Shown one piece after another: positions 1 through 64,000 of a stretch of DNA of 64,000 nucleotides. Location: assembly GCA_963708025.1 (NCBI GenBank), contig CAVPSB010000013.1, positions 192,001-256,000 of the forward strand. The letters are read 5' to 3'. This DNA comes from an uncultured Candidatus Rokubacteria bacterium. Lineage in GTDB: Bacteria > Methylomirabilota > Methylomirabilia > Rokubacteriales > DASRDR01. The notes below the pieces were generated by a model. It had not been told where the DNA came from. It saw nothing but the letters and a program-made list of their open reading frames with translations, and did no database searches. The position numbers were made by a program, and so were the translations under genes. Every line of letters begins with the position of its first letter. Within the stretch, counting starts at the first letter, position 1.

Positions 1-2
1 AG

Positions 3-428
3 CCGCTGCTGGAGCTCTCCGCCACGCAGGAGGCGGAAGGCCTCGGCGACGCGCCGTGGCCGCCCCACTACGCCAAGCAGCCGGACGAGCCGTCCCGCGT
101 CGCACCGTCACGAGCGAAGAGCGAGCGAATCCCCCGCGGTGGCCGGGTCTCGACGAAGCCGCTCGTCGAGATCGGCCGGGCGCAGAGGCAAGAGGATGCT
201 CTGGCCGGGCTCGAGCGATGGAAGGCGCGCCACCCCGAGGCCGCCCGGCACCTCCAGCCCGCTGACGTGCTCGTCGACTCGATGCGGGGCCGCTCCTCGA
301 CCTGGACTCGCGTCCGAGTGAACCTGGAGCACGTGCCCGAGACACTCCGCCCGGAGCAGGAGCCCCTCGATCCGGACGGCCCGCTTTCCTACACGTCATC
401 CCCTCCGCGCCGATCGCGAAGGACATGA
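3..428 (+). CDS. 3' end of LigD-type primase-polymerase (PolD/Prim-Pol family), truncated by the window start
   Basis: Frame from base 3 reads PLLELSA..GLGDAPWPPHYAKQPDEPSRVAPSR..PLVEIGRA..ALAGLERWKARHPEAARHLQPADVLVDSMRGRSSTWTRVRVNLEHVP, resembling the C-terminus of actinobacterial stand-alone PolD proteins. TGA at 426-428; converges on ligC. Not in the ORF track. Confidence 0.75.
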   Translation, partial: PLLELSATQEAEGLGDAPWPPHYAKQPDEPSRVAPSRAKSERIPRGGRVSTKPLVEIGRAQRQEDALAGLERWKARHPEAARHLQPADVLVDSMRGRSSTWTRVRVNLEHVPETLRPEQEPLDPDGPLSYTSSPPRRSRRT

Positions 429-491
429 CGGTCTCGCCCGGGCGCCGCCGGCTCCGGGCGGCAGGGCGACGTCGGGCTGAGGGCGCGGGGT

Positions 492-1566
492 CTATCCCCG
501 GGTCTCCCCGAAGATCTCGGTCAGCTCCGCCGGAGGCGTGACCTCGAGCTGGTCGTAGCGGCAGTCCGCGGGCCGCTTGTCCGGCCGCCAGCGCACGAAG
601 GTCGCCGCGTGCCGGAAGCGGTCGCCCTGCAGATGGTCGTACGTGACCTCACACACGCGCTCGATGCGCAGCGGCTCCCACGAGAGGTCCTTCCCCTGGC
701 TCCACCGGCTGGTGCGCGCCGGGCATGCGGGTCGAGCCATCGCCCGCCGCCGCCCACTCGCGCCAGGGATGTCCCTCGAGCGCGTTCTTGCGCAGCGGCG
801 CCAGATCCTTCGCCAGCTGGCGGCGCACCGCCGTCGTGAAGGACGACGTCACCCCGACGTGGTGCAGCCCGCCCGCCGCGTCGTAGAGCCCGAGGAGCAG
901 CGAGCCGACGAGCTCGCCGGGGCCCTTCTTGTACCAGCGGAAGCCCGCGACCACGCAGTCGGCCGTGCGCGCGTGCTTGACCTTGATCATCACGCGCTTG
1001 CCGGGCTGGTACGTCGTGCTCTCGTGCTTGGCGATGACCCCGTCGAGCCCGGCGCCTTCGAAGCGGTGGAACCAGTCCTGCGCCACGGCCCGGTCGCGGC
1101 TGCACGGGGTGAGATGGACGCGGCCGCCGGCGCGCGCGAGCGCCTCCTCGAGCTGCGCCCGGCGCTCGGCCTGCGGCCGGGAGCGCAGGTCGCGGTCACC
1201 CTCCGCCAGAAGATCGAAGGCGACGAACGACGACGGCGTCTCGACCGCGAGCTTGGCCACCCGCGAGGCCGCCGGGTGCAGGCGCAGCTGGAGCGCGTCG
1301 AAGTCCAGCCCGTGCCCGGTGGCGATCACGATCTCGCCGTCGACGACGCAGCGCTCGGGCAGGGTGGCCAGCAGGGGCGCCGCCAGCTCGGGGAAGTAGC
1401 GATCGAGCGGCCGCAGGTCACGGCTCTGCAGGTAGAGCCGGTCGCCGTCGCGGAACACGATCGCGCGGAACCCGTCCCACTTCGGCTCGAAGAGCCACCC
1501 GTCGCCGGCCGGCAGCTCACTCGCAAGCTTCGCCAGCATCGGCTCGATCGGCGGCTCGAGGATCAC
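492..1566 (-). CDS. ligC: ATP-dependent DNA ligase LigC (one frameshift near 715)
   Basis: PIEPMLAK, motif I EPKWDGFR, EGAGLDGVIAK, KVKHARTADCVV. The C-terminal SRWSQGKDLSWEPLR..RFRH..RWRPDK lies in another frame. GTG overlaps the xth stop. Confidence 0.88.
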
Positions 1567-2438
1567 CGCGAGCGCCGCGCGGCGATGCGCGCTTCGGCGG
1601 AGACCCAGCCCGCGTCGAAGTGGCACCCCGGCTCGTCGAGGTCGATCACGAGCGGCGCGTGGTCCGAGGGAAGCGGCTTGCCCTTGCGCGCCTCGCGGTC
1701 GATCTCGGCCCACACGACGCGACTCGCGAGCGGCGCCGACACCAGGAGGTGGTCGATGCGCATGCCGAAGTTCTTGTGGAAGTTGCCGGCGCGGTAGTCC
1801 CACCAGGTGTAGCGCCCGGGCTCGGGGTGCTGCCGGCGATAGATGTCGACGAGCCCCCAGTCGCAGAGCCGCGCGAAGGCCTTCCGCTCCGGCTCCGAGA
1901 CGTGGGTCCCGCCGTGGCAGGCCTGCGCGTCCCAGACGTCGATGTCCGCGGGCGCGACGTTCAGGTCGCCCCCGAGCACGAGAGGCTCGCTCGGGTCCAC
2001 CGCCTCGGCCAGCCAGCGGGCGAGGCGGTCGAACCAGGCCAGCTTGGCCTGATAGAAGACCGAGCCGACGCTCCGGCCGTTGGGCGCGTACAGGCACACG
2101 ACGCGGACGCCGCCGCACACGGCCGAGATCATCCGCGCCTCCGCGAACGGCTCGTCGTCGCCCACGTCCTCGGTGCGGGCGGGGCGCAGCGGATCGCCGA
2201 AGTTCGTCACCACGTCCTCGATGCCACAGCGGCTCGCGATGGCGACGCCGTTCCACTGACCCTCGCCGTGATGCGCCAGCGCATAGCCGGCGCGGTGGAA
2301 CACGTCGGCCGGGGCCTCGGCGTCCGCCAGCTTCGTCTCCTGCATCAACACCACGTCCGGCCGGGCACGCTCGAGCCACCAGGTGACCTTGTCCAGGCGG
2401 GCCTTCAGCGAGTTGACGTTCCAGGTCGCTATCCGCAC
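1563..2438 (-). CDS. xth: Exodeoxyribonuclease III / AP endonuclease
   Basis: MRIATWNVNS, LMQETK, YAPNG, GDLNVA, YTWWDYR, RIDH, SDHAP. Confidence 0.95.
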   Translation of the reverse strand: MRIATWNVNSLKARLDKVTWWLERARPDVVLMQETKLADAEAPADVFHRAGYALAHHGEGQWNGVAIASRCGIEDVVTNFGDPLRPARTEDVGDDEPFAEARMISAVCGGVRVVCLYAPNGRSVGSVFYQAKLAWFDRLARWLAEAVDPSEPLVLGGDLNVAPADIDVWDAQACHGGTHVSEPERKAFARLCDWGLVDIYRRQHPEPGRYTWWDYRAGNFHKNFGMRIDHLLVSAPLASRVVWAEIDREARKGKPLPSDHAPLVIDLDEPGCHFDAGWVSAEARIAARRSR

Positions 2439-2699
2439 GGACCTAGGTTACCGCGTCCCGGTCCGCCGCGACACGGGTGGCGTCCCGCACGAGGGTCCTC
2501 GCCGGGCGCCGCAGGTCCTGGGCGGACGGACGGCGCGACCGCTGGCGCTGCCCGCATGGCCGCGGAACGCTCGGGGAGCAAGAGCTCCCGCGCTGCTCCC
2601 GCTTATTGGACCTTGCTCCCATGCTCGGCCGGGGACTCGCCGGGCCACGGAGCGGATGGGCCGCCCTCGCCGCGGTCCTCGACGGAGCCTGGGACCGAC

Positions 2700-2872
2700 C
2701 GCACCGTGACTCGCGGAGACACCCGGCCCTCGGCGACTTTCTTGTCGTTGATGAAGAGGGCCACCCTTCCCGGTGCCGCCCCCATCGTAGGCGAAGTCGA
2801 GGCGCACTGTGCTCTTGCCGGCGGGCACCGCCTCGCTCGAGGCGATGACGTAGCGGTGCTCCTCGAACGCGT
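2700..2872 (-). pseudogene. Remnant resembling an arylsulfatase C-terminal domain
   Basis: NAFEEHRYVIASSEAVPAGKSTVRLDFAYDGGGTGKGG then, in another frame, VALFINDKKVAEGRV. No N-terminal portion. Confidence 0.55.
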
Positions 2873-2914
2873 TTGGTCGCCGCGATGCCGTCGCGAGCCG
2901 GCCACGATCCGAGC

Positions 2915-3000
2915 TCAAAACTGGTAGGCCATGGTGAACGTGGCGACGTGGCTGCGGAAGCGGTCCTTGGCGTAGTACTCGTAGGAAGCCTTCGGCCGGC
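2915..3000 (-). pseudogene. Remnant resembling the last strands of an outer-membrane beta-barrel
   Basis: KASYEYYAKDRFRSHVATFTMAYQF*, an alternating pattern ending in Y-x-F; no start or body. Confidence 0.35.
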
Positions 3001-3118
3001 AGTCTGGACGTCGCCAGGTCGAGGAAGCTGCCCAGACGAGAGCATCTGCATCGGATCCCGTGGGAAGCGTAGACGAAACTCGCTGTGAAGGCGCGCACAC
3101 CGGCAGCTTCAACGCGAA

Positions 3119-3149
3119 CGCGGGGCTGCAGATGCGCTGCAACCCCGCG
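3119..3149 (-). terminator. Hairpin just downstream of tRNA-Gly
   Basis: CGCGGGGCTGCAG-ATGCG-CTGCAACCCCGCG; no U-tract. Confidence 0.45.
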
Positions 3150-3156
3150 TCGTCGT

Positions 3157-3231
<75 letters not shown>

Positions 3232-3240
3232 ATCTGTCGG

Positions 3241-3270
3241 ATTCTAGTCGCGGCGGCTCGCGGCTGTCAA
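3241..3270 (-). promoter_or_regulatory. Sigma70-type promoter of tRNA-Gly
   Basis: TTGACA-N18-TAGAAT, 9 nt before the tRNA. Confidence 0.75.
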
Positions 3271-4727
3271 CCGTGGCGATCCTCCTCGCCCCGCAGCCAG
3301 TCCAGGGCCGCCTCGCGCGTCCGGACGAGGCCGAGGGCCTGGGCCTCGCGGACACGGTCGAGCAGCCGGCCGACCTCGGGCCCGGGATCCAGGCCGAAGG
3401 CGGCCATCACGTCCTCGCCGCGGAGCAGCGGCGGCTCGGCGGCCTCGCGCGCCGCCTCGACCTCGCCGCCGAGCAGCGACTCCAGGAGCGCGCGCGTCTC
3501 GCCCCGGTAGACCCGCCCCGGCGGCCGGCCGTCGGTCCCCGCGGCGTCCGCGATGGTGAGACAGATCAGCTCGGGCACCTCGTCCCCCAGGTCGCGGAAG
3601 AACCGGTAACGCGCGCGGCGAGTGACCTCGGGTACGAGCCCCAGGTGCATCGGCCGTAGGTGCTGGCGGACGAGGCGCTCGAGGACGCGGACCGCCCGCG
3701 CCGGCCAGCGGAGACGCTCGGCGATGGCCACGGCCCGGTCGGCACCGAGCCGGTCGTGGCCCGTGAAGCGGACCCGGCCGTCGGGGTCCACGCTCCGTGT
3801 CTCGGGCTTGCCGACGTCGTGGAGCAGCACCGCCATCGCGAGCACCTCCCGGCGGGTGAGTCTGCCGCCGAGGGCCTCCGCGAGATGGGCGCCCACGCGG
3901 GCGTCGTGGGGCGCGAGCAGCGCGAGGTCCGCCAGCAGCGCGTCGAGCGCCCCGAGCGCCCGGAGCGAGTGCTCCCACACCGTGAACCGGTGAGGCGCGG
4001 ACTGGGTGGTCGCTCGCATCGCCGCGGTCTCGGGCAGGAGCGTCCCGACCAGCGACCAGGCATCGGCCTCGCGTAGCGCCGGCTCGGTCCGCGGGAGCCG
4101 CAGGAGTCGGGTCAGCTCGTCCCGCACACGCTCGGCGGCGACGCCGGTGACGGCCGGGACCGCCGCGCGCGCCAGCCGCTCGGTCTCGCCCTCGATGGCG
4201 AAGCCGAGCGCGTGGCGAAGCCGGAGGAGCCTGAGCACGCGCGCCGGATCCTCGGTGAACGCGCGGGGGCCGCATGCGCGGAGTCGGCGGGCGGCGAGGT
4301 CGGCGAGGCCCCCGGTCGCGTCCACGACGGGCGCCGGGCCACGCAGGAGATCGGCGAGCGACACGGCGAGCGCGTCGACGGTGACGTCGCGACCGCGCAG
4401 GTCCGCCTCGAGGCTCGGACCACGGAAGTCGGCGAGGTCGAGGACCGCGGGCGCCGGCTCCCCCACCACGACCCGCGCCATCCCGTGAGGCTCGCCCAGC
4501 GGCACGAAGGCACCTCCGAGCCGGTCGGCGAGCCGGCGGGCCGCGTCCACGCTCCCGGCCGGGAGCGCGAGGTCGAGGTCGGCCTCGACGGGTCGCCCGA
4601 GGACGGCGTCACGCACCGCGCCGCCGACCAGCCAGACCGGGCCGTCGAGCACCTCGGCCGCCGCGGCCAGGACGCGCGCGGCGGCGCCGAGGGCGCCCAG
4701 GCTGACGGTGGCGGTCGGGGCGGCCAC
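3267..4727 (-). CDS. CCA/poly(A) polymerase-family nucleotidyltransferase with HD domain
   Basis: LVGGAVRD, DLDLA, DLRGRDVTVDALA, EDPARVLR, AERVRDEL, LLHDVGK. Confidence 0.88.
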   Translation of the reverse strand: MAAPTATVSLGALGAAARVLAAAAEVLDGPVWLVGGAVRDAVLGRPVEADLDLALPAGSVDAARRLADRLGGAFVPLGEPHGMARVVVGEPAPAVLDLADFRGPSLEADLRGRDVTVDALAVSLADLLRGPAPVVDATGGLADLAARRLRACGPRAFTEDPARVLRLLRLRHALGFAIEGETERLARAAVPAVTGVAAERVRDELTRLLRLPRTEPALREADAWSLVGTLLPETAAMRATTQSAPHRFTVWEHSLRALGALDALLADLALLAPHDARVGAHLAEALGGRLTRREVLAMAVLLHDVGKPETRSVDPDGRVRFTGHDRLGADRAVAIAERLRWPARAVRVLERLVRQHLRPMHLGLVPEVTRRARYRFFRDLGDEVPELICLTIADAAGTDGRPPGRVYRGETRALLESLLGGEVEAAREAAEPPLLRGEDVMAAFGLDPGPEVGRLLDRVREAQALGLVRTREAALDWLRGEEDRHG

Positions 4728-4745
4728 GGGCCCGACGCTCCGCCC

Positions 4746-6103
4746 TCAGCCGGCCATGTAGCCGCCGTGCCGGGCGGCGAAGCGACCCCAGGCCGCCTCG
4801 GCCGCCACCTGGGCCCGGTCGACCAGCGCCGCCGCGTCCACCGTCCGGAGCTGTCGGTCGTCGACGACGACCGCCCCGTCCACCAGGACCATCTCGACGT
4901 CACGGGCGTGGGCGTGATAGACGAGGTTCTGGATGGGCTCGAGCGTGGGCGTGAGGCCGAACGCCCGGTAGTCGACGACGACGAGGTCGGCCCGCTTGCC
5001 CACCTCCAGCGACCCGATCTCGCGCTCCATCCCGAGGGCCCGGGCGCCACCCATCGTGGCCAGCTCGACGGCCTCCATCGACGGCATGGTCACGGCGTCC
5101 TGGGCCCGGATCCGGGCGACCAGGACGCAGGCCCGCACCACGTCGAAGAAGTCGGCGAACATGTTGTCGATGCCGAGGCTCACCGTCACGCCGCGGCGCC
5201 GGAGATCCTGGACCGGCGCGACGCAGCCACGGACCGCGTTCATCAGGGGGCAGTGCGCCACCGCGGCCCCCGACCGGGCGAGCAGCTCCACGTCGCCCTC
5301 CTCGATGTGGTAGCAGTGCGCGACGACGACGTCCGGACCCAGGAAGCCCTCGTCCACCAGGAAGCGGACGGGCGGCTTGCCGTAGAGCTGCCGGGTAGCG
5401 GCGGCCTCCGCCGGGCCCCAGCCGAGGTGGATGCTCAGGCGCAGGCCGAGCCGCTCGGCCGCCTGGCGGACGGCGCGGAGCTGGGCCGGCGAGGAGCTCA
5501 GCACCATGTTCGGCGTCATCATGGCGGTGATGCGTCCGCCGGCGCCGCCGTGCCAGCGCTCCGCGAACCCCACCGCCTGCCGGAGCTGGGCGTCCCCCAC
5601 CGCCGGGTCGAAGCGGTAAGCGGCGCGCCGCAGACCCTCGACCTCGACGTCGAGGATCATCACGCCCATCGCGCTCCGGATGCCCAGCTCGGCGACGAAC
5701 GGCGCGTAGACGTCGGCGTCTTCCTCCATCTCCAGCACGGTCGTCACGCCGCTTCGCAGGAGCTCCGCGTAGGTCAGCGCGCCCACCGCCAGCCGCTCCT
5801 CCCGGGAGAGGATCGCCGCCATCGGGAAGTACTGGCCGGTCACGCAGCCGAGGCCGGCGTCCTCCGCGCGGCCCCGGAAGATGGTGTAGCCGACGTGGGT
5901 GTGGCTGCTGACGAAGCCGGGCAGCACCAGCTTGCGACGCCCGTCGACGACCCGGTCGGCGAGCGGGGTGACGCCGGCGGACCGCGTCGCTCGGTCCCAC
6001 GTCGACGATGCGCGGTCCCTCCACGTAGACGGCGCCCGGGGCGAACACCCGGCGCTCGGCGTTCAACGGTGACGACGGTGGCGTCGTGGATCAGTAGGGA
6101 CAT
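4746..6103 (-). CDS. Amidohydrolase, MTA/SAH-deaminase-like (two 5' frameshifts near 6064 and 5960)
   Basis: MSLLIHDATVVTV / NAERRVFAPGAVYVEGPRIVDVG / LPGFVSSHTH; IHLG, AHC, LGID, GSLEVGKRADLV. Confidence 0.85.
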
Positions 6104-6169
6104 TTGGGACCTCCCACCTACCCCCCCCAACCCCCCTCCCCCACCCACCGGGGGGAGGGGGGAGCCGGA
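6104..6169 (-). repeat. REP-like element family A
   Basis: TCCGGCTCCCCCC..CCCC/GTGGGGGAGGGGGG..GGGAGGTCCCAA; its GGAGG lies just upstream of the amidohydrolase ATG. Confidence 0.85.
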
Positions 6170-6259
6170 AGGGCCGGCTGCTTCGTTGCTTCGGACGCTG
6201 TCAGTGCCCTAAAGAAATGCCGGCAGCTCCCAGTCCGACCGCCCACCGGCTTCTCGCAA

Positions 6260-6366
6260 GCCCCCTGGCTCCGGCGCGCGGCCGGGCGTTCCGCTCCGAG
6301 CCGCGGCTACGCCGCGGCCTCCGAGGGGGGGAATCGGGGGGGTCTTCCGAGACCCCCCCGAGGTTC
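6260..6366. repeat. REP-like element family B
   Basis: GGCTCCGGCGCGCGGCC..GCCGCGGCCTCCGAGGGGGGG..GGGGGGGTCTTCCGAGACCCCCCCGA; similar at 21295 and 23093. Confidence 0.8.
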
Positions 6367-7092
6367 TCAGTGGTGCTCGAGGAGGCGTCCGAATCCGCGC
6401 AGCCGCTCGCCGATGCCGGCCCGGCGGAGCGTGTGCCAGATCGTGGCCTGGTTGCTGGTGACGACCGGCTTGCCGGTGTCGGCCTCCAGGGCGGCGATGA
6501 CCGGCAGCGTCGGGAAGTTGGTGCAGCTCACGAACAGGCAGTCCACGTCGGGGCCGTTGACCTCGCGGGCCAGGCGGTACGCCGTCTGGGGCGACTGGGC
6601 GCCGATCTCGCGGTCGTCCCGGATCCCGAGCCCCCGGATGGCCCGCACCTCGTAGCCGAGGGCCTGGAAGAAGTCGCACTCCCGCCGGTTCAGCTCGTCG
6701 AGGTACGGGGTCGCGATGGCGAGCCGCCGCACGCCGAGCGTCTCGAAGGCGGCCAGCACCGCCGTCGAGGTCGTCGTGGCCGGGACGCCGGTCCGGCTCT
6801 CCATCCGGTCGCGCAGGACCTTGTCCCAACCCGGCCCCTTGATCAGGCTGCCGGTGGTGCAGGCGAAGGCGATGATCCGCGGGCGGGCCCAGGCGAGCTG
6901 CTCGGCGGCCGCCTCCAGGTCGGACGACTCCGTCATGGCGACCAGCGCGGCCTCCGTCGTCTCGCCGGCGGGCAGGACGAGCCGCGAGGAGATCGGGACG
7001 ACCCCCGGCGGCACCACCTGGTAGTACTCGTGAAGGATCGTGGCGCTGGTCGCCAGGTCGATGACGCCGATGACCGCGCGCCAGCCGTACAT
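6367..7092 (-). CDS. Maleate isomerase / Asp-Glu racemase family protein (EutA-like)
   Basis: Two catalytic Cys motifs FACTTGS and VSCTNF; ATPY; GKPVVTSNQA. Confidence 0.85.
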   Translation of the reverse strand: MYGWRAVIGVIDLATSATILHEYYQVVPPGVVPISSRLVLPAGETTEAALVAMTESSDLEAAAEQLAWARPRIIAFACTTGSLIKGPGWDKVLRDRMESRTGVPATTTSTAVLAAFETLGVRRLAIATPYLDELNRRECDFFQALGYEVRAIRGLGIRDDREIGAQSPQTAYRLAREVNGPDVDCLFVSCTNFPTLPVIAALEADTGKPVVTSNQATIWHTLRRAGIGERLRGFGRLLEHH

Positions 7093-7096
7093 GGCG

Positions 7097-8257
7097 CTAC
7101 TTCACGAGGAGCTTGCGGGGGAGCGTCGTGAACTCCTCGCAGCCGGTCTCGGTCACCCGCACGGTCGCGCTGAACCCGATGCCCACCTCCCGATAGATCA
7201 GGCAGAGGGGCACCATGTGGAAGGTCATGTTGGTCTCGAGCGGCGTCGGCTCCCCGCGTCGCAGGCTCAGGATCTCCCCTTCCCCCCAGTCGGGCGGGAA
7301 GTTGACGCCGATCGAGTAGCCGGTCCGGTGGGTGAAGTACTTCCCGAAGCCGGCCCGCTCGATCACGCCGCGGCAGGCGGCATCGACGGTCTCGCAGGCG
7401 ACCCCGGGCTTGATCGCCGCCATCCCCGCCTCCAGCCCCCCGATGACGGCGTCGGCCAGCGCGCGGACCCGCGACCCCGGCTCGCCGGCGGCCACGCAGC
7501 GCATGATGGCGGCCGAGTAGCGGAACTTGGCCGCCGACACCTCGAAGTAGACGGGGTCCCCAGCCTGGATCCGGCGGCCCCGCCACGTCCCGTGTGGCAG
7601 GCACGTCCGCTCGCCCGACAGGACGAACGGCGGCAGCCCCATGTACTCGCTACCGTTGGCGATGGCGACGCGATGGATCTCGGCCGCCACCTCGTCCTCG
7701 GTGCGGCCGACCGCCACCGCGTCGATGCCGGCCTGGGTCGCGAGGTCGGCGATGCGGGCGGCCCGGCGCATCATCGCGATCTCCTCGCCCGACTTCACGA
7801 CGCGCGCCCGCCACACCACCGACGTGGCGTCCACGAGCGTCGCCCGGGGAAGAGCCGCCCGCAGCGCCTCGTACTCCTCGACCGAGAAGTACCAGCCGGC
7901 CTTCTCCACGCCGATCCGCTTGCCGGCGACGCCGAGCCGCTCGAGCGTTCGGGCGGTGACCTGGGTCGGCTGCTCGTGGTCCTCGACCGGTGCCGTGCGG
8001 GCGAGCCAGGAGAACTCCCAGGCGTTCACCTCCTCGAAGCGCCGGAGGACGAGCACCGGCTCGTCGTCCGACAGCAGGAGGGCGTGGTACTTGTAGTAGC
8101 CCGGTGTCTCGTAGCCGGTCAGGTAGCAGATGTTCTCCGGGCTGCGCACCACGAGGGCGTCCACGCCGAGCCGCCGCATGCCGTCCCGGACCGCGTCGTA
8201 ACGGCGCCGGTACTCCGCGAGCGAGAAGCCGAGCCGATCGTGGGCCTTCATCTCCAT
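7097..8257 (-). CDS. M24 (pita-bread fold) hydrolase, ectoine hydrolase DoeA/creatinase-like
   Basis: FSLAEYRRR, PENICYLTGY, VKSGEEI, PHGTW, HRTGYSIGVNFPPDWGE, NMTFH. Confidence 0.8.
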   Translation of the reverse strand: MEMKAHDRLGFSLAEYRRRYDAVRDGMRRLGVDALVVRSPENICYLTGYETPGYYKYHALLLSDDEPVLVLRRFEEVNAWEFSWLARTAPVEDHEQPTQVTARTLERLGVAGKRIGVEKAGWYFSVEEYEALRAALPRATLVDATSVVWRARVVKSGEEIAMMRRAARIADLATQAGIDAVAVGRTEDEVAAEIHRVAIANGSEYMGLPPFVLSGERTCLPHGTWRGRRIQAGDPVYFEVSAAKFRYSAAIMRCVAAGEPGSRVRALADAVIGGLEAGMAAIKPGVACETVDAACRGVIERAGFGKYFTHRTGYSIGVNFPPDWGEGEILSLRRGEPTPLETNMTFHMVPLCLIYREVGIGFSATVRVTETGCEEFTTLPRKLLVK

Positions 8258-8301
8258 GTCGTCGTCTCCCTCCTGACCGGTCGCCTGCCGGTGGTGTCGA
8301 G

Positions 8302-8331
8302 ATTCTACGGGCGGCTCCGCCAGGCGGTCAA
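8302..8331 (-). promoter_or_regulatory. Sigma70-type promoter of the M24 operon
   Basis: TTGACC-N18-TAGAAT. Confidence 0.65.
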
Positions 8332-8405
8332 CCGCGTCCCGACTGTCGTGTCGCGTCGTGTCCCTTCGTTGACCGCGGCCGGCCCGCCCTGATACGGTGA
8401 GCGCC

Positions 8406-9284
8406 GTGCCCGAGCGACGGCGGCTGGTCGGCTACCTGCTCGTCGCCGGCGCCGCCGCCTCGTGGGGAGCCCAGGCCGTCGTCGTGAAGCTCCTGCTGAG
8501 CTCCGGGCTCCCCGCCGCCGGCCTCGTCAGCACGCGGACCGCGCTGGCGGGCGTGCTCGTCGTGGCGACCCTCGCCGCGGTCAACCCGGGGCTCCTCCGC
8601 GTCGGCCGCGGCGACCTCGGACGGCTGGTCGTGCTCGGGCTCATCGGCATGGCGTTCTCCAACTACACCTACTACTTCGCCCTCCAGCGCATCCCGGTGG
8701 CGACCGCCGCGCTGCTCATCTACACCGCGCCGCTCATCGTACTGGCCGCGTCCGTCGTGTTCCTCGGCGAGCCGCTCGAGCGGCGGGACGTGCTGGCGGC
8801 GGTGCTCACGTTGGCCGGCGCGGCGCTGATCGTCCGAGCCTACCAGCCGGCGGCGCTCGAGCTCGACCTGGCCGGGGTCACCGCGAGCATCCTGAACGCG
8901 TTCGCCTGGGCCTTCTACAGCCTCTGGGGGAAGACCCTCTCCCCGCGCGTGCCGCCCTGGACGATCATGGCGTACTCGCTCGCCACCGGCACCGCGTTCT
9001 GGGTCCTGGTGGCCCCGCCGTGGCGCCTGCTCCTCGTGCCGCACCCGCCGCGCGTCTGGGTCGGCATCGCGGTCGTGACCGTGTTCGGAACGCTCCTGCC
9101 CTTCGGCATGTTCCTGGCCGGCCTCGCACGGATCACCGCCGCCCACGCCAGCGTCACCGCGACCGTCGAGCCGGTGGTGGCGGCGGCCGTCGCCTTCGCC
9201 GTCCTCGGCGAGAGCCTCGAGTGGCCTCAGCTCGTGGGGAGCGCGCTCATCCTGGTCGGGATCGGCCTCCTCCACGCCCGCTGA
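8406..9284 (+). CDS. DMT/EamA family transporter (start 8406 if leaderless, else 8397)
   Basis: About 10 hydrophobic segments, ASWG, YTAPLIV, FLGEP, EPVVA..LGE; TTGACC-N18-TACGGT at 8369-8398. Confidence 0.9.
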   Translation: MPERRRLVGYLLVAGAAASWGAQAVVVKLLLSSGLPAAGLVSTRTALAGVLVVATLAAVNPGLLRVGRGDLGRLVVLGLIGMAFSNYTYYFALQRIPVATAALLIYTAPLIVLAASVVFLGEPLERRDVLAAVLTLAGAALIVRAYQPAALELDLAGVTASILNAFAWAFYSLWGKTLSPRVPPWTIMAYSLATGTAFWVLVAPPWRLLLVPHPPRVWVGIAVVTVFGTLLPFGMFLAGLARITAAHASVTATVEPVVAAAVAFAVLGESLEWPQLVGSALILVGIGLLHAR

Positions 9285-9289
9285 TTTTT

Positions 9290-9368
9290 TGGAACCTCCC
9301 TCCCACCCCCGAGCCCCCTCCCCCACCCACTGGGGGGAGGGGGAGCCGGAGAGCGATTCGTTCAGCCG
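9290..9368 (-). repeat. REP-like element family A between convergent genes
   Basis: Same CCCCCTCCCCC/GGGGGAGGGG arms and GGGAGGTTCC end. Confidence 0.8.
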
Positions 9369-9373
9369 CGCGA

Positions 9374-9883
9374 TCAGCCCTCGGCCAGGAACCCCGGCTC
9401 GAGGCGGACCTCGTGGAGGAACGTGACCGCCCCGGCGGGGTCCCGCTCGACGAGGCGCACGACGTCGGTCCCCTCCCAGAAGACGTACGCCGGCCGGGGG
9501 ACCTCGTACTCGAGCACCCGACCGTCACGCACGCGCACCACCCGGAGGAGTGGGCGGGCGCTCGCCGCGAGGTAGGCGTAGAAGCGGCCGTCCTCCCGCG
9601 CGGCCGCCGGCCGGGGGGGGTCATCGAGCACGCGGACCACCCGGCGCTCCCCCTGGACGAGCCAGGTCTCGTACCCGTGGTCCGTCCCCACGGGCTCGGC
9701 CCGGCTCGGATGCGGACCCATTTCGCGCACGGTCTCACCGGCGATCCGAACCGGGGTGCGGACGTGGTACGTCCTGACGCGGTAGCCGGCACCGACGGGG
9801 AGGTCGAAGGAAGCCTTGGTGTAGACCTGGCAGGACGCGGCCGCGGCGGCCACCGCCAGCGCCGTCGCGACGCCGCCGAGCAC
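9374..9883 (-). CDS. Hypothetical protein, possible lipoprotein (start uncertain)
   Basis: Hydrophobic N-terminus ending AAASC; normal amino-acid composition. Confidence 0.55.
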   Translation of the reverse strand: MLGGVATALAVAAAAASCQVYTKASFDLPVGAGYRVRTYHVRTPVRIAGETVREMGPHPSRAEPVGTDHGYETWLVQGERRVVRVLDDPPRPAAAREDGRFYAYLAASARPLLRVVRVRDGRVLEYEVPRPAYVFWEGTDVVRLVERDPAGAVTFLHEVRLEPGFLAEG

Positions 9884-9995
9884 GAGGACCCGGGTGGTGC
9901 GCAGGGGGAAACCTCCCGCCGATCCCCGCCTCCTCCTCGGTCCAAGGGCGGGGATCGCCTCGACCGACTCTATCAGAGTCCCGACGCCGGAACAG

Positions 9996-10835
9996 CTACA
10001 GCCGGAAGAGCGCGCGGGCGTTCTCGTAGAAGATCTGCCGGTAGACCTCGAGCGGCAGGTCCCGGGCCCAGAGCCCCCGGCGCTCCTCGTCGTAGGGGTA
10101 CGGCAGGTTCGGGAAGTCGCTCCCGAACACGATGCGGTCCCGGTACCGGACGAGATCGGCGTCCCGCACCACGCCCGGGTCGATCCGCGTGAACGGGAGC
10201 GAGGCCGGCGTCAGGGCCATCGTGGTGTCGAGGTGGAGGCCCGGAAAGCGGTCGAGCAGGGCGAAGCACGCCCGCGTCTCGAAGGCGCCCATGTGGCAGA
10301 TGACCGCGCGGAGGCCCGGGAAGCGCTCCAGCACCCGGGCGAAGCGGGCGACGCCGGTGGTCGGCCCCCAGTAGGGACCGGTGCCCACGTGGATCACCAG
10401 CACCCGGTCGAGGGCCGCCAGCCGCTCGTAGACCGGCCACAGCCGCGGGTCGTCGGCCACGAAGGCCTGCACCTGGATGTGGAGCTTGAGGCCGGCGAAG
10501 TCGAAGCGGTCGAAGGCCTCGTCCACGATCGCGCCCGGGTCGTCGTCGCCGGCGTGGACCGTGCCCAGCGGGATGCCGTCGGGCAGCTCGGCCGCCACGT
10601 CGCGGAGCCACCGGTTCACCGCCCGGGCCATCCCGGGGCGATGGGCATAGGAGAAGAAGACGAAGCGCTCGACGCCGGCCGCGCGCAGGGCCGCCGCGAT
10701 CTCGGCCGGCTCGGTGGGGCCGCGGAGGCTCCAGTTCGAGTGCTCGTCGAACCAGCGCCGGATGGCGGCGAAGAGGCGCGGCGGGTGGAGATGGGTGTGG
10801 GCGTTGACGTAGCGGAAGCCGGGCGGCGGGATCAC
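9996..10835 (-). CDS. Amidohydrolase_2 family metallohydrolase
   Basis: NAHTH, GLKLH, IHVG, CHMG, FGSDFP, ENARAL; GTG overlaps the upstream stop. Confidence 0.88.
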   Translation of the reverse strand: MIPPPGFRYVNAHTHLHPPRLFAAIRRWFDEHSNWSLRGPTEPAEIAAALRAAGVERFVFFSYAHRPGMARAVNRWLRDVAAELPDGIPLGTVHAGDDDPGAIVDEAFDRFDFAGLKLHIQVQAFVADDPRLWPVYERLAALDRVLVIHVGTGPYWGPTTGVARFARVLERFPGLRAVICHMGAFETRACFALLDRFPGLHLDTTMALTPASLPFTRIDPGVVRDADLVRYRDRIVFGSDFPNLPYPYDEERRGLWARDLPLEVYRQIFYENARALFRL

Positions 10836-11725
10836 GCGCGGCCTGCGCGCTCGACCAGCGCCCGGTGCACCATCAGATCGGCCGGCAGGCCTACCACCGT
10901 GATCCCCGTCACGATCTCCCCCGCCCGCGTCAAGGCCGCCACCGCCGCCTCGACCTCGGCGCGCGGCAACCCGAACAGGCGAGCGAGAGCACGCGCCGAG
11001 GCCCAGCCGGCGCCACCCACGTAGCGCGCGACGAGCTGGCGCACCGCCGCCGGCCGCGCGAGCCGCCGGCCGGCCCGGACGGCCTCGGGCAGCCAGGCTT
11101 CGACGAGATCCCAGCGGTACGAGAACGACGGCTCGTAGCGCTCCTCGACCTTCACGACGAAGAGCGCCTGCTGGAGCTCGCCGACGGCGCGCTCGAACTC
11201 GCGGGTGCGCCCGGGCTCGAGCAGGAAGCACTCGGCTCGCCACTCCCGGGTGTAGAGGGGGTGTCGCCGGATCAGCGCGTCCATCAGCCGTCGGGCGGTG
11301 AGCGACAGCCGCCCCGCCTCGTACTCGACCCGGTAGTCACGAGCCCGCTGGCGACCGCGGATCAGGGCGTAGAAGGCCGGGAACAGGTCGAGCGCCACCA
11401 GGACCGGGTGGTTCTTGAGGAGCTTCCCGTAGTAGACGGCGCGGCGCGCGGGGAGCTGGTCCTTCAGATCCCAGGTGAGGCCGATCCCGGCATCGTGGTG
11501 GGACCGGCGGGGCCAGCGCGGATCGCGGCGGCCGGCCACACCCTCCCACAGGCAGGCCAGGCCCTCCGGGAAGCGGTAGAAGGTCGAGCAGAGGCCCACC
11601 GCCTCGACGAACGCCAGCGCGTCCCGCTCGGTGCGAACCCGTCGCCGGGCGACGCGCCGGAAGGCCTCGTCACGCCGTCGCTCGAGCCACTCGCGGGTGA
11701 GCCCGGGAGCGGCGGGACGCGTCAG
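10832..11725 (-). CDS. AlkZ/YcaQ-related winged-helix protein (start uncertain, possibly CTG)
   Basis: ALAFVEAVG, LWEGVAG, WDLKDQL..VYYGKL, FERAVGELQQAL..FSYRWDL and a C-terminal HTH. Confidence 0.6.
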   Translation of the reverse strand: MTRPAAPGLTREWLERRRDEAFRRVARRRVRTERDALAFVEAVGLCSTFYRFPEGLACLWEGVAGRRDPRWPRRSHHDAGIGLTWDLKDQLPARRAVYYGKLLKNHPVLVALDLFPAFYALIRGRQRARDYRVEYEAGRLSLTARRLMDALIRRHPLYTREWRAECFLLEPGRTREFERAVGELQQALFVVKVEERYEPSFSYRWDLVEAWLPEAVRAGRRLARPAAVRQLVARYVGGAGWASARALARLFGLPRAEVEAAVAALTRAGEIVTGITVVGLPADLMVHRALVERAGRA

Positions 11726-12606
11726 TCGAATTCGAGGCCTCGCTCGCCCACCCGGAACTCGACGATCTCGTCGCTCATCGCGCTGCCCCGGTGCTTGGCG
11801 ACGGCGACGAAGCGGCCGATCCGGTTCGCCACCTTCTCGCGCCCCATGAGCAGCACGGTGTTGGCGACCGCGCCCAGGTCGCCGGCCCCCACCTTGCGGG
11901 CGATGAGGTCTTCCAGCCGCGTCTCCTCGGTGGTGACCAGCGCCAGCGTCGCGATCGCGGCGTGATCGTAGCGATGCGCGTCGATGAAGGCGCGGTGCTG
12001 CCAGACCGGCAGGCAGATCTCCATCCCCAGGGTCTCGGCGTCCCGGTGGATCACCTTCCGGTACAGCTCGTCGATGAGGTAGAGCTGGATCGAATCCTCG
12101 CTGGCGAACGGCTCGATGCCGTCGACGACAACACGCCGGGCGCCAGCGGCGAAGTGGAAGTAGAAGAACGGCCGGGCCGTGTAGAGCGCCCGCGCGTAGG
12201 TCGCCTTCCACCCCCAGTCGAACTCACGCCCGTCGGGCGTCACGACCTCGTAGTCGCTCCGGCGGCCGACCCACGGGAACACGTCGAGGTAGCGCGCCTC
12301 GAGCTCGGCGGGGGGCGGGTACGGATCGGTCATGGGCATGACCGTGTGGGTCCACCGGGTGAGGGTCCAGTCGTGCAGGCGCGCGGCATAGGGCGCGTGC
12401 TGCTGGGAGTCGCCCCGGGCGTTGAGATCGACGACCAGGCCCCGGACGCCGTCGGCCTGGCAGCCCTGGTCGGCGAAGGCCAGGCCGAGGTGGGTCTTGC
12501 CGATCCCGGTCGCCCCGTAGACGACGGTGAGGGTGCCCGGCAGGAGGCCACCGCCGAGCATCGCGTCGAGGCGGGCCAGGCCGGTGGAGACGCGGGGAGC
12601 GGTCAC
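11722..12606 (-). CDS. Single-domain KaiC/RAD55-like RecA-fold ATPase
   Basis: STGLARLDAMLGGGL, Walker A GATGIGKT, Walker B VVVDG, KHRGS. Confidence 0.85.
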   Translation of the reverse strand: MTAPRVSTGLARLDAMLGGGLLPGTLTVVYGATGIGKTHLGLAFADQGCQADGVRGLVVDLNARGDSQQHAPYAARLHDWTLTRWTHTVMPMTDPYPPPAELEARYLDVFPWVGRRSDYEVVTPDGREFDWGWKATYARALYTARPFFYFHFAAGARRVVVDGIEPFASEDSIQLYLIDELYRKVIHRDAETLGMEICLPVWQHRAFIDAHRYDHAAIATLALVTTEETRLEDLIARKVGAGDLGAVANTVLLMGREKVANRIGRFVAVAKHRGSAMSDEIVEFRVGERGLEFD

Positions 12607-12652
12607 GAGGCCAAAGGATACGGGGCGCCGGGCGGACCGTCAATACGGCGTG

Positions 12653-13063
12653 TCAGTCTGAGCGTACCCGATAGCTCCTGACGCGGCCGGCATCGTCGAA
12701 CTCGACGTGGAAAAGGTAGACAGAGATCATGGACAGCTCACCGGACCCGACATACTTGACGATGTAGGTGACATAACGACCGTCGGGCGCTCGGAAGCTC
12801 GGCTCCCCGAGGACTTCCGCTACGTTTTGCCGTGTCATGCCGTCCAGGACTCGCCGGCTCATCAAGTCATTGACGAACACGTACCGCTCTTCCGGGACCA
12901 ACGTTTTCCACTCGGCGGCCGTGAAGACCCGCAGAGGCCACCGTCGCGGTGACTGTTGGTAGTAGCTGTGGACCAACACCAGTACCGTCGCCGCTGACCC
13001 CAGAATGAGCCCAACGGTTGCCGCCAGGGCAATCCGCGTCCAGCGCTTACGGAAGGCTGCCAT
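12653..13063 (-). CDS. Hypothetical membrane-anchored protein with SmpA/BamE-like motif
   Basis: One TM segment, GMTRQNVAEVLGEP, VEFDDAGRV; visibly lower GC than neighbours. Confidence 0.6.
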   Translation of the reverse strand: MAAFRKRWTRIALAATVGLILGSAATVLVLVHSYYQQSPRRWPLRVFTAAEWKTLVPEERYVFVNDLMSRRVLDGMTRQNVAEVLGEPSFRAPDGRYVTYIVKYVGSGELSMISVYLFHVEFDDAGRVRSYRVRSD

Positions 13064-13118
13064 GAGTCTGCGAGAAGGCCCCTGACGTCCGTTGTTCTCG
13101 AGGCACGCTACCGGGGCG

Positions 13119-14691
13119 TCACCGGCCGGCCCTGGTCCGCGACTGCGCCTGGAAGCGGGCGCGGAGTCCGTCGAGCGTGTCGGCCTCCTCGGGCCGCTTG
13201 TCGTCCCGGATGCGGGTGATGCGCGCGAAGCGGAGCGCGTAGCCGGAGGGGTAGCGGGGGCTCGACTGGATCTCGTTGTAGGCCACCTCGACGACCACCT
13301 CCGGGCGCACTCGGACGGTGTACCCGTCGTCGCCGACCGCGAGCGCCTGGAGGCGCGCCGTCATCGCCGCGAACTCGCGGTCGGTCAGCCCCTTGAACGT
13401 CTTCCCGACCTCGGCCAGCCCGCCCTCACCGTCGCGGACCGCCAGGTGGTAGTTCGAGAGCCAGCCCCGGCGGCGGCCGGAGCCCCGGTCGGCGGCCACG
13501 ATCACGCAGTCGAGCCGGTCGGCCAGCTTGAGCTTGAACCAGCGGGTCCCGCGGACGCCGGGCGTGTAGGGGCTGTCGAGCGCCTTGGCCATCAGCCCCT
13601 CGTGGCCGGCGTCGAGCGACGCCCGGAGGAAGGCCTGCGCCTCGGCCACGTCGCCGGCGATCCGGCGCTCGGCGAGGTGGTGCCCCCCGGTCAGCGCGGC
13701 GAGCGCCGCCCAGCGGTCGGCGTACGGTCGGTCCACCAGGGAGGCGCCGCCGGCGTAGAGGCAGTCGAAGAGGTAGAGCCGCACCGGGACCGCCCGCGCG
13801 ACTTCCGCGACCTCGTGGACCCGCCGGAAGCGTCGCATCAGCTCCTGGAAGGGCAGCGGGCGGCCGTCGGGTGCGACCGCTACCACCTCCCCCTCGAGGA
13901 TCGCGTCGCCCTCGCCCAGCTCGCCGCGGGCCAGCTCGACCAGCTCGGGCAGGCTCGCGGTCACGTCCGTGAGCCGCCGGCTCCAGACGCGGACCACCTC
14001 GGCGCCCCGGTGGATCTGGATCCGGGCGCCGTCGTACTTCGTCTCCAGCGCGGTGCGCCCGCCGTGCTCGGCCAGGATGTGCCCGAGATCCTCGGCCGGC
14101 TCGGCGAGCATCGGCAGGAGCGGCACGAACAGCCGGACCCCGACCGCGCGCAGGGCAGCCTCCCCTTCGGCGAGCGCCAGCCGGGCGACCTCCGAGGGGT
14201 CGGAGACGAAGAAGCTGGCCCGGCGCACCAGGTCCGGGGGGAGGCCGGCGGCGCGGGCGATCGCTTCCTGGATGAGGCCGTCGTGGACGCCGATGCGCAT
14301 CTCGCCGCCGAGGATGGCGACCAGGACCTCGCGCTCCTCGGCCGGGGCGGCGACCAGGAGGTCCCGGAGCACGCCGGCCTTGGCGCTCCGCGACCCGGCC
14401 CCCGCCGCGTCCGCGACGGCCGAGAACGCGCGGGCGGCGTCGAGGAGGCCGAGCGGTCGCGGCGGCGCCGGCGCCGGGTCGGCGGGCAGCGGCCACAAGG
14501 CGGCCGGGGTCAGGTTGAGGACGCGGGGATCGGAGGCGGGCAGCGGGCGGCCGGCGAGAAAGGCGACGGCCCAGGGCACCTCCTCCGGGGTGAGGCCCCG
14601 GAGGAAGTCGGCGACGAGCCCTACCTTCTCGAGGCGGCCCCGCGTGCGGGCCAGCTGGCGGGCGAGCCGGGCGAGATCCCCGAGCGGTCAC
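13119..14691 (-). CDS. ligB: ATP-dependent DNA ligase, LigB/archaeal type (frameshift right after the start)
   Basis: PMLAE, ETKYDGARIQIH, ILEGE, LFDCL, EGLMAK, WFKLK, ALRFARITRIRDDK. The frame is open up to PLGDLARLARQL at about 14687; GTG at 14691 is one base out of frame. Confidence 0.88.
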
Positions 14692-14737
14692 GCGTTCATT
14701 CTACGGCGGCCCGGAATCCGCCCGGCTCGCCGGGGAC

Positions 14738-15082
14738 TCAGGCGGGGCGCAGCTTGGCCGAGCTTTCGGGCGCCGGCCTGGCCGGCTCGCGCTGACGCTC
14801 CCACTCCTCGCGCTTCTTGTCCAGCGCGTGGAGTTCGATGGCCTCGTGGATCTCGGCCGCGCGCTCCACCAGGTTCCAGAGAACGGCCCGGTAGAACCGC
14901 ACGCCGAGCGCCCCCAGCGTCGTGTCCATCCGGACGCCGTAGCGCCTCCGCGCCTCGCCGACCGCGCAGGTCACCCAGTTCGACGCCAGCTCACGCTCGT
15001 CGGCCGTGAAGCCCGGATACTGGAAGAAGCCGAGGATCCGGCGCCGCCGCGCCGCTTCGATACGCTGCTCCCACCTCTGCAT
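14738..15082 (-). CDS. Hypothetical protein
   Basis: 114 aa, ATG start, normal composition (NWVTCAVGE). Confidence 0.6.
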   Translation of the reverse strand: MQRWEQRIEAARRRRILGFFQYPGFTADERELASNWVTCAVGEARRRYGVRMDTTLGALGVRFYRAVLWNLVERAAEIHEAIELHALDKKREEWERQREPARPAPESSAKLRPA

Positions 15083-15116
15083 GCTGTCAGTCTCCTGTCG
15101 GGTCCGGTGATCGTCG

Positions 15117-15425
15117 TCAGACCTCGGGTCGCGTCGCGTCCGGGTCGTCGGCGTCAGGCGCTGGCTCCTCCGCGTCGCCAGCGAGGATCCGGATGCTCAC
15201 CGCGTCGTCGAGCACCGCCGCCTGATGGAGCTGCACCCACTGGAAGCCCATCGCCAGCGCGCCGCGGATCGCGATCGCGACCGCCTCATTGACGGCCGCC
15301 TCGATCGACGCCTCGGAGTGATCGGCCAGCGGTGCCGTGGTCTCGATGGCAGCCGTCCGCGCCAGCGCCGGTGACGCGAGCGCGAGCGCCAGCGCGAGCA
15401 AAAAGGCGAATCGAGTGAATCGCAT
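15117..15425 (-). CDS. Hypothetical secreted protein
   Basis: Signal peptide MRFTRFAFLLALALALASPALA; GGAGG upstream. Confidence 0.7.
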   Translation of the reverse strand: MRFTRFAFLLALALALASPALARTAAIETTAPLADHSEASIEAAVNEAVAIAIRGALAMGFQWVQLHQAAVLDDAVSIRILAGDAEEPAPDADDPDATRPEV

Positions 15426-15682
15426 GAGTCCACCTCCGGGCGATGTGGTATCTCGCCCAGCGGATCTTGCACGCTACATGCCGGGCGGCGCGGCGCCGTC
15501 AGGGACGGGTATGGTGAGTGAGCCGGACGGGATGGCTGAGGCCTCTCATCGGCGCCGCACCGCCAGGCACTCGCGAATCGGCACGCCTCTGCATCTCCGG
15601 CGACTGCGTGCCGCGGTGTCGGCGCGATGACGGGCGCGTCGGCCTTCCGAGCGCCGGCGCCCGGGCGATGACGGCGCGACGG

Positions 15683-15940
15683 TCAGGCCAGCAGGTGGAG
15701 GACGAGCCCCCAGAGCCCGAGGGTCACGAGGGTGGCGGCGGCGGCGAGCAGGTCGGCGAAGGGGACGCGCGAGAGCCGAGAGCTTGTCACCTGTTGAGGC
15801 CCCGGAGCCAAAAAAAGAGGCGACCGCGGCCGGCGACGAACGCGCCGAGGCGATCGCGCCCGCGTGACGCCGGGCCGCGGACGCCCGGAAGCCGGGAGGT
15901 CCGACACGAGTGGCGCGACGGTGGGCCGCACGGCCGTCAA
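15683..15940 (-). CDS. Small membrane protein downstream of lexA (start uncertain)
   Basis: C-terminal TM FADLLAAAATLVTLGLWGLVLHLLA; TTG overlaps the lexA stop. Confidence 0.4.
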   Translation of the reverse strand: MTAVRPTVAPLVSDLPASGRPRPGVTRARSPRRVRRRPRSPLFLAPGPQQVTSSRLSRVPFADLLAAAATLVTLGLWGLVLHLLA

Positions 15941-16557
15941 GCTCCGCGGACCAGACCGACCACCTTGCCGACGATCCGGAAGTCGTGCTCGCCGGGCTGC
16001 ACGACGATCGGCGGGAGGGTCGGGTGCTCGGGCTTCAGGACCACGGCCTCACCGTCCCGGGTGAAGCGCTTCACCGTCGCCTCCCCGTCCACGAGTGCCA
16101 CGACGATCTCGCCCGGTTGAGCATGGTCCTGGCGCCGCACGACGACCACGTCGCCGTCGACGATGTGCGCGTTGATCATGCTCTCGCCGTGGACTCGCAG
16201 GCTGAAGATCTCGTCCGCCCGGCTCCCGAACCAGTCGGCCGCCAGGGGAAGGGTCCCCTCCCGGTTTTCCTCCGACTGGAGCGGCGTGCCCGCCGCGATG
16301 CGCCCGAGGATCGGGATCTCCCGCGCTGCCGTCGTCCGGTCGGCGAGGGTCAGCGCCCGGGAGGTCCGCCCGCTGCTCGCCCGGCGGCGCAGGTAACCCT
16401 TTCGCTCGAGGGCCCGCAGGTGGTCGAAGGCGGCACGCGGCGTCACGTGGAAGCGCTCGCCGATCTCGCGCACCGTCGGCGGCACGCCGTGCCGCTGCGA
16501 GAAGGTGCGGATGAAGCTGAGGACTTCCTGCTGCCGCCGGGTCAGCCGAGGCTCCAT
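15937..16557 (-). CDS. lexA: SOS repressor LexA
   Basis: LTRRQQEVL, PPTVREI, LERKGYL, cleavage site GRIAAG, GESM (Ser), EATVK (Lys); GGAGG RBS. Confidence 0.96.
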   Translation of the reverse strand: MEPRLTRRQQEVLSFIRTFSQRHGVPPTVREIGERFHVTPRAAFDHLRALERKGYLRRRASSGRTSRALTLADRTTAAREIPILGRIAAGTPLQSEENREGTLPLAADWFGSRADEIFSLRVHGESMINAHIVDGDVVVVRRQDHAQPGEIVVALVDGEATVKRFTRDGEAVVLKPEHPTLPPIVVQPGEHDFRIVGKVVGLVRGA

Positions 16558-16613
16558 CGCCCCTCCCTCCGAGACGCTGCGCACGCCGCTCACGAACCTG
16601 CCCCGTCACCCGG

Positions 16614-16643
16614 ACTCTACTCAACATACGTTGAGGCAGTCAA
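16614..16643 (-). promoter_or_regulatory. lexA promoter with a palindrome in the spacer
   Basis: TTGACT-N18-TAGAGT; CTCAAC-ATAC-GTTGAG at 16620-16635. Confidence 0.7.
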
Positions 16644-16666
16644 GCAAAAAAAACGGGCCGGGGGGG

Positions 16667-17224
16667 TCAGGTCGATTCAGACGTGGCGACCGCCTCCTGG
16701 GGATCGCAGACCGGGCAGGGCCGGAGCCCCAGCTCCCAGCCCTCCGCCGCCGTCTTCATGGCGATGCGCTCGGTCTCGGGGATGCGGGTCGCCCACGCGC
16801 AGCCCATGCGGTGGAGAAGACGACCGCCGCGCTGAGTGCAGAACGGCTCCCGCGGCGCGAGCATCGACGCGTCGGTCTCCTCGAAGGGGCCGCTCAGGTC
16901 CGGCGTCAGCCCCCGGGGGACATCCCCGGGCTCCGCCGCGGGAAGGGACACGACCGGCGTCTCCAGTCCAGCGGTCGACGCGGCAGCCAGGCCCTCGGCC
17001 GCCGGAGTGGCGGGAGCCGGGGCGGTGGCGGAGGGCGGGAGGATCGACTCCTCGTTGAGGTTCAGGTTCGTCTCGATGGTCGAGCGGAACTCGTCGCTTG
17101 CCCGGCGGAACTCGCGGAGGGCCCGCCCGAGCCGGCGGCCGAGATCGGGCAGCTTGTCCGGGCCGAAGACCAGCAGGGCGAGCACCATCACGACGAGGAG
17201 TTCCTGGACTCCGATGTCGAGCAT
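16667..17224 (-). CDS. tatB: TatA/TatB-family protein with a C-terminal Ada-type Zn-binding domain
   Basis: [42 protein letters not shown]-terminal [16 protein letters not shown]. Confidence 0.8.
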
Positions 17225-17365
17225 GACAGGTATGCGAGATCGTACACGATGGCGCGAGGCCGCGCACCCTCGTTTTTTCCCGGGTCGACGCCGCCGGCGA
17301 GCCAGGCGACGCAGGGCAGGAGGGCGCCGGGGAGCGGCGCCGGCCTCGGCCGGCGGGGCGGTCGA

Positions 17366-17719
17366 TCAGCCGATGAGGGCGGCGACCGCGTTGAGCAGGG
17401 TCTTCGGCACGAACGGCTTGGACACCCGGGCGTCGACTTTCAGGCTGCCCAGGTCGGCGCTCTCGGCGCCGGTGGCAAGGACGACGATGGGGATCTTGTT
17501 GTAGGTCGCGTCCTTCTGCATCTGGACGATCAGCTCCGGACCCGACATCTCGGGCATCCGAAGGTCCGTGATCACCAGGTCGAACGTATCGGCCTCCAGG
17601 CGACGCATCGCCTCCACGCCGTTCGGGACCACGTTCACGGTGTAGCCCGACTTGGTCAGGATGTCCTTGATGACTGCCAGGATCGAGGGATCGTCATCGA
17701 CTGCGAGCACGCGCCTCAT
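17366..17719 (-). CDS. Single-domain response regulator (CheY-like)
   Basis: VLAVDDD, DLVITDLRMPEMSG, SKPF. Confidence 0.92.
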   Translation of the reverse strand: MRRVLAVDDDPSILAVIKDILTKSGYTVNVVPNGVEAMRRLEADTFDLVITDLRMPEMSGPELIVQMQKDATYNKIPIVVLATGAESADLGSLKVDARVSKPFVPKTLLNAVAALIG

Positions 17720-17960
17720 TGATGCCCTCGTCCTCCGCGAAGGATGTCCTGGCCGAGCCCTTCTGGCCTCGGCCGCCCCTCAGCCGCACCTGCCAAACCC
17801 GCGCCCATCCTAGTCTGGCGGGGGTCGCGCAGTCAAGAAGTCCGCGAACGGGTCCGCGAACGGGGGCGCCGATTCAGGCCGCCCAGCGGGGGTGGGCTCG
17901 GGCGGCCGCTGAGCGGGGAATGGGAAATCGGCCGGGTCTTCCGAGACCCGGCCGATGATC

Positions 17961-18950
17961 CTAGCGCGGGGGGGCCACGTCGACCTGGAAGACCGGGACG
18001 GTGCCGGGAAACCCGCGAAGCGCGACGTTGCCCAGGAGGACCGCCTGGGCGCCGCTGGGCCCGAGCGCCGCCAGCGCCTCTTCGGAGATGACCAGCGAGT
18101 TCTTGCCGGCGCCGCGTCCGTGGAGCGTCTCCATGGCGCTCCCCAGACGCACGGTCTTCAGAACGGCCAGCCCGGTCCGGTTTCCTCGCGTGTCGGCGAA
18201 CGTCGGCCCCACGTGGAGGGTGGCCCGGAAGGCGGTCTCGACGCCTGGCGGCATCGCTACGTTGATCGTCGGCAGCCGGGCGTACATGCCGCGGACCGCT
18301 TCGAGCGCCTGCTCCGCCCGGTCGAAGCAGAAGAGGAAGCCGTCACCGTGGCCGTCCACGCTGCGCGTGCCGTGCTGGCGCGCCACCGGGATGAACGCGG
18401 TCTCGATCCGGCGCAGGAGGTCCCGGAAGAAGGCATCGCCGCGCTCCCGGATCAGCTCGGTCGACTGGACGAGGTCGAGGACCAGGATGGCCTCGGCCGC
18501 CGCCGGTCGCTCGGCGTCGGCGCGGGCCGTTGCCTCCGCCCGCTCCCGGTCGGCCTCCTGCCGCTCCCGGGCCCGCGCCCGATAGCGGGCGGCCCGGGCC
18601 CGCCCGACACGGGCCTCCAGGCGGCGGAGGACAGAGAGGGTCAGCACCCCCATGAGCAGCGCGAGCAGGATGGTCACGAACTCCGCGACCTGGCCGACGG
18701 GCGTGTGCGGCCGGGGCCAGGCGCCGGCCGGAATCAGCTGCAGCGCAACCCAGCCGAGGCCCGCCAGGCTCACCAGGACGACGCCGGTGACGGCCAGCCA
18801 GCGGAGAAGCGAGAGCAGGATGATCGGCCAGCGTGACGTCGGGGTGTCGGCCGACGCGCCGGGGTTTCGCGCGGCCACCTTCCCGACCGCTGGACGGCCT
18901 TCGGCCCGTGGCCGGGGGGACGGCGGGGTCGGAGTAACCGACTCCTTCAC
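17961..18950 (-). CDS. Two-TM class III adenylate/guanylate cyclase-like protein (start uncertain)
   Basis: Two TM helices, ILVLDLVQST, GDGFLFCF, FRATLHVG, LVISE, LRGFPG. Confidence 0.78.
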   Translation of the reverse strand: MKESVTPTPPSPRPRAEGRPAVGKVAARNPGASADTPTSRWPIILLSLLRWLAVTGVVLVSLAGLGWVALQLIPAGAWPRPHTPVGQVAEFVTILLALLMGVLTLSVLRRLEARVGRARAARYRARARERQEADRERAEATARADAERPAAAEAILVLDLVQSTELIRERGDAFFRDLLRRIETAFIPVARQHGTRSVDGHGDGFLFCFDRAEQALEAVRGMYARLPTINVAMPPGVETAFRATLHVGPTFADTRGNRTGLAVLKTVRLGSAMETLHGRGAGKNSLVISEEALAALGPSGAQAVLLGNVALRGFPGTVPVFQVDVAPPR

Positions 18951-19048
18951 GGGCGTCCGGAGCGTGGGAACCGTCGCACCGGAGTCGGCGCGCTCGGTTT
19001 CTCGGATCGCATGGCCACTCGCGGGCTCGTCCGAGACCCCCGGCGCCC

Positions 19049-21055
19049 TCAGCGGGTGGTGCGGGCCCGGCCGCTCGCCTCGTAGATCTTGGCTTCGACG
19101 AAGAGGTCGAGCAGGATGCGGTCGATGCGGCCTGCCCGCGCCTCGGTTCTCAGGATGTCGAGCGCCCGCTCGGCCGGCACCGCCGGCTTGTACGGGCGGT
19201 CGGCCGCCGCCAGGGCGTCGTACACGTCGGCGATGGTCATCATCCGGGCCTGGATGGGCACTTCGGCTTCTCGCACGCCCCGCGGGTAGCCGGAGCCGTC
19301 GAGGCGCTCGTGGTGACTGTAGGCGATGAGCGGCACCCGCCGCAGCTCCTTCGTCCAGGGGATCTGCATGAGGAAGCGGAAGCTGTGCGTCACGTGGGAC
19401 TCGATCTCCTGCCGCTCCTCGTCGTTCAGGCTGCCGCGGGGGATCGCCAGGTTGCGGATCTCGTAGTCGCTGAGGTATGGCCGGAGCGTGCCGTCGAAGT
19501 AGGCGTAGGTCTGCTCGCCCAGCGCGCGGAGATTGGCCGCGACCTCCGACCGCAGCACGGTGGGCTCGTTGAGCCGCAGCACGAGATCGAGCTGCTGACC
19601 CACCTCGGCCAGGCGCCGCTCCAGCTCCTCTTCGAGCTGCTTGACCTGGGGCCGGGCGGCCTCGGCCCCGACGCGCGTGATCACGTCGATGATCCGGCGC
19701 GCGCACTCGTACTGGATCGTCCGCTTGATGAAGTCGAACCGGGCCCCGATGACGCCCAGCTCCGGATCGAAGAGCTTCTTCGCCTTGACCAGGACGTGCT
19801 CGCGCACGCCGACCTTGCCGATGTCGTGCAGGATCGCCGCGTACTCGATCTCCTTCAGCTCGTCCCGGGTGAAGCGGACCTCGCGGTACTCGCCGGCGGT
19901 CACCTTGTCCACCACCCGGGCCAGCCCCAGCGTCAGGCGGGCGACCCGGTCCGAGTGACCCGCGGTGGCCGGATCCCGCTGCTCGATGGCGGTCACGGAG
20001 GCGCGGACGATGCCCTCGAGCAGTCGCTCGATGCGGCTGAGGAGGAGCGCCTTGTTGAGGGCCACCGCCGCCAGGCTCGCCAGCGAGCTGACCATCTCCT
20101 GGTCCCGGGCCCCGAATGGCTGGGCCTCGGCCTGGGCCGCCTCCGGGGTGTCGAGGCGGACCCGCGGCGAGCGCTTCTTGTTGATGACCTGGATGACGCC
20201 GATGATCTCGTCGGTGTGGTCGACCATCGGGATGACCAGCATCGACACCGTCCGGTAGCCCAGGGCCTGGTCCATCCGGTGGCTGTGGGTGTACTCGACC
20301 CCGTCGGCCAGCCGGTACACGTCCGGGAGGTTCAGCGGGTTCCGGGTGAGGGCGACGTAGCCGGCCAGGCTGGCCCGGTTGAGCGGGAGGCGGGCCGTCT
20401 TCAGGTCGAGGCTCTTGGAGTCGTTCTGGGCGACCACGAAGCGGAGCATCCGCTCGCTCTCGGCCTCCCACCGACCGGGCTCCCCTTCCTTCTCCTCCAC
20501 CAGGTAGAGGCTCCCCGCGTCGGCGGTGGTCACCTCACGACACTTGGTGAGGATCAGCTCCATGAGCCGGTTCACGTCCCGCTCGGCGGACAGGGCGAGG
20601 GCGACCCGGTTGAACTCCTTGAAGTCGACGACCTGCCGGACCAGCTCGGTCCGGAGGCCCTGGGCCGCCTGGACGTCGGCCAGGTACCGGAAGGTGCCGC
20701 GGATCTTGCGCACCAGGTGGTCCGGGTGGAAGGGGACCTCGAGGAAGTCGTCGATGGGCAGGAGGTTCAGGATCCGGGCCGCCTCCCCCAGCCGCTCCCG
20801 CTCGACGGCGACGATCACGGACACGGCGACGACCTGGAGGCCCCGGAGCCACTGGTCCACGATCCCCGGGTTCCGGGCAACCCGGTCCCAGTCGGCGACG
20901 ACGACCACCTGGTCGAAGGGGGGCAGGCCGGAGGGGATCTCGCCGCCCTCCCCGAGGGGGACCCGGACGATCTGGGGGTCGAGGGCCAGAAGCTCCCGGA
21001 AACCCGTAGCTTCCTGGTCCGCGGACCAGAGCAGCAGGCCCTTCAACCGAGCCAT
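19049..21055 (-). CDS. GAF + HD-GYP cyclic-dinucleotide phosphodiesterase
   Basis: ADAGSLYL, GYRTVSMLVIPM, GVIQVINK, TAGHSDRV, LHDIGK, HHERLDGSGYP, IADVYDAL, DRPYK. Confidence 0.92.
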   Translation of the reverse strand: MARLKGLLLWSADQEATGFRELLALDPQIVRVPLGEGGEIPSGLPPFDQVVVVADWDRVARNPGIVDQWLRGLQVVAVSVIVAVERERLGEAARILNLLPIDDFLEVPFHPDHLVRKIRGTFRYLADVQAAQGLRTELVRQVVDFKEFNRVALALSAERDVNRLMELILTKCREVTTADAGSLYLVEEKEGEPGRWEAESERMLRFVVAQNDSKSLDLKTARLPLNRASLAGYVALTRNPLNLPDVYRLADGVEYTHSHRMDQALGYRTVSMLVIPMVDHTDEIIGVIQVINKKRSPRVRLDTPEAAQAEAQPFGARDQEMVSSLASLAAVALNKALLLSRIERLLEGIVRASVTAIEQRDPATAGHSDRVARLTLGLARVVDKVTAGEYREVRFTRDELKEIEYAAILHDIGKVGVREHVLVKAKKLFDPELGVIGARFDFIKRTIQYECARRIIDVITRVGAEAARPQVKQLEEELERRLAEVGQQLDLVLRLNEPTVLRSEVAANLRALGEQTYAYFDGTLRPYLSDYEIRNLAIPRGSLNDEERQEIESHVTHSFRFLMQIPWTKELRRVPLIAYSHHERLDGSGYPRGVREAEVPIQARMMTIADVYDALAAADRPYKPAVPAERALDILRTEARAGRIDRILLDLFVEAKIYEASGRARTTR

Positions 21056-21294
21056 GGTTTCTCCCAAGCTCCGGGGGCCACGCTCCAAGGCGCGTAGCGG
21101 GACCGGACCCGTATAATGCGGGCCCGCCGTCCGGTGTGTCAAGATTCGTGTTGCGCCCGACGGCCGCGCAGGCGTTTCGTTACAACGGCTTCCGTGGAGA
21201 GCCGCCACCCCGCGGCGGGCGGGCGGAGGCGGACGGCCAGGCGATGTGCGAGCGGGGGGCCCGAGCCATTCCCACCGTCCATCGGCTGCTCGCA

Positions 21295-21485
21295 CCCCCT
21301 CTGGCTCCGGCCGCGCGGCCGTGGCGCTCCGCTTCGTGCCGCGGCCTCCGGGGGGGGGGCCTCGGGGGGGGGTCTTCCACCCCCCCGAAGATCTCAGAGC
21401 GTGTGAACGAATCGGGTCCTCCGGCTCCCCCCTCCCCCCAGTGGGTGGGGGAGGGGGGTTGGGGGGTGGGAGGGAGGTCCCGAAG
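21295..21485. repeat. Composite REP-like array: family B (21295-21396) plus family A (21397-21485)
   Basis: Matches the copies at 6260/23093 and 6104/47558. Confidence 0.82.
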
Positions 21486-21488
21486 ATC

Positions 21489-22364
21489 TCAGGGTCCCGC
21501 CCGAGGATGCCCGGCCAGCGGCTCGGAGGCCGGTCCCCGGTTCTCCGCGTCCAGCGCTCGCCAGAGCAGCGCCAGGATCGCGATCAGGTACATGTGCCCG
21601 GCCGACCACATGATGCCGCCGCCCAGGCCCTGGTCCTCGAGCGCCGAGAAGCCGAACAGCGTGCCGGCGGAGGCCTGGTACGTGGGATACAGCACGCGCT
21701 CCGTCAGCCCGATCAGGGCGCCGAGGAGCGTGTTCTGCGCGGTGGCCAGCACCAGGTACGCGATCCGGACGCCATAGTAGAGGCCGCCCCGGGGGCCCCG
21801 GACGCGGGGGGCGGGATCGACGATCGGCCACCAGAAGAGGACGGCGGTGGCGAAGAAGCTCAGGTGCTCGAGGTCGTGGATCACCTCGTGTCGGAGGGCC
21901 GCCTCGTAGGCCGGCGGCCAGTGCCAGCCCCAGAGGGTCAGCGTGTAGAGGAGCCCGGCGACCGGCAGCCGGGTCAGGGCGCGCAGCAGCCGGCGGGCCA
22001 GGCTCCCGTCCACAAGGTACCGCCGGAAGTCACGACGCAGCCGCCTCGGCAGGCCCCACATGGAGAAGGGGAACGGGTTGGCCAGGAGGAGGAGCGGGGG
22101 GGCGATCATCTGGAGGAGCTGGTGTTGCACCATGTGGACGGTCAGGAGCCGGGTCGCCAGGGAGTCGATCGGCGACATGAGAGCGACCGCGACGATGGCG
22201 AGTCCCGTCAGGTAAGCGGCGAGCCGCCACCGGGGTGCGAGAAGGTCCCCTCCCTGCCGGCGGAGCGCCCGCCAGCCCCGGAGATAGTTGACGGCGAGCA
22301 CGAGCAGGACGAGGCTCACGTCGGGACGCCACGGCCAGGGAAGCCACTCGGACTCGACGCTCAC
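21489..22364 (-). CDS. ctaG: Cytochrome c oxidase assembly factor, Caa3_CtaG family
   Basis: SPID, HMVQHQLL, APPLLL, WHWP, HDLEH, FWWP, DQGLGGGIMW. Confidence 0.9.
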   Translation of the reverse strand: MSVESEWLPWPWRPDVSLVLLVLAVNYLRGWRALRRQGGDLLAPRWRLAAYLTGLAIVAVALMSPIDSLATRLLTVHMVQHQLLQMIAPPLLLLANPFPFSMWGLPRRLRRDFRRYLVDGSLARRLLRALTRLPVAGLLYTLTLWGWHWPPAYEAALRHEVIHDLEHLSFFATAVLFWWPIVDPAPRVRGPRGGLYYGVRIAYLVLATAQNTLLGALIGLTERVLYPTYQASAGTLFGFSALEDQGLGGGIMWSAGHMYLIAILALLWRALDAENRGPASEPLAGHPRAGP

Positions 22365-22371
22365 GGCGCGT

Positions 22372-22986
22372 TCACCCGGCGGGCGCGAGCAGGCCCCGCA
22401 GGTACGCCCGCGACTGGGGCGCTGCCCAGTCGCGGAATCCGAGCACGGTGCCGACGAGGGCGCCGCGCCGGTCGATGAGGACGCTGGTCGGGAGCACCGT
22501 CACCCGGTACTGACGGGTCACCGCGCCGTCCGGGTCGAGCAGCACCGGCAACGCGAAGCCGGCCTCGCGGATGAACTGGCGGACCGCCTGGACCCCTTCC
22601 TGGTAGTTCACCGCCAGCACGACGAGCCCTTGCCGGTCGAGGTCGCGGGCGAGGGCCTGCATGGCCGGCATCTCCTCGCGGCAGGGCGCGCACCACGTGG
22701 CCCAGAAGTTGAGCAGCACGACCCGGCCGCGGTAATCCTCGAGCCGGACGGGACCGCCGCCGAGATCCTGGAGAGCGAGGGCCGGGGCCGGCGACGGGGC
22801 GGCACGGATGACGTCGAAGGCCGGCCCCGTGTCCGGGGACTGCCGGGGTCGGCCCCAGACCAGGGCTCCGGCCAGCGCGGCGACCAGCACCGTGAGGAAG
22901 AGGACCAGCTCGAGCCGGCGCCGGCGTGGCCCCGGACGCGGCGCGGCCGGACCCTCGGAGTCGGGCGCCATCGGCTCGTCGATCAT
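22372..22986 (-). CDS. TlpA/ResA-family membrane-anchored thioredoxin
   Basis: One TM, LLNFWATWCAPCREEMP, LPTSVLID. Confidence 0.9.
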   Translation of the reverse strand: MIDEPMAPDSEGPAAPRPGPRRRRLELVLFLTVLVAALAGALVWGRPRQSPDTGPAFDVIRAAPSPAPALALQDLGGGPVRLEDYRGRVVLLNFWATWCAPCREEMPAMQALARDLDRQGLVVLAVNYQEGVQAVRQFIREAGFALPVLLDPDGAVTRQYRVTVLPTSVLIDRRGALVGTVLGFRDWAAPQSRAYLRGLLAPAG

Positions 22987-23092
22987 GAGCCTAATGATAC
23001 CGCGAAGATCGGCGCGCCAGCAGGACGGCACGGCTGGACGAAGCAGGACGGGCCGCGGTTCTCTCATTCCTTGCGCGCATCGGCTTCGCGCA

Positions 23093-23222
23093 CCCCCCGG
23101 ATTCCGGCCGCGCGGCCGAGGTGTTCCGCTTCAAGCCGCGGCCCAAAGGCCGAAGGCCGTCCAGCAGTCGCGGCCTCCGAGGGGGGGCATCGGGGGGGTC
23201 TCCCGAGACCCCCCCGAAGACT
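23093..23222. repeat. REP-like element family B carrying an inserted CCAAAGGCCGAAGGCCGTC module
   Basis: Aligns with 6260-6366 apart from the inserted module; abuts the sthA stop. Confidence 0.8.
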
Positions 23223-24641
23223 TCAGTCGCGCCCGGGTGGCCGGGCTTCCAGGTGGGCGAGGTTCTGCAGGCCGTCGTAGGCGGCGTATTTGTACGCCTC
23301 GGCCAGCGTCGGGTAGTTGAAAACCGCCTGGATGAAGTAGTCGAGGCCCCCACCGAGCCCCATGCACGCCATGCCGACGTGGATGAGCTCGGAGGCGTCG
23401 TCGCCGACCGCGTGCACGCCGAGGAGGCGCTGGTTGTCGGGCGCGAAGATCAGCTTGATCAGGCCCCCTTGATCTCCCATGATCTGGCCCCGGGCGTTGC
23501 CGGTGTAGAAGGAGCGCCCGACGCAGTAGGGCAGGCCCTTCTCGCGGCAGCTCTCCTCCGTCTCCCCGGCCATCGCCACCTCGGGGATCGTGTAGACGGC
23601 CAGCGGCAGCACGGCCGCGACGCGCGTCTTGTACCGCAGGTCGAAGGCGTGGCACATCGCCACCCGGGCCTGTTCCATCGACACCGCGGCCAGGGCGGGG
23701 AACCCGATCACGTCGCCGGCCGCGTAGACGTGCGGCACCTCGGTCTGGTAGTGCTCGTTGACCTTCAACAAACCCTGGGGGGCCGGAGGGATGCCCGCTC
23801 GCTCCAGCGCCAGGTCGTCGGTGTTCCCCATCCGGCCGGTCGCGATCAGCGCCTTGTCCACCTCGAGCGTCTCGCCGGTCGAGAGCGTGAGCCGCACCGA
23901 GTCGGCTAGGGGCTCGTAGCGGGTGATGCTGACGCCGAGCCGGAGGCGGATCCCGTGGCGCTCCATCTGCTTGCGGAGGTGCTCGACGATCTCGCCGTCC
24001 AGGAACGACAGCATCCGGCGGCGTCCGAACAAAGTCAGCTCGATCCCGAGCGCGGCGAAGATGGAGGCGTACTCGCAGCCCACGATCCCGGTCCCGACCA
24101 CGGCCAGCCGGCGCGGCAGTCGATCCATCTGGAGCACGTTGTCGCTGTCCAGAAGGAGTCGGCCGTCGACGGGGATGTCCGGCGTCCGCAGCGGCCGGGA
24201 GCCAGTGGCGATCAGGATGACTTCGCCCCGGAGGAGCCGGTCGGGCTCGCCGTCCTTCCGGACGCAGATCGTGTGCGAGTCATCGAAGCGCCCGGCGCCC
24301 TGGACCACCGTCACCCGGTGACGCTCCAGGTTCTCGGCGACCTTGGCCCGGAGCGCCGCCACCACCTCACGCTCCCGGTGCATGAAATCGCGGACGGTGA
24401 GATCGGGCTTGACGGCGTAGTCCACCCCGTAGAGGCCGCGGGTCCCCAGCCCGGAGAAGTAGAGCGCGCTCTCCCGCAGCGTCTTCGAGGGAATTCCCCC
24501 GCGGTTGATGCCGGACCCCCCGACGTACGGCGCGCGCTCGACCACGGCGACGCGCTTGCCGAAGTAGGCGGCCTGGGCGGCGCCCTTCTCCCCGGCCGGA
24601 CCCGCCCCCAGGATGACGAGGTCGTAGTTTTCGACGCTCAT
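23223..24641 (-). CDS. sthA: Soluble pyridine nucleotide transhydrogenase
   Basis: GAGPAG, IPSKTLRE, ATGSRP, GCEYAS, AGDVIGFPALA, ASELIHVG, VFNYPTLAEAYKYAA. Confidence 0.9.
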   Translation of the reverse strand: MSVENYDLVILGAGPAGEKGAAQAAYFGKRVAVVERAPYVGGSGINRGGIPSKTLRESALYFSGLGTRGLYGVDYAVKPDLTVRDFMHREREVVAALRAKVAENLERHRVTVVQGAGRFDDSHTICVRKDGEPDRLLRGEVILIATGSRPLRTPDIPVDGRLLLDSDNVLQMDRLPRRLAVVGTGIVGCEYASIFAALGIELTLFGRRRMLSFLDGEIVEHLRKQMERHGIRLRLGVSITRYEPLADSVRLTLSTGETLEVDKALIATGRMGNTDDLALERAGIPPAPQGLLKVNEHYQTEVPHVYAAGDVIGFPALAAVSMEQARVAMCHAFDLRYKTRVAAVLPLAVYTIPEVAMAGETEESCREKGLPYCVGRSFYTGNARGQIMGDQGGLIKLIFAPDNQRLLGVHAVGDDASELIHVGMACMGLGGGLDYFIQAVFNYPTLAEAYKYAAYDGLQNLAHLEARPPGRD

Positions 24642-24705
24642 CGGTCTACCCTGCCGTCAGACACGGCCGACTGTCCTCGCATGGTACCGGGGTGGGACGG
24701 GCGAG

Positions 24706-24798
24706 TCACTTCCGGACCGTCAGGATCGCGACCCACGCGAAGAAGATGACGATGCCCGCGAGGAACAGGCCGAAGGCGAGGGTCTCGATGCCGGTCAT
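24706..24798 (-). CDS. 30-aa single-TM protein
   Basis: MTGIETLAFGLFLAGIVIFFAWVAILTVRK*; below the ORF-track cutoff. Confidence 0.55.
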   Translation of the reverse strand: MTGIETLAFGLFLAGIVIFFAWVAILTVRK

Positions 24799-24810
24799 GG
24801 TCCAGCCATT

Positions 24811-24918
24811 CTATCGCAGGAGGGAGAGCAGCCCGCCGAACACGTTGTAGAGCGCGTCGGCGGCGAGGAGGACGAGGTTGAGCACCGCCAGCACCAGGAC
24901 CAGCCGCACGGCGGTCAT
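24811..24918 (-). CDS. 35-aa single-TM protein
   Basis: MTAVRLVLVLAVLNLVLLAADALYNVFGGLLSLLR*; GGAGG RBS. Confidence 0.55.
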   Translation of the reverse strand: MTAVRLVLVLAVLNLVLLAADALYNVFGGLLSLLR

Positions 24919-24967
24919 TCGGGCCCTCCCGACGCGACATCCATGCGGCCCGAGCGAGGAGCCCGAT

Positions 24968-25183
24968 TCACCGCGCTAACCCCGGACCGAGTCCGCCCCA
25001 GTACTTGAAGAGGTAGTAGACGGCCCACACGCCGAGCACCGCGTAGACGAGGAGGAGCCACCGGTTGACGATACCATGGTACGCTCGGACCTCGCCACGC
25101 GCGTAGTCCTCGACGGGGCCGCGCCGGCGCTCGTGCTCGGCGATCACCCGGTCGCGTTCGGCCGCCTCACCGTCGGTCGTCAT
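24968..25183 (-). CDS. Small membrane protein resembling the CcoP N-terminal (FixP_N) segment
   Basis: EVRAYHGIVNRWLLLVYAVLGVWAVYYL; no CxxCH. Confidence 0.55.
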   Translation of the reverse strand: MTTDGEAAERDRVIAEHERRRGPVEDYARGEVRAYHGIVNRWLLLVYAVLGVWAVYYLFKYWGGLGPGLAR

Positions 25184-25340
25184 GCTCGATTCCCTCGGTC
25201 TCCAGCACCTGGTACTTGACCCGCTCGACGTCCTTGAGCTGGCCCGACGCCGCCGCCCACAGGAATAGGCAGAGCGCGGCGAGGCTCATGAACAGCGACA
25301 CGACGAACTGCCCGAACACCAGCGCGATCAGCTCCTGCAT
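25167..25340 (-). CDS. ccoS: cbb3 oxidase maturation protein CcoS/FixS-like
   Basis: SLFMSLAALCLFLWAAASGQLKDVE matches the FxWAxxxGQFxD pattern. Confidence 0.75.
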   Translation of the reverse strand: MQELIALVFGQFVVSLFMSLAALCLFLWAAASGQLKDVERVKYQVLETEGIEHDDRR

Positions 25341-25357
25341 CGTGCCTCTCCCGGCGC

Positions 25358-26999
25358 CTACCGGCCCTCGCCCATCAGGCCCTTGTAGAAGCGGACAAGC
25401 GCCTTGGGCGATCCGTCTCCCGGCGCCCCGGGGTCGAGGGCCAGCCGCGAGCTGGCGTACGCCTCGCCGTCCGGGTCGTCGAGCCGGGCCCGGATCGCCG
25501 CGTCGACCTTCAGCTTCTGGCCGGTGAGCGGGTCGTTGAAGGCGGAGAACGACAGCACATAGTAGCTGATCGCCCACCGCTCCGCCTCGCTCATCGAGTC
25601 GACGAACGACGGCATCGGCGTGCCGTCGAGACCGGTGGCCATCGCCCGGAAGATGTCGCGGACGTCCGAGCCGCCCTTGAACTGGCCCCGGGTGAAGTCG
25701 GCGGGGCGGATCCTGAACCCCCAGTCGTCCTTCAGCTCGCCGGCCGAGGGTCCGTCCCCCTTGCCGCCGTCGCCGTGACACTGGAAGCACTTGGCCTTCG
25801 CGTAGAGCGCCTTGCCCTGCTCGAGCAGCTCCGGCGTCGCCCGGGGCGGGTCGCCGATCGGGATCGGCGGATCCGGCTTCTCGTCCTTCCACCGCGGCGA
25901 GAAGGTCTTCACGTAGCTGATCACGGCGAGCCGGTCCTTCTCGGGCAGCTCGTGCCAGGTGGGCATCGCCGTGTAGCGCACGCCACGCGTGAGGGTGCGG
26001 AAGAGGTCACCGTCGGTCGGCAGCGAGCCGGACGGCGTCGTCCGGAACTTGAAGGCGCCGAGGCGGAAGTCGCGCGGCCGCGGGTCGAGGAAGGTCGCGA
26101 CGGGCCCGTTGCCGTCGCCCTTGGCGCCGTGGCAGCCCGACGCAGCGCCGCTCGTAGACCTCCCGGCCCCGCGCCTCTTGCGCCTCCGTCCGGGGAATGG
26201 TCATGACGCTGGCCGAGATCGTCTGGGGCTCGAAGGCGTCCCGCCACGCCCCGCGGTTCATGCCCAGCTTCTGGATGTACGCGACCAGCCCTCGCAGCTC
26301 CTCGGTGGGGACGACCACCGTGAGGGTCTTGCCCTGCCAGGCGTCGACCCGGTTGTACGGCTCGGGCAGGTTCTCGACGTCGAGAGCCGGCGTCCCGTCC
26401 GTCTCCTCGGAGAAGGCCAGCCCCGTCGGGGCTCGGGATGGAGCGGCAGCCGCCGGTCGCTCCCGGTGAAGAGGGCGCGCAGCCCGGCGGAATCGGCCAG
26501 GACCGGCCCGCCGTCCTTCGCCGCCACCACGACCCGGACGCGTCCGGTAGAGCCAGCGGAACCCCGGCATCACCGAGTCGGGCACGATCGCGGTCGGTGT
26601 CCAGTGATGGGCGTAGTGCCAGCCGTCGGCGTACTTGAGCCCGACGCGCGTGAGGTCCGGCCCGATGCGACGGGTGGAGAGCAGGTGCGGCCAGTCGTGC
26701 GCGTACTCCCCCACCTGGGAGACGGGCCCCCACCGCATGTCCTCGCCGGTGACCGGCCGGACGTACTGGCTGTGGCAGTACCAGCAGCCCTCGCGCTGGT
26801 ACACCTGGCGACCGAGCTGCTCGCGCGGGCTGTAGGGCGACGACTCGTACCAGACCCACTTGATGTCGCCGAGGTCGTTCCGCACCGCCCGCGTCGCCCG
26901 CGTCTCGCGCGACTCCGGGATGGCGATCGGCAGGATACCCTGGATGAAGATCGCCAGCGAGATGCAGAGGAAGCCGGCGCCGAGGGTGTAGGCTTTCAT
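25358..26999 (-). CDS. ccoO: cbb3 subunit II (CcoO) fused to two further cytochrome c domains (frameshifts near 26535, 26435, 26137)
   Basis: GRQVYQREGCWYCHSQYVRP, RIGPDL, SVMP, LVAYIQKLG; then CVG/CHG across a frameshift, PRPRDF..FKF, AMP; then CFQCH, TPMPSF. Confidence 0.82.
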
Positions 27000-27139
27000 G
27001 TCAATTCGGGACCTCCCGCCCACCCGATCCTTGGATGGCCTTCGGCCTTTGGCCCCCCTCCCCCACCGTTCGACGGCCTTCGGCCTTTGGCTGGGGGGAG
27101 GGAGGAGCCGGAGCAGCCAATTCCGTCACGCGCGCTCAC
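26996..27139 (-). other. 47-aa ORF spanning the repeat between ccoN and ccoO
   Basis: GTG overlaps the ccoN TGA; its TGA overlaps the ccoO ATG (ATGA). Confidence 0.5.
27004..27135 (-). repeat. REP-like element family A with two GGCCGAAGGCC modules
   Basis: Closely similar to 57855-57986. Confidence 0.85.
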
Positions 27140-28569
27140 GCCTGGGCCGGCCGGACGCCGGGGGCCCCCACCGGGCGCTCGGGCGCGGCGGCCGGCGCCG
27201 GCTCCATCGCGGTCCGCATGAAGTTGTAGACCAGGAGCGACATCCCGACGTCCATCGAGATGCCCGACAGCGTCCGCACCAGCCAGAACGGCTTCATGGT
27301 CACCACCGTGTCCACCCACTCCGCGCGGGCCATCAGCATGTACCCCTGCTGGAGCCCCTGGGCGGTGAGGACCAGGCCCATGGTGGAGATCCCGAGCGTG
27401 ATCAGCCAGAAGCTCCAGTTGCCGAGGCGGAAGCTCCACAGCTCGCGCCCGCACAGTCGCGGCCAGACGTAGGTGGCGCCGGCGATGGCCCACACCACGA
27501 AGGTCCCGAACACGGTGAGGTGCGAGTGGGAGATGACGAAGTCGGTGAAGTGGGTCGGCTCCTGGATGGCGCGGAGCGCCTCGGTCGAGCCCTGGAAGCA
27601 GCCCACCAGGTACATGATCGAGCCCATGATGAGGAACTTGGCGGGGAGGTTCCGGGAGAAGCCCCCCCAGTGCCCGACCATCGTCCCGAAGAAGTTCTGG
27701 AGCACGGTCCACACCGGGATGATGAGCATCATCGAGGAGATGATGGCGATGGTCTCCGCCCAGTCGGCGATCGGGCTGAACAGGTAGTGGTGGATGCCGA
27801 CGAAGGGATAGAAGAACGCCAGCGACCAGAAGCCGATCAGCGAGAGCTTGTGACTGTAGATAGGGGCCCGGACCGACGCGGGCAGGAAGTAGTAGATGAG
27901 CACGTACCCGGCCGGGGTGATCCAGAGTCCGACGACGTAGTGGATGTAGAGCCCGTGGAGGGCGGCGTTGTTGACCCCCGGCACCGTCCCGTAGGGGCCG
28001 ATGATGAGCAGGAGCAGGTTGATGCTGGTCCAGACCAGGGCGCCGATCAGGTACCAGAGGCTCACGTAGAGGTGGCGCTCGGTCCGGCGGGCGATGGTCA
28101 TGAGCATCTGGACGGTGGCGGCGATGATCACCACCGTCACCACGAGGACGTTGGGCAGTGGAAGCTCCCCTGCCTCCCAGCCCCGGTTGCCGCCGAATAC
28201 CGAGAGCCAGACGAACCCGACGACGAGGTTGAGGTTCCAGATCCAGAGGAGGGGCTGGCCCCACTCGCCCTTCCAGATGCGCACCCCGCACAGCCGCGGG
28301 GTGACGTAGTAAGCCAGGCCCATGAACAGCGTGGAGAAGGCGCCGAAGATGACGCCGTTGACGTGGACGGGGCGGAGGCGGCCGAACGTCGACCACGCCC
28401 AGTCGCCGAGGAAGTCGGGGTAGTTGAACTTGGTCGAGATGAGGACACCGACGGTGGGGGCGACCATGAGCCAGACGAACCCCCACAGGAGCCAGCCGCG
28501 GATGAGCCGGGCGTCGATCAGCTCGTCGTTGGCGCGGAGCGTCGCGCCCCACGTGCCCGGCGCCGTCAT
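27136..28569 (-). CDS. ccoN: C-family (cbb3-type) heme-copper oxidase subunit I, divergent
   Basis: FGRLRPVHVN, YVSLWY, YIHYVVG, YYFLP, YSHKLS..FFYPFVGIHH, HFTDFVISHSH. Confidence 0.88.
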   Translation of the reverse strand: MTAPGTWGATLRANDELIDARLIRGWLLWGFVWLMVAPTVGVLISTKFNYPDFLGDWAWSTFGRLRPVHVNGVIFGAFSTLFMGLAYYVTPRLCGVRIWKGEWGQPLLWIWNLNLVVGFVWLSVFGGNRGWEAGELPLPNVLVVTVVIIAATVQMLMTIARRTERHLYVSLWYLIGALVWTSINLLLLIIGPYGTVPGVNNAALHGLYIHYVVGLWITPAGYVLIYYFLPASVRAPIYSHKLSLIGFWSLAFFYPFVGIHHYLFSPIADWAETIAIISSMMLIIPVWTVLQNFFGTMVGHWGGFSRNLPAKFLIMGSIMYLVGCFQGSTEALRAIQEPTHFTDFVISHSHLTVFGTFVVWAIAGATYVWPRLCGRELWSFRLGNWSFWLITLGISTMGLVLTAQGLQQGYMLMARAEWVDTVVTMKPFWLVRTLSGISMDVGMSLLVYNFMRTAMEPAPAAAPERPVGAPGVRPAQA

Positions 28570-28573
28570 GGGG

Positions 28574-28990
28574 TCAAGATACCTCCACCCGGGTGCTGGC
28601 GTCGAACCGACCGCCACGGTTGTTGGCGAGGAGCACCTGGAGCACGCCGCCCCGTCCGGCTCGGAGGCGGAAGGTGATGAGCGGGTCGTCGCCCAGCGCG
28701 GACGTGAGCTGGAAGCGGCAGACCGGCTCGCCGCCGTAGAGCGCGGTGAGGCTCTCCAGGTGGAAGGGCGGCGACTCCGCGACGAACCGCCCGTCCCGGT
28801 AGGCGAGGCCGGTCCGGTTCGGATGGTTGAGCTCGTAGTTCACGCTGGCCCGATGGCGGAACGCACGCAGCAGGGTCTCCTGGACGAGGTCCTCGGCGTG
28901 CGTCTCGTCGCGGGTCAGCAAACGGCCGTAGTTATAGAGGGAATCGAGATACTTCAGTGCCAGCTCCTGGAACGGGACGCCGTCGTCCAA
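28574..28990 (-). CDS. Chimeric ORF: ECF sigma region-2 N-terminus fused to a SoxZ-like domain
   Basis: FQELALKYLDSLYNYGRLLTRDETHAEDLVQETLLRAFR followed in frame by HPNRTGL..FHL..TSALGDDPLITF..NNRG. Confidence 0.6.
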   Translation of the reverse strand: MDDGVPFQELALKYLDSLYNYGRLLTRDETHAEDLVQETLLRAFRHRASVNYELNHPNRTGLAYRDGRFVAESPPFHLESLTALYGGEPVCRFQLTSALGDDPLITFRLRAGRGGVLQVLLANNRGGRFDASTRVEVS

Positions 28991-29012
28991 TCGCCTGCTC
29001 TCTGTCTTTACA

Positions 29013-29039
29013 TTACGGCTGCGCCGCGCCGTTTATTCC
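29013..29039 (-). promoter_or_regulatory. ECF (SigR/SigH-like) promoter
   Basis: GGAAT-N18-GTAA directly upstream of the sigma-like ORF. Confidence 0.55.
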
Positions 29040-29145
29040 CTGCCCGGCCCCGGGAGGCCGGCGCCGCCCCGCCGCGGTTCCCCCGGGGCCGTTCCCTGGT
29101 CCGACCCGGCCGTGGGTCGGAACGCGTCGCGCCGCCGTGCCCTCG

Positions 29146-29937
29146 TCACTGGCGATCGGGGCCGGGCTGGATGTACCAGGGGCAGATCAGTCGCTCGGCC
29201 ACGACGACCGCCCAGAAGACAAGGACGCCGAGGACCGAGAGGGCGGCCATCACCCCGAAGACGACCGCGGTGTTGAGGTTGCTCGAGGCGACGATGATGA
29301 GATAGCCGAGCCCCTTGTCGGACCCGACGAACTCGCCGACCACCGCGCCGATCACGGCCAGGCTCATCGCGACCTTCATGCCGCTGAAGACATGGGGCAG
29401 CGCCCACGGCAACCGCACCTTCCAGAACACCTGCAGGGTGCCCGCCCGCAGCGACCGCGTGAGCTGCAGGAGATCCGGCTCAACCGACTCCAGCCCGGCC
29501 GCGGTGTTCACCACCATCGGGAGGAAGGCCACGATGGTGGCGACGATGACGTTGGTCACCAGCCCGTGGCCGATCCAGATCAGGAAGAGCGGGGCCAGCG
29601 CGATCTTCGGGACGGAATTCAGGACGACGATCAGCGGGTAGATCACCCGGCGCAGGACGGGGGAATACACGATGCCCACCGCGATGGGCACCCCCACGAC
29701 GACCGACATGGCGAAGCCCCCCAGCGTCTCGTAGAGGGTGACGCCGGCGTGGGCCGGGATCCGGTCCGCCCACTTCCACGTCTCGGTGACGATCGCGCTC
29801 GGCGCCGGGAGCAGCCAGACCGGGATGCGGGCGCCGCGGCACCCCAGCTCCCACAGCCCGACGAGCCCCAGGATGGCGAGGGCCGGCAGCCCGTACTCCC
29901 GGAGCCAGGGCCAGCGTGGCTCGCCCGCCGGCCTCAT
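29146..29937 (-). CDS. NitT/TauT-family ABC permease
   Basis: LPAPSAI, VPKIALAPL, LPHVFSGMK, GAVVGEF. Confidence 0.92.
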   Translation of the reverse strand: MRPAGEPRWPWLREYGLPALAILGLVGLWELGCRGARIPVWLLPAPSAIVTETWKWADRIPAHAGVTLYETLGGFAMSVVVGVPIAVGIVYSPVLRRVIYPLIVVLNSVPKIALAPLFLIWIGHGLVTNVIVATIVAFLPMVVNTAAGLESVEPDLLQLTRSLRAGTLQVFWKVRLPWALPHVFSGMKVAMSLAVIGAVVGEFVGSDKGLGYLIIVASSNLNTAVVFGVMAALSVLGVLVFWAVVVAERLICPWYIQPGPDRQ

Positions 29938-29959
29938 GGTCCCCCTCGGCCCGGGACGC

Positions 29960-30733
29960 TCATGCGGGCTCGCGCGAGGGCGCGATGGCCGCCCGGATCG
30001 CCTCGGCGTACTTCTGGAAGTCCGGGGAGAACTCCATCTTGATGCTCCGTGGGCGCGGGAGGTCGATGGGCACGACGTTGACGATGCGCCCGGGCCTGGC
30101 CGTCATGACGGCGACCCGGTCCGCCAGGAGGATCGCCTCGGGAATGCTGTGGGTCACGAACACGACCGTCTTCCTCCGCTCGCTCCACACGCGGAGGAGC
30201 TCCAGGCCCATCTCTTCGCGCGTCATCGCGTCCAGGGCCCCGAACGGCTCGTCCATCAGGAGGAGCGGCGGGTCGTGGATCAGGGCGCGACAGATCGACA
30301 CCCGTTGCTGCATGCCACCGGAGAGCTCGCGGGGGACGCTCCGCTCGAACCCGGCGAGCCCGACCAGGGCGATGAGCCGCTCGGCCTCGGCCCGGTACTG
30401 GCTGCGGGACCGCCCCAGGATCTCGATGGGAAAGAGGATGTTGTTCACGACGTTCCGCCAGGGGAGGAGGACCGGGCTCTGGAAGACCATGCCGACGTCC
30501 GGCGACGGCCCGTCCAGCGGCGTCCCCCGAACGCGGATGGTGCCCTCGGTGGGCGGGAGCAGGCCGGCGATCAGCTTGAGGAGCGTGCTCTTGCCGCAGC
30601 CACTCGGGCCGACGATCGTGAGGAACTCGTCGGCGTGGACGTCGAGGCTGACCCCTTCCAGCGCGGTGACGACGGTCCGCGAGCGGGTCTGGTAGCGTTT
30701 CGAGACGTTCTCGACGCCGATGAAGACCGCCAT
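29960..30733 (-). CDS. NitT/TauT-family ABC ATPase
   Basis: GPSGCGKST, LSGGMQQR, LLMDEPFGALD, VTH. Confidence 0.95.
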   Translation of the reverse strand: MAVFIGVENVSKRYQTRSRTVVTALEGVSLDVHADEFLTIVGPSGCGKSTLLKLIAGLLPPTEGTIRVRGTPLDGPSPDVGMVFQSPVLLPWRNVVNNILFPIEILGRSRSQYRAEAERLIALVGLAGFERSVPRELSGGMQQRVSICRALIHDPPLLLMDEPFGALDAMTREEMGLELLRVWSERRKTVVFVTHSIPEAILLADRVAVMTARPGRIVNVVPIDLPRPRSIKMEFSPDFQKYAEAIRAAIAPSREPA

Positions 30734-30759
30734 CCGGAACTGCCGGCCGTCGCCCCGCG

Positions 30760-31788
30760 CTACTTCTGGGAGAGGAACTCGTTCGTGTAGAGCTCCTCGG
30801 GTGGGACGACGCGCTTGAGACCGAGCGCCGAGGTGACGACATCACGGGTCGCGAGCATGACGTCCGGGCTCATGTACCCGAGCCCTTTCGTGGCCGCCTC
30901 CGGGCTCACCAGCCCCTTCATGATGAGGAGCTCCGCCTTGGCCGGCTCCGGCTCGACCTCGCGGTTGTATTTCTGCATGATCTCGACGGCTTCGTCCGGT
31001 CGCTCGAAGACGTAGGCCAGGCCCCGCACCGTCGCCTGGACGAACCGGCGGACCAGGTCGGGGTTGCTCTGGGCGAGGCTGTCGGTCGTCATCACGGCGT
31101 TCCCGTGGGTGACGAGGCCGTAGTTCGAGTACTGCATCGCGTCCACGTGCAGGCCCTCCTTCTCGGCGATTTTCTGGAAGCGCGGGGCCTGGATGGCTTG
31201 CTCGGTGATGGCGTCGGCCTTGCGGGAGATCAGCATGGGCAGGAACGCGCTGGCGTCCACGATCACCTCGCGGATCTTCTCGCGGTCGACGCCGTTGGCC
31301 TTGAGGAAGGCCGGCAGCATGATCACGCTGGCGCCGCTGGCCGAGCGGGCCAGGGTCCGGCCCTCGAGGTCCTTCGGCCCCTTGATGCCGGACTCCCGCA
31401 GGTAGAGGATGCCGAGGGCCGCCTTGCCGTACACCCCCAGCACCGCCTTGACCGGCACCCCGTCGTTCGCGCGGGCGGCCACCAGGGCGCCCATGTCGGC
31501 GACGCCGAATGTCGCGCGGCCCGAGGCCACCCGCTTGATGGTGTCGCCGGACCCGTAGCCGCGCGAGATCGTCACCGCGAGGTTCTGGCTCGCGTAGAAC
31601 CCTTTGTCGACCGCCACGAAGTACGGCGTGTGCGTACCCCCGATGACCCAGTCCAGGGCGAGCGTCACCTGATCGGTCGCCGAGGCCGGCCCGCCGAACA
31701 GCAGCCCGGCCGCGATGACCGCGAGCATCACGGCGAACTCGAAGCGGGAGGCGCGTGTCGTGTGCCATGAGATCCTCCGTGTGGTCAC
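30760..31788 (-). CDS. NMT1/THI5-like ABC substrate-binding protein
   Basis: Signal peptide, VTLALDW, KGFY, GYGSGD, IKGPKDLEG, LYTNEF. Confidence 0.88.
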   Translation of the reverse strand: MTTRRISWHTTRASRFEFAVMLAVIAAGLLFGGPASATDQVTLALDWVIGGTHTPYFVAVDKGFYASQNLAVTISRGYGSGDTIKRVASGRATFGVADMGALVAARANDGVPVKAVLGVYGKAALGILYLRESGIKGPKDLEGRTLARSASGASVIMLPAFLKANGVDREKIREVIVDASAFLPMLISRKADAITEQAIQAPRFQKIAEKEGLHVDAMQYSNYGLVTHGNAVMTTDSLAQSNPDLVRRFVQATVRGLAYVFERPDEAVEIMQKYNREVEPEPAKAELLIMKGLVSPEAATKGLGYMSPDVMLATRDVVTSALGLKRVVPPEELYTNEFLSQK

Positions 31789-33146
31789 AGGTAGTCCTCG
31801 AGCCGGACCCGGTCGGCGCCCGGAATCTTCTTCCGCTCGAACTCCGCCCGCCACTCGAGGGGCGCGGTGGCGTCGATGCCGAGCCGCCCCCAGTGGACCT
31901 GGTGCGGGTCGCGGGCGAACGACGGGACGTCGGGGATCTGGAAGATGTTGCGGTCGGGCCGGCAGCGGGTGGACATGGCCCAGACGACGTCCTTCAGGTC
32001 CCGGATGTCCACGTCCTCGTCCACCGCGACGCAGTACAGGATCCGGTTCATCTCGGCGCCGAAGGCGGCCAGGATGGCCTTCCGCGGCTGGCCCTCGAAC
32101 TGCTTCGTCAGCTTGAGGACGCAGAACTGGAGGAGCGGCCAGCACGCGACGTCGGTGACCGTGGGCACCCACGTGCGCACCGCGCGGTAGATGCTGCCGG
32201 CGGTCGGGATGCTCGACATGGTGATCTCTTCGGTCGAGCCGGAGAGGATGGCGTAGAAGAGGGCCCCGGGCCGGGCGGTGACCCGGCGCACGGCCAGCAC
32301 GTGGTTGTCGGTCACCGGCACGTAGTAGTCCATCCACTCGCCGAACGGTCCCTCCGGCCGCCGGACGTTGGGGAGCAGCGCGCCCTCGATGACGATCTCG
32401 GTCGCGGCCGGCACCTCGAGGTTGACGGTCCGGCACCGGCGGAGCGGGACGCGACAGCCGGCGATCCGTTCGGTCAGCTCCAGCTCGCTCTCCTCCGGAC
32501 CGATCGTCGCCCCCGCGGCCACCATGAGGGCCGGCGCATTCCCGATCAGCACCGCGACCTCGAGGGGCTGCCCGCGCTGCTCCGCGGTGGCGTGCATCCG
32601 GTACAGATCGCCGGAGGTGCTCAGGCGGCAGCGCAGCTCGCTGGCGTTGACGATCTGCATCCGGTGATAGGAGAGGTTGACCCGGCCGGTGTCGGGCTCC
32701 TTGGCCAGGACCACGCCGGCGGTGATGTAGGGTCCGGCGTCCTTCTCGCAGAACGTGAGGAGCGGCAGGTCCAGCAGGGAGCACTCCTCGTGGTCGTTGA
32801 CGCCCGGCGAGCACGGCGTGGCCGGGAGCGGGCGCCGGTCCGCCACCAGCCCGGCCCACGTCCGGACCACGGCGTCGGGCTCGACGCCGAGCACCCGGGC
32901 GACCCCCTCGTAGCTGCCGCAGAGGTTGCTGACGACCGGGAAGGCCGTCCCCCGCACCCGCTCGAACAGGACCGGCCGGTTGCGGGTGCGCTGGATCTCC
33001 CGGAGGACGGCCGCCAGCTCGAACTTCGGCTCGACCTCCTTCTTGACCCGGACCAGGAGCTGCTCGGCATCGAGCCGGGCCAGGAAGCTGCGGAGGCTCG
33101 CCACCGGGGACATCGCCGGGGAGGAGTCGTCGTTCATGCCGCTCAC
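31785..33146 (-). CDS. UbiD-family prFMN-dependent (de)carboxylase
   Basis: LRSFLARL, LFERV, KDAGPYIT, NLSYHRM, EIVIEG, EGPFGE, VDEDVD, WAMSTR, GIDAT. Confidence 0.92.
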   Translation of the reverse strand: MSGMNDDSSPAMSPVASLRSFLARLDAEQLLVRVKKEVEPKFELAAVLREIQRTRNRPVLFERVRGTAFPVVSNLCGSYEGVARVLGVEPDAVVRTWAGLVADRRPLPATPCSPGVNDHEECSLLDLPLLTFCEKDAGPYITAGVVLAKEPDTGRVNLSYHRMQIVNASELRCRLSTSGDLYRMHATAEQRGQPLEVAVLIGNAPALMVAAGATIGPEESELELTERIAGCRVPLRRCRTVNLEVPAATEIVIEGALLPNVRRPEGPFGEWMDYYVPVTDNHVLAVRRVTARPGALFYAILSGSTEEITMSSIPTAGSIYRAVRTWVPTVTDVACWPLLQFCVLKLTKQFEGQPRKAILAAFGAEMNRILYCVAVDEDVDIRDLKDVVWAMSTRCRPDRNIFQIPDVPSFARDPHQVHWGRLGIDATAPLEWRAEFERKKIPGADRVRLEDYL

Positions 33147-33149
33147 CTC

Positions 33150-33318
33150 TTCGGGACCTTCCGCCCACCCGATCCTTCGACGGCCTTCGGCCTTTGGCCC
33201 CCTCCCGTCTGACGGGATCGCCGGGACGGCGAGGGCCTACGGCCCTCGCGACGTCCCGTCCCTCCGGTGGGCACCGGGGGGAGGGGGGAGCCGGAGGCCT
33301 CGATTGCTTCACACCCTC
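33150..33318 (-). repeat. REP-like element family A, long variant
   Basis: Shares the internal CGGGACGTCGC..GCCGTCCCGGCGATCCCGTCA block with 43024-43199. Confidence 0.85.
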
Positions 33319-33994
33319 TTAGCGCCTGAGCTCGGCCGCGGGCGGATCGATCGCCCGCAGCCGGTACAGCTCCATCTCCGGTCGATAGCGCGCCCACAGC
33401 TCGGCGAGCCGTCCGATCGGATCGCTCTCCGCCCAGTCCACCCGCAGGTTGACGAGGGGGAAGCTGTCGTGGGCGACGACCCGGAGTCCCGCCGAGTGCT
33501 CGTTCCCACCGACCTCCCCGCCGGCAGCCTTGCCGACCTCGAGCGCGCGCACGAGCCGGTCGGCGAGGTGGAAGTCCGCGGCCGCCCGGAACGCCGCCGC
33601 CATGGCGGGAACCACCGTCTCGGAGGCCAGGAGGTTGCCCGTCACCGCGAGGTTCGGCTCGCTCAGCTCGGCCGCGGTCGGGAACGCCTTGGCGCCCGTC
33701 CACGTCGCGCTCGCGCCATCGCGATCGACGCAGGCCAGCTGCCGGTACTCGGGGTACCGGCCACCCCGGACCAGCTCGTTCGACGACTGCCCGGGCGCCG
33801 TAACCCTGCCGCAGGAGCGAGAGGCCGAGCTGCCCGAGCCCAGGATCGGTGACGTTCTGGGTGGTGACGCCCCCCGCGTTCGCCTCCAGCCACACGCAGC
33901 GGGCCGCCACGCAGATGCTCGAGGTCGTGATCGCGATGCCGAGCATCCCCGTGCGCTCGCAGCGCGCCACCAGGCTGTAAGTGTGGGTCACCAT
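33319..33994 (-). CDS. DUF1028 (Ntn-hydrolase-like) protein (frameshift near 33781)
   Basis: HTYSLVARC..TGMLG, TQN, then YRQLACVD, GNLLAS, LRVD. Confidence 0.82.
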
Positions 33995-34005
33995 GGCCGA
34001 CGGTG

Positions 34006-35247
34006 CTACGCGGGGCCGGTGCCGGTCCGGGCCGCCGGGCCGGTCCCCAGCTCGGCCTCCCAGGCCTGCTGGGTCGCGATGTCCTGCGTCCACGGGCGCA
34101 TCAGCGCCGCCGCCCGCGCATCGCGCGCGTACCTCTCCAGCGGGTAGCGCTTCAGCATCGCCCGGCCGCCGCAGACCCGGATCGCCTCCGCCGTGATCTC
34201 GACCACCCCGCGCTGGATCGTGACGTGGGCGGCGCGGGCCCGCTGCTCGATCTCCTGGCCCGGGTCCAGGCGGCACTCCGAGATCGACCGGTAGAAGAGC
34301 GCCCGGGCCGCCTCGACGGTGAAAAGCATCTGGGCCACGGCGAAGCCCTTCGCCGGGGCCTCCGCCGGCAGGCCGGGTGACCCGGCCACCCGCCCGGTCA
34401 GGTACGCGAGGGCGAAGTCGTAGGCTGCCTGCATGAGTCCGAGGAACGTCGCCGAGAAGGAGAGCGCGCCGTGGGGGAAGGTGTCGTACAGGGCCCCGAA
34501 CCCGCCGGGGGGCAGGAGGCTCGCCTCCTCGGGGACGAAGACGTTCGTGAGGACCATGTCCCGGCTGACGGTGGCGCGCATCCCCATCGGGTCCCACTCG
34601 CCCTCGAACTCGACGCCGGCGGCGTCCCGGGGAATCGCGAGGTAGAGGGTCCGCTCGATCCACGGCCCGTCGGCGAGCAGCAGCGCGGGAGTCGCGTAGT
34701 AGTCGGCGGCTCCGGCCAGCGACACGAAGAACTTCCGCCCGTTCACGACGTAGCCACCCTCGACCCGCTCGGCCCGCGTCCCGAACCGCCGGCCCCCGAC
34801 CTTGAGCTGATCGGCCTGCCCCAGCTCCACCGGCTCGCTGTGCGGCTGCGCGTACACCGCTCCCTGCTCCACGACTTCCCGGAACCGCCCGGCTCGACGG
34901 CGCTCGTGCAGGGCGCGGGCGTCGGGTGGGAGCGCCATCTGATCGGCGATCTCGCCCATCATGAGCATCGTGGTGCAGTGCATGTTGTACATCAGCGCGG
35001 TGGAGGCGTTGCCACGCGCGATCTGCTCCGCCACCAGGCAGTAGGTCTCGAAGCCGGCGCCGAGTCCCCCGTACCGGGCCGGCACGCAGAGGGCCAGCAG
35101 CCCGGCCTCCCGCAGATCGTTGAAGTCGTCGTGGGGAAAGGACGCCTCCCGGTCGTACTTCTCGGCGCGCGGGGCAAAGCGCTCGGTGGCGAGCCGGTAG
35201 GCGAGGCCCGTGACCTCGCGCTGCTGGGATGTCAGGGTGAGATCCAT
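34006..35247 (-). CDS. Acyl-CoA dehydrogenase-family flavoprotein
   Basis: YGGLG, NMH, NGRKFFVS, WDPMGMRATVS, CGG, LERYARD. Confidence 0.9.
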   Translation of the reverse strand: MDLTLTSQQREVTGLAYRLATERFAPRAEKYDREASFPHDDFNDLREAGLLALCVPARYGGLGAGFETYCLVAEQIARGNASTALMYNMHCTTMLMMGEIADQMALPPDARALHERRRAGRFREVVEQGAVYAQPHSEPVELGQADQLKVGGRRFGTRAERVEGGYVVNGRKFFVSLAGAADYYATPALLLADGPWIERTLYLAIPRDAAGVEFEGEWDPMGMRATVSRDMVLTNVFVPEEASLLPPGGFGALYDTFPHGALSFSATFLGLMQAAYDFALAYLTGRVAGSPGLPAEAPAKGFAVAQMLFTVEAARALFYRSISECRLDPGQEIEQRARAAHVTIQRGVVEITAEAIRVCGGRAMLKRYPLERYARDARAAALMRPWTQDIATQQAWEAELGTGPAARTGTGPA

Positions 35248-35289
35248 GTGATCGGCTCGAGCCGGATGCGTGGTGCCGACTCTACGCGC

Positions 35290-36913
35290 TCATGTCTTGT
35301 AACCGCCGGCCAGCATCTGTCGGAGGAGCTTCTTGTCGAACTTGCCGACGCTCGTCTTGGGGACCTGCTCCAGGAAGACCACGTCGTCGGGCAAGGCCCA
35401 CTTGGCCACCTGCGGGCGGAGGAAGTCGAGCAGCTCCCCGGCGGTCAGGCTCCCGCGGTGCTCCGGCTTGGGGACGACACAGGCCAGGGGCCGCTCGACC
35501 CACCGGGGATGGGGAACCGCGATGACGGCGGCCTCCAGCACCTTGGGGTGGGCCATCAGCAGGCCTCTCCATGTCGACGCTGGAGATCCACTCGCCGCCC
35601 GACTTGATGAGGTCCTTCGTCCGGTCGGTGATCTGGATGTAGCCCTCGGCGTCGATGCTCACCACGTCGCCCGTCCGGAACCAGCCGTCGGCCGTGAACT
35701 GCTGCGCGCCCTCCGGGTTGTCGTAGTAGGCCCTCACGACCCAGGGGCCGCGCACCTGCAGCTCCCCGATCGTCTTGCCGTCCCACGGCACCTCCTGTCC
35801 CTGGTCGTCGACCGCCCGGAGGTCGATGCCGGCCACGGCGTAGCCCTGCTTGGCGCGCACCGCGTAGCGCTGCTCGTCGGGCCAGGCGGCCATGTACGAC
35901 TTGAGCCGGGAGACGGTTCCCAGCGGCGTCGTCTCGGTCATGCCCCAGGCATGGGTCATGGCGACGCCGAGCTTCTTCTCGTACACCTCGATCAGGCTCC
36001 GGGGAGCCGCCGAGCCGCCGATCGGGATGCAGCGGATCGAGGAGAGGTCGAACGCCTCCTTCTCGACCAGCTCCTTGATGGCGATCCACACGGTCGGGAC
36101 CGCGCCGACGAAGGTCACCTTCTCGGCCTGCACGATCGCGGCGATGTCGCGCGGCTGGGGCGCGGGGCCGCCGAAGATCTGGGTGGCGCCGACCATGACG
36201 CCGGCGAACGGCACGCACCAGGCGTTGGCGTGGAACATCGGCACGATGTGGAGGATGACGTCGCGCTCGGACAGGGCCAGCGTGTCGGTCATCGCCACGC
36301 CCATCGAGTGCAGGAAGATGGCGCGGTGGCTGTAGACGACGCCCTTGGGATGGCCGGTGGTGCCCGAGGTGTAGCACATCCCGGCGGCGGCGTTCTCGTC
36401 GAGCCGGGGCCAGTCGGTGACCGGGCGCGCCTCGCCGAGGAGGCTCTCGTAGGCGTGGACGCCGGGCGGGACGTCCCCGGAGCTGTCGGGCATGATGACG
36501 TAGTGCCGGACCGTCCGCAGCTCGGAGCGGATCGGCTCGATGACGGACCACAGGCTGGCGTCGACGAAGAGCACCGAGTCGCCCGCGTGGTTGACGATGT
36601 AGGCGATGTCCGCGGGCGCCAGCCGGATGTTGACGGTGTGGAGCACGGCGCCGGACAGCGGCGCCGCCCAGTACAGCTCGAGGTGCCGGTGCGAGTTCCA
36701 GCCAAACGTGCCGACCCGATCCCCTCGTCCGATGCCGAGGGCTCCGAGGGCCCCGGCCAGGCGACACACCCGGTCCGCGAACTCCCCGTACGTGTACCGG
36801 AACAGGGGGCGTCCCGGGACCCGGGTCGCGAGCTGCTTCTTCGGGAAGAGCCGGCGACTGCGCTCGAAGAAGTGGGTCAGGGTCAGCGGGTAGTCCATCA
36901 TGAGCCCGGTCAT
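35290..36913 (-). CDS. Acyl-CoA synthetase, AlkK/DmdB-like (frameshift near 35565)
   Basis: YTSGTTGHPKG, VPMFHANAW, WGMTE, TGD, DRTKDLIKSGGEWISS, then MAHPKVLEAAV..KTSVGKFDK. Confidence 0.9.
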
Positions 36914-37097
36914 GTCCGATCCCTCCCCTTGTCCGGACGGTCCGGACGGTCCGGACGCGCGCGGTTGCCCCCGCGCCCCGGTGTGCTCCGACCGGTCATT
37001 GTAGCGCGCGCGGCCGGCCGGCGCTTGACGCCCGCAGGTGGCCAGCGTACGGTACAGTGAGGTGCCCGATCCAGCCGCCGGAGCGGAGGAATCCACC

Positions 37098-37502
37098 ATG
37101 TCAGGCGAGCGGCGGCGGGTCCTCGTGGTCGACGACGACGCGGGGATCACGTTGACCTTCGAGAAGATCCTGCAGGGCGAGGGCTACGAGGTCGCCACCG
37201 CGACCGACGGCGTCGAAGCGATCGAGCTGGCCCGCCAGTCGCCCTTCGATTGCGTCCTGCTCGACCTGGTCATGCCGCGCATGGACGGGCTGACCACCCT
37301 CCACTACCTCAACACGGTGGCGCCTCAGGCCCGCGTCGTCATCCTGTCCGCCCACCTCGGCCGGAACTGGGAGGCCGAGGCGCTGCGCCTCGGCGCGGCG
37401 GCGGTGATGCCCAAGCCCCCGGACATCGCCAAGCTCCTCCGCCTCTGCGACGAGCTGATTCGCCAGAGCCGACCGCCCGCCGACACCGCCCGTCCCGCCT
37501 GA
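37098..37502 (+). CDS. Single-domain response regulator
   Basis: VLVVDDD, LLDLVMPRMDG, PKP; TTGACG-N17-TACGGT upstream. Confidence 0.9.
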   Translation: MSGERRRVLVVDDDAGITLTFEKILQGEGYEVATATDGVEAIELARQSPFDCVLLDLVMPRMDGLTTLHYLNTVAPQARVVILSAHLGRNWEAEALRLGAAAVMPKPPDIAKLLRLCDELIRQSRPPADTARPA

Positions 37503-37541
37503 GAAGGCCGGAGGGCTCGACGGCCCTCCGGAACGAGCCGT

Positions 37542-38195
37542 TCAGCCGTGGAGCCCTCGGACCGCGGTCAGTAGCTCCTCGTCGGTTGGGAACTTGCCGA
37601 TCCCGGCAAGTCCATCCCGGTCGCACTCGATGTTGGTCCAGCGGACGATACCCTCCCCATCCACGAGGAATTGCCCCAGGAACTGGAGGTACGGCCGGGC
37701 GGCATCCTCCCGATCGGTCGGCGTCGACTCGAAGCCCTCCAGGCGGCTGAGCGCGGCGGAGGCCTCGCGCACCGGCAACGCCGCCGGCAACTCACCGCTC
37801 GGGTTCACCGGCGTCATCCAGTTGGCCTCCCCGATCTCGGCCCTCGGGGGTGCTGGCACCCCGTAGAGGCGATGGGTGCCGAACTGGGGGTCGGCGGCGA
37901 CTCGAAGCCGCGGAGGGTGATAGCGGAAGTAGAACCGGGCGTTCTCGGGGGTGGTGGCGACGACGGCGAGCGCCTCCACGCCTTCGCCCTTGAGCCGCTC
38001 CCCCGCCTGCCCCATGCGGGCGATCGCCCGGCGGCAGAACGGGCAGTAGGTCCCGCGGAAGAGCCCGAGCAGCAGGGTCCGGCCGCGGTAATCGCCCAGC
38101 GACAGCGTCCCTTCCCGATCCGCCGCCGGCAACGTGAACTCGGGGGCGCGATCGCCGGGCTGGAGAGCTGGACCCCGATCGAAGTCAGTCATCAT
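37542..38195 (-). CDS. AhpC/TSA-like redoxin
   Basis: GDRAPEFTLP, FRGTYCPFCR, FLVDGEGIVRW. Confidence 0.8.
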   Translation of the reverse strand: MMTDFDRGPALQPGDRAPEFTLPAADREGTLSLGDYRGRTLLLGLFRGTYCPFCRRAIARMGQAGERLKGEGVEALAVVATTPENARFYFRYHPPRLRVAADPQFGTHRLYGVPAPPRAEIGEANWMTPVNPSGELPAALPVREASAALSRLEGFESTPTDREDAARPYLQFLGQFLVDGEGIVRWTNIECDRDGLAGIGKFPTDEELLTAVRGLHG

Positions 38196-38291
38196 GAACC
38201 CACCCCTGTATGAGAGCATAGCCGACCACGGACTCGATTCCCGATCGAATCACCCGGCGAGACCCGCAGACATCGCGGCCGTCCTCCCGTC

Positions 38292-39779
38292 TCAGCTCGC
38301 GGCGAGGGCGCGGGCGCGCTCGGCCAGCCGGCGGTCGATGGCCTCGATCCGCCCCCGGTAGCCCTCGAGCCAGGCGCGCGCTTCGTCCAGCCCGGCACGG
38401 TAGCGGGCCAGGCTGGCGGCGAGCGGAGCCGGCGCCGGGCCGCCGGGCAGCGTGCGCACGGCGATGAAGTGCTCCGGCGTGGTGTACCGGCGGAGGTCCG
38501 CCTCGCCGAGCCGGGGCGGACGGCCCGCCACGGCCGAGAAGGCCTCGGCGAACGCCGCGTAAGGGACGGTCGGGAACCGCTCGCCGCGGCCCAGCATCTC
38601 CTTCACCAGGCGCCCGACGACCTCGTGCCCCTGGCGGAAGGAGAGGCCCTCGACGCGCACCAGCGAGTCGGCCAGCTCGGTCGCCGTGATGCAGCTCTCC
38701 TCGATGTGGCGGCGCACCCGCGCCTCGTCGATCCGGGCGGCGCGGATGAACCCGGCCAGGAGCCGGAGCGCCCGGCTGCCCGCCTCGAACGCGGCGTAGC
38801 CCGCCACCTGGATCTCACCCTCGGCGTCGTTCACGTCGGTGAACGGCGTGTTGTGGAGCGCGTCGATCGGGATGTTCGCGCGGCCGGCGGCCAGGGAGCA
38901 GAGGAGCCGCAGGTGCTCGACCGGCACCGGGTTGCGCTTCTGCGGCATGATCGAGCTCACCTGCACGTAGGCGTCCGGCACGTAGAGGTGCCCGGTCTCG
39001 AAGCCGGTCCAGGCGTTGAGGTCCTGCACGAAGCGGCCGAGGTGGACGAACAGAAGGCGCAGGGGTCCGTAGACGCCGGTCACGTAGTCGCTGGCGGCGA
39101 TGCAGCCGTAGGCGTTCTCCTGCACCTCGGCGAACCCGAGGAGCTCGGCCATCGCCGCCCGATCGAGGGGAAAGCCGGAGGTGGTGATCGCGGCCGCTCC
39201 CATGGGGCACAGGTCGGGATAGCGGCTGGCCTGGCGCAGGCGCTCCACGTCGCGCAGCAGCAGCTCGATCACCGCGCCCAGGTAGTGCCCGTAGGTCGTG
39301 GGCTGGGCCGGCTGGCCGTGGGTATAGGCCACGACCAGCGTCGCCCGGTTGGCCTCGGCCACCTCGAGCAGGGCCGCGATGGCGCCGAGCAGGTCGGCGA
39401 GCAGGTCGGCCAGGCGCTCCTTGAGCGCCATCTTGAAGACCGTGTGGTCGATGTCGTTGCGGCTGCGCCCGGTGTGGAGCTTGCCGGCCGTCTCGACGCC
39501 GAGCCGGCGCCGCAGCTCCGCCTCGACGAGGAAGAAGAAGTCCTCGTGCTCGCCGGTGTAGGCGAGGGCGGGGACGTCGGTCGTCGCCTCGATGTCGTCG
39601 AGCGCCTGTAGGATCGCGGCCGCCTCCGCCCGGGACAGCAGGCCCTGGGCGGCCAGCATGATCGCGCTGGCCCGGTTGACCCGCATCTGCTGGCGCCAGT
39701 GGTGCTGCTTCACGCCCTCGAACAGCGGAGCCAGGACCGTCTCGCGATACACCGGCGCCGGAAACGTCTCCTCAGTCAT
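38292..39779 (-). CDS. Argininosuccinate lyase-family protein
   Basis: LHTGRSRND, YTHGQPAQP, SSIMPQKRNP, ATELAD, FRQGH. Confidence 0.9.
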   Translation of the reverse strand: MTEETFPAPVYRETVLAPLFEGVKQHHWRQQMRVNRASAIMLAAQGLLSRAEAAAILQALDDIEATTDVPALAYTGEHEDFFFLVEAELRRRLGVETAGKLHTGRSRNDIDHTVFKMALKERLADLLADLLGAIAALLEVAEANRATLVVAYTHGQPAQPTTYGHYLGAVIELLLRDVERLRQASRYPDLCPMGAAAITTSGFPLDRAAMAELLGFAEVQENAYGCIAASDYVTGVYGPLRLLFVHLGRFVQDLNAWTGFETGHLYVPDAYVQVSSIMPQKRNPVPVEHLRLLCSLAAGRANIPIDALHNTPFTDVNDAEGEIQVAGYAAFEAGSRALRLLAGFIRAARIDEARVRRHIEESCITATELADSLVRVEGLSFRQGHEVVGRLVKEMLGRGERFPTVPYAAFAEAFSAVAGRPPRLGEADLRRYTTPEHFIAVRTLPGGPAPAPLAASLARYRAGLDEARAWLEGYRGRIEAIDRRLAERARALAAS

Positions 39780-39830
39780 CGGCTCCCTCCGCAACTCCTC
39801 GAGGCGGCACAGTCATGGTGGACGTTCTCT

Positions 39831-39976
39831 GGGGCGGGGCCGAGGAGCGAGCAGCGCCCCCAGGCCGAAGGCCGTCCGAAGGACGCAGGGAGTCGCCGAC
39901 CGGAGGCGTACTCCGAGTACGCCGAGGATCGGCGACGACCGAGGACGACGCGATGCGAAGCTCATCGGCCCCGCCC
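39831..39976. repeat. Long palindromic element family D, with an inserted GGCCGAAGGCC module
   Basis: Terminal IR GGGCGGGGCCGA/TCGGCCCCGCCC and inner GGCGTACTC/GAGTACGCC; inverted copy at 44407-44530. Confidence 0.85.
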
Positions 39977-39988
39977 CGGCCCCGCCCG

Positions 39989-40810
39989 CTACTCCTTGAG
40001 GCCGGCCAGCATCACGCCCCTAATGATGTACCGCTGGAGCCCGATAAAGACCAGGAGCGTGGGGAGGGTCGCGATGCTGGCCCCGGTCATCACCATCTCC
40101 CACTCGGTCTGGAACTCGCTCGAGAACGAGGCGAGCCCGACCGGCAGCGTGTAGAGGCCCTTGTCGGTGATGGCGATAAGGGGCCAGAGGAAGGCGGTCC
40201 AGTTCCCCAGGAAGGTGAAGATGGCGAGGGCCGACAGCGCCGGGGTCACCAGCGGCAGGGCGATCCGCCACCAGATGCGGAACTCGCCGAGCCCGTCGAC
40301 GCGCGCGGCGTCGATCAGATCGTCCGGCACGCCCTCGAAGAACTGCTTCATCAGGAAGGCGCCGAAGCCCGTCATCATCCCGGGAAACATGATGCCCCAG
40401 TAGGTGTCGAGCCAGCCCAGGCGCTTGCTCAGCACGTACCAGGGGAGGACCAGCATCTCGGTGGGGATCATGAGCGTGCTGAGGACGGCCACGAAGACCA
40501 CGAAGCGGCCGCGGAAGCGGAACTTCGCGAGGGTGTAGCCGACCAGGCTGTCGAAGAACAGGACCGAGAGCGTGGTGGCGGTCGCGATCACCAGCGAGTT
40601 CCCGAACCAGCGCGGGAACCCGGAGGCGCCGAGCAGCCGCCGGTAGTTGGCCAGCGTCGGCGAGTGGGGCAGGAGCGACAGCTCGTAGACCTCGGCGTTG
40701 GGCTTGAGCGACGTCGACAGCATGTAGACGAAGGGCATCACCATCAGCACGCCGCCGAGGAACAGCAGGGCCCACGCCACCATCCGACCCCGCCCGGTCC
40801 CTCCCCTCAT
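39989..40810 (-). CDS. Carbohydrate ABC permease (MalG-like)
   Basis: PFVYM, NS, TLMIP, DAARVDG, WTAFLWPL. Confidence 0.92.
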   Translation of the reverse strand: MRGGTGRGRMVAWALLFLGGVLMVMPFVYMLSTSLKPNAEVYELSLLPHSPTLANYRRLLGASGFPRWFGNSLVIATATTLSVLFFDSLVGYTLAKFRFRGRFVVFVAVLSTLMIPTEMLVLPWYVLSKRLGWLDTYWGIMFPGMMTGFGAFLMKQFFEGVPDDLIDAARVDGLGEFRIWWRIALPLVTPALSALAIFTFLGNWTAFLWPLIAITDKGLYTLPVGLASFSSEFQTEWEMVMTGASIATLPTLLVFIGLQRYIIRGVMLAGLKE

Positions 40811-41748
40811 CGCGACCGGAGCAGGCGCATCTGGAGCAGCGAGACCCCGAGCAGGATCACGAAGAGCACCACGGTCTGGGCGGCGGCGTAGCCCATCTCG
40901 AAGTGCCCGAAGGCGGTCTCGTAGATCTTCAGGACCAGCGGCTTGGTCGAGTCGAGCGGGCCGCCCTGGCCGCCGGTCATGCTGTAGACGTAGTCGAAGA
41001 TGCGCAGGAAGCCGATCGAGCTGACGACCACCAGGAACACGATGGTCGGCCGCAGCAGCGGGAGCGTGATGTCGAGGAGGATGCGCCAGGCCCCGGCGCC
41101 GTCGATCGCGGCGGCCTCGTAGTAGCCGGACGGGATCGCCTTGAGCCCGGCCAGGAAGATCACGACCTGGAAGCCGAGGGCGGCCCAGATGGCGGGGGCG
41201 AGGACCGCGTACAGCGCCTGCTCGGTCGAGCGCAGGAAGGGCTGCTGGGAAAAGCCGAGCGCCACCAGCAGGCCGTTGAAGAGGCCGACCGGCACCGGCT
41301 GGTAGAACCAGCGCCAGACCCAGGCCATGGCGACGGCGGTCGTGAGGTGGGGCACGAAGTAGAGCGCGCGCAGGAGCGCGTGGCCGGCCCGGACCCGGTC
41401 GAGGTAGTAGGCGACGACGAAGGAGAGGACGAGGCTGACGGCGACGCCGGCCGCCAGGTACTGGAAGGTGTTGCCCATGACCGTCCAGAAGGCGGGGTCG
41501 GTGGCCAGGCGCCGGTAGTTGGCGAGGCCGACGAACCGCCGGGCGCCGACGATGTTCCAGTCGGTGAGCGACATGAGGAACGCGTCGGCCGCCGGGTAGA
41601 AGCGGATGCCGGCGTAGAAGGCGACCGGCACCGCGAGAAACGCCCACGCGCAGAGGGCCCGCCGGGTGCGGAGCGAGAGCCGGGCCAGCAGGCCGGGCGG
41701 CGGGCCGCCGGGCCGGCGGGGCGCCGCCGGCCCGGCCTCGGGGGTCAC
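40807..41748 (-). CDS. Carbohydrate ABC permease (MalF-like)
   Basis: FVGLANY, FLAGLKAIP, YEAAAIDGA, ITLPLLRP, GYAAA. Confidence 0.92.
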   Translation of the reverse strand: MTPEAGPAAPRRPGGPPPGLLARLSLRTRRALCAWAFLAVPVAFYAGIRFYPAADAFLMSLTDWNIVGARRFVGLANYRRLATDPAFWTVMGNTFQYLAAGVAVSLVLSFVVAYYLDRVRAGHALLRALYFVPHLTTAVAMAWVWRWFYQPVPVGLFNGLLVALGFSQQPFLRSTEQALYAVLAPAIWAALGFQVVIFLAGLKAIPSGYYEAAAIDGAGAWRILLDITLPLLRPTIVFLVVVSSIGFLRIFDYVYSMTGGQGGPLDSTKPLVLKIYETAFGHFEMGYAAAQTVVLFVILLGVSLLQMRLLRSR

Positions 41749-43001
41749 CGGGCGAAGAACGCGTCCAGCAGCTTCTGCTCCTCGGCCGCCGCCTGGGCCA
41801 CCGACTCCGCGACCGGCTGGCTCTTGATGGCGATGCGGTCGACCATGTCGATGAACAGCTTGCGCTGGGCGGTCTCGTTGACGAAGAACGTCACCTGCGA
41901 ATAGGCGAGGCCGCGGATGAACGCGCCGTACTTCGGATGGGTCCGGATGGCGTCCTTCTCGGCCACCGCCTTCCGCGCCGGCAGCTCGCCGACCTTCTCC
42001 AGCCACAGCTCCATCGCGGCCGGCGTGGTGATGAACCGGAGGAACTTCGCGGCCGCCTCCTTCTTGGGGCCCGTCGCCTTGGGCGTGATGCCGTTGACCC
42101 AGTACGAGGCGAAGTTGGAGCGCCGGCCCTCGTGGGCGGGCAGCTCGCCCACCGCGTAATCGAGCCCGGCCTGGCCGTCGAACGCGGCCAGCCGGAACGA
42201 GCCGTCGATGGTGAGCCCCGCCTTGCCCGACCGGAACGCGGTGACGCCGTCGGTGAGGAAGCCGAACTGGCTGACCTTCTGCCGGGCGACGAGGTCGGTG
42301 TACCACTGGACGGCCCGGGCGCCGGCCGGCCCGTTGTAGGCCACGCTCCGGCCGTCGGGGGAGTAGGGCTGGCCGCCCATCTGGCGGATCAGCACCTCGC
42401 GCAGCCAGTGGTGATCCTGCCCGCCCATGTCGAGCGCGATCCCCGCCTGGAGCAGGTTGCCGGCGGCATCCCGCTTGGTCATCTTCTTCGCCGCCTCGAT
42501 CAGCTCGTCGAGCGTCTGGGGCGCCCGGGCCGGGTCGAGGCCGGCCTCCTGCATCAGCTTCCGGTTCCAGAACAGGGCGAGCGAGCGCACCGCGGTCGGC
42601 AAGGCGTAGTACTGGCCGTCGACCCGCATCTGCTTCACGAGCGGGAAGAAGTCGCGCTCGATCTCGGCCGGGTCGAACAGCTCGGCCGGCAGGGGCTGCA
42701 GGAGCTTCGCCTTCAGGTAGTCGTGCAGCCAGCCGTAGAAGAGCTGCACCACGTCGGGCCCCTGGCCGGCGGGGATGGCGGCGGCGATCTTCAGGCGGAA
42801 GTCGTCGTACGGCACGTGGGTGTGCTTGACCTTGATGCCGGGATTCTCCGCCTCGAAGCGCTTGATCAGCTCGTCGATGGCCTGCACGCGCTGGGCGAAG
42901 GTGTACTGCCAGTACTCGATCTCGACCGTCTGGGCGGGCGCGGTCCCGGCGATCGCCAGGGTGACGCTGAAGGCGGCCCCCAACAGGATGCGCTTGATCA
43001 T
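41745..43001 (-). CDS. Carbohydrate ABC substrate-binding protein (family 1)
   Basis: Signal peptide, FEAENPGIKV, GPDV, YALP, PQTLDEL. Confidence 0.9.
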   Translation of the reverse strand: MIKRILLGAAFSVTLAIAGTAPAQTVEIEYWQYTFAQRVQAIDELIKRFEAENPGIKVKHTHVPYDDFRLKIAAAIPAGQGPDVVQLFYGWLHDYLKAKLLQPLPAELFDPAEIERDFFPLVKQMRVDGQYYALPTAVRSLALFWNRKLMQEAGLDPARAPQTLDELIEAAKKMTKRDAAGNLLQAGIALDMGGQDHHWLREVLIRQMGGQPYSPDGRSVAYNGPAGARAVQWYTDLVARQKVSQFGFLTDGVTAFRSGKAGLTIDGSFRLAAFDGQAGLDYAVGELPAHEGRRSNFASYWVNGITPKATGPKKEAAAKFLRFITTPAAMELWLEKVGELPARKAVAEKDAIRTHPKYGAFIRGLAYSQVTFFVNETAQRKLFIDMVDRIAIKSQPVAESVAQAAAEEQKLLDAFFAR

Positions 43002-43023
43002 GGTCTCCCTCCCCTTCCCCTGC

Positions 43024-43199
43024 GAGCGTGTGAAGGAATCGGGTCCTCGGGTCCTCCGGCGCCCCCCTCCCCCCGGTGCCCGCCGGAGGGGCGGGACGTC
43101 GCCCACAGGCCGAAGGCCGTCCGATCGGCCGCAGGCCCTCGCCGTCCCGGCGATCCCGTCAAACGGGAGGGGGCTGGGGGGGTGGGCGGGAGGTCCCGA
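43024..43199 (+). repeat. REP-like element family A, long variant
   Basis: Starts GAGCGTGTGAAGGAATCGGG and ends GGGAGGTCCCGA. Confidence 0.85.
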
Positions 43200-43379
43200 T
43201 CATTCTCGTCCGGCGCCCCGATGTTCCCAGACCCGCCGGCCGAGGTCAACACGCCCTCGCCGCGCCCCCGGGGCGACTTGACCGCCTCGCCCGTTCCCCG
43301 GTACGATCGCTGTCACCCCGTACCAGCACGTGGCCGGAGTCGGCCTGGAACGAGTGGATCTTCACCCGGGGAGGACCCC

Positions 43380-44405
43380 ATGGGCAGCCGGCGTATTGCG
43401 CTGTTGACGGCCCTCGTCCTGCTTGCCTGTGCCGGCGGCGGTCCGGCCCAGGCCCAGTCCTTCTTCGAAGGCAAGACCATCCGCATCATCGTGGGCCTGG
43501 CCGCCGGGGGCGGCTTCGACACCTACGCCCGGGTGCTCGCCCGGCACCTCGGCAAGCAGATCCCCGGGAATCCCAGCATCGTCGTCGAGAACATGACCGG
43601 GGCCGGCAGCCTCATCTCGGTCAATCACCTGTACAAGGTCGCCAAGCCGGATGGTCTCACGGTGGGGCACTTCAACGGGATTCTCCTGATGGGCCAGGTC
43701 CTGGGGCAGCCCGGGGTCGAGTTCGACGCGCGAAAGTTCGAGTTCGTCGGCGCCGCCGCCAGGGAGGACGTGGCCTGCGGGGTGACCAAGGCCAGTGGCA
43801 TCACTAGCATCGAGAAGTGGATGGCCGCCAAGACCCCCGTCAAGCTGGGAGGCGTCGCCCCGGGGGCCTCGCCTGACAACACGGCCAGGATCCTGAGATC
43901 GGCGCTCGGGCTTCCCATCCAGGTCGTCACGGGGTTCAAGGGCACCTCCGAGATCCGTCTGGCCGCCGACGGCGGCGAGCTGGCCGGGAGCTGCTGGGCC
44001 TGGGACTCCATGAAGGCGACCTGGCGCGCGGCCCTGGACTCGGGTGAGGTCGTCGTGGTCCTGCAGGGGGTGCCCAAGGCGTTCCCGGATCTCGCCGGCG
44101 TCCCCCTGGCCATGAGCCTGGCCAAGACCGACGAGGGGCGCCGCCTGATCGAGGTGGGCATCCACCACGCCGGGGCCTTCGCCCGCCCGTTCGCGCTCCC
44201 TCCCGGCACCCCCAAGGACCGGGTCCAGACCTGGCGCCGCGCCTTCGAGGAGACGCTGAAGGACAAGGCCTTCCTGGCGGAAGTGGAGAAGGCCCGGCTC
44301 GGACTCGCCCCCGTGACCGGCGAGGAGCTGGAGAAGATGGTCGCTGACCTCTTCACGCTGGATGCGGGGCTGAGAGCCAAGCTGAAGGAGATCCTCTACA
44401 ACTAG
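43380..44405 (+). CDS. TctC/Bug tripartite tricarboxylate transporter binding protein
   Basis: GKTIRIIVG..GGGFD, VENMTGAG, PDGLT, PPGTP; TTGACC-N18-TACGAT upstream. Confidence 0.9.
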   Translation: MGSRRIALLTALVLLACAGGGPAQAQSFFEGKTIRIIVGLAAGGGFDTYARVLARHLGKQIPGNPSIVVENMTGAGSLISVNHLYKVAKPDGLTVGHFNGILLMGQVLGQPGVEFDARKFEFVGAAAREDVACGVTKASGITSIEKWMAAKTPVKLGGVAPGASPDNTARILRSALGLPIQVVTGFKGTSEIRLAADGGELAGSCWAWDSMKATWRAALDSGEVVVVLQGVPKAFPDLAGVPLAMSLAKTDEGRRLIEVGIHHAGAFARPFALPPGTPKDRVQTWRRAFEETLKDKAFLAEVEKARLGLAPVTGEELEKMVADLFTLDAGLRAKLKEILYN

Positions 44406-44406
44406 C

Positions 44407-44530
44407 GGGCGGGGCCGATGAGCGTCGCATCGCGTCGTCCTCGGTCGTCGCCGATCCTCGGCGTACTCGGAGTACGCCTGCGGTCGGCGACTCCCTGCGT
44501 CCTAGCGCTGCTCGCTCCTCGGCCCCGCCC
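44407..44530. repeat. Long palindromic element family D
   Basis: Inverted copy of 39831-39976 without the inserted module; follows a TAG stop, as does the other copy. Confidence 0.85.
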
Positions 44531-44751
44531 GGGAACTTGACTCACGTTGCCGGCGCCCTTCGCGGTCCGGCGTCCTCTGTCCCCGCCGCGCCCATGGCGA
44601 TCGCCGGGTGAATGCCGGTTGAGGGCGAGGCGCTTTCTGCGGTATCGTGCCCCCCGGGAGGGAGCCGGAGAGCGCGGATGAGCCGTGAGTTCTCGGTCCC
44701 GGGCGCCCAGTGGATCGGGCCCCGCCCTGTGCTCGTCGGCGAGGGCGACGC

Positions 44752-45429
44752 GTGACCAGTCCCGCAACGGGACCGGCGGCCGACCGGGCGGCGCTCTTCG
44801 ACCGCGTTCTCCAGCCGGAGCCCGGCCGGACGGCGCTCCTCGTCGTGGACATGCAGCGGGGCTTCCTGGACCCGGGGGCGGCGCTGGAGGTGCCCGCGGC
44901 CCGGGAGGCGGTGCCGACCCTTCGCCTGCTCCTCGACGGCTTTCGCCGAAAGCGGCTTCCGGTGGCGTTCACGGAGTTCGTGTACTCGCCGCGGGTCCCG
45001 CTGCTGGTGGGCGAGCTGCACCCGGAGCATCGCCCCGCCGAGCCGGGCCGCCCGCAGGGGTTCGGCTGGCCCTCCTCGTCGTGCCTGGAGGGCACCGCGA
45101 GCGCGGAGACGGTGCCCGATCTGGCGCCGGCGGCCGGCGAGCTGGTGGTGCGGAAGCACTGGTACGACGGCTTCGCGGGGACCGCGCTCGACGGCGCCCT
45201 GCGCGCGCGGGGGGTGACGTCGCTGGTCGTGGCCGGCACCATGACGGACATCTGCGTGCTGGCCACCGTCGTCGGGGCGTTCAATCGGGAATACCGGATC
45301 ACGGTGGTGGAGGACGCCGTGGCGACGCTGTGGCCGGAGATCCAGCAGGCGACCCTGGACATCATCCGGCGCGCGTACGGGCGTGTCGCAGCGGCGAAGA
45401 CGATCCTGGACGTCATCTCGGCCTGGTGA
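44752..45429 (+). CDS. Isochorismatase-family cysteine hydrolase
   Basis: TALLVVDMQ, VRKHWYDGF, GTMTDICV (D-K-C triad). Confidence 0.9.
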   Translation: MTSPATGPAADRAALFDRVLQPEPGRTALLVVDMQRGFLDPGAALEVPAAREAVPTLRLLLDGFRRKRLPVAFTEFVYSPRVPLLVGELHPEHRPAEPGRPQGFGWPSSSCLEGTASAETVPDLAPAAGELVVRKHWYDGFAGTALDGALRARGVTSLVVAGTMTDICVLATVVGAFNREYRITVVEDAVATLWPEIQQATLDIIRRAYGRVAAAKTILDVISAW

Positions 45430-45452
45430 CTCAACCGAACGGAGGTGTGGAC

Positions 45453-46757
45453 ATGGCGGAGCGGTGGCAAGGCGAGCCGTGGGCGAAGGACATGTGGTGG
45501 AGCGGGAAGACGACCCGGCGGCGCTTCCTCGGGGTCGCGGCCAGCGCGGCTGGCGCCCTGGGGGCGACGATGCTGGTGCCGGCGCCGTGGCGCGAAGCCT
45601 TCGGGCAGGCCAAGCCGTACAAGATCGGGACGCTCCAGCCGCTCTCGGGGGCCGCGGCCGCGGGCGGGAAGACCGCGCTGGTCGGCACCCAGATGGCCGT
45701 GGACCGGACCAACAAGATGGGCGGTATCAACGGGCGGCCGATCGAGCTGATCATCGCCGACTACGAGTCGAAGCCCGACGTCGGACGGCGGAAGGCGGAG
45801 AAGCTCGCGGTCGAGGACATGGTCGACGCCCACGAGGGCGGCTTCCTGTCCAACGTCTGTCTGGCGTGCATGCCCGTCTTCGAGGAGCACAAGCTGGTCA
45901 ACATGATCGGCGTCTGCCTGGACACGACGATCACCACGACGAAGTGCAGCCGTTACACCTTCCGGCCCTTCGACTACGCGCCGGCCCAGGCCGTCGCCTT
46001 CGCGCCGTACCTGGTCGGCAAGCTGGGGAAGCGCTGGCACATCGCCTACGCGGACTACGCCTGGGGCCAGTCGACGCGGGATGCCTACGCCGAGCAGATC
46101 AAGAAGGCCGGCGGCGAGGTCGTCGGCGGCACCGGGATCCCGCTGGGGACGGCGGACATGACGGCGTTCCTCTCCAAGATCACCGGGAACTTCGACGGGC
46201 TCTTCGGCATCTTCTTCGGCAAGGACGGGGTGACGATCGGCAACCAGGCGTTCGATCTCGGCCTCACCAAGAAGTACAAGTGGGCCGGTGACGGCGCCAT
46301 CGCCGAGTCGACGAACCTACCCGCGCTGGGCAACAAGATCGAGGGGTTCGTCGGGATCAACCGCTACGTGCCGGTGCTGGAAGGGCCGCTCAACACACCG
46401 TACCACAAGAGGTTCTTCGACGACGCGGTGGCCCGGCTCAAGCAGATCGATCCCTCGGGGCCGCTGCCGGACCGCTACGTCCAGGCGAACTACGAGGCCA
46501 TGAACACCCTCAAGATCGGCATCCAGAAGTCGGGCTTCCAGGGCCGGCAGGACACGATGAAGCTCATCGAGGCGCTGGAAGGGCTCGAGATGAAGGAAAG
46601 CGACGACTTCCCGCAAGGCGACAAGACCCTCCGGAAGGAGGACCACCAGGCGTTCCTCCAGGAGTTCGTCTTCGAGATCAAGGGCGGCAAGCATCGCATC
46701 CTCGAGGTCGTATCCAAAGAGAAGACGATGTTTCCGCCGGCCTGCAAGTTCGCCTGA
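45453..46757 (+). CDS. Tat-exported LivJ/K-type ABC substrate-binding protein
   Basis: TRRRFLG, PLSG, GGINGRPIEL, DYAWG. Confidence 0.9.
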   Translation: MAERWQGEPWAKDMWWSGKTTRRRFLGVAASAAGALGATMLVPAPWREAFGQAKPYKIGTLQPLSGAAAAGGKTALVGTQMAVDRTNKMGGINGRPIELIIADYESKPDVGRRKAEKLAVEDMVDAHEGGFLSNVCLACMPVFEEHKLVNMIGVCLDTTITTTKCSRYTFRPFDYAPAQAVAFAPYLVGKLGKRWHIAYADYAWGQSTRDAYAEQIKKAGGEVVGGTGIPLGTADMTAFLSKITGNFDGLFGIFFGKDGVTIGNQAFDLGLTKKYKWAGDGAIAESTNLPALGNKIEGFVGINRYVPVLEGPLNTPYHKRFFDDAVARLKQIDPSGPLPDRYVQANYEAMNTLKIGIQKSGFQGRQDTMKLIEALEGLEMKESDDFPQGDKTLRKEDHQAFLQEFVFEIKGGKHRILEVVSKEKTMFPPACKFA

Positions 46758-46758
46758 G

Positions 46759-47535
46759 GTGCCGCGCGAGGACGGCTCGGGGGCGGGGGGGTCGGCCCTC
46801 CGCCCCCTCCTCCGCGCCGACGGGCTGACCGTCCGGTTCGGTGGGCTCACCGCGCTCAACGGCGTGACGCTGTCGGTCATGCCGGGCGAGATCCGTGCCC
46901 TGATCGGGCCCAATGGCGCCGGCAAGAGCACGTTCTTCAACTGCGTCACCGGGGTGCTGCGGCCGACCGGCGGCCGCATCCTGCTCGACGGGGAGGACGT
47001 CACCGGGCTCCCGCCCGACCGCATCTCCCGGAAGGCGATCGCCCGCTCCTACCAGATCACGAATCTCCTCCCCGGCGCCACCGTGTTCGAGAACGTCCGG
47101 ATCGCCGCCCAGTCGCGCCGGGGGGGGTGGAGCCTGCTCCGGCACCACCGGGCGCTCCGGGACGTGAACGACCGCGCCCGGGCGGTGCTGGAGGCGGTCG
47201 GCCTCGCCGACAAGGAGGACGAGGTGGCAGCCAACCTTTCGCATGGCGAGCAGCGGAATCTCGAGATCGGCATCGCGCTCGCCACCGAGCCGAAGCTCCT
47301 GTGCCTGGACGAGCCGACGGCCGGCATGAGCGTCGCCGAGACACGCGCCACGGTCGAGCTGATCCGCCGGATCGCCCGGGACCTGACCATCCTGATCGTC
47401 GAGCACGACATGGAGGTCGTGATGGGGCTCGCGCGGACCATCACCGTGCTCCACTACGGCGAGGTGCTGGCCGAGGGCAGCCCGGCCGAGATCCAGGGCA
47501 ACCCCCGGGTCCAGGAGGTCTACCTGAAGACATGA
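46759..47535 (+). CDS. livG: LivG-like ABC ATPase
   Basis: FGGLTAL, GPNGAGKST, LDEPTAG, EHDM. Confidence 0.9.
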   Translation: MPREDGSGAGGSALRPLLRADGLTVRFGGLTALNGVTLSVMPGEIRALIGPNGAGKSTFFNCVTGVLRPTGGRILLDGEDVTGLPPDRISRKAIARSYQITNLLPGATVFENVRIAAQSRRGGWSLLRHHRALRDVNDRARAVLEAVGLADKEDEVAANLSHGEQRNLEIGIALATEPKLLCLDEPTAGMSVAETRATVELIRRIARDLTILIVEHDMEVVMGLARTITVLHYGEVLAEGSPAEIQGNPRVQEVYLKT

Positions 47536-47633
47536 CGACGTGGGAAGGTGCAGGTTCGTCCGACACCCCCCTCCCCCCGGTGGGTGGGGGAGGGGGGCTG
47601 GGGGGGTGGGAGGGAGGTCCCGAACAATCCTGA
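47532..47633 (+). other. 33-aa ORF spanning the repeat between livG and livF
   Basis: ATG overlaps the livG TGA (ATGA); its TGA overlaps the livF ATG (TGATG). Confidence 0.5.
47558..47624 (+). repeat. REP-like element family A
   Basis: CCCCCTCCCCCCGGTGGGTGGGGGAGGGGGGCTGGGGGGGTGGGAGGGAGGTCCCGAA. Confidence 0.85.
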
Positions 47634-48340
47634 TGCTGACGCTGAGCGACGTCCACGCCCACTACGGCAAGTCCCACGTCCTCCACGGCGTCTCGATCCA
47701 CGTCGGGCCGGGGGAGGTCGTGGGCATCCTCGGCCGGAACGGCGTCGGCAAGAGCACGACGCTCAAGACCATCCTGGGACTCGTGCGGGCCTCCGCCGGG
47801 CGGGTGACCTTCGACGGACACGACGTCACCAGCTGGGCACCCCACCGGGTAGCCCGGAAGGGCATCGCCTACGTTCCAGAAGACCGCCGGATCTTCCGGC
47901 TGCTCACGGTCCTCGAGAACCTCCGCACGGGCCTGGACCGCCCCGACGTCACGCCGGAGCGGCGGCAGGCGCTGCTGGACAAGGTCTACCGCCACTTCCC
48001 GGTGCTGCGGGAGCGCCGCGACCAGGCCGGCGGCACGCTCTCCGGCGGCGAGCAGCAGATGCTCGCGATCGCCCGCGCGATGATGCTCGAGCCGAAGATC
48101 GTCCTCCTCGACGAGCCGACCGAGGGCCTCATGCCGCGCATGGTCGCCCAGATCCGGGAGATCATCGACCTGCTCCGGACCGAAGGCGTGGCGATCCTGC
48201 TGGTGGAGCAGAACGTGCCGCTGACCCTGGCGGTGAGCGAGCGGGTCTACGTGATGGAGAAGGGCACCGTGCGCCACGAGGCCCCGGCGGAGGCCCTTCG
48301 CCGGGACGTCGCCGTGATCCACCAGTACCTCGGGGTCTAG
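47633..48340 (+). CDS. livF: LivF-like ABC ATPase
   Basis: GRNGVGKST, LSGGEQQM, LDEPTEGL, VEQN. Confidence 0.9.
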   Translation: MLTLSDVHAHYGKSHVLHGVSIHVGPGEVVGILGRNGVGKSTTLKTILGLVRASAGRVTFDGHDVTSWAPHRVARKGIAYVPEDRRIFRLLTVLENLRTGLDRPDVTPERRQALLDKVYRHFPVLRERRDQAGGTLSGGEQQMLAIARAMMLEPKIVLLDEPTEGLMPRMVAQIREIIDLLRTEGVAILLVEQNVPLTLAVSERVYVMEKGTVRHEAPAEALRRDVAVIHQYLGV

Positions 48341-49204
48341 ATGCTCGACCTGCTCCTCGTCCAGCTCGTCAACGGCGTCGTGAGCGGCCTGATCCTCGCC
48401 CTGGTGGCGTCGGGGCTGACGCTGATCTTCGGCATCATGGACGTGGTCAACTTCGCCCACGGCGAGCTGTTCATGCTGGGCGCGTACGTGGGCACCACGC
48501 TCGTCCTGACGACGGGCAGCTTCTGGCTGGCGCTGGTGGGCGCGTCGGTGACCATCGCGCTGCTGGGGGCGCTGATGCAGGTGCTGGCCCTCCGGCCGCT
48601 CCTGGGGCGCGACCCCCTCACCACCATCCTGGCGACGTTCGGCCTCTCGCTCGTCCTCCAGAACTACGCCCTCTGGCAGTACGGCCCGGTCGCCCGCAAG
48701 ATCCCGGAGCCGTTCACGGGGCAGTTCCCGCTCTTCTACCTCCAGTACCCCTGGTACCGGATCATCATCGCGGCGCTGTCGGCGGCGATCATCGGTGCCC
48801 TGTGGCTCTTCCTGAAGTACGGGACCTACGGCATCTGGATCCGGGCGACCACGCAGGACCGCGTGATGGCGGCGGCGATGGGCATCCCGGTGCCGTGGGT
48901 GCACACCGGGGTGTTCGCGATCGGCGCCGCGATGGCCGCGGCCAGCGGGGTCCTCTTCGGTCCCCTGGTGGGCGTGAACCACGTGATGGGCGGCGACGTC
49001 ACCCTGCGGGCATTCATCGTGGTGGTCGTGGGGGGGATGGGCAACCTCGGCGGCTCGATCCTGGCCGCGATCTTCATCAGCCTGCTGGAGGCGGTCGCCT
49101 CCCTGTGGGTGAGCCCGGCCCAGGCGGTGATCGTCTCCTTCGTGGTGCTGATCCTCACCCTGCTCTTCCGGCCGACCGGCCTCTTCGTACCGACGCCAAA
49201 ATGA
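48341..49204 (+). CDS. livH: LivH-like permease
   Basis: GLTLIFG, NFAHGE, VVGGMG. Confidence 0.9.
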   Translation: MLDLLLVQLVNGVVSGLILALVASGLTLIFGIMDVVNFAHGELFMLGAYVGTTLVLTTGSFWLALVGASVTIALLGALMQVLALRPLLGRDPLTTILATFGLSLVLQNYALWQYGPVARKIPEPFTGQFPLFYLQYPWYRIIIAALSAAIIGALWLFLKYGTYGIWIRATTQDRVMAAAMGIPVPWVHTGVFAIGAAMAAASGVLFGPLVGVNHVMGGDVTLRAFIVVVVGGMGNLGGSILAAIFISLLEAVASLWVSPAQAVIVSFVVLILTLLFRPTGLFVPTPK

Positions 49205-50154
49205 GCCGGCCCCGCGCGACGACCGCGCACTGGGTCGGGTTCGTGGTGGTGGTGGCGCTCCTGACGCTGGCGCCCCTGGTGCTGCCCCCGTTCTGGCGCC
49301 GGTTCCTGACGGAGATCCTGATCTGGGGTCTCCTGGCCATGTCGTCGGACGTGCTGATCGGCTACACGGGTATGCTCTCCTTCGGCCACTCCGCCTTCTT
49401 CGGCCTGGGGATGTACGGGGCGGCGGCCGCCCTCCTCGCCATCCGGCCGCCGAGCCTCTGGCTGGCCCTCGGCTTCGGGCTGGTCGCGGCCGCCGGCGTC
49501 GCCGTGTTCGTGGCGTACTTCGCGACGCGACTCCGCGACATCTACTTCTCGATCACGACGCTGGTGTTCTCGCAGATCTTCTACGTGATCATCTTCACCT
49601 GGACGGAAGTGACGGGCGGCGAGAACGGGCTCCAGTTCCGCCAGCCCCCGCTGTCCCTGGCGGGCTTCTCGGTGCCGTTCACTCCCCAGACGCTCCACTG
49701 GTTCGTGCTGGCCACCTTGGTCGCCTCCTACCTCCTCCTTCGCCGGATCACCCGCTCCCCGTTCGGGATGGTGCTCCAGGCGATTCGCGAGAACGAGCCA
49801 CGCACCCGGGCGATCGGCTACCCGGTGGAGCGCTACAAGGTGGTGGCCGTGATGCTCTCCGGCCTGTTCGCCGGCCTGGCCGGGGTCCTCTACGCGCTCC
49901 AGAACAAGTTCGCGGCGCCGGATTTCGTCTTCTTCGTCGTATCCGGCGAGGTGGTCATCTTCAACGTCATGGGCGGGATCGGGACGCTGGTGGGCCCAGT
50001 GGTGGGCGCCGGGTTCTTCTTCCTCCTCCGGGAGGCGTTCTCGCGCTACTTCACCGAGTACTACCTGATCCCCGTCGGCCTCATCTTCACGCTGATCGTC
50101 ATCTTCCTGCCCCAGGGGTTCCTCGGCTTCCTGCGGCAAACCCTCAACCGCTAA
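49201..50154 (+). CDS. livM: LivM-like permease
   Basis: GYTGMLSFGH, TGGENG, AIRENE, GGIGT. Confidence 0.9.
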   Translation: MSRPRATTAHWVGFVVVVALLTLAPLVLPPFWRRFLTEILIWGLLAMSSDVLIGYTGMLSFGHSAFFGLGMYGAAAALLAIRPPSLWLALGFGLVAAAGVAVFVAYFATRLRDIYFSITTLVFSQIFYVIIFTWTEVTGGENGLQFRQPPLSLAGFSVPFTPQTLHWFVLATLVASYLLLRRITRSPFGMVLQAIRENEPRTRAIGYPVERYKVVAVMLSGLFAGLAGVLYALQNKFAAPDFVFFVVSGEVVIFNVMGGIGTLVGPVVGAGFFFLLREAFSRYFTEYYLIPVGLIFTLIVIFLPQGFLGFLRQTLNR

Positions 50155-50167
50155 GGGCCGGGGCCCG

Positions 50168-50977
50168 TCAGGCCGGGCGCTGGATCCGCCCCATCAGCCC
50201 CCGCTGGGGATCGTAGCCCACGGTGGCCAGCAGGAAGCAGAGCAGGAAGCACGCCGCGACCACGGCGACGGCCACCAGGTCGAGCTGGCCGTAGAGGGCG
50301 AACCGGATCAGCTCGACCGCGTGGGTGAACGGGTTGACGCGGGCCAGCTGGTAGACGACCTCGGCGCCGGACTCCTGCACCTTCCAGAGCGGGTAGAGGG
50401 CCGACGAGACGAAGAACATCGGGAAGATCACGAAGTTCATCGTGCCGGCGAAGTTCTCGAGCTGGCGGATGTGGACGGACAGGAGAAGGCCGACGGCGCC
50501 CAGCATCATGCCGCCGGCCAGCAAGGCGGGCAGGACCGAGAGCCAGCCCGGCCACGGGAGGTCCACGCGGAAGACGGCGCACAGCGCCAGGAACGCGTAG
50601 GCCTGGAGCACCGACAGCAGCGTCCCCGCCACGAGCTTGCAGAGCAGGAGATACCAGCGCGGGAGGGGCGCCGTCAGCAAGAGCCGCATGACGCCCATCT
50701 CCCGGTCGTAGACCATGGACAGCGACGACTGCATGCCGTTGAACAGGAGCACCATGCCGAGGAGACCGGGCACGACGTAGACCTCGTAGCGGATGTAGGT
50801 CTCGTAGGGCGGGATGATCGAGACCCCGAAGACGTTCTGAAAGCCGGCGGCGAAGACCAGCAGCCACAGCGTCGGCCGCACCACGGCCGAGACGAGCCGG
50901 CCCGTCTGGTGGACGAACTTCAGCACCTCGCGGCTCGAGACCGCGACCAGGCCCAGGAGGGCGTGCCTCGGGGTCAT
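50168..50977 (-). CDS. ABC-2 permease of the PQQ-ADH-associated transporter (PedC/LutF-like)
   Basis: QSSLSMVYDREMG, QLENFAGTMNFVIFPMFF, NPFTHAVELIRFALYG. Confidence 0.85.
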   Translation of the reverse strand: MTPRHALLGLVAVSSREVLKFVHQTGRLVSAVVRPTLWLLVFAAGFQNVFGVSIIPPYETYIRYEVYVVPGLLGMVLLFNGMQSSLSMVYDREMGVMRLLLTAPLPRWYLLLCKLVAGTLLSVLQAYAFLALCAVFRVDLPWPGWLSVLPALLAGGMMLGAVGLLLSVHIRQLENFAGTMNFVIFPMFFVSSALYPLWKVQESGAEVVYQLARVNPFTHAVELIRFALYGQLDLVAVAVVAACFLLCFLLATVGYDPQRGLMGRIQRPA

Positions 50978-50993
50978 GGACGACGGCCGGTCC

Positions 50994-52215
50994 TCAGGAC
51001 CGGCAGCGGCTCTCCGGCTGATCGAAGCCGAGCGTGTCGAGGACGTTCCGGGCGTGGAGGAAGCCGTCCAGCGGGGCCCGCTCGACCACCCAGTTCCCGG
51101 TCGTGAGGAAGAGCGGCTGCCGGAGCTGGCGGTCCCAGGCGCGGAAGCTCTGGCGGGCGCCCTTGAAGCCGTCCAGCGTGACCTGGTCGCCGACCAGGTA
51201 GGCCGCGACCGGGCGGGGCTCGGTGCTCTTCGTCCGGAGCACGGTCTCCACGATGGCCTTGACCGCCATCCAGGCCGACCAGTCGTACCCGGTCATGGGA
51301 CGCCGGGTGAGCCTGGCGAACCGGTTGTTGAGCTGGGGCGCCCCCTGGCGCTCCCACGCCCAGTGCCACCAGTCCGCCACCAGCCCCGCCGCCCCCACCA
51401 CCGGCCGGGGCTTCTGGACCTCGTACGGCACGTCCCGGGCGAACTCGCCGTCGGCCTCGACCACGACCACGACGTCGTAGTCGGCGCCGGCCGTGAGGAG
51501 CGCGACGTTGTTCTGGGCTCGGGCACGGGGATCCCGGTTCAGGACGAACGGCCGCGTGTCCACGACGTTGACCCCGAAGCGCTTGGCCGACCGCTGGAAC
51601 GCGGCGTGGACCTCGGCGTCCTCCGGGCCCGGTCCCTTCAGCACGAGGGCCTGGCGCCACTTCTTCGCCACCAGGAACTGCGCCAGGGCGTCCATCAGCA
51701 TGGCGTGGCTGGGGGCCACGTGGAAGAGGTGCGGCGCGCATCTCTCCTGCCGCAGGTTATCGGCGAGCGCCGTCAGGTTGAAGAGCAGGAGGTCGCGCCC
51801 GCGGGTCTTCTGGGCCAGCGCGGCGACGACCTCGCCCGGCGCGTCGAGGAGGAAGAAGCGGGCGCCGGCCCCGTGGAGCTGCTGGAGCGCCGCCGCCAGG
51901 CTGTCCGCGTCGGCGGCGGTGGCGCGCCGGAGCTCGAACTTCACCCCGGCGGCGGCGCCGGCGAAGTCGGACTCCTCGAGGGCGACGCGCGCGCCGTCGA
52001 ACGGCCGGCCCCAGGGCTGGGCCGGGTACCGGGCGGCGGTGTGCCGCTCCTCGTAGCGGGGGTCGTCCTCGAGCTCGAGATAGCCCATGAGGAGCGGAGG
52101 CGGCTCGCGCCGGCGCGCCGCCGGCAGCGAGCCAGCCGGCAGGCCGCGCGAGCGCCAGCCCGACCAGCGGCCAGGATCCCGAGGCCCGACCGGCCCATCG
52201 TCGACGCCTCGCCAT
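50994..52215 (-). CDS. PQQ-ADH-associated ABC substrate-binding protein (LutA/PedA1-like; signal region frameshifted)
   Basis: LRQERC, PSHAMLMDALAQFL..KKW, SAKRFG, PRPVVG, WHWAWERQGAPQLNNRF, GFKG..SFRAWDRQLRQP, LDTLGFD. Confidence 0.82.
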
Positions 52216-52223
52216 GCGGCGCC

Positions 52224-53225
52224 TCAGTCGTCGACCACGGCCATGTAGGGCACGCGGGCGACCGGGACCGAGCGGCTCACCTTCAGGGTGGCCGTGTCCA
52301 CGACCGACAGGTCGTCGCTCAGCCCGTTGCAGACGTAGAGCGTCTTCTCGTCGCGCGTGAGCACCACGTTCCACGGTCGCTTCCCGACGAGGGCGAAGCC
52401 GATCACCTTGCGGTCCGGCACGCTCACCACCGCCACGTGGTTGGCGCGCCCCAGGCCCACGTACGCGAGCTTGCCGTCCCGTGTCATCGTGATGCCCACC
52501 GGGGTGATCTCGTCCGGCCGAAAGCCCTTGGGCTCGAACCGGATCTCCCCGGTGACCTGGTTCGTGGCGGTGTCGATGATGCTGACGGTCCCGCCGATCT
52601 CGTTGGTGACCCAGAGCGCCTTGAGGTCAGGCGTGAGGGTGAAGCGCCGGGGCCGGTTCCCGACCAGCACGTTGGCGACGACCTTGCGGGTCGCCACGTC
52701 GATCACGTGGACCATGTGCGCCACCTCGGAGGTGACGTACACCAGCTTGCCGTTGGGATGGGCGAGGACGCCCTCCGGCTCGGCGCCGACCTTCACCGTC
52801 GCCACCTTCTTCCGGCTGGCCATGTCGAAGAACGTGAGCTCGGCGTCGTCTTCGTTGCCGACGTACATCATCTTGCCATCCGGCGAGAGGTCGAAGACCT
52901 CGGGGTCGGGGCCCACGTCCAGGTGATCGACGACCTTGAGCGACGCCACGTCGATGACGTCGACGCGATTGGAGTCACTGGCCGCCACGTACAGGAGCTT
53001 CCGGTCGGCGCTGAAGCGGAGGTGCCGGGCGCGGTTGCCGGTCTTGACCAGCGTCACCTTCGCCAGCGTCTTGCCGTCCAGCACGACGACGCCGTGGTCC
53101 CGCTCGCTGCTGACGAAGATGCGGCCGGTGTCCAGGGCGGCCGCCGGCACGGCCAGGGCGAGCGCCAGTCCCGCGAGCAGCCCCGGCAGCACCCACCCGA
53201 TCCCTTCGATGCTCGTACCTCTCAT
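52224..53225 (-). CDS. YVTN beta-propeller, PQQ-catabolism-associated (LutB/PedA2-like)
   Basis: Signal peptide, GPDPE, NEDD, VGAEPEG, TSEVA, VGNRPR, LGRANHVA, NGLSDD. Confidence 0.85.
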   Translation of the reverse strand: MRGTSIEGIGWVLPGLLAGLALALAVPAAALDTGRIFVSSERDHGVVVLDGKTLAKVTLVKTGNRARHLRFSADRKLLYVAASDSNRVDVIDVASLKVVDHLDVGPDPEVFDLSPDGKMMYVGNEDDAELTFFDMASRKKVATVKVGAEPEGVLAHPNGKLVYVTSEVAHMVHVIDVATRKVVANVLVGNRPRRFTLTPDLKALWVTNEIGGTVSIIDTATNQVTGEIRFEPKGFRPDEITPVGITMTRDGKLAYVGLGRANHVAVVSVPDRKVIGFALVGKRPWNVVLTRDEKTLYVCNGLSDDLSVVDTATLKVSRSVPVARVPYMAVVDD

Positions 53226-53286
53226 GAAACCTCCTCCACGAAAGTGCCGGCAGCGCCTCACGGGGTCTTCCGAGATCCCCCGACGT

Positions 53287-54099
53287 CTAGAATTCCCAGT
53301 TGAAGATCGCGATGATCCGGTAGTCGAACTCCTTGGCACTGGTCAGTGGGATCTGGACGCCGCCCCGCACGCTGGTTCGCCGCGGCAGCTTGAAGATTAT
53401 GCCGGGCGTCAGGTACACCTGGGTCCGTCCCACCAGGCTGGGCTCGTCCTCGTCGTCCTCCTGCTCATCGCCGCTTCGGGTCTGGGTGACCAGGTTCAGC
53501 TCCAGGAGCGGCGTCACCCGCCGCCACCCAGTATACGCGGCGGCCAGGTTGACCTGAAGCGACTCGGCCCCCGAGTCGGCGCCGTCGACGATCCACGCGT
53601 AGCTGACCTCGCCGATCAGGTCGATCGGCCCGAGCCCGATCCCGGCGGTGACGTACGGGGTCGCCGTCGTCGACCCGCCCAGGCCCCGGCCCTCGGACCC
53701 GGTCGGCAGCCCGAGCTCGAACCCCACCGCGAGCAGGACCGCGTACTGGATCGATTGGAACACGCGGAACCGGGCATCCAGCGCGATGTCGCCGAGGCCG
53801 ACCTCGTCGGACGCGTCCCGGGGCGACAGATAGACGAGCGGGACCTCCAGGCTGATCGAGAACGGCCGGCCGAACCGCCAGGACAGCTCGACCTCGGTCT
53901 CGAGCTCGCGCCCCTCGCGGCCCTTCTCGTAGCTGACGCTCACTTCCAGCTCGCGCTCGGGCATCGGGCTCCGGGTCACGAGGGGGTCGAAGACCCGGAC
54001 GTCGGGCTCCTCGACGTCCTGGGCCCATGCGCGGGGAGCGACGGCGGTCAGGGTGACGGCGAGGGCGAGGGGCAGGGCGGCGGACATGCGGCGCGGCAT
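53287..54099 (-). CDS. Outer-membrane beta-barrel, MetA/phenol-degradation-like
   Basis: Signal peptide, GLGDIAL, LPTG, YLTPG, GVQIP, terminal NWEF. Confidence 0.75.
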   Translation of the reverse strand: MPRRMSAALPLALAVTLTAVAPRAWAQDVEEPDVRVFDPLVTRSPMPERELEVSVSYEKGREGRELETEVELSWRFGRPFSISLEVPLVYLSPRDASDEVGLGDIALDARFRVFQSIQYAVLLAVGFELGLPTGSEGRGLGGSTTATPYVTAGIGLGPIDLIGEVSYAWIVDGADSGAESLQVNLAAAYTGWRRVTPLLELNLVTQTRSGDEQEDDEDEPSLVGRTQVYLTPGIIFKLPRRTSVRGGVQIPLTSAKEFDYRIIAIFNWEF

Positions 54100-54149
54100 G
54101 GGCCTCCTCGGGATCCGGGACGACGGGACGGAGGGGAGCCGAGCCCCCC

Positions 54150-54515
54150 TCACTCGGCGATCATGACGCCGCTCAGGTTCGGCGTGGAGTCGTCGTCGAC
54201 CAGCTGGTACTTGCCCGGCTTCAATGCCGGCATCTGGAGCCGCAGGGTCTGGCCGGCGCGGACCTTCTTCTCGAGCTTCAGGTTCGGGATGTCCAGCTCG
54301 TGCGTGATGTCGTCGGCGTTCGTCAGGACCAGGACGAACGGGCGGCCGGCCTTCACCTTGAGCTCGGCGGGCACGAACTTGTCCTTCTCCATGGTCAGCT
54401 TGACCTCCACCGGCGCCTGGGCGATCGCCGACGGCACCGGGATCTCCAGAAGGCCCAGGGTGAGCGCGAGCACGAAACCGGCCCCAGCCGTGCGCCTCGT
54501 CATACGACCCTCCAT
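54150..54515 (-). CDS. Periplasmic cupredoxin-like protein (EfeO/FtrB-type) lacking Cys
   Basis: Signal peptide, FVPAELKVKAG, NAD..HE, EK, LKPGKY..DDD, GVMIAE. Confidence 0.78.
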   Translation of the reverse strand: MEGRMTRRTAGAGFVLALTLGLLEIPVPSAIAQAPVEVKLTMEKDKFVPAELKVKAGRPFVLVLTNADDITHELDIPNLKLEKKVRAGQTLRLQMPALKPGKYQLVDDDSTPNLSGVMIAE

Positions 54516-54653
54516 GTCTCTCGTCCTCGTGGTGACCCCGCCCGGGGCCTCGGGAGCGCCCGACAGTCCGCGCCCATCCCGTCTCGCCCTCCCTTACAGG
54601 ATGGGCCACCCGGTGACAAGCCCCAGGTGGCCACCCCGGGGGTGGCCGGGTGG

Positions 54654-55346
54654 CTACGGCTCGGCCGGCGGGGAGCCTGGTGGCAGGTGAAAGTCGCGGA
54701 TCAGGCCGCGACGGACCGCTTCGACCGCGGCTTGCGTGCGGTCGGTGACCTGGAGCTTCTCGATGATGCGCTGGACGTACTTCTTGACGGTGCCGACGCT
54801 GCAGCCCAGGCGGTCCGCGGCCTCCCGGTTGGTGAGCCCGTGGGTGACCAGCGTCAGGACCTGTCGCTCCAGGGGGGTGAGCGGCTCGGCGGTCGCCCAC
54901 GACGGCGGCGACCCGGGCTCCGCCGCCACCGCCTCGACGACGCGGCTCAGGAGGCGCGGATCGATGACGGACCCGCCCTCGAGGACCGCGCGCACGGCCG
55001 CCAGGAGCTCCCGCCGGGTGATCCCCTTCAGCACGTAGCCGCTCGCCCCCAGCTTGATGGCCTCCTGGACGTAGGGGGCATGGTCGTGCATGGTGACGAT
55101 AAGAACCCGCGCGGCGGGGGCGCTCAGCTTGATCCGCCGCAGCACGGTCAGCCCGTCGAGGTCCGGGAGCTGGAGATCGAGCAGGACCAGGTCGGGCGTG
55201 AACTCCGGCACCTTGCGCACGGCCTCCTCGCCGCTCGCGGCCTCCGCCCAGGCGGCGACGTCCTCGGCCAGCATGCTCTTGAGCCCTTCCCGGACCATGG
55301 GGTGGTCGTCGACCGCCAGCACCCGCGGCTTGAGATCAGCCGGCAT
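54654..55346 (-). CDS. NarL/LuxR-family response regulator
   Basis: VDDHPMVREG, LLDLQLPDLDG, GYVLK, LTPLERQVL, NREAA, DRTQAAV. Confidence 0.93.
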   Translation of the reverse strand: MPADLKPRVLAVDDHPMVREGLKSMLAEDVAAWAEAASGEEAVRKVPEFTPDLVLLDLQLPDLDGLTVLRRIKLSAPAARVLIVTMHDHAPYVQEAIKLGASGYVLKGITRRELLAAVRAVLEGGSVIDPRLLSRVVEAVAAEPGSPPSWATAEPLTPLERQVLTLVTHGLTNREAADRLGCSVGTVKKYVQRIIEKLQVTDRTQAAVEAVRRGLIRDFHLPPGSPPAEP

Positions 55347-56319
55347 CGGCCTGGCCGGCCCCACTCCGGAGCGGGATGGTGGCGATCACCCGCGTGCCCC
55401 CGGCCGGCGCGCTGTCGATTCGGCAGGTGCCGCCCAGCAGACGCGCCCGCTCCCGCATGCTCACGAGACCGACGCCCGTGGCCACGCCCGAGTCGGGCGT
55501 GACCCGGAACCCGATCCCGGTGTCCGCGACCTCCACCACCAGCGTGTCGCGACCGGCGCGCAGGGTGACCGTGAGCCGGGAGGCCCGCGCGTGCTTGGCG
55601 GCGTTCGCGAGGGCCTCCTGGACGATGCGGTACACCGCGGTCTCCACCCGGGGCGGGAGCCGCACGTCACCGAGGTCCGAGCCGAGCTCGACCGTCCATC
55701 CCGCCTCGTGGCCGGTCTCCTCGAGCAGGGTCTTCAGCGCCGGGATCAGGCCCAAGGTCTCGAGGGTGGTCGGGCCGAGCGCGGCCAGGAGCCGGCGGGT
55801 CTCCACGATCGCCCGGTCCAGGCGGGTGCAGACCCGCTCCAGCTCGCCCTCCGCCGCCGGGGCCTGGCTGCGCCACAGGGCCTCGAACGTGTCGAGGTGC
55901 TGCTTCGCGCTCACGATCATCGGCGCCACACAGTCGTGGATGTCGTAGGCGACGAGCCGGCGCTCCTCTTCCTGGATGACCCGAAGCCGCTCCATCGCCG
56001 CCGCCAGCGCCTGCTCCTTCTCGTGCAGCGCCGCGATCACGCGCTCCAGCTCCGCCGAGCGCTGGATGGCCTGGTCCATGAGCGCGCTCTTACCCTGCCA
56101 GGCCCGGATGAAGACGAAGGTGCCAGCCAGGATCGCGAGCACCTGGCCTCCGTGCAGCACGAGCCCGAGCCAGAAGCGCATGCTCGAGGGCCCGAAGCGC
56201 TCGAGCGCCCAGATCTCCACGAACTCCTGCCCGGCGACGAGCAGGAACACCGTGGCCAGGACGAGCTCCTTGTGTCGCCCCAGCGTCTCCCCCAGGTTGC
56301 GGCGGCCGGGCCCCGTCAT
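55336..56319 (-). CDS. HisKA_3 sensor histidine kinase with two TM helices
   Basis: EERRLVAYDIHD, RIVQEALANAAKHA, DTGIGF, GLVSMRER, GGT. Confidence 0.92.
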   Translation of the reverse strand: MTGPGRRNLGETLGRHKELVLATVFLLVAGQEFVEIWALERFGPSSMRFWLGLVLHGGQVLAILAGTFVFIRAWQGKSALMDQAIQRSAELERVIAALHEKEQALAAAMERLRVIQEEERRLVAYDIHDCVAPMIVSAKQHLDTFEALWRSQAPAAEGELERVCTRLDRAIVETRRLLAALGPTTLETLGLIPALKTLLEETGHEAGWTVELGSDLGDVRLPPRVETAVYRIVQEALANAAKHARASRLTVTLRAGRDTLVVEVADTGIGFRVTPDSGVATGVGLVSMRERARLLGGTCRIDSAPAGGTRVIATIPLRSGAGQADAG

Positions 56320-56322
56320 CGA

Positions 56323-57069
56323 TCAGCGGCGCTCGCCGCCCTTCCCGGTCAGCTCGATGAAGGCGTCGGCCACCGTGGCCTTTCCGGTCTTCTCCGTCAG
56401 CTCGGCCGGCGTGCCCTCCGACAGGAGCCGCCCCTGATGCAGCACCAGCACGCGATCCGCCCCTTCCGCCTCGTCCACGAGATGGGTCGCCCACAGGACA
56501 CCCAGACCCCGCTCGCGGCATTGGGCGTGAACGTAGTCGAGCAGCGAGCGTCGCGATGCGGGGTCCAGGCCGACCGTCGGCTCGTCCATGAGCAAGAGCC
56601 GCGGGTCGTGCAGGAGGGCCCGGGCCAGCTCCACCTTGCGGCGGTTGCCGCCGCTGAGCGTCCGGCAGAGCCGGTCGGCCTCCGCGGCCAGGCCGAGCCG
56701 CGCCAGCTCCTCCTCGATGCGGGTCCGGGCGCGCCGGCCGCCCAGGCCGTGCAGCCGGGCGTGAAAGCGCAGGTTCCCGCGGACGGTCAGGTCGAGGTCG
56801 AGGGTGGGCTGCTGGAAGACCACCCCGAGCGTGGCCAGGACGGCCACCGCGGAGCGCCGGATGTCCTGCCCGCCGACCGTGATGCGGCCGCCGTCGGCGA
56901 CGAAGAGCCCGGTCAGGAGCTGGAACAGCGTCGTCTTGCCGGCTCCGTTCGGGCCGAGCAGCGCCACGAACTCGCCCGCGTCGACGGCCAGGCTCACCCC
57001 GTCGAGCGCCTTGCGGGAGCCGTACGACTTGCTGGCCCCGTCCACCTGGAGCAGCGGGCCGGGGCTCAC
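56323..57069 (-). CDS. ABC ATPase of the PQQ-ADH-associated transporter (PedB/LutE-like)
   Basis: GPNGAGKTTLFQLLTGL, VFQQPTLDLDLT, LSGGNRRKVE, DEPTVGLD, LWATHL. Confidence 0.85.
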   Translation of the reverse strand: MSPGPLLQVDGASKSYGSRKALDGVSLAVDAGEFVALLGPNGAGKTTLFQLLTGLFVADGGRITVGGQDIRRSAVAVLATLGVVFQQPTLDLDLTVRGNLRFHARLHGLGGRRARTRIEEELARLGLAAEADRLCRTLSGGNRRKVELARALLHDPRLLLMDEPTVGLDPASRRSLLDYVHAQCRERGLGVLWATHLVDEAEGADRVLVLHQGRLLSEGTPAELTEKTGKATVADAFIELTGKGGERR

Positions 57070-57854
57070 GCGGATCCGCCCGCCGGGGGCGCCGGATCGC
57101 CGTGCACCTGTCCCGCCAGCAGCTCGGGATGCGCCCCGAGCACGCGGTCGTGGAGGGCGCCGACGGCGGGGTCCCCGGGCTCCCGGGGCCGGGGGATCTC
57201 CACGGGCAGCTCCATGACCACCCGGCCGGGGCCACTCGACAGGAAGAGCACGCGGTCGGCCACGGCCAGGGCCTCGCGCAGCTCGTGGGTCACGTAGAGC
57301 ACCGTGGGTCGCGTCTCCTGCCAGAGGTCGAGCAGCTGGCGCCGGAGCCGCGACGCGGTCGGCGCGTCGAGCGACACCAGGGGCTCGTCCAGCAGCAAGA
57401 GCTGAGGGCGGATCGCGAAGGCCCGCGCCAGGGCGACCCGGCGCTGCATCCCGCCGGACAGCTGACCGGGAAACGCCCCCTCGACCTCGTCGAGCCCGAC
57501 GTCGCGGATGAGCTTCCGGGCCTGCGTCGTGCTCTCCGGGTCCCGCCCGAGCACCAGCCGCACGTTGTCGAGCACCGTGAGCCAGGGCATCAGGCGCGAG
57601 GCCTGGAACATGACGCCGATCCGGACGGCCGGCTGGCCGTTCCGGTGGGCCCGCTCGCCGTCCAGGTGCACGTCCCCGTCCACGGCGCGGTCGAGGCCCG
57701 CGACGACGTTCAGGAGCGTGCTCTTCCCCGCCCCGGACGGGCCCACGATGGCCACGATCTCGCCCGGCGCCGCGGTGAACCGGAGGTGCTCCAGGGCCGG
57801 GCGGGCGGCGCCGGCGTAGACCTTGCGGCGGATGTCGACCCGGAGTCCGCTCAG
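57066..57854 (-). CDS. NitT/TauT-family ABC ATPase (start CTG 57854 or ATG 57992 inside the repeat)
   Basis: GPSGAGKST, LSGGMQRR, LLDEP, VTH. Confidence 0.88.
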   Translation of the reverse strand: MSGLRVDIRRKVYAGAARPALEHLRFTAAPGEIVAIVGPSGAGKSTLLNVVAGLDRAVDGDVHLDGERAHRNGQPAVRIGVMFQASRLMPWLTVLDNVRLVLGRDPESTTQARKLIRDVGLDEVEGAFPGQLSGGMQRRVALARAFAIRPQLLLLDEPLVSLDAPTASRLRRQLLDLWQETRPTVLYVTHELREALAVADRVLFLSSGPGRVVMELPVEIPRPREPGDPAVGALHDRVLGAHPELLAGQVHGDPAPPAGGSA

Positions 57855-58024
57855 TTCGGGACCTCCCGCCCACCCGATCCTTCGGACGGCCTTCGGCCTT
57901 TGGCGACGGCCTTCGGCCTTTGGCCCCCCTCCCCCACTGTCCGACGGCCTTCGGCCTTTGGCCGGGGGGAGGGGGGGGCCGGAGGCACCCATGCCTTCGC
58001 CCCCAACAAGCCCGGGCCGCTCAC
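57851..58024 (-). other. 57-aa ORF spanning the repeat between permease and ATPase
   Basis: GTG overlaps the permease TGA; its TGA overlaps the in-frame CTG of the ATPase. Confidence 0.45.
57855..57986 (-). repeat. REP-like element family A with three GGCCGAAGGCC modules
   Basis: Closely similar to 27004-27135; TGAGCGG occurs at both 58023-58017 and 57853-57847. Confidence 0.85.
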
Positions 58025-58782
58025 ACGCGCCAGCGGCTCAGGTGGCGCTCCATCGGCCTCAGCCCCGCGCCCTCGATCAGCAGCACCGCGGTGGCGAACG
58101 CCAGCGTGTAGGCCAGGATGCTGGTGATGTCGAAGAACTGGAAGTAGGTGCCGAGCTGGAAGCCGATCCCGTTGCTGCGACCGAGCAGTTCCACCACGAG
58201 CACGATCTTCCAGATGAGGGCGAGGCCCGAGCGGGTCGCCGCCATGAGGTAAGGGTAGAGCTGGGGCAGATAGACGCGCAGGAACGTGCGCCCGGGGGGG
58301 ACGCGGAACACCCGGGCGACGTCCAGCAGCTCCCGGTCCACGGCCCGGGCCCCCTCCCGCACGCTCACCACCACGGTGGGGATCTTGTTGAGCGCCACCG
58401 CGGTCACCGCCGCCACCTCGCCCAGCCCGAACCAGATGTAGCAGAGGATGGCGGTGACGAGAGCCGGGATGTTGAGGCCCAGGATCAGGATCCCGTCCAG
58501 TCCGGCATCGACCCAGCGGTAGCGCCCCATCAGCACGCCGCACGCGGTTCCGATCGCCATGGCCAGGACGAAGCTGACCGCGACCCGGGCCAGCGTGACC
58601 CCCAGGTGGTAGAGGAGCTCCCCGTGGACGAGGTACCGCCACATGCTCGCCAGCACCACCGCCGGCGTCGGCAGGAACGGTCGGTGGACCAGCATGGCGG
58701 CCACCTGCCAGATGAGCAGGGTCCCCAGGAGCGAGAGGATCCGGACCCACGACTCGGTGGACTTCGCCGTCGCGGCGTTCAT
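58021..58782 (-). CDS. NitT/TauT-family ABC permease
   Basis: LPTP, TLARV, NIPALV, REGARA, KIVLVVELLGRSNG. Confidence 0.9.
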   Translation of the reverse strand: MNAATAKSTESWVRILSLLGTLLIWQVAAMLVHRPFLPTPAVVLASMWRYLVHGELLYHLGVTLARVAVSFVLAMAIGTACGVLMGRYRWVDAGLDGILILGLNIPALVTAILCYIWFGLGEVAAVTAVALNKIPTVVVSVREGARAVDRELLDVARVFRVPPGRTFLRVYLPQLYPYLMAATRSGLALIWKIVLVVELLGRSNGIGFQLGTYFQFFDITSILAYTLAFATAVLLIEGAGLRPMERHLSRWRV

Positions 58783-59804
58783 GGACCGATCGGAAAGCCG
58801 TCCCAGAAGGTTCCCGGGCTCAGGCTCCGGCTCGAGCCGACCAGCTCCTCGCCGCCCTCCCGGGCGAGGACGTCGAACACCCGACCGGCCGCCTCGACCT
58901 CCGCCGGTCCGAACCGGCGGGGCACGCCCTCGCGGAAGGCGTCGCGCAGGGCCTGCAGCCCGGGCGTGTCGCTGGCGCCGGTGAGCGGCCGGATGCGCTC
59001 CCACTCGGCGTCGGAGGTGAGCAGGATCCGCTTGGCCGCGTAGGCGGCCCGCAGGAACGCCGTCAGGGTCTTGCGGTTCTGGGCCGCCCAGCGCTCGTCG
59101 AAAACCCAGCCGAGCAGGGGCACCGCCTCCGGCACGCCGAGGCCGCGCAGGACCTCGGGGATGCCGATCAGCTCGCGCATGCCGGCCGCCTTGAGCTGGG
59201 CGCCGTACTGCCAGTAGTTCAGGACCGCGGGCAGATCGCCCCGCAGCATGAGCTCGTTCAGGAGCGGGGGGCCCCCGAAGCTCGGCTCGACCACCTTGGC
59301 CAGGTCCTCCCCGAGCACCCGGCGTCCGTAGGCCCGCAGGAGGAGCCAGCTCTTGTCCACGGGCCCCCCCGCGACACCGAGGCGCCGGCCGCGAAGGTCC
59401 GCCAGCTGCCGGATGGCGCTGTCGGGACGGACCATGATGCCGCCGACGGTGAGCGAGTAGGGAACGAAGGTGTAGGGTCGGCCCTGGGCGCGCTGCCGCG
59501 AGACCCAGATCCAGTCGGTCACGATGAGGTCCACCGCGCCGCCCTGCAGGGCGACGGACGTCGCGCCCGGCGAGGCCAGCGCGACCACCCGCGGCTCGAC
59601 GCCCTCGCGGGCCGCGAGGCCGTGGGTCTGCATGACGTCGAGCTCCCAGCTCACGGTCCCGAACTTCAGGACCCCGACCCGGACCGGCTGATCGCCCTGG
59701 GCGGCGGCCGGTCCCGGGGACAGGAGAGAGAGGCCCAGCAGGAAGGCGACGAGGAGGACGCCGGGTCTCGTTCCCGGTCGCGGGAAGGTCGTTTCGTCGG
59801 CCAC
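58779..59804 (-). CDS. pqqT: PqqT-like periplasmic PQQ-binding ABC protein
   Basis: LKFGTVSWE, VPYS, GVAGGPVDKSWLLLRA, GGPPLL, LNYW, PLLGW and GVPRR match my recollection of Methylorubrum PqqT. Confidence 0.72.
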   Translation of the reverse strand: MADETTFPRPGTRPGVLLVAFLLGLSLLSPGPAAAQGDQPVRVGVLKFGTVSWELDVMQTHGLAAREGVEPRVVALASPGATSVALQGGAVDLIVTDWIWVSRQRAQGRPYTFVPYSLTVGGIMVRPDSAIRQLADLRGRRLGVAGGPVDKSWLLLRAYGRRVLGEDLAKVVEPSFGGPPLLNELMLRGDLPAVLNYWQYGAQLKAAGMRELIGIPEVLRGLGVPEAVPLLGWVFDERWAAQNRKTLTAFLRAAYAAKRILLTSDAEWERIRPLTGASDTPGLQALRDAFREGVPRRFGPAEVEAAGRVFDVLAREGGEELVGSSRSLSPGTFWDGFPIGP

Positions 59805-60023
59805 TGGGCTCCCCCTCGAGTCAACAGCCGATTCGCGCACGCCGGAGCCACGTCCTGGCGCGCCTCGACAGCGACGCCGGCCGGCCGGCCGACAGGGACA
59901 GGGACGTCATCATCTTACATCCCCCGTTCCGGATCGGACCAGGGCCCGGGCAACGGCGGGCATCGAAACCCGATTCGCGAACATCGCACGCCGGTCAGGG
60001 TCCGGCCGGTCGTTCCATTCCGC

Positions 60024-60114
60024 TCCCTCTCCCTTCCCGGGAGAGGGTTAGGGTGAGGGTCCATCGGGGCGGCTGGTCTCCCCCCTGACCCTCTCCCCCG
60101 GTGGGGGCGAGGGT
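60024..60114. repeat. Pair of inverted CCCTCACCCTAACCCTCTCCC-type REP-like elements
   Basis: CTCTCCC..GGGAGAGGGTTAGGGTGAGGG and CCCTGACCCTCTCCCCC..GGGGGCGAGGG. Confidence 0.7.
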
Positions 60115-60285
60115 AAAGAGGGGATCTGCAGGTCGTTGGATCGGCGGAGATCGCCGGAGAACGGACCCCTTACACGCTCATCGACGGCGACCCGGCCCGG
60201 GGTCGAGGCGTGGGATTTCTCTCGAAAGCGGAACGGGCGGGTCGGCTCGCGTCCGACCCGCCCGTCACCGACCGGCGCCGGCCGT

Positions 60286-60630
60286 TCAGGCCGCCGACTG
60301 GCTCAGCACCGGCTGCGCCACCTGGAGCCGCCGGAACACGTCGTTCAGCGGCTTCTGGACCTGGCTGACGTGCTCGATGACCTCCCGCAGCGCCTCCGCC
60401 ATCGCGGCGTGCTCACCGCGGAAGAACTGCGTCTCGCTCTGGAGATCCGCGACCTCCTTGCGCAGCTCGCCGATCTCCTGGCGGAGTCGCGCGCACTCCT
60501 GCTCGGCGGACTCGAGCTTGCCCCGGAGCCGCTCCCGGTCATCGAGGATGCCCGGGATCATCCGGCCGATCAGGTACTGGCTCTCCTCGATCCATCGGTC
60601 CACCCGCTGTCGGTCCTCCAGCCCTTCCAT
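60286..60630 (-). CDS. Hypothetical coiled-coil protein; the frame stays open upstream through a YLVIVAR..VFVDRRR domain
   Basis: GGGAGG RBS before ATG 60630; heptad pattern LRGKLESAEQECARLRQEIGELRKEVADLQSE. Confidence 0.65.
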   Translation of the reverse strand: MEGLEDRQRVDRWIEESQYLIGRMIPGILDDRERLRGKLESAEQECARLRQEIGELRKEVADLQSETQFFRGEHAAMAEALREVIEHVSQVQKPLNDVFRRLQVAQPVLSQSAA

Positions 60631-61188
60631 GGAGCGCCTCCCTTGGCCCGTAGGCCTCCACCTGCTGTTGGCGGATCGCGGGGCCCGCGTGGACCCCTCC
60701 TCTGAACTGGCCTCGACGATCCAGCAGAAGCGTCGATCGCGGCCCGGCCCCACCGGGCGCCGGCGCTCCTCCGCCTCCGGCCCGCGGGGCGGGCCCGATC
60801 CGAGGCGTGCCCTCCGGCGGCGGTCAACGAACACGCGAACCGCCGCGTCGCCGGCGAATTGCCGGCGCAGATGCTGCCAGAGGGCGACTTCCTCACGCGC
60901 TACGATGACCAGGTAGCGGGCGGGACGAGTCTCGGCCTCCGCCGTGCCGTCGGCGTCGGAGACCGGGGGAGGGGTCGGGTCGGGCCGCGCGGCCGACCGG
61001 TAGGGGACGATGAAACCGGCGAGGAACGGCAACCAGAGAGGCGACCAGAAGGACGGACCTCCAACGGCCAATCGCACCGCGTGGTGACTCGACCCCGAAG
61101 ACACCACCAACTCCGCCCGACCTGCCTTCCCACCATTAGGGGTGATGCGTGGTTACGCTTACGTGTCCCTACCCGCTCGTCCGGGCAG

Positions 61189-61236
61189 GGCCCATATATC
61201 GCGGGGACGGGCTCTTCTTCGCACAACATATTGTGG
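61189..61236. promoter_or_regulatory. Tandem NrdR-box-like sites
   Basis: GCACAACATATTGTGG (61221-61236) and GGCCCATATATCGCGG (61189-61204), offset by 32 bp; TTGACA on the minus strand at 61243-61238. Confidence 0.55.
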
Positions 61237-61363
61237 GTGTCAAGCGAAAAGATGATCGCCGGGCTCGGCCGCTCGACACGCCGACCGGATGAAGCGATCA
61301 CGCGGGCTCGGATGCCGTAGACTCGCGAGCGTGCCGGCGAGAGACCCTGTCGAGTCGCCGTCG

Positions 61364-63760
61364 ATGGGACCCGTGGCCGCGGGCGCCGGGGTCTTCGCGG
61401 TGTCGGCGGCCACGTTGATGTACGAGATCCTCTTGACGCGGATCTTCAGCGTCACGATGTGGTACCACTTCGCCTTTCTCGCCGTCGCCGCCGCGCTCCT
61501 CGGCATGACGGCCGGCGCTCTCCTGGTCCAGTCACGACCCGCAACCTTTCACCCCGCCGCGACCGCCGGCTGGCTCGCGGTCAGCGCGCTCGCGTTCGCC
61601 ATCGGGATCCCGATCACCTTTCTCCTGCATCTGGCCATCCCGTTCGCGCCGACCCTCACCTTCCCCGGCATCGCCTCGGTCCTCGTCACGTTCGGCCTCG
61701 TCTCCATCCCGTTCCTGTTCGGCGGCGTCACCATCTGCCTGGCCCTCACCCGGCTCGACGCCCCGGTCGGCACGATCTACGCCGCCGACCTCGCCGGCGC
61801 CGCCGCCGGCTGCCTGCTGACGGTGGTCGTGCTGCGGGTCGCGGACGCGCCGGCCGCCGTGTTCGCGGTGGCCGCGGTGGCCGCGCTGGGGGCGGCGATC
61901 TTCGCCGCCGCCGCCCGGCGCCGGCGCCTGGCCGTCGCCGCCGCGCTGGTGGTGGCCCTGGCCCTGCTGGTCGTCGGCGCCCGGCCCGGCTGGCTGCACA
62001 TCACCTGGGTCAAGGGCGGGATCGAGGCCGGGCCGACGCTCCACGAGCGCTGGAACAGCTACTCCCGCATCCGGATCAGCGGAGACCCTACGGTCGCCTC
62101 CCCGCCGTTCGGCTGGGGTCTGAGCCTGCGATACCCCGCGGGCCATCGGGTCCCCCAGCTCCTCCTGTCGATCGACGCCGTCGCCGACACCGTGCTCACG
62201 GGCTTCGACGGCAACCTCGAGCAGATCGAGCACCTCCGCTGGGACGTCACCAACTTCGCCCACGAGCTGCGGCGCGACGCCCGGGTGCTGGTCGTCGGCG
62301 CCGGCGGCGGACGCGATGTGCTCTCCGCGCTCGCCTTCGGCCAGCGCCAGGTGCTGGCGGTAGAGGTGAACGAGGCGATCCTGGAGGCGGTCAACCGGCG
62401 CTTCGGCGACTATACCGGCCACCTGGACCGGCATCCCGCCGTCCGGTTCGTGAACGACGAGGCGCGCAGCCACGTGGCGCGGCTCGACGAGCGCTTCGAG
62501 GTGATCCAGCTCTCGTTCATCGACACCTTTGCGGCGAGCGCGGCCGGCGCCTACGTGCTCACCGAGCACGCGCTCTACACGGTGGAGGCCTGGCGGGTCT
62601 TCCTGGACCGCCTGGCGCCGGCCGGCATCCTGACCCACTCCCGCTGGTACTTCCACCGGGCGCCCGCCGAGATCCACCGGCTCGTCGCGCTCGCCACCGC
62701 GTCCCTGCTCGACTCGGGCGTCGCCCGCCCGCGCGAGCACCTCATCCTCGTGCGGGCGCCCGTCGGCGCCGACCCGCGGTACCGCGAGGCCATCGGGGTC
62801 GGCACGCTCCTGGTCGGCCAGCGCCCTTTCCTCGCCGACGACGTGGCCCTCGCCCGCGCCGCCGCCGCCCGGCTGGGGTTCGAGCTGGTGCTCGATCCCG
62901 CCGGCTCGACCGATCCCGTCCTGCAGGCCCTCACCGACCCCGAGAGCTTCGCCGCCGCGGTGGCGGCGTCTCCGCTCGACATCGCCGCGCCCACGGACGA
63001 CCGGCCGTTCTTCTTCCACATGGTGCCGCTAGGCCGCGCCCTCCGGCTGGCCCCGGTCGATCAGGGGAACGTCTCGTTCAACGCGGCGGCGGTGATCGTC
63101 CTGGTCGGCGCCCTCGGCGTGGTCGCTCTGGTGACCGGCGCCTGCTTCGCGCTTCCCCTCCTGCGCGGGCGGGCGGCCCCGGGCGAGGTCGCCGCGCGGG
63201 CGTGGCCCGGCGTCTTCTTCGCGGCCATCGGCCTCGGCTACATCCTGGTCGAGATCTCCCAGCTCCAGCGCTTGTCCGTCTTCCTCGGCCACCCGACGCA
63301 CGGGCTGGTGGTCGTGCTCTTCGCGCTCCTCCTCTCGAGCGGAGCCGGGAGCTTCGCGGTCCGGCGCCCGCCCGGCGCCCCCGGCTTGCTGGCCGGCGCG
63401 CGGCCGCTCGTCGCGCTGCCGGCCGTCCTCGCCCTCTTCGGCGCGGTGACGCCGGCCCTCGTCGCCCACGGGCGGGGGCTGCCGACGCCTTTCCGGATCC
63501 TGCTCGCGCTCGCCATCCTCACGCCCATCGGGTTCGCCATGGGGACCGCTTTCCCGCGGGGGCTCCAGCTCGCCACCCGTCGGACCAGCGTCGGGGCGCC
63601 GTGGCTCTGGGCGGTGAACGGCGCCGCCTCGGTGCTCGGCTCGCTGCTGGCGGTCGTGGTGTCCATCTCGGTCGGCGTGTCCGTGACGCTCTGGCTCGGG
63701 GTGGCCATGTACGTGGGGGCGGCGGCGCTCGGCCTCCGGATGGCGCGCGAGGGTCCGTGA
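61364..63760 (+). CDS. Multi-TM protein with a central spermidine-synthase-like SAM-binding domain (start uncertain)
   Basis: YEILLTRIFSV..WYHFAF, YAADLAGA, VLVVGAGGGRDV, VEVN, DEARS, LYTVEA, TDDRPFF, WLWAVNG. Confidence 0.82.
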   Translation: MGPVAAGAGVFAVSAATLMYEILLTRIFSVTMWYHFAFLAVAAALLGMTAGALLVQSRPATFHPAATAGWLAVSALAFAIGIPITFLLHLAIPFAPTLTFPGIASVLVTFGLVSIPFLFGGVTICLALTRLDAPVGTIYAADLAGAAAGCLLTVVVLRVADAPAAVFAVAAVAALGAAIFAAAARRRRLAVAAALVVALALLVVGARPGWLHITWVKGGIEAGPTLHERWNSYSRIRISGDPTVASPPFGWGLSLRYPAGHRVPQLLLSIDAVADTVLTGFDGNLEQIEHLRWDVTNFAHELRRDARVLVVGAGGGRDVLSALAFGQRQVLAVEVNEAILEAVNRRFGDYTGHLDRHPAVRFVNDEARSHVARLDERFEVIQLSFIDTFAASAAGAYVLTEHALYTVEAWRVFLDRLAPAGILTHSRWYFHRAPAEIHRLVALATASLLDSGVARPREHLILVRAPVGADPRYREAIGVGTLLVGQRPFLADDVALARAAAARLGFELVLDPAGSTDPVLQALTDPESFAAAVAASPLDIAAPTDDRPFFFHMVPLGRALRLAPVDQGNVSFNAAAVIVLVGALGVVALVTGACFALPLLRGRAAPGEVAARAWPGVFFAAIGLGYILVEISQLQRLSVFLGHPTHGLVVVLFALLLSSGAGSFAVRRPPGAPGLLAGARPLVALPAVLALFGAVTPALVAHGRGLPTPFRILLALAILTPIGFAMGTAFPRGLQLATRRTSVGAPWLWAVNGAASVLGSLLAVVVSISVGVSVTLWLGVAMYVGAAALGLRMAREGP

Positions 63761-64000
63761 CCCGGCGGGCGGCCGTCCGGGGAGTCTTGGCCCTGCTGCT
63801 GACCGTCGCGCGCACGGCGGCGGGCGCCACCCCGTGCGACCCGGGCGGCCCGGCCATCGACGTCCCGACGTTCCACGGCGACGCGCGCCGGCTCGGGTGG
63901 AACGCGGAGGAGCGGCATCTCGGCCCCGCCCGCGTCGGCGGCCCGGACTTCGGACCGCTCTGGTCCACGCCGCCGCTCGACGCCGTGACGCTCGACGGCC
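63757..64000 (+). CDS. 5' part of a secreted PQQ-repeat-like beta-propeller (runs off the window)
   Basis: GTG overlaps the upstream stop; signal peptide then DVPTFHGDARRLGWNAEERHL..FGPLWST. Confidence 0.6.
   Translation, partial: MTRRAAVRGVLALLLTVARTAAGATPCDPGGPAIDVPTFHGDARRLGWNAEERHLGPARVGGPDFGPLWSTPPLDAVTLDG

Follow-up and report, generated by a model that had tools for sequence, protein, structure and literature searches.

The window analysed here, a stretch of 64,000 nucleotides from an uncultured Candidatus Rokubacteria bacterium, contains copies of a hairpin-forming repeat, family A, in the gaps between successive genes of the same strand, where short open reading frames cross them and touch the genes on both sides. 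This raises the question of whether these 'bridge' ORFs are what allows a structured repeat to persist inside an operon, through a relay of ribosomes that keeps neighbouring genes coupled as the earlier note had proposed, or whether they follow from the way the repeat inserts.

Bridge ORFs at four junctions

The copies concerned and their ORFs are as follows.

26996..27139, minus strand: 47-codon ORF, ccoN to ccoO, GTG to TGA, with GTGA at the ccoN stop and ATGA at the ccoO start
27001..27138, minus strand: family-A copy in the ccoN/ccoO gap (head and tail HMM matches, sequence)
33143..33322, minus strand: composite family-A copy in the DUF1028/ubiD gap (sequence, HMM matches, gene caller)
47532..47633, plus strand: 33-codon ORF, livG to livF, ATG to TGA, overlapping the livG stop as ATGA and the livF start as TGATG
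47533..47633, plus strand: short-type family-A copy in the livG/livF gap (sequence, HMM matches)
57851..58023, minus strand: family-A copy in the permease/ABC ATPase gap (sequence, HMM matches)
57851..58024, minus strand: 57-codon ORF, permease to ATPase, GTG to TGA, ending on a TGA that overlaps CTG 57854-57852
57990..57992, minus strand: ATG chosen by the gene caller, inside the element head, in the ATPase frame and 46 codons before the CTG

All four ORFs reported previously are present in the sequence with the same positions and lengths, and Pfam matches bear out the names of the flanking genes at every junction (COX1 and FixO; two ABC_tran, the first with BCA_ABC_TP_C; BPD_transp_1 and ABC_tran; DUF1028 and UbiD). 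Genes were called with a simple caller made for this analysis, which gives a bonus for ribosome-binding sites. The double overlap of start and stop that had been described is canonical at ccoN/ccoO, whose ORF is counted among the strict bridges below, and at livG/livF, but the permease/ATPase ORF ends on a CTG. At DUF1028/ubiD the frame (33322-33143, minus strand, 59 codons, CTA to TGA) is free of stops and has CTA where a start would be, as already observed. The overlap ascribed to its other end stands in so far as it ends at GTGA, on a GTG within GAGGTGA, but the called ubiD start is an ATG at 33137, 6 nt farther on.

In each case the element begins at the stop codon of the upstream gene. 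The ccoN stop is the head TGA (27138-27136), the tail CCCGAA ends at 27005 and a second TGA (27003-27001) precedes the ccoO ATG (26999-26997). The livG stop is likewise the head TGA (47533-47535); the tail ends at 47624, AATCC follows, and TGA 47631-47633 overlaps the livF ATG (47633-47635). The permease stop is the left TGA (58023-58021) of a copy whose head is atypical in carrying an insertion, whose tail ends at 57855 and whose right TGA lies at 57853-57851. Finally, the DUF1028 gene stops on a head TAA (33321-33319), and the tail of that copy ends at 33150.

Architecture of the family

Searches of the whole assembly with nhmmer found 295 heads and 293 tails, so that family A numbers about 300 copies in this GC-rich genome; a tail core lies within 270 nt of the head for 226 of 233 heads. 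The element is modular and about 90-200 nt long. Its head (consensus GAGCGTGTGAAGGAATGGG) is followed by a C-rich and a G-rich arm, which together form a long hairpin of about -50 to -70 kcal/mol, by zero to three modules of about 21 nt each (CCAAAGGCCGAAGGCCGTC) and by the tail (consensus GGGTGGGCGGGAGGTCCCGAAC), which is the best conserved part, many tail matches spanning only positions 32-56 of the model. On inspection of the consensus, the start of the head (GAGAGCGTGTG) does not match the reverse complement of the tail end (GTTCGGGACCT), so that the terminal inverted repeats of a MITE are lacking; the sole inverted repeat is internal and imperfect (GGGTCCTCCGGC / GCGGGAGGTCCC). Arrays of the element are direct, with neighbours joined head to tail by CTGA, one TGA being held in common.

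The window holds further family-A copies that the earlier note did not list.

18890..18959, minus strand: degenerate sense fragment between co-directional genes (upstream stop 19051-19049), with no bridging ORF
21394..21491, plus strand: copy antisense to its neighbours, with TCA on each side (sequence and gene table)
43021..43140, plus strand: composite copy in an intergenic gap between divergent genes, mapped over its head and first part

The copy at 21394..21491 has CCCGAAGATCTCAG at both ends, and its right TCA (21489-21491) is the opposite-strand stop codon of the gene at 21489-22319 (minus strand).

Insertion at stop codons

The element lands on a TGA, mostly the stop codon of a gene and in the orientation of that gene, and after insertion has a TGA on both flanks. 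The head position is TGA in 182 of 212 heads. Of the 179 paired copies, 155 are sense to the upstream gene, and in 80 of these 155 the head TGA is the exact stop of that gene, the second TGA of the head serving in six more. At the other end, 98 copies have a tail followed by CTGA, a second TGA thus lying 3' of the tail, and antisense copies have TCA on either side. The comparison with empty sites suggested by the earlier note could be made in a relative, G012, where the orthologous ccoN/ccoO, livG/livF and permease/ATPase junctions all lack the element and have a single TGA. At the first, that TGA is followed by 1 nt and then a GTG start; the second reads AAG ACC TGATG; and the third reads GCGTGACC, the ATPase GTG start overlapping the stop. 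A fourth junction, at a hydantoinase locus outside the window (G000:C13:43387), is likewise empty in G012. Since the empty sites carry one TGA and the filled sites two, the stop codon has been duplicated by the element, which corresponds to the target-site duplication of a MITE. The length of the duplication is resolved to 3 nt; one copy, at permease/ATPase, has TGAGCGG at both ends.

Judging from three of these empty sites, insertion into an ancestral NTGA or TGATG overlap would leave the right-hand TGA still on the downstream start. The element itself offers a single frame through which the two ends can be connected. Because the left TGA is followed by a second TGA 10 nt on, frame T is closed in 177 of 208 copies and frame T+1 in 171. 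Frame T-1, whose first codon is the NTG over the upstream stop, is open in 169 of 208, since the head shuts the other two frames and the remainder is almost stop-free: the stretch from head to tail has no stop triplet at all in 131 of the 208, and all three antisense frames are open in 157. A doubly coupled ORF would then arise whenever the length of the element sets the open frame in register and N is G, A or T. At livG/livF, the bridge owes its ATG to the final codon of livG, which is ACA in this genome but ACC in G012.

We therefore regard the bridges as a footprint of the mode and site of insertion, since after insertion into ATGA, GTGA or TGATG the duplicated TGA overlaps the downstream start; the three empty sites suggest that they are not a condition for survival of the repeat. 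Family A is, on balance, probably a non-autonomous insertion element, about 90-200 nt in length, whose bridges are a by-product of its insertion at TGA stops. If so, it would be a small mobile repeat that prefers the stop codon itself as its landing site, and it would show that an insertion can split a translationally coupled pair and yet be tolerated. Its roughly 200 natural constructs, differing by single-base steps in length, could be used to probe the limits that distance and structure set on re-initiation by bacterial ribosomes.

Bridging and register across the genome

As a general rule for the survival of repeats in operons, the proposed relay did not hold. ORFs with the overlaps of stop and start expected of coupling at both ends (strict bridges) are found at 14 of 213 sense-element junctions, compared with 74 of 1803 control gaps, which separate co-directional genes by 60-300 nt and lack the repeat (Fisher p=0.11). 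The other 199 sense copies lack a doubly overlapped ORF, and in 81 of the 213 no stop-free frame spans the gap at all. When only gaps of 90-200 nt are considered, strict bridges are about twice as frequent at elements (13/151 against 39/931, p=0.024). The suggested test for an excess of in-register copies over the one-third expected by chance gave 14/36 (p=0.29), and 5/16 in the paired set. Since neither bridges (14/213 vs 74/1803) nor register (14/36) significantly exceed expectation, the relay appears not to be needed for survival.

A narrower version, in which selection keeps the single open frame in register only where the element has split a stop-start overlap, deserves separate attention. 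Ribosomes would re-initiate at or close to the stop of the upstream gene and read through the hairpin; the duplicated TGA would end this round of translation, and a further re-initiation would follow at the downstream ATG or CTG. The comparison with copies in other contexts, also called for by the earlier note, does reveal a bias in one subset: of the 35 copies with a downstream frame that begins at the duplicated TGA, 21 have an open frame ending exactly on it, against 12 of 50 elsewhere (p=0.0014), although this difference is confounded with subfamily. An independent classification gave 17/27 against 13/52, and non-array copies 15/26 against 9/36 (p=0.017). Among genes without a canonical start, the open frame ends on the TGA over the CTG in seven of nine (binomial p=0.008). 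In-register copies have more diverged heads (median 38 vs 46.6 bits, p=0.011), so that they are apparently older and bear no sign of youth, and lengths of 92, 113, 134 and 155 nt have been retained despite many substitutions. Within the subfamily with a 24-nt head, the core has its canonical length in 16/20 against 8/18 (p=0.042). The livG/livF junction, with its textbook ATGA and TGATG and an ATG derived from the ACA codon, would suit a relay well: no GGAGG lies close enough to the livF start to be of use, livF is TGATG-coupled in G012, and that former coupling must have some replacement.

Set against this, the bias lies mainly in a 24-nt as opposed to a 25-nt head in two subfamilies (20/32 against 13/49), whose core lengths are similar (20/32 and 26/49). 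Because a 1-nt difference in head length carries most of the signal, selection on register is possible and is put no higher here. Furthermore, 116 of 208 copies have CTG as the codon that overlaps the upstream stop, the in-frame ATG of the head has gone from five of seven in-register 92-nt copies, and the tests were exploratory, with small n. Termination-reinitiation coupling requires overlaps or very short distances, according to the available part of PMC10666635, and the repeat-filled gaps would provide these only if the bridge were itself translated. We thus consider the narrowed relay, along with the steps it entails, rather doubtful.

The same doubt extends to the idea of a mobile 'coupling cassette', bringing with it the upstream stop, one open frame only, a Shine-Dalgarno motif and a stop-start overlap formed anew, its length being held in register (92 + 21k nt) so that ribosomes are passed through the hairpin to re-initiate on ATG or even CTG. 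If true, a structured repeat could colonise operon junctions in this way, and genes such as ruvC and the ABC ATPases, which the insertions have deprived of a start (see below), would stay expressed. A literature search produced no description of a two-step relay through a repeat. Nor did it produce one of a repeat family held in reading-frame register without a conserved peptide; were the register bias real, family A would be the first known to us.

Genes that have lost their start

Insertion into an NTGA overlap beheads the downstream gene. The start that results is CTG, made up of the last base of the element and the TG of the duplicated TGA, and GGGAGG in the tail lies 7 nt upstream of it. 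At least nine genes lack a canonical start where their conserved N-terminus begins. They include ruvC, present as a single good copy in the genome, where the RuvC domain begins at residue 3, five relatives align from residue 2 and the next canonical start is codon 16. The beheading of the ATPase in the window was established by comparison with G012. Its ancestral start codon (GTG 58024-58022) is now the start of the 57-codon bridge, and the conserved ATPase sequence opens with CTG 57854-57852, the ABC_tran domain following 21 residues on; the comparison shows this CTG to be what is left of a GTG start whose overlap with the stop predates the insertion. Beheaded genes may be translated from a CTG start driven by the Shine-Dalgarno motif, by re-initiation after the bridge, or from an in-frame start in the element.

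The first of these routes corresponds to a reading of the element as a portable ribosome-binding site, from which the tail GGGAGG, a 7-nt spacing and NTG would permit ordinary de novo initiation, the bridging frame being irrelevant. The tail is indeed the part most strongly conserved, although requirements of mobility could account for that. GGAGG stands 7 nt 5' of the CTG, within the peak at 5-7 nt upstream of predicted starts in this genome, downstream starts often lie no more than 26 nt from the tail end, and the sense bias is what would be expected if the element were tolerated only where it delivers a ribosome-binding site. CTG, on the other hand, is a weak start codon in the bacteria studied, GGAGG is 12 nt from the ATG of ccoO and 15 nt from that of livF, and the register bias is left unexplained. 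This reading strikes us as possible, if somewhat less likely to be right than wrong; it is compatible with the explanation of bridges as insertion footprints.

Alternatively, ribosomes might read some copies into an adjacent protein, where they would form an N-terminal extension or a linker between domains, in the manner of Rickettsia palindromic elements (RPE). In the ATPase frame, no stop intervenes as far back as ATG 57990..57992, the only canonical start upstream in that frame; use of this alternative start would give the protein an N-terminal extension encoded by the repeat, so that an RPE-like reading of this copy is possible. The hydantoinase locus provides the one copy read in frame inside an ORF: both head TGAs have been lost, and 548 codons without a stop join Hydantoinase_A, Hydant_A_C, 65 repeat-encoded residues and Hydantoinase_B, the two genes being separate in G012. 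Across the family, however, the head stops are mostly kept, as the counts of closed frames above show, and the register required for fusion (L = 0 mod 3) is not enriched, occurring in 6 of 35 cases where the downstream frame starts on the TGA. On the whole we judge this reading quite unlikely. The insertion-footprint reading, if correct, would explain the annotation problems posed by the start-less genes and the one repeat-fused gene pair.

Mobility and comparison with known systems

Since no partner transposase was found, the insertion mechanism is read from the flanks only. The genome, 99.67% complete, has no match to Y1_Tnp (PF01797), with control matches in 6 of 14 genomes, and none to DDE_Tnp_4 or DDE_Tnp_1_2. 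It does have 12 transposase genes, five DDE_Tnp_1 and seven of IS110 type, of which 11 have no family-A head or tail within 3 kb and the other has a single opposite-strand tail about 2.6 kb off. No head-tail pair encloses a transposase in the 49 contigs of the assembly, at whose ends a copy may have escaped notice.

Identity with REP/REPIN elements was considered and rejected, these being RAYT-dependent while the Y1 gene is absent here, the element modular at 90-200 nt and its arrays direct rather than composed of inverted pairs. From the portions of PMC3116915 and PMC3333891 available, REP, BIME and REPIN sequences resemble family A in being high-copy, GC-rich, hairpin-forming and extragenic, often just 3' of genes. 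They are mobilised by RAYT (Y1) transposases, for which this genome has no Y1_Tnp match, and consist of a 20-40 nt palindrome in inverted pairs, unlike the longer family-A units, which run head to tail with a TGA in common.

The MITE-like repeats ERIC/IRU, YPAL/RU-2 and the 107-bp form of Correia, reviewed by Delihas (PMC2229807), are closer in several respects. As far as the accessible part of that review goes, they too are short, at about 100-200 bp, with strong base pairing, and lie mostly in intergenic DNA adjacent to genes, with contiguous open frames able to fuse with neighbouring ORFs and with target-site duplication. The ends of family A, in contrast, are not inverted repeats; it duplicates TGA (TCA when antisense), usually a stop codon, rather than TA; it is strongly biased to the sense orientation; its head stops two frames and its tail is Shine-Dalgarno-like; and no related transposase was found for it.

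With coupling through ATGA and TGATG (PMC6728339, PMC10666635, both in part) family A shares the overlaps themselves, which the two best bridges use at both ends and which the ancestral junctions in G012 already possessed, but its genes stand 100-170 nt apart, and coupling would require an intermediate ORF through the hairpin. Finally, like the RPE, described in the available parts of PMC10969869 and PMC2229807, family A is a repeat with an open frame that can be read as protein, and one copy joins two hydantoinase ORFs; the difference is that such in-frame copies are exceptional here and that, as a rule, the stop codon is provided or preserved by the element.

Four ORFs across copies of the repeat

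The earlier note had described four ORFs that cross copies of family A, a small repeat of some 300 copies, between co-directional genes. All of them were found, with ends and lengths as claimed, and Pfam bore out the identities of the flanking genes:

27139-26996, minus strand: ccoN>ccoO ORF, GTG..TGA, 47 codons
47532-47633, plus strand: livG>livF ORF, ATG..TGA, 33 codons
58024-57851, minus strand: permease>ATPase ORF, GTG..TGA, 57 codons
33322-33143, minus strand: DUF1028>ubiD ORF, CTA..TGA, 59 codons

The observation of bridging ORFs is real. The coupling reported at both ends holds in part: two ORFs have canonical overlaps, but the third has a CTG 'start' and the fourth lacks a start. The end of the DUF1028>ubiD ORF overlaps a GTG within a GAGGTGA motif, 6 nt 5' of the ATG called for ubiD. 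Three more family-A copies in the window all lack a bridge. The DUF1028 ORF as called (33319-33645, minus strand) has only 108 aa and covers positions 114-193 of the 193-position profile; the call may fall short of the full gene, or the gene may be disrupted.

Gene positions in the assembly (G000; 8.17 Mb, 49 contigs, 71.2% GC; the window is C13:192001-256000) come from a simple custom caller. It took its codon log-odds from 1390 long ORFs, selected ORFs greedily, added a little to the score for a ribosome-binding site, and gave 7385 genes. Its stops are reliable but its starts less so, which limits every test using a downstream start. The bridging frames depend on the assembly as it stands, with unpolished homopolymer lengths. 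The sole Rfam match in the window is a tRNA gene (3160-3231, minus strand), with no family over the repeats.

Architecture and census of family A

The architecture was read from an alignment of 81 copies found via the tail motif. It comprises a head, (C)TGA GAGCGTGTGAAGGAATGGG, a C-rich arm, CTCCGRCTCCCCCCTCCCCCC, a G-rich arm, GGTGGGGGAGGGGGG, zero to three internal modules of ~21 nt each, CCAAAGGCCGAAGGCCGTC, and a tail, GGATCGGGTGGGCGGGAGGTCCCGAAC, after which TGA often occurs again. Profile searches of the genome returned 295 heads and 293 tails, a tail core lying at most 270 nt from the head for 226 of 233 heads. The head TGA is kept in 182/212 heads, and is directly preceded by C in 135 of these 182, compared with 2285 of 4901 over all genomic TGA stops. 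Copies are mostly sense to the upstream gene (155 of 179 paired copies), whose stop is exactly the head TGA in 80 of the 155; in 6 others the stop is a second TGA, 10 nt further on. Antisense copies have TCA at their flanks, and the right-hand TCA may double as a convergent gene's stop codon. In the antisense copy at 21394-21491 (plus strand), TCA is present on both sides, the right one being the stop of the opposite-strand gene 21489-22319. Each end of this copy carries the 14-nt string CCCGAAGATCTCAG, and its variant tail (GAAGATC/GAAAATC before TCA) is found again elsewhere.

Over the whole genome, element length shows clusters at 92, 113, 134 and 155 nt. The internal module has a length that is a multiple of 3, and it holds a mini-hairpin, GGCC-GAA-GGCC. 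Two subfamilies are distinguished by a one-G difference in the head linker (AATGGGTCC versus AATGGGGTNC), and a G/A polymorphism common across the genome in the tail, GGGT(G/A)GGCGGG, introduces a TAG 17 nt from the end of the tail and so shuts one frame. The two best copies fold into stable hairpins (-71 and -51.7 kcal/mol), with no difference from dinucleotide shuffles (z = -0.48 and -0.27). The repeat is 'structured' in the sense of a C-run/G-run hairpin that is expected from composition alone.

Empty sites and probable insertion at TGA

Of the relatives that could be used, G012 is the closest; it belongs to the same family but another genus, with 70-82% DNA identity. Three of the window junctions could be matched there, the DUF1028-ubiD junction having no match:

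permease/ATPase: ...GCG TGA, the stop being overlapped by the ATPase GTG (GTGA); empty
livG/livF: AAG ACC TGATG; empty
ccoN/ccoO: TGA, 1 nt, then the GTG start; empty

All three junctions lack the element in G012 and carry TGA on either side of it in G000. From these alignments, we read the insertion as a probable 3-nt duplication of TGA; its length may differ, one copy having TGAGCGG at both ends. Neighbouring tandem copies have one TGA in common.

A search for a mobilising enzyme found none. G000 has no Y1, DDE_Tnp_4 or DDE_Tnp_1_2 gene; RAYT, Harbinger-like and IS1031-like transposases are absent. The genome does contain five DDE_Tnp_1 and seven IS110-type genes, but these show no association with the repeats: for 11 of them the surrounding 3 kb holds neither head nor tail, and the other has a single opposite-strand tail ~2.6 kb away.

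Origin of the bridges

With frames named relative to the T of the head TGA, the two head TGAs close frame T in 177 of 208 copies and frame T+1 in 171, and frame T-1 is open throughout in 169; between head and tail, 131 of the 208 contain no stop triplet at all. As frame T-1 starts with NTG over the upstream stop, a start-on-stop overlap needs only that N be G, A or T, which is so in 46/208 copies (GTGA 32, ATGA 8, TTGA 6). The 'stop on downstream start' would be either the duplicated TGA or an ancestral ATGA, there because the insertion site lay within a stop-start overlap. Low stop density was insufficient as the sole cause: the ORFs result from the fixed TGAs of the head together with the duplicated TGA, though 4.1% of repeat-free gaps also have bridges. 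Only register remains for chance or selection.

Strict bridges, whose start overlaps the upstream stop and whose end overlaps the downstream start, were counted in co-directional gaps of 60-300 nt.

Table. Strict test in co-directional gaps of 60-300 nt
Junctions: n; start over upstream stop; stop over downstream start; both overlaps; bridges; one or more open frames
Sense-element junctions: 213; 79; 83; 36; 14 (6.6%); 132
Repeat-free gaps: 1803; 590; 680; 247; 74 (4.1%); 1233

The earlier note had proposed that a relay, in which ribosomes are passed through the bridge by termination-reinitiation, is why repeats survive inside operons. In this general form the proposal found no backing, with strict bridges at 14/213 sense junctions and 74/1803 repeat-free gaps (Fisher odds ratio 1.64, p=0.11); with gaps restricted to 90-200 nt the figures are 13/151 and 39/931 (p=0.024). 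Nor did register significantly exceed the 1-in-3 frame expectation that the note had set as a test, being correct in 14 of 36 cases (binomial p=0.29). A smaller paired set gave 5 bridges in 118 junctions, register in 5/16 and 63 junctions without an open frame, and antisense junctions gave a bridge in 1 of 21. The relay is thus no condition for persistence inside operons, and the general relay interpretation is not supported.

A residual register signal

Register was also assessed in copies that carry a stop codon in the head position and have TGA directly after the tail. L is the T-to-T distance, and at L = 2 mod 3 the right TGA terminates the open frame. Downstream context was classed from coding potential alone. 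Where the downstream frame is that of the NTG over the right TGA, the counts by L mod 3 are 5, 5 and 17, against 23, 16 and 13 in other contexts. A larger census gave 6, 8 and 21, so that 21/35 are in register versus 12/50 elsewhere (Fisher p=0.0014; 3x3 chi-square p=0.015), and with array members left out the contrast is 15/26 versus 9/36 (p=0.017). A gene-caller artefact was rejected as the source because the bias stays when frames are assigned by coding potential only. Young, pristine copies were rejected as the cause too, because the in-register heads are more diverged (38 versus 46.6 bits, p=0.011) and the 92-nt copies differ by many substitutions with no indels.

The earlier note's idea of using other contexts as controls does reveal a bias in this subset, but one that is mostly a difference between subfamilies. 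Its main part lies in head length (24 nt in 20/32 versus 13/49, p=0.0024), and since a 24-nt head is a subfamily trait the case for selection on register is weakened. Canonical core length is found in 20/32 versus 26/49 and, among 24-nt heads, in 16/20 versus 8/18 (p=0.042). Across all tight downstream genes the relay register occurs in only 30/69, and an 85-nt openness criterion did not discriminate. These tests are exploratory, from one genome with unpolished homopolymer lengths, and we consider real selection on register rather unlikely. A narrowed form of the relay idea remains testable.

Genes deprived of their start

An element entering an NTGA overlap would replace the downstream start by CTG, as is seen for the window's ATPase by comparison with G012. 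When such genes are translated from the CTG, Pfam domains begin at positions expected of family N-termini.

Table. Genes with CTG directly after a repeat
Gene: Pfam position; codon number of next canonical start
RuvC: residue 5 from CTG = profile position 3; 16
CobT-like: residue 10 from CTG = profile position 3; 40
ADH-like: ADH_N domain from residue 26 after CTG; 14
MR/MLE-like: residue 32 from CTG = profile position 26; 14
ABC ATPase: domain from residue 21 after CTG; 9
PdxA: none given; 9
Alpha/beta hydrolase: none given; 25
GH99-like: none given; 78

Only one good copy of ruvC exists in the genome; five relatives align from residue 2, and their upstream extension is missing here. When the window's ATPase is counted with the eight tabulated genes, 7/9 have an open frame that terminates at the TGA over the CTG (p=0.008). 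The tail GGGAGG sits 7 nt 5' of the CTG, and GGAGG peaks genome-wide 5-7 nt before predicted starts, a peak that the caller's ribosome-binding-site bonus may bias. Translation could proceed by initiation at CTG, by re-initiation after the bridge or from a start that the repeat itself supplies in frame, for example the ATG at 57992. Nine loci, including G000:C25:159680-160300 and two ABC ATPases, have CTG at the family N-terminus right after the repeat, a canonical start being absent nearby.

Outside the window, a copy at G000:C13:43387-43527 (L067:4788-6431, minus strand) has lost both head TGAs and connects a Hydantoinase_A/Hydant_A_C ORF in frame with a Hydantoinase_B ORF. The result is a stop-free stretch of 548 codons in which the repeat encodes a linker of ~65 residues. 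In G012 these are two distinct genes (TAG, 2 nt, ATG).

Distribution and comparison with known systems

The exact tail 20-mer is present in no other species representative of the genome collection, one chance match apart, and a recognisable element was seen at only 5 of 8 metagenome loci. Three genomes from other genera of the family carry a related variant of the head, TGAGAGCCCGTGAAGGAATCG, with 7 matches in G002, 2 in G006 and 1 in G001; the 15 genomes of genus g5 have none, so its distribution is patchy. Replication in other genomes failed, copies being too few for statistics.

The most similar systems described are bacterial MITE-like repeats, whose open frames fuse to neighbours, and Rickettsia palindromic elements, RPEs (PMC2229807, PMC10969869); REP/REPIN elements come near as well. 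A further relevant system is termination-reinitiation at ATGA/TGATG overlaps (PMC6728339, PMC10666635). Our literature search found neither a repeat that duplicates stop codons nor a relay through a repeat. Family A differs from REPs in that the genome has no RAYT and the repeat is not a short palindrome. Of three MITE features tested it lacks two, terminal inverted repeats and a partner IS, but shares the duplication. Family A is an unusual, probably undescribed variant of small bacterial mobile repeats.
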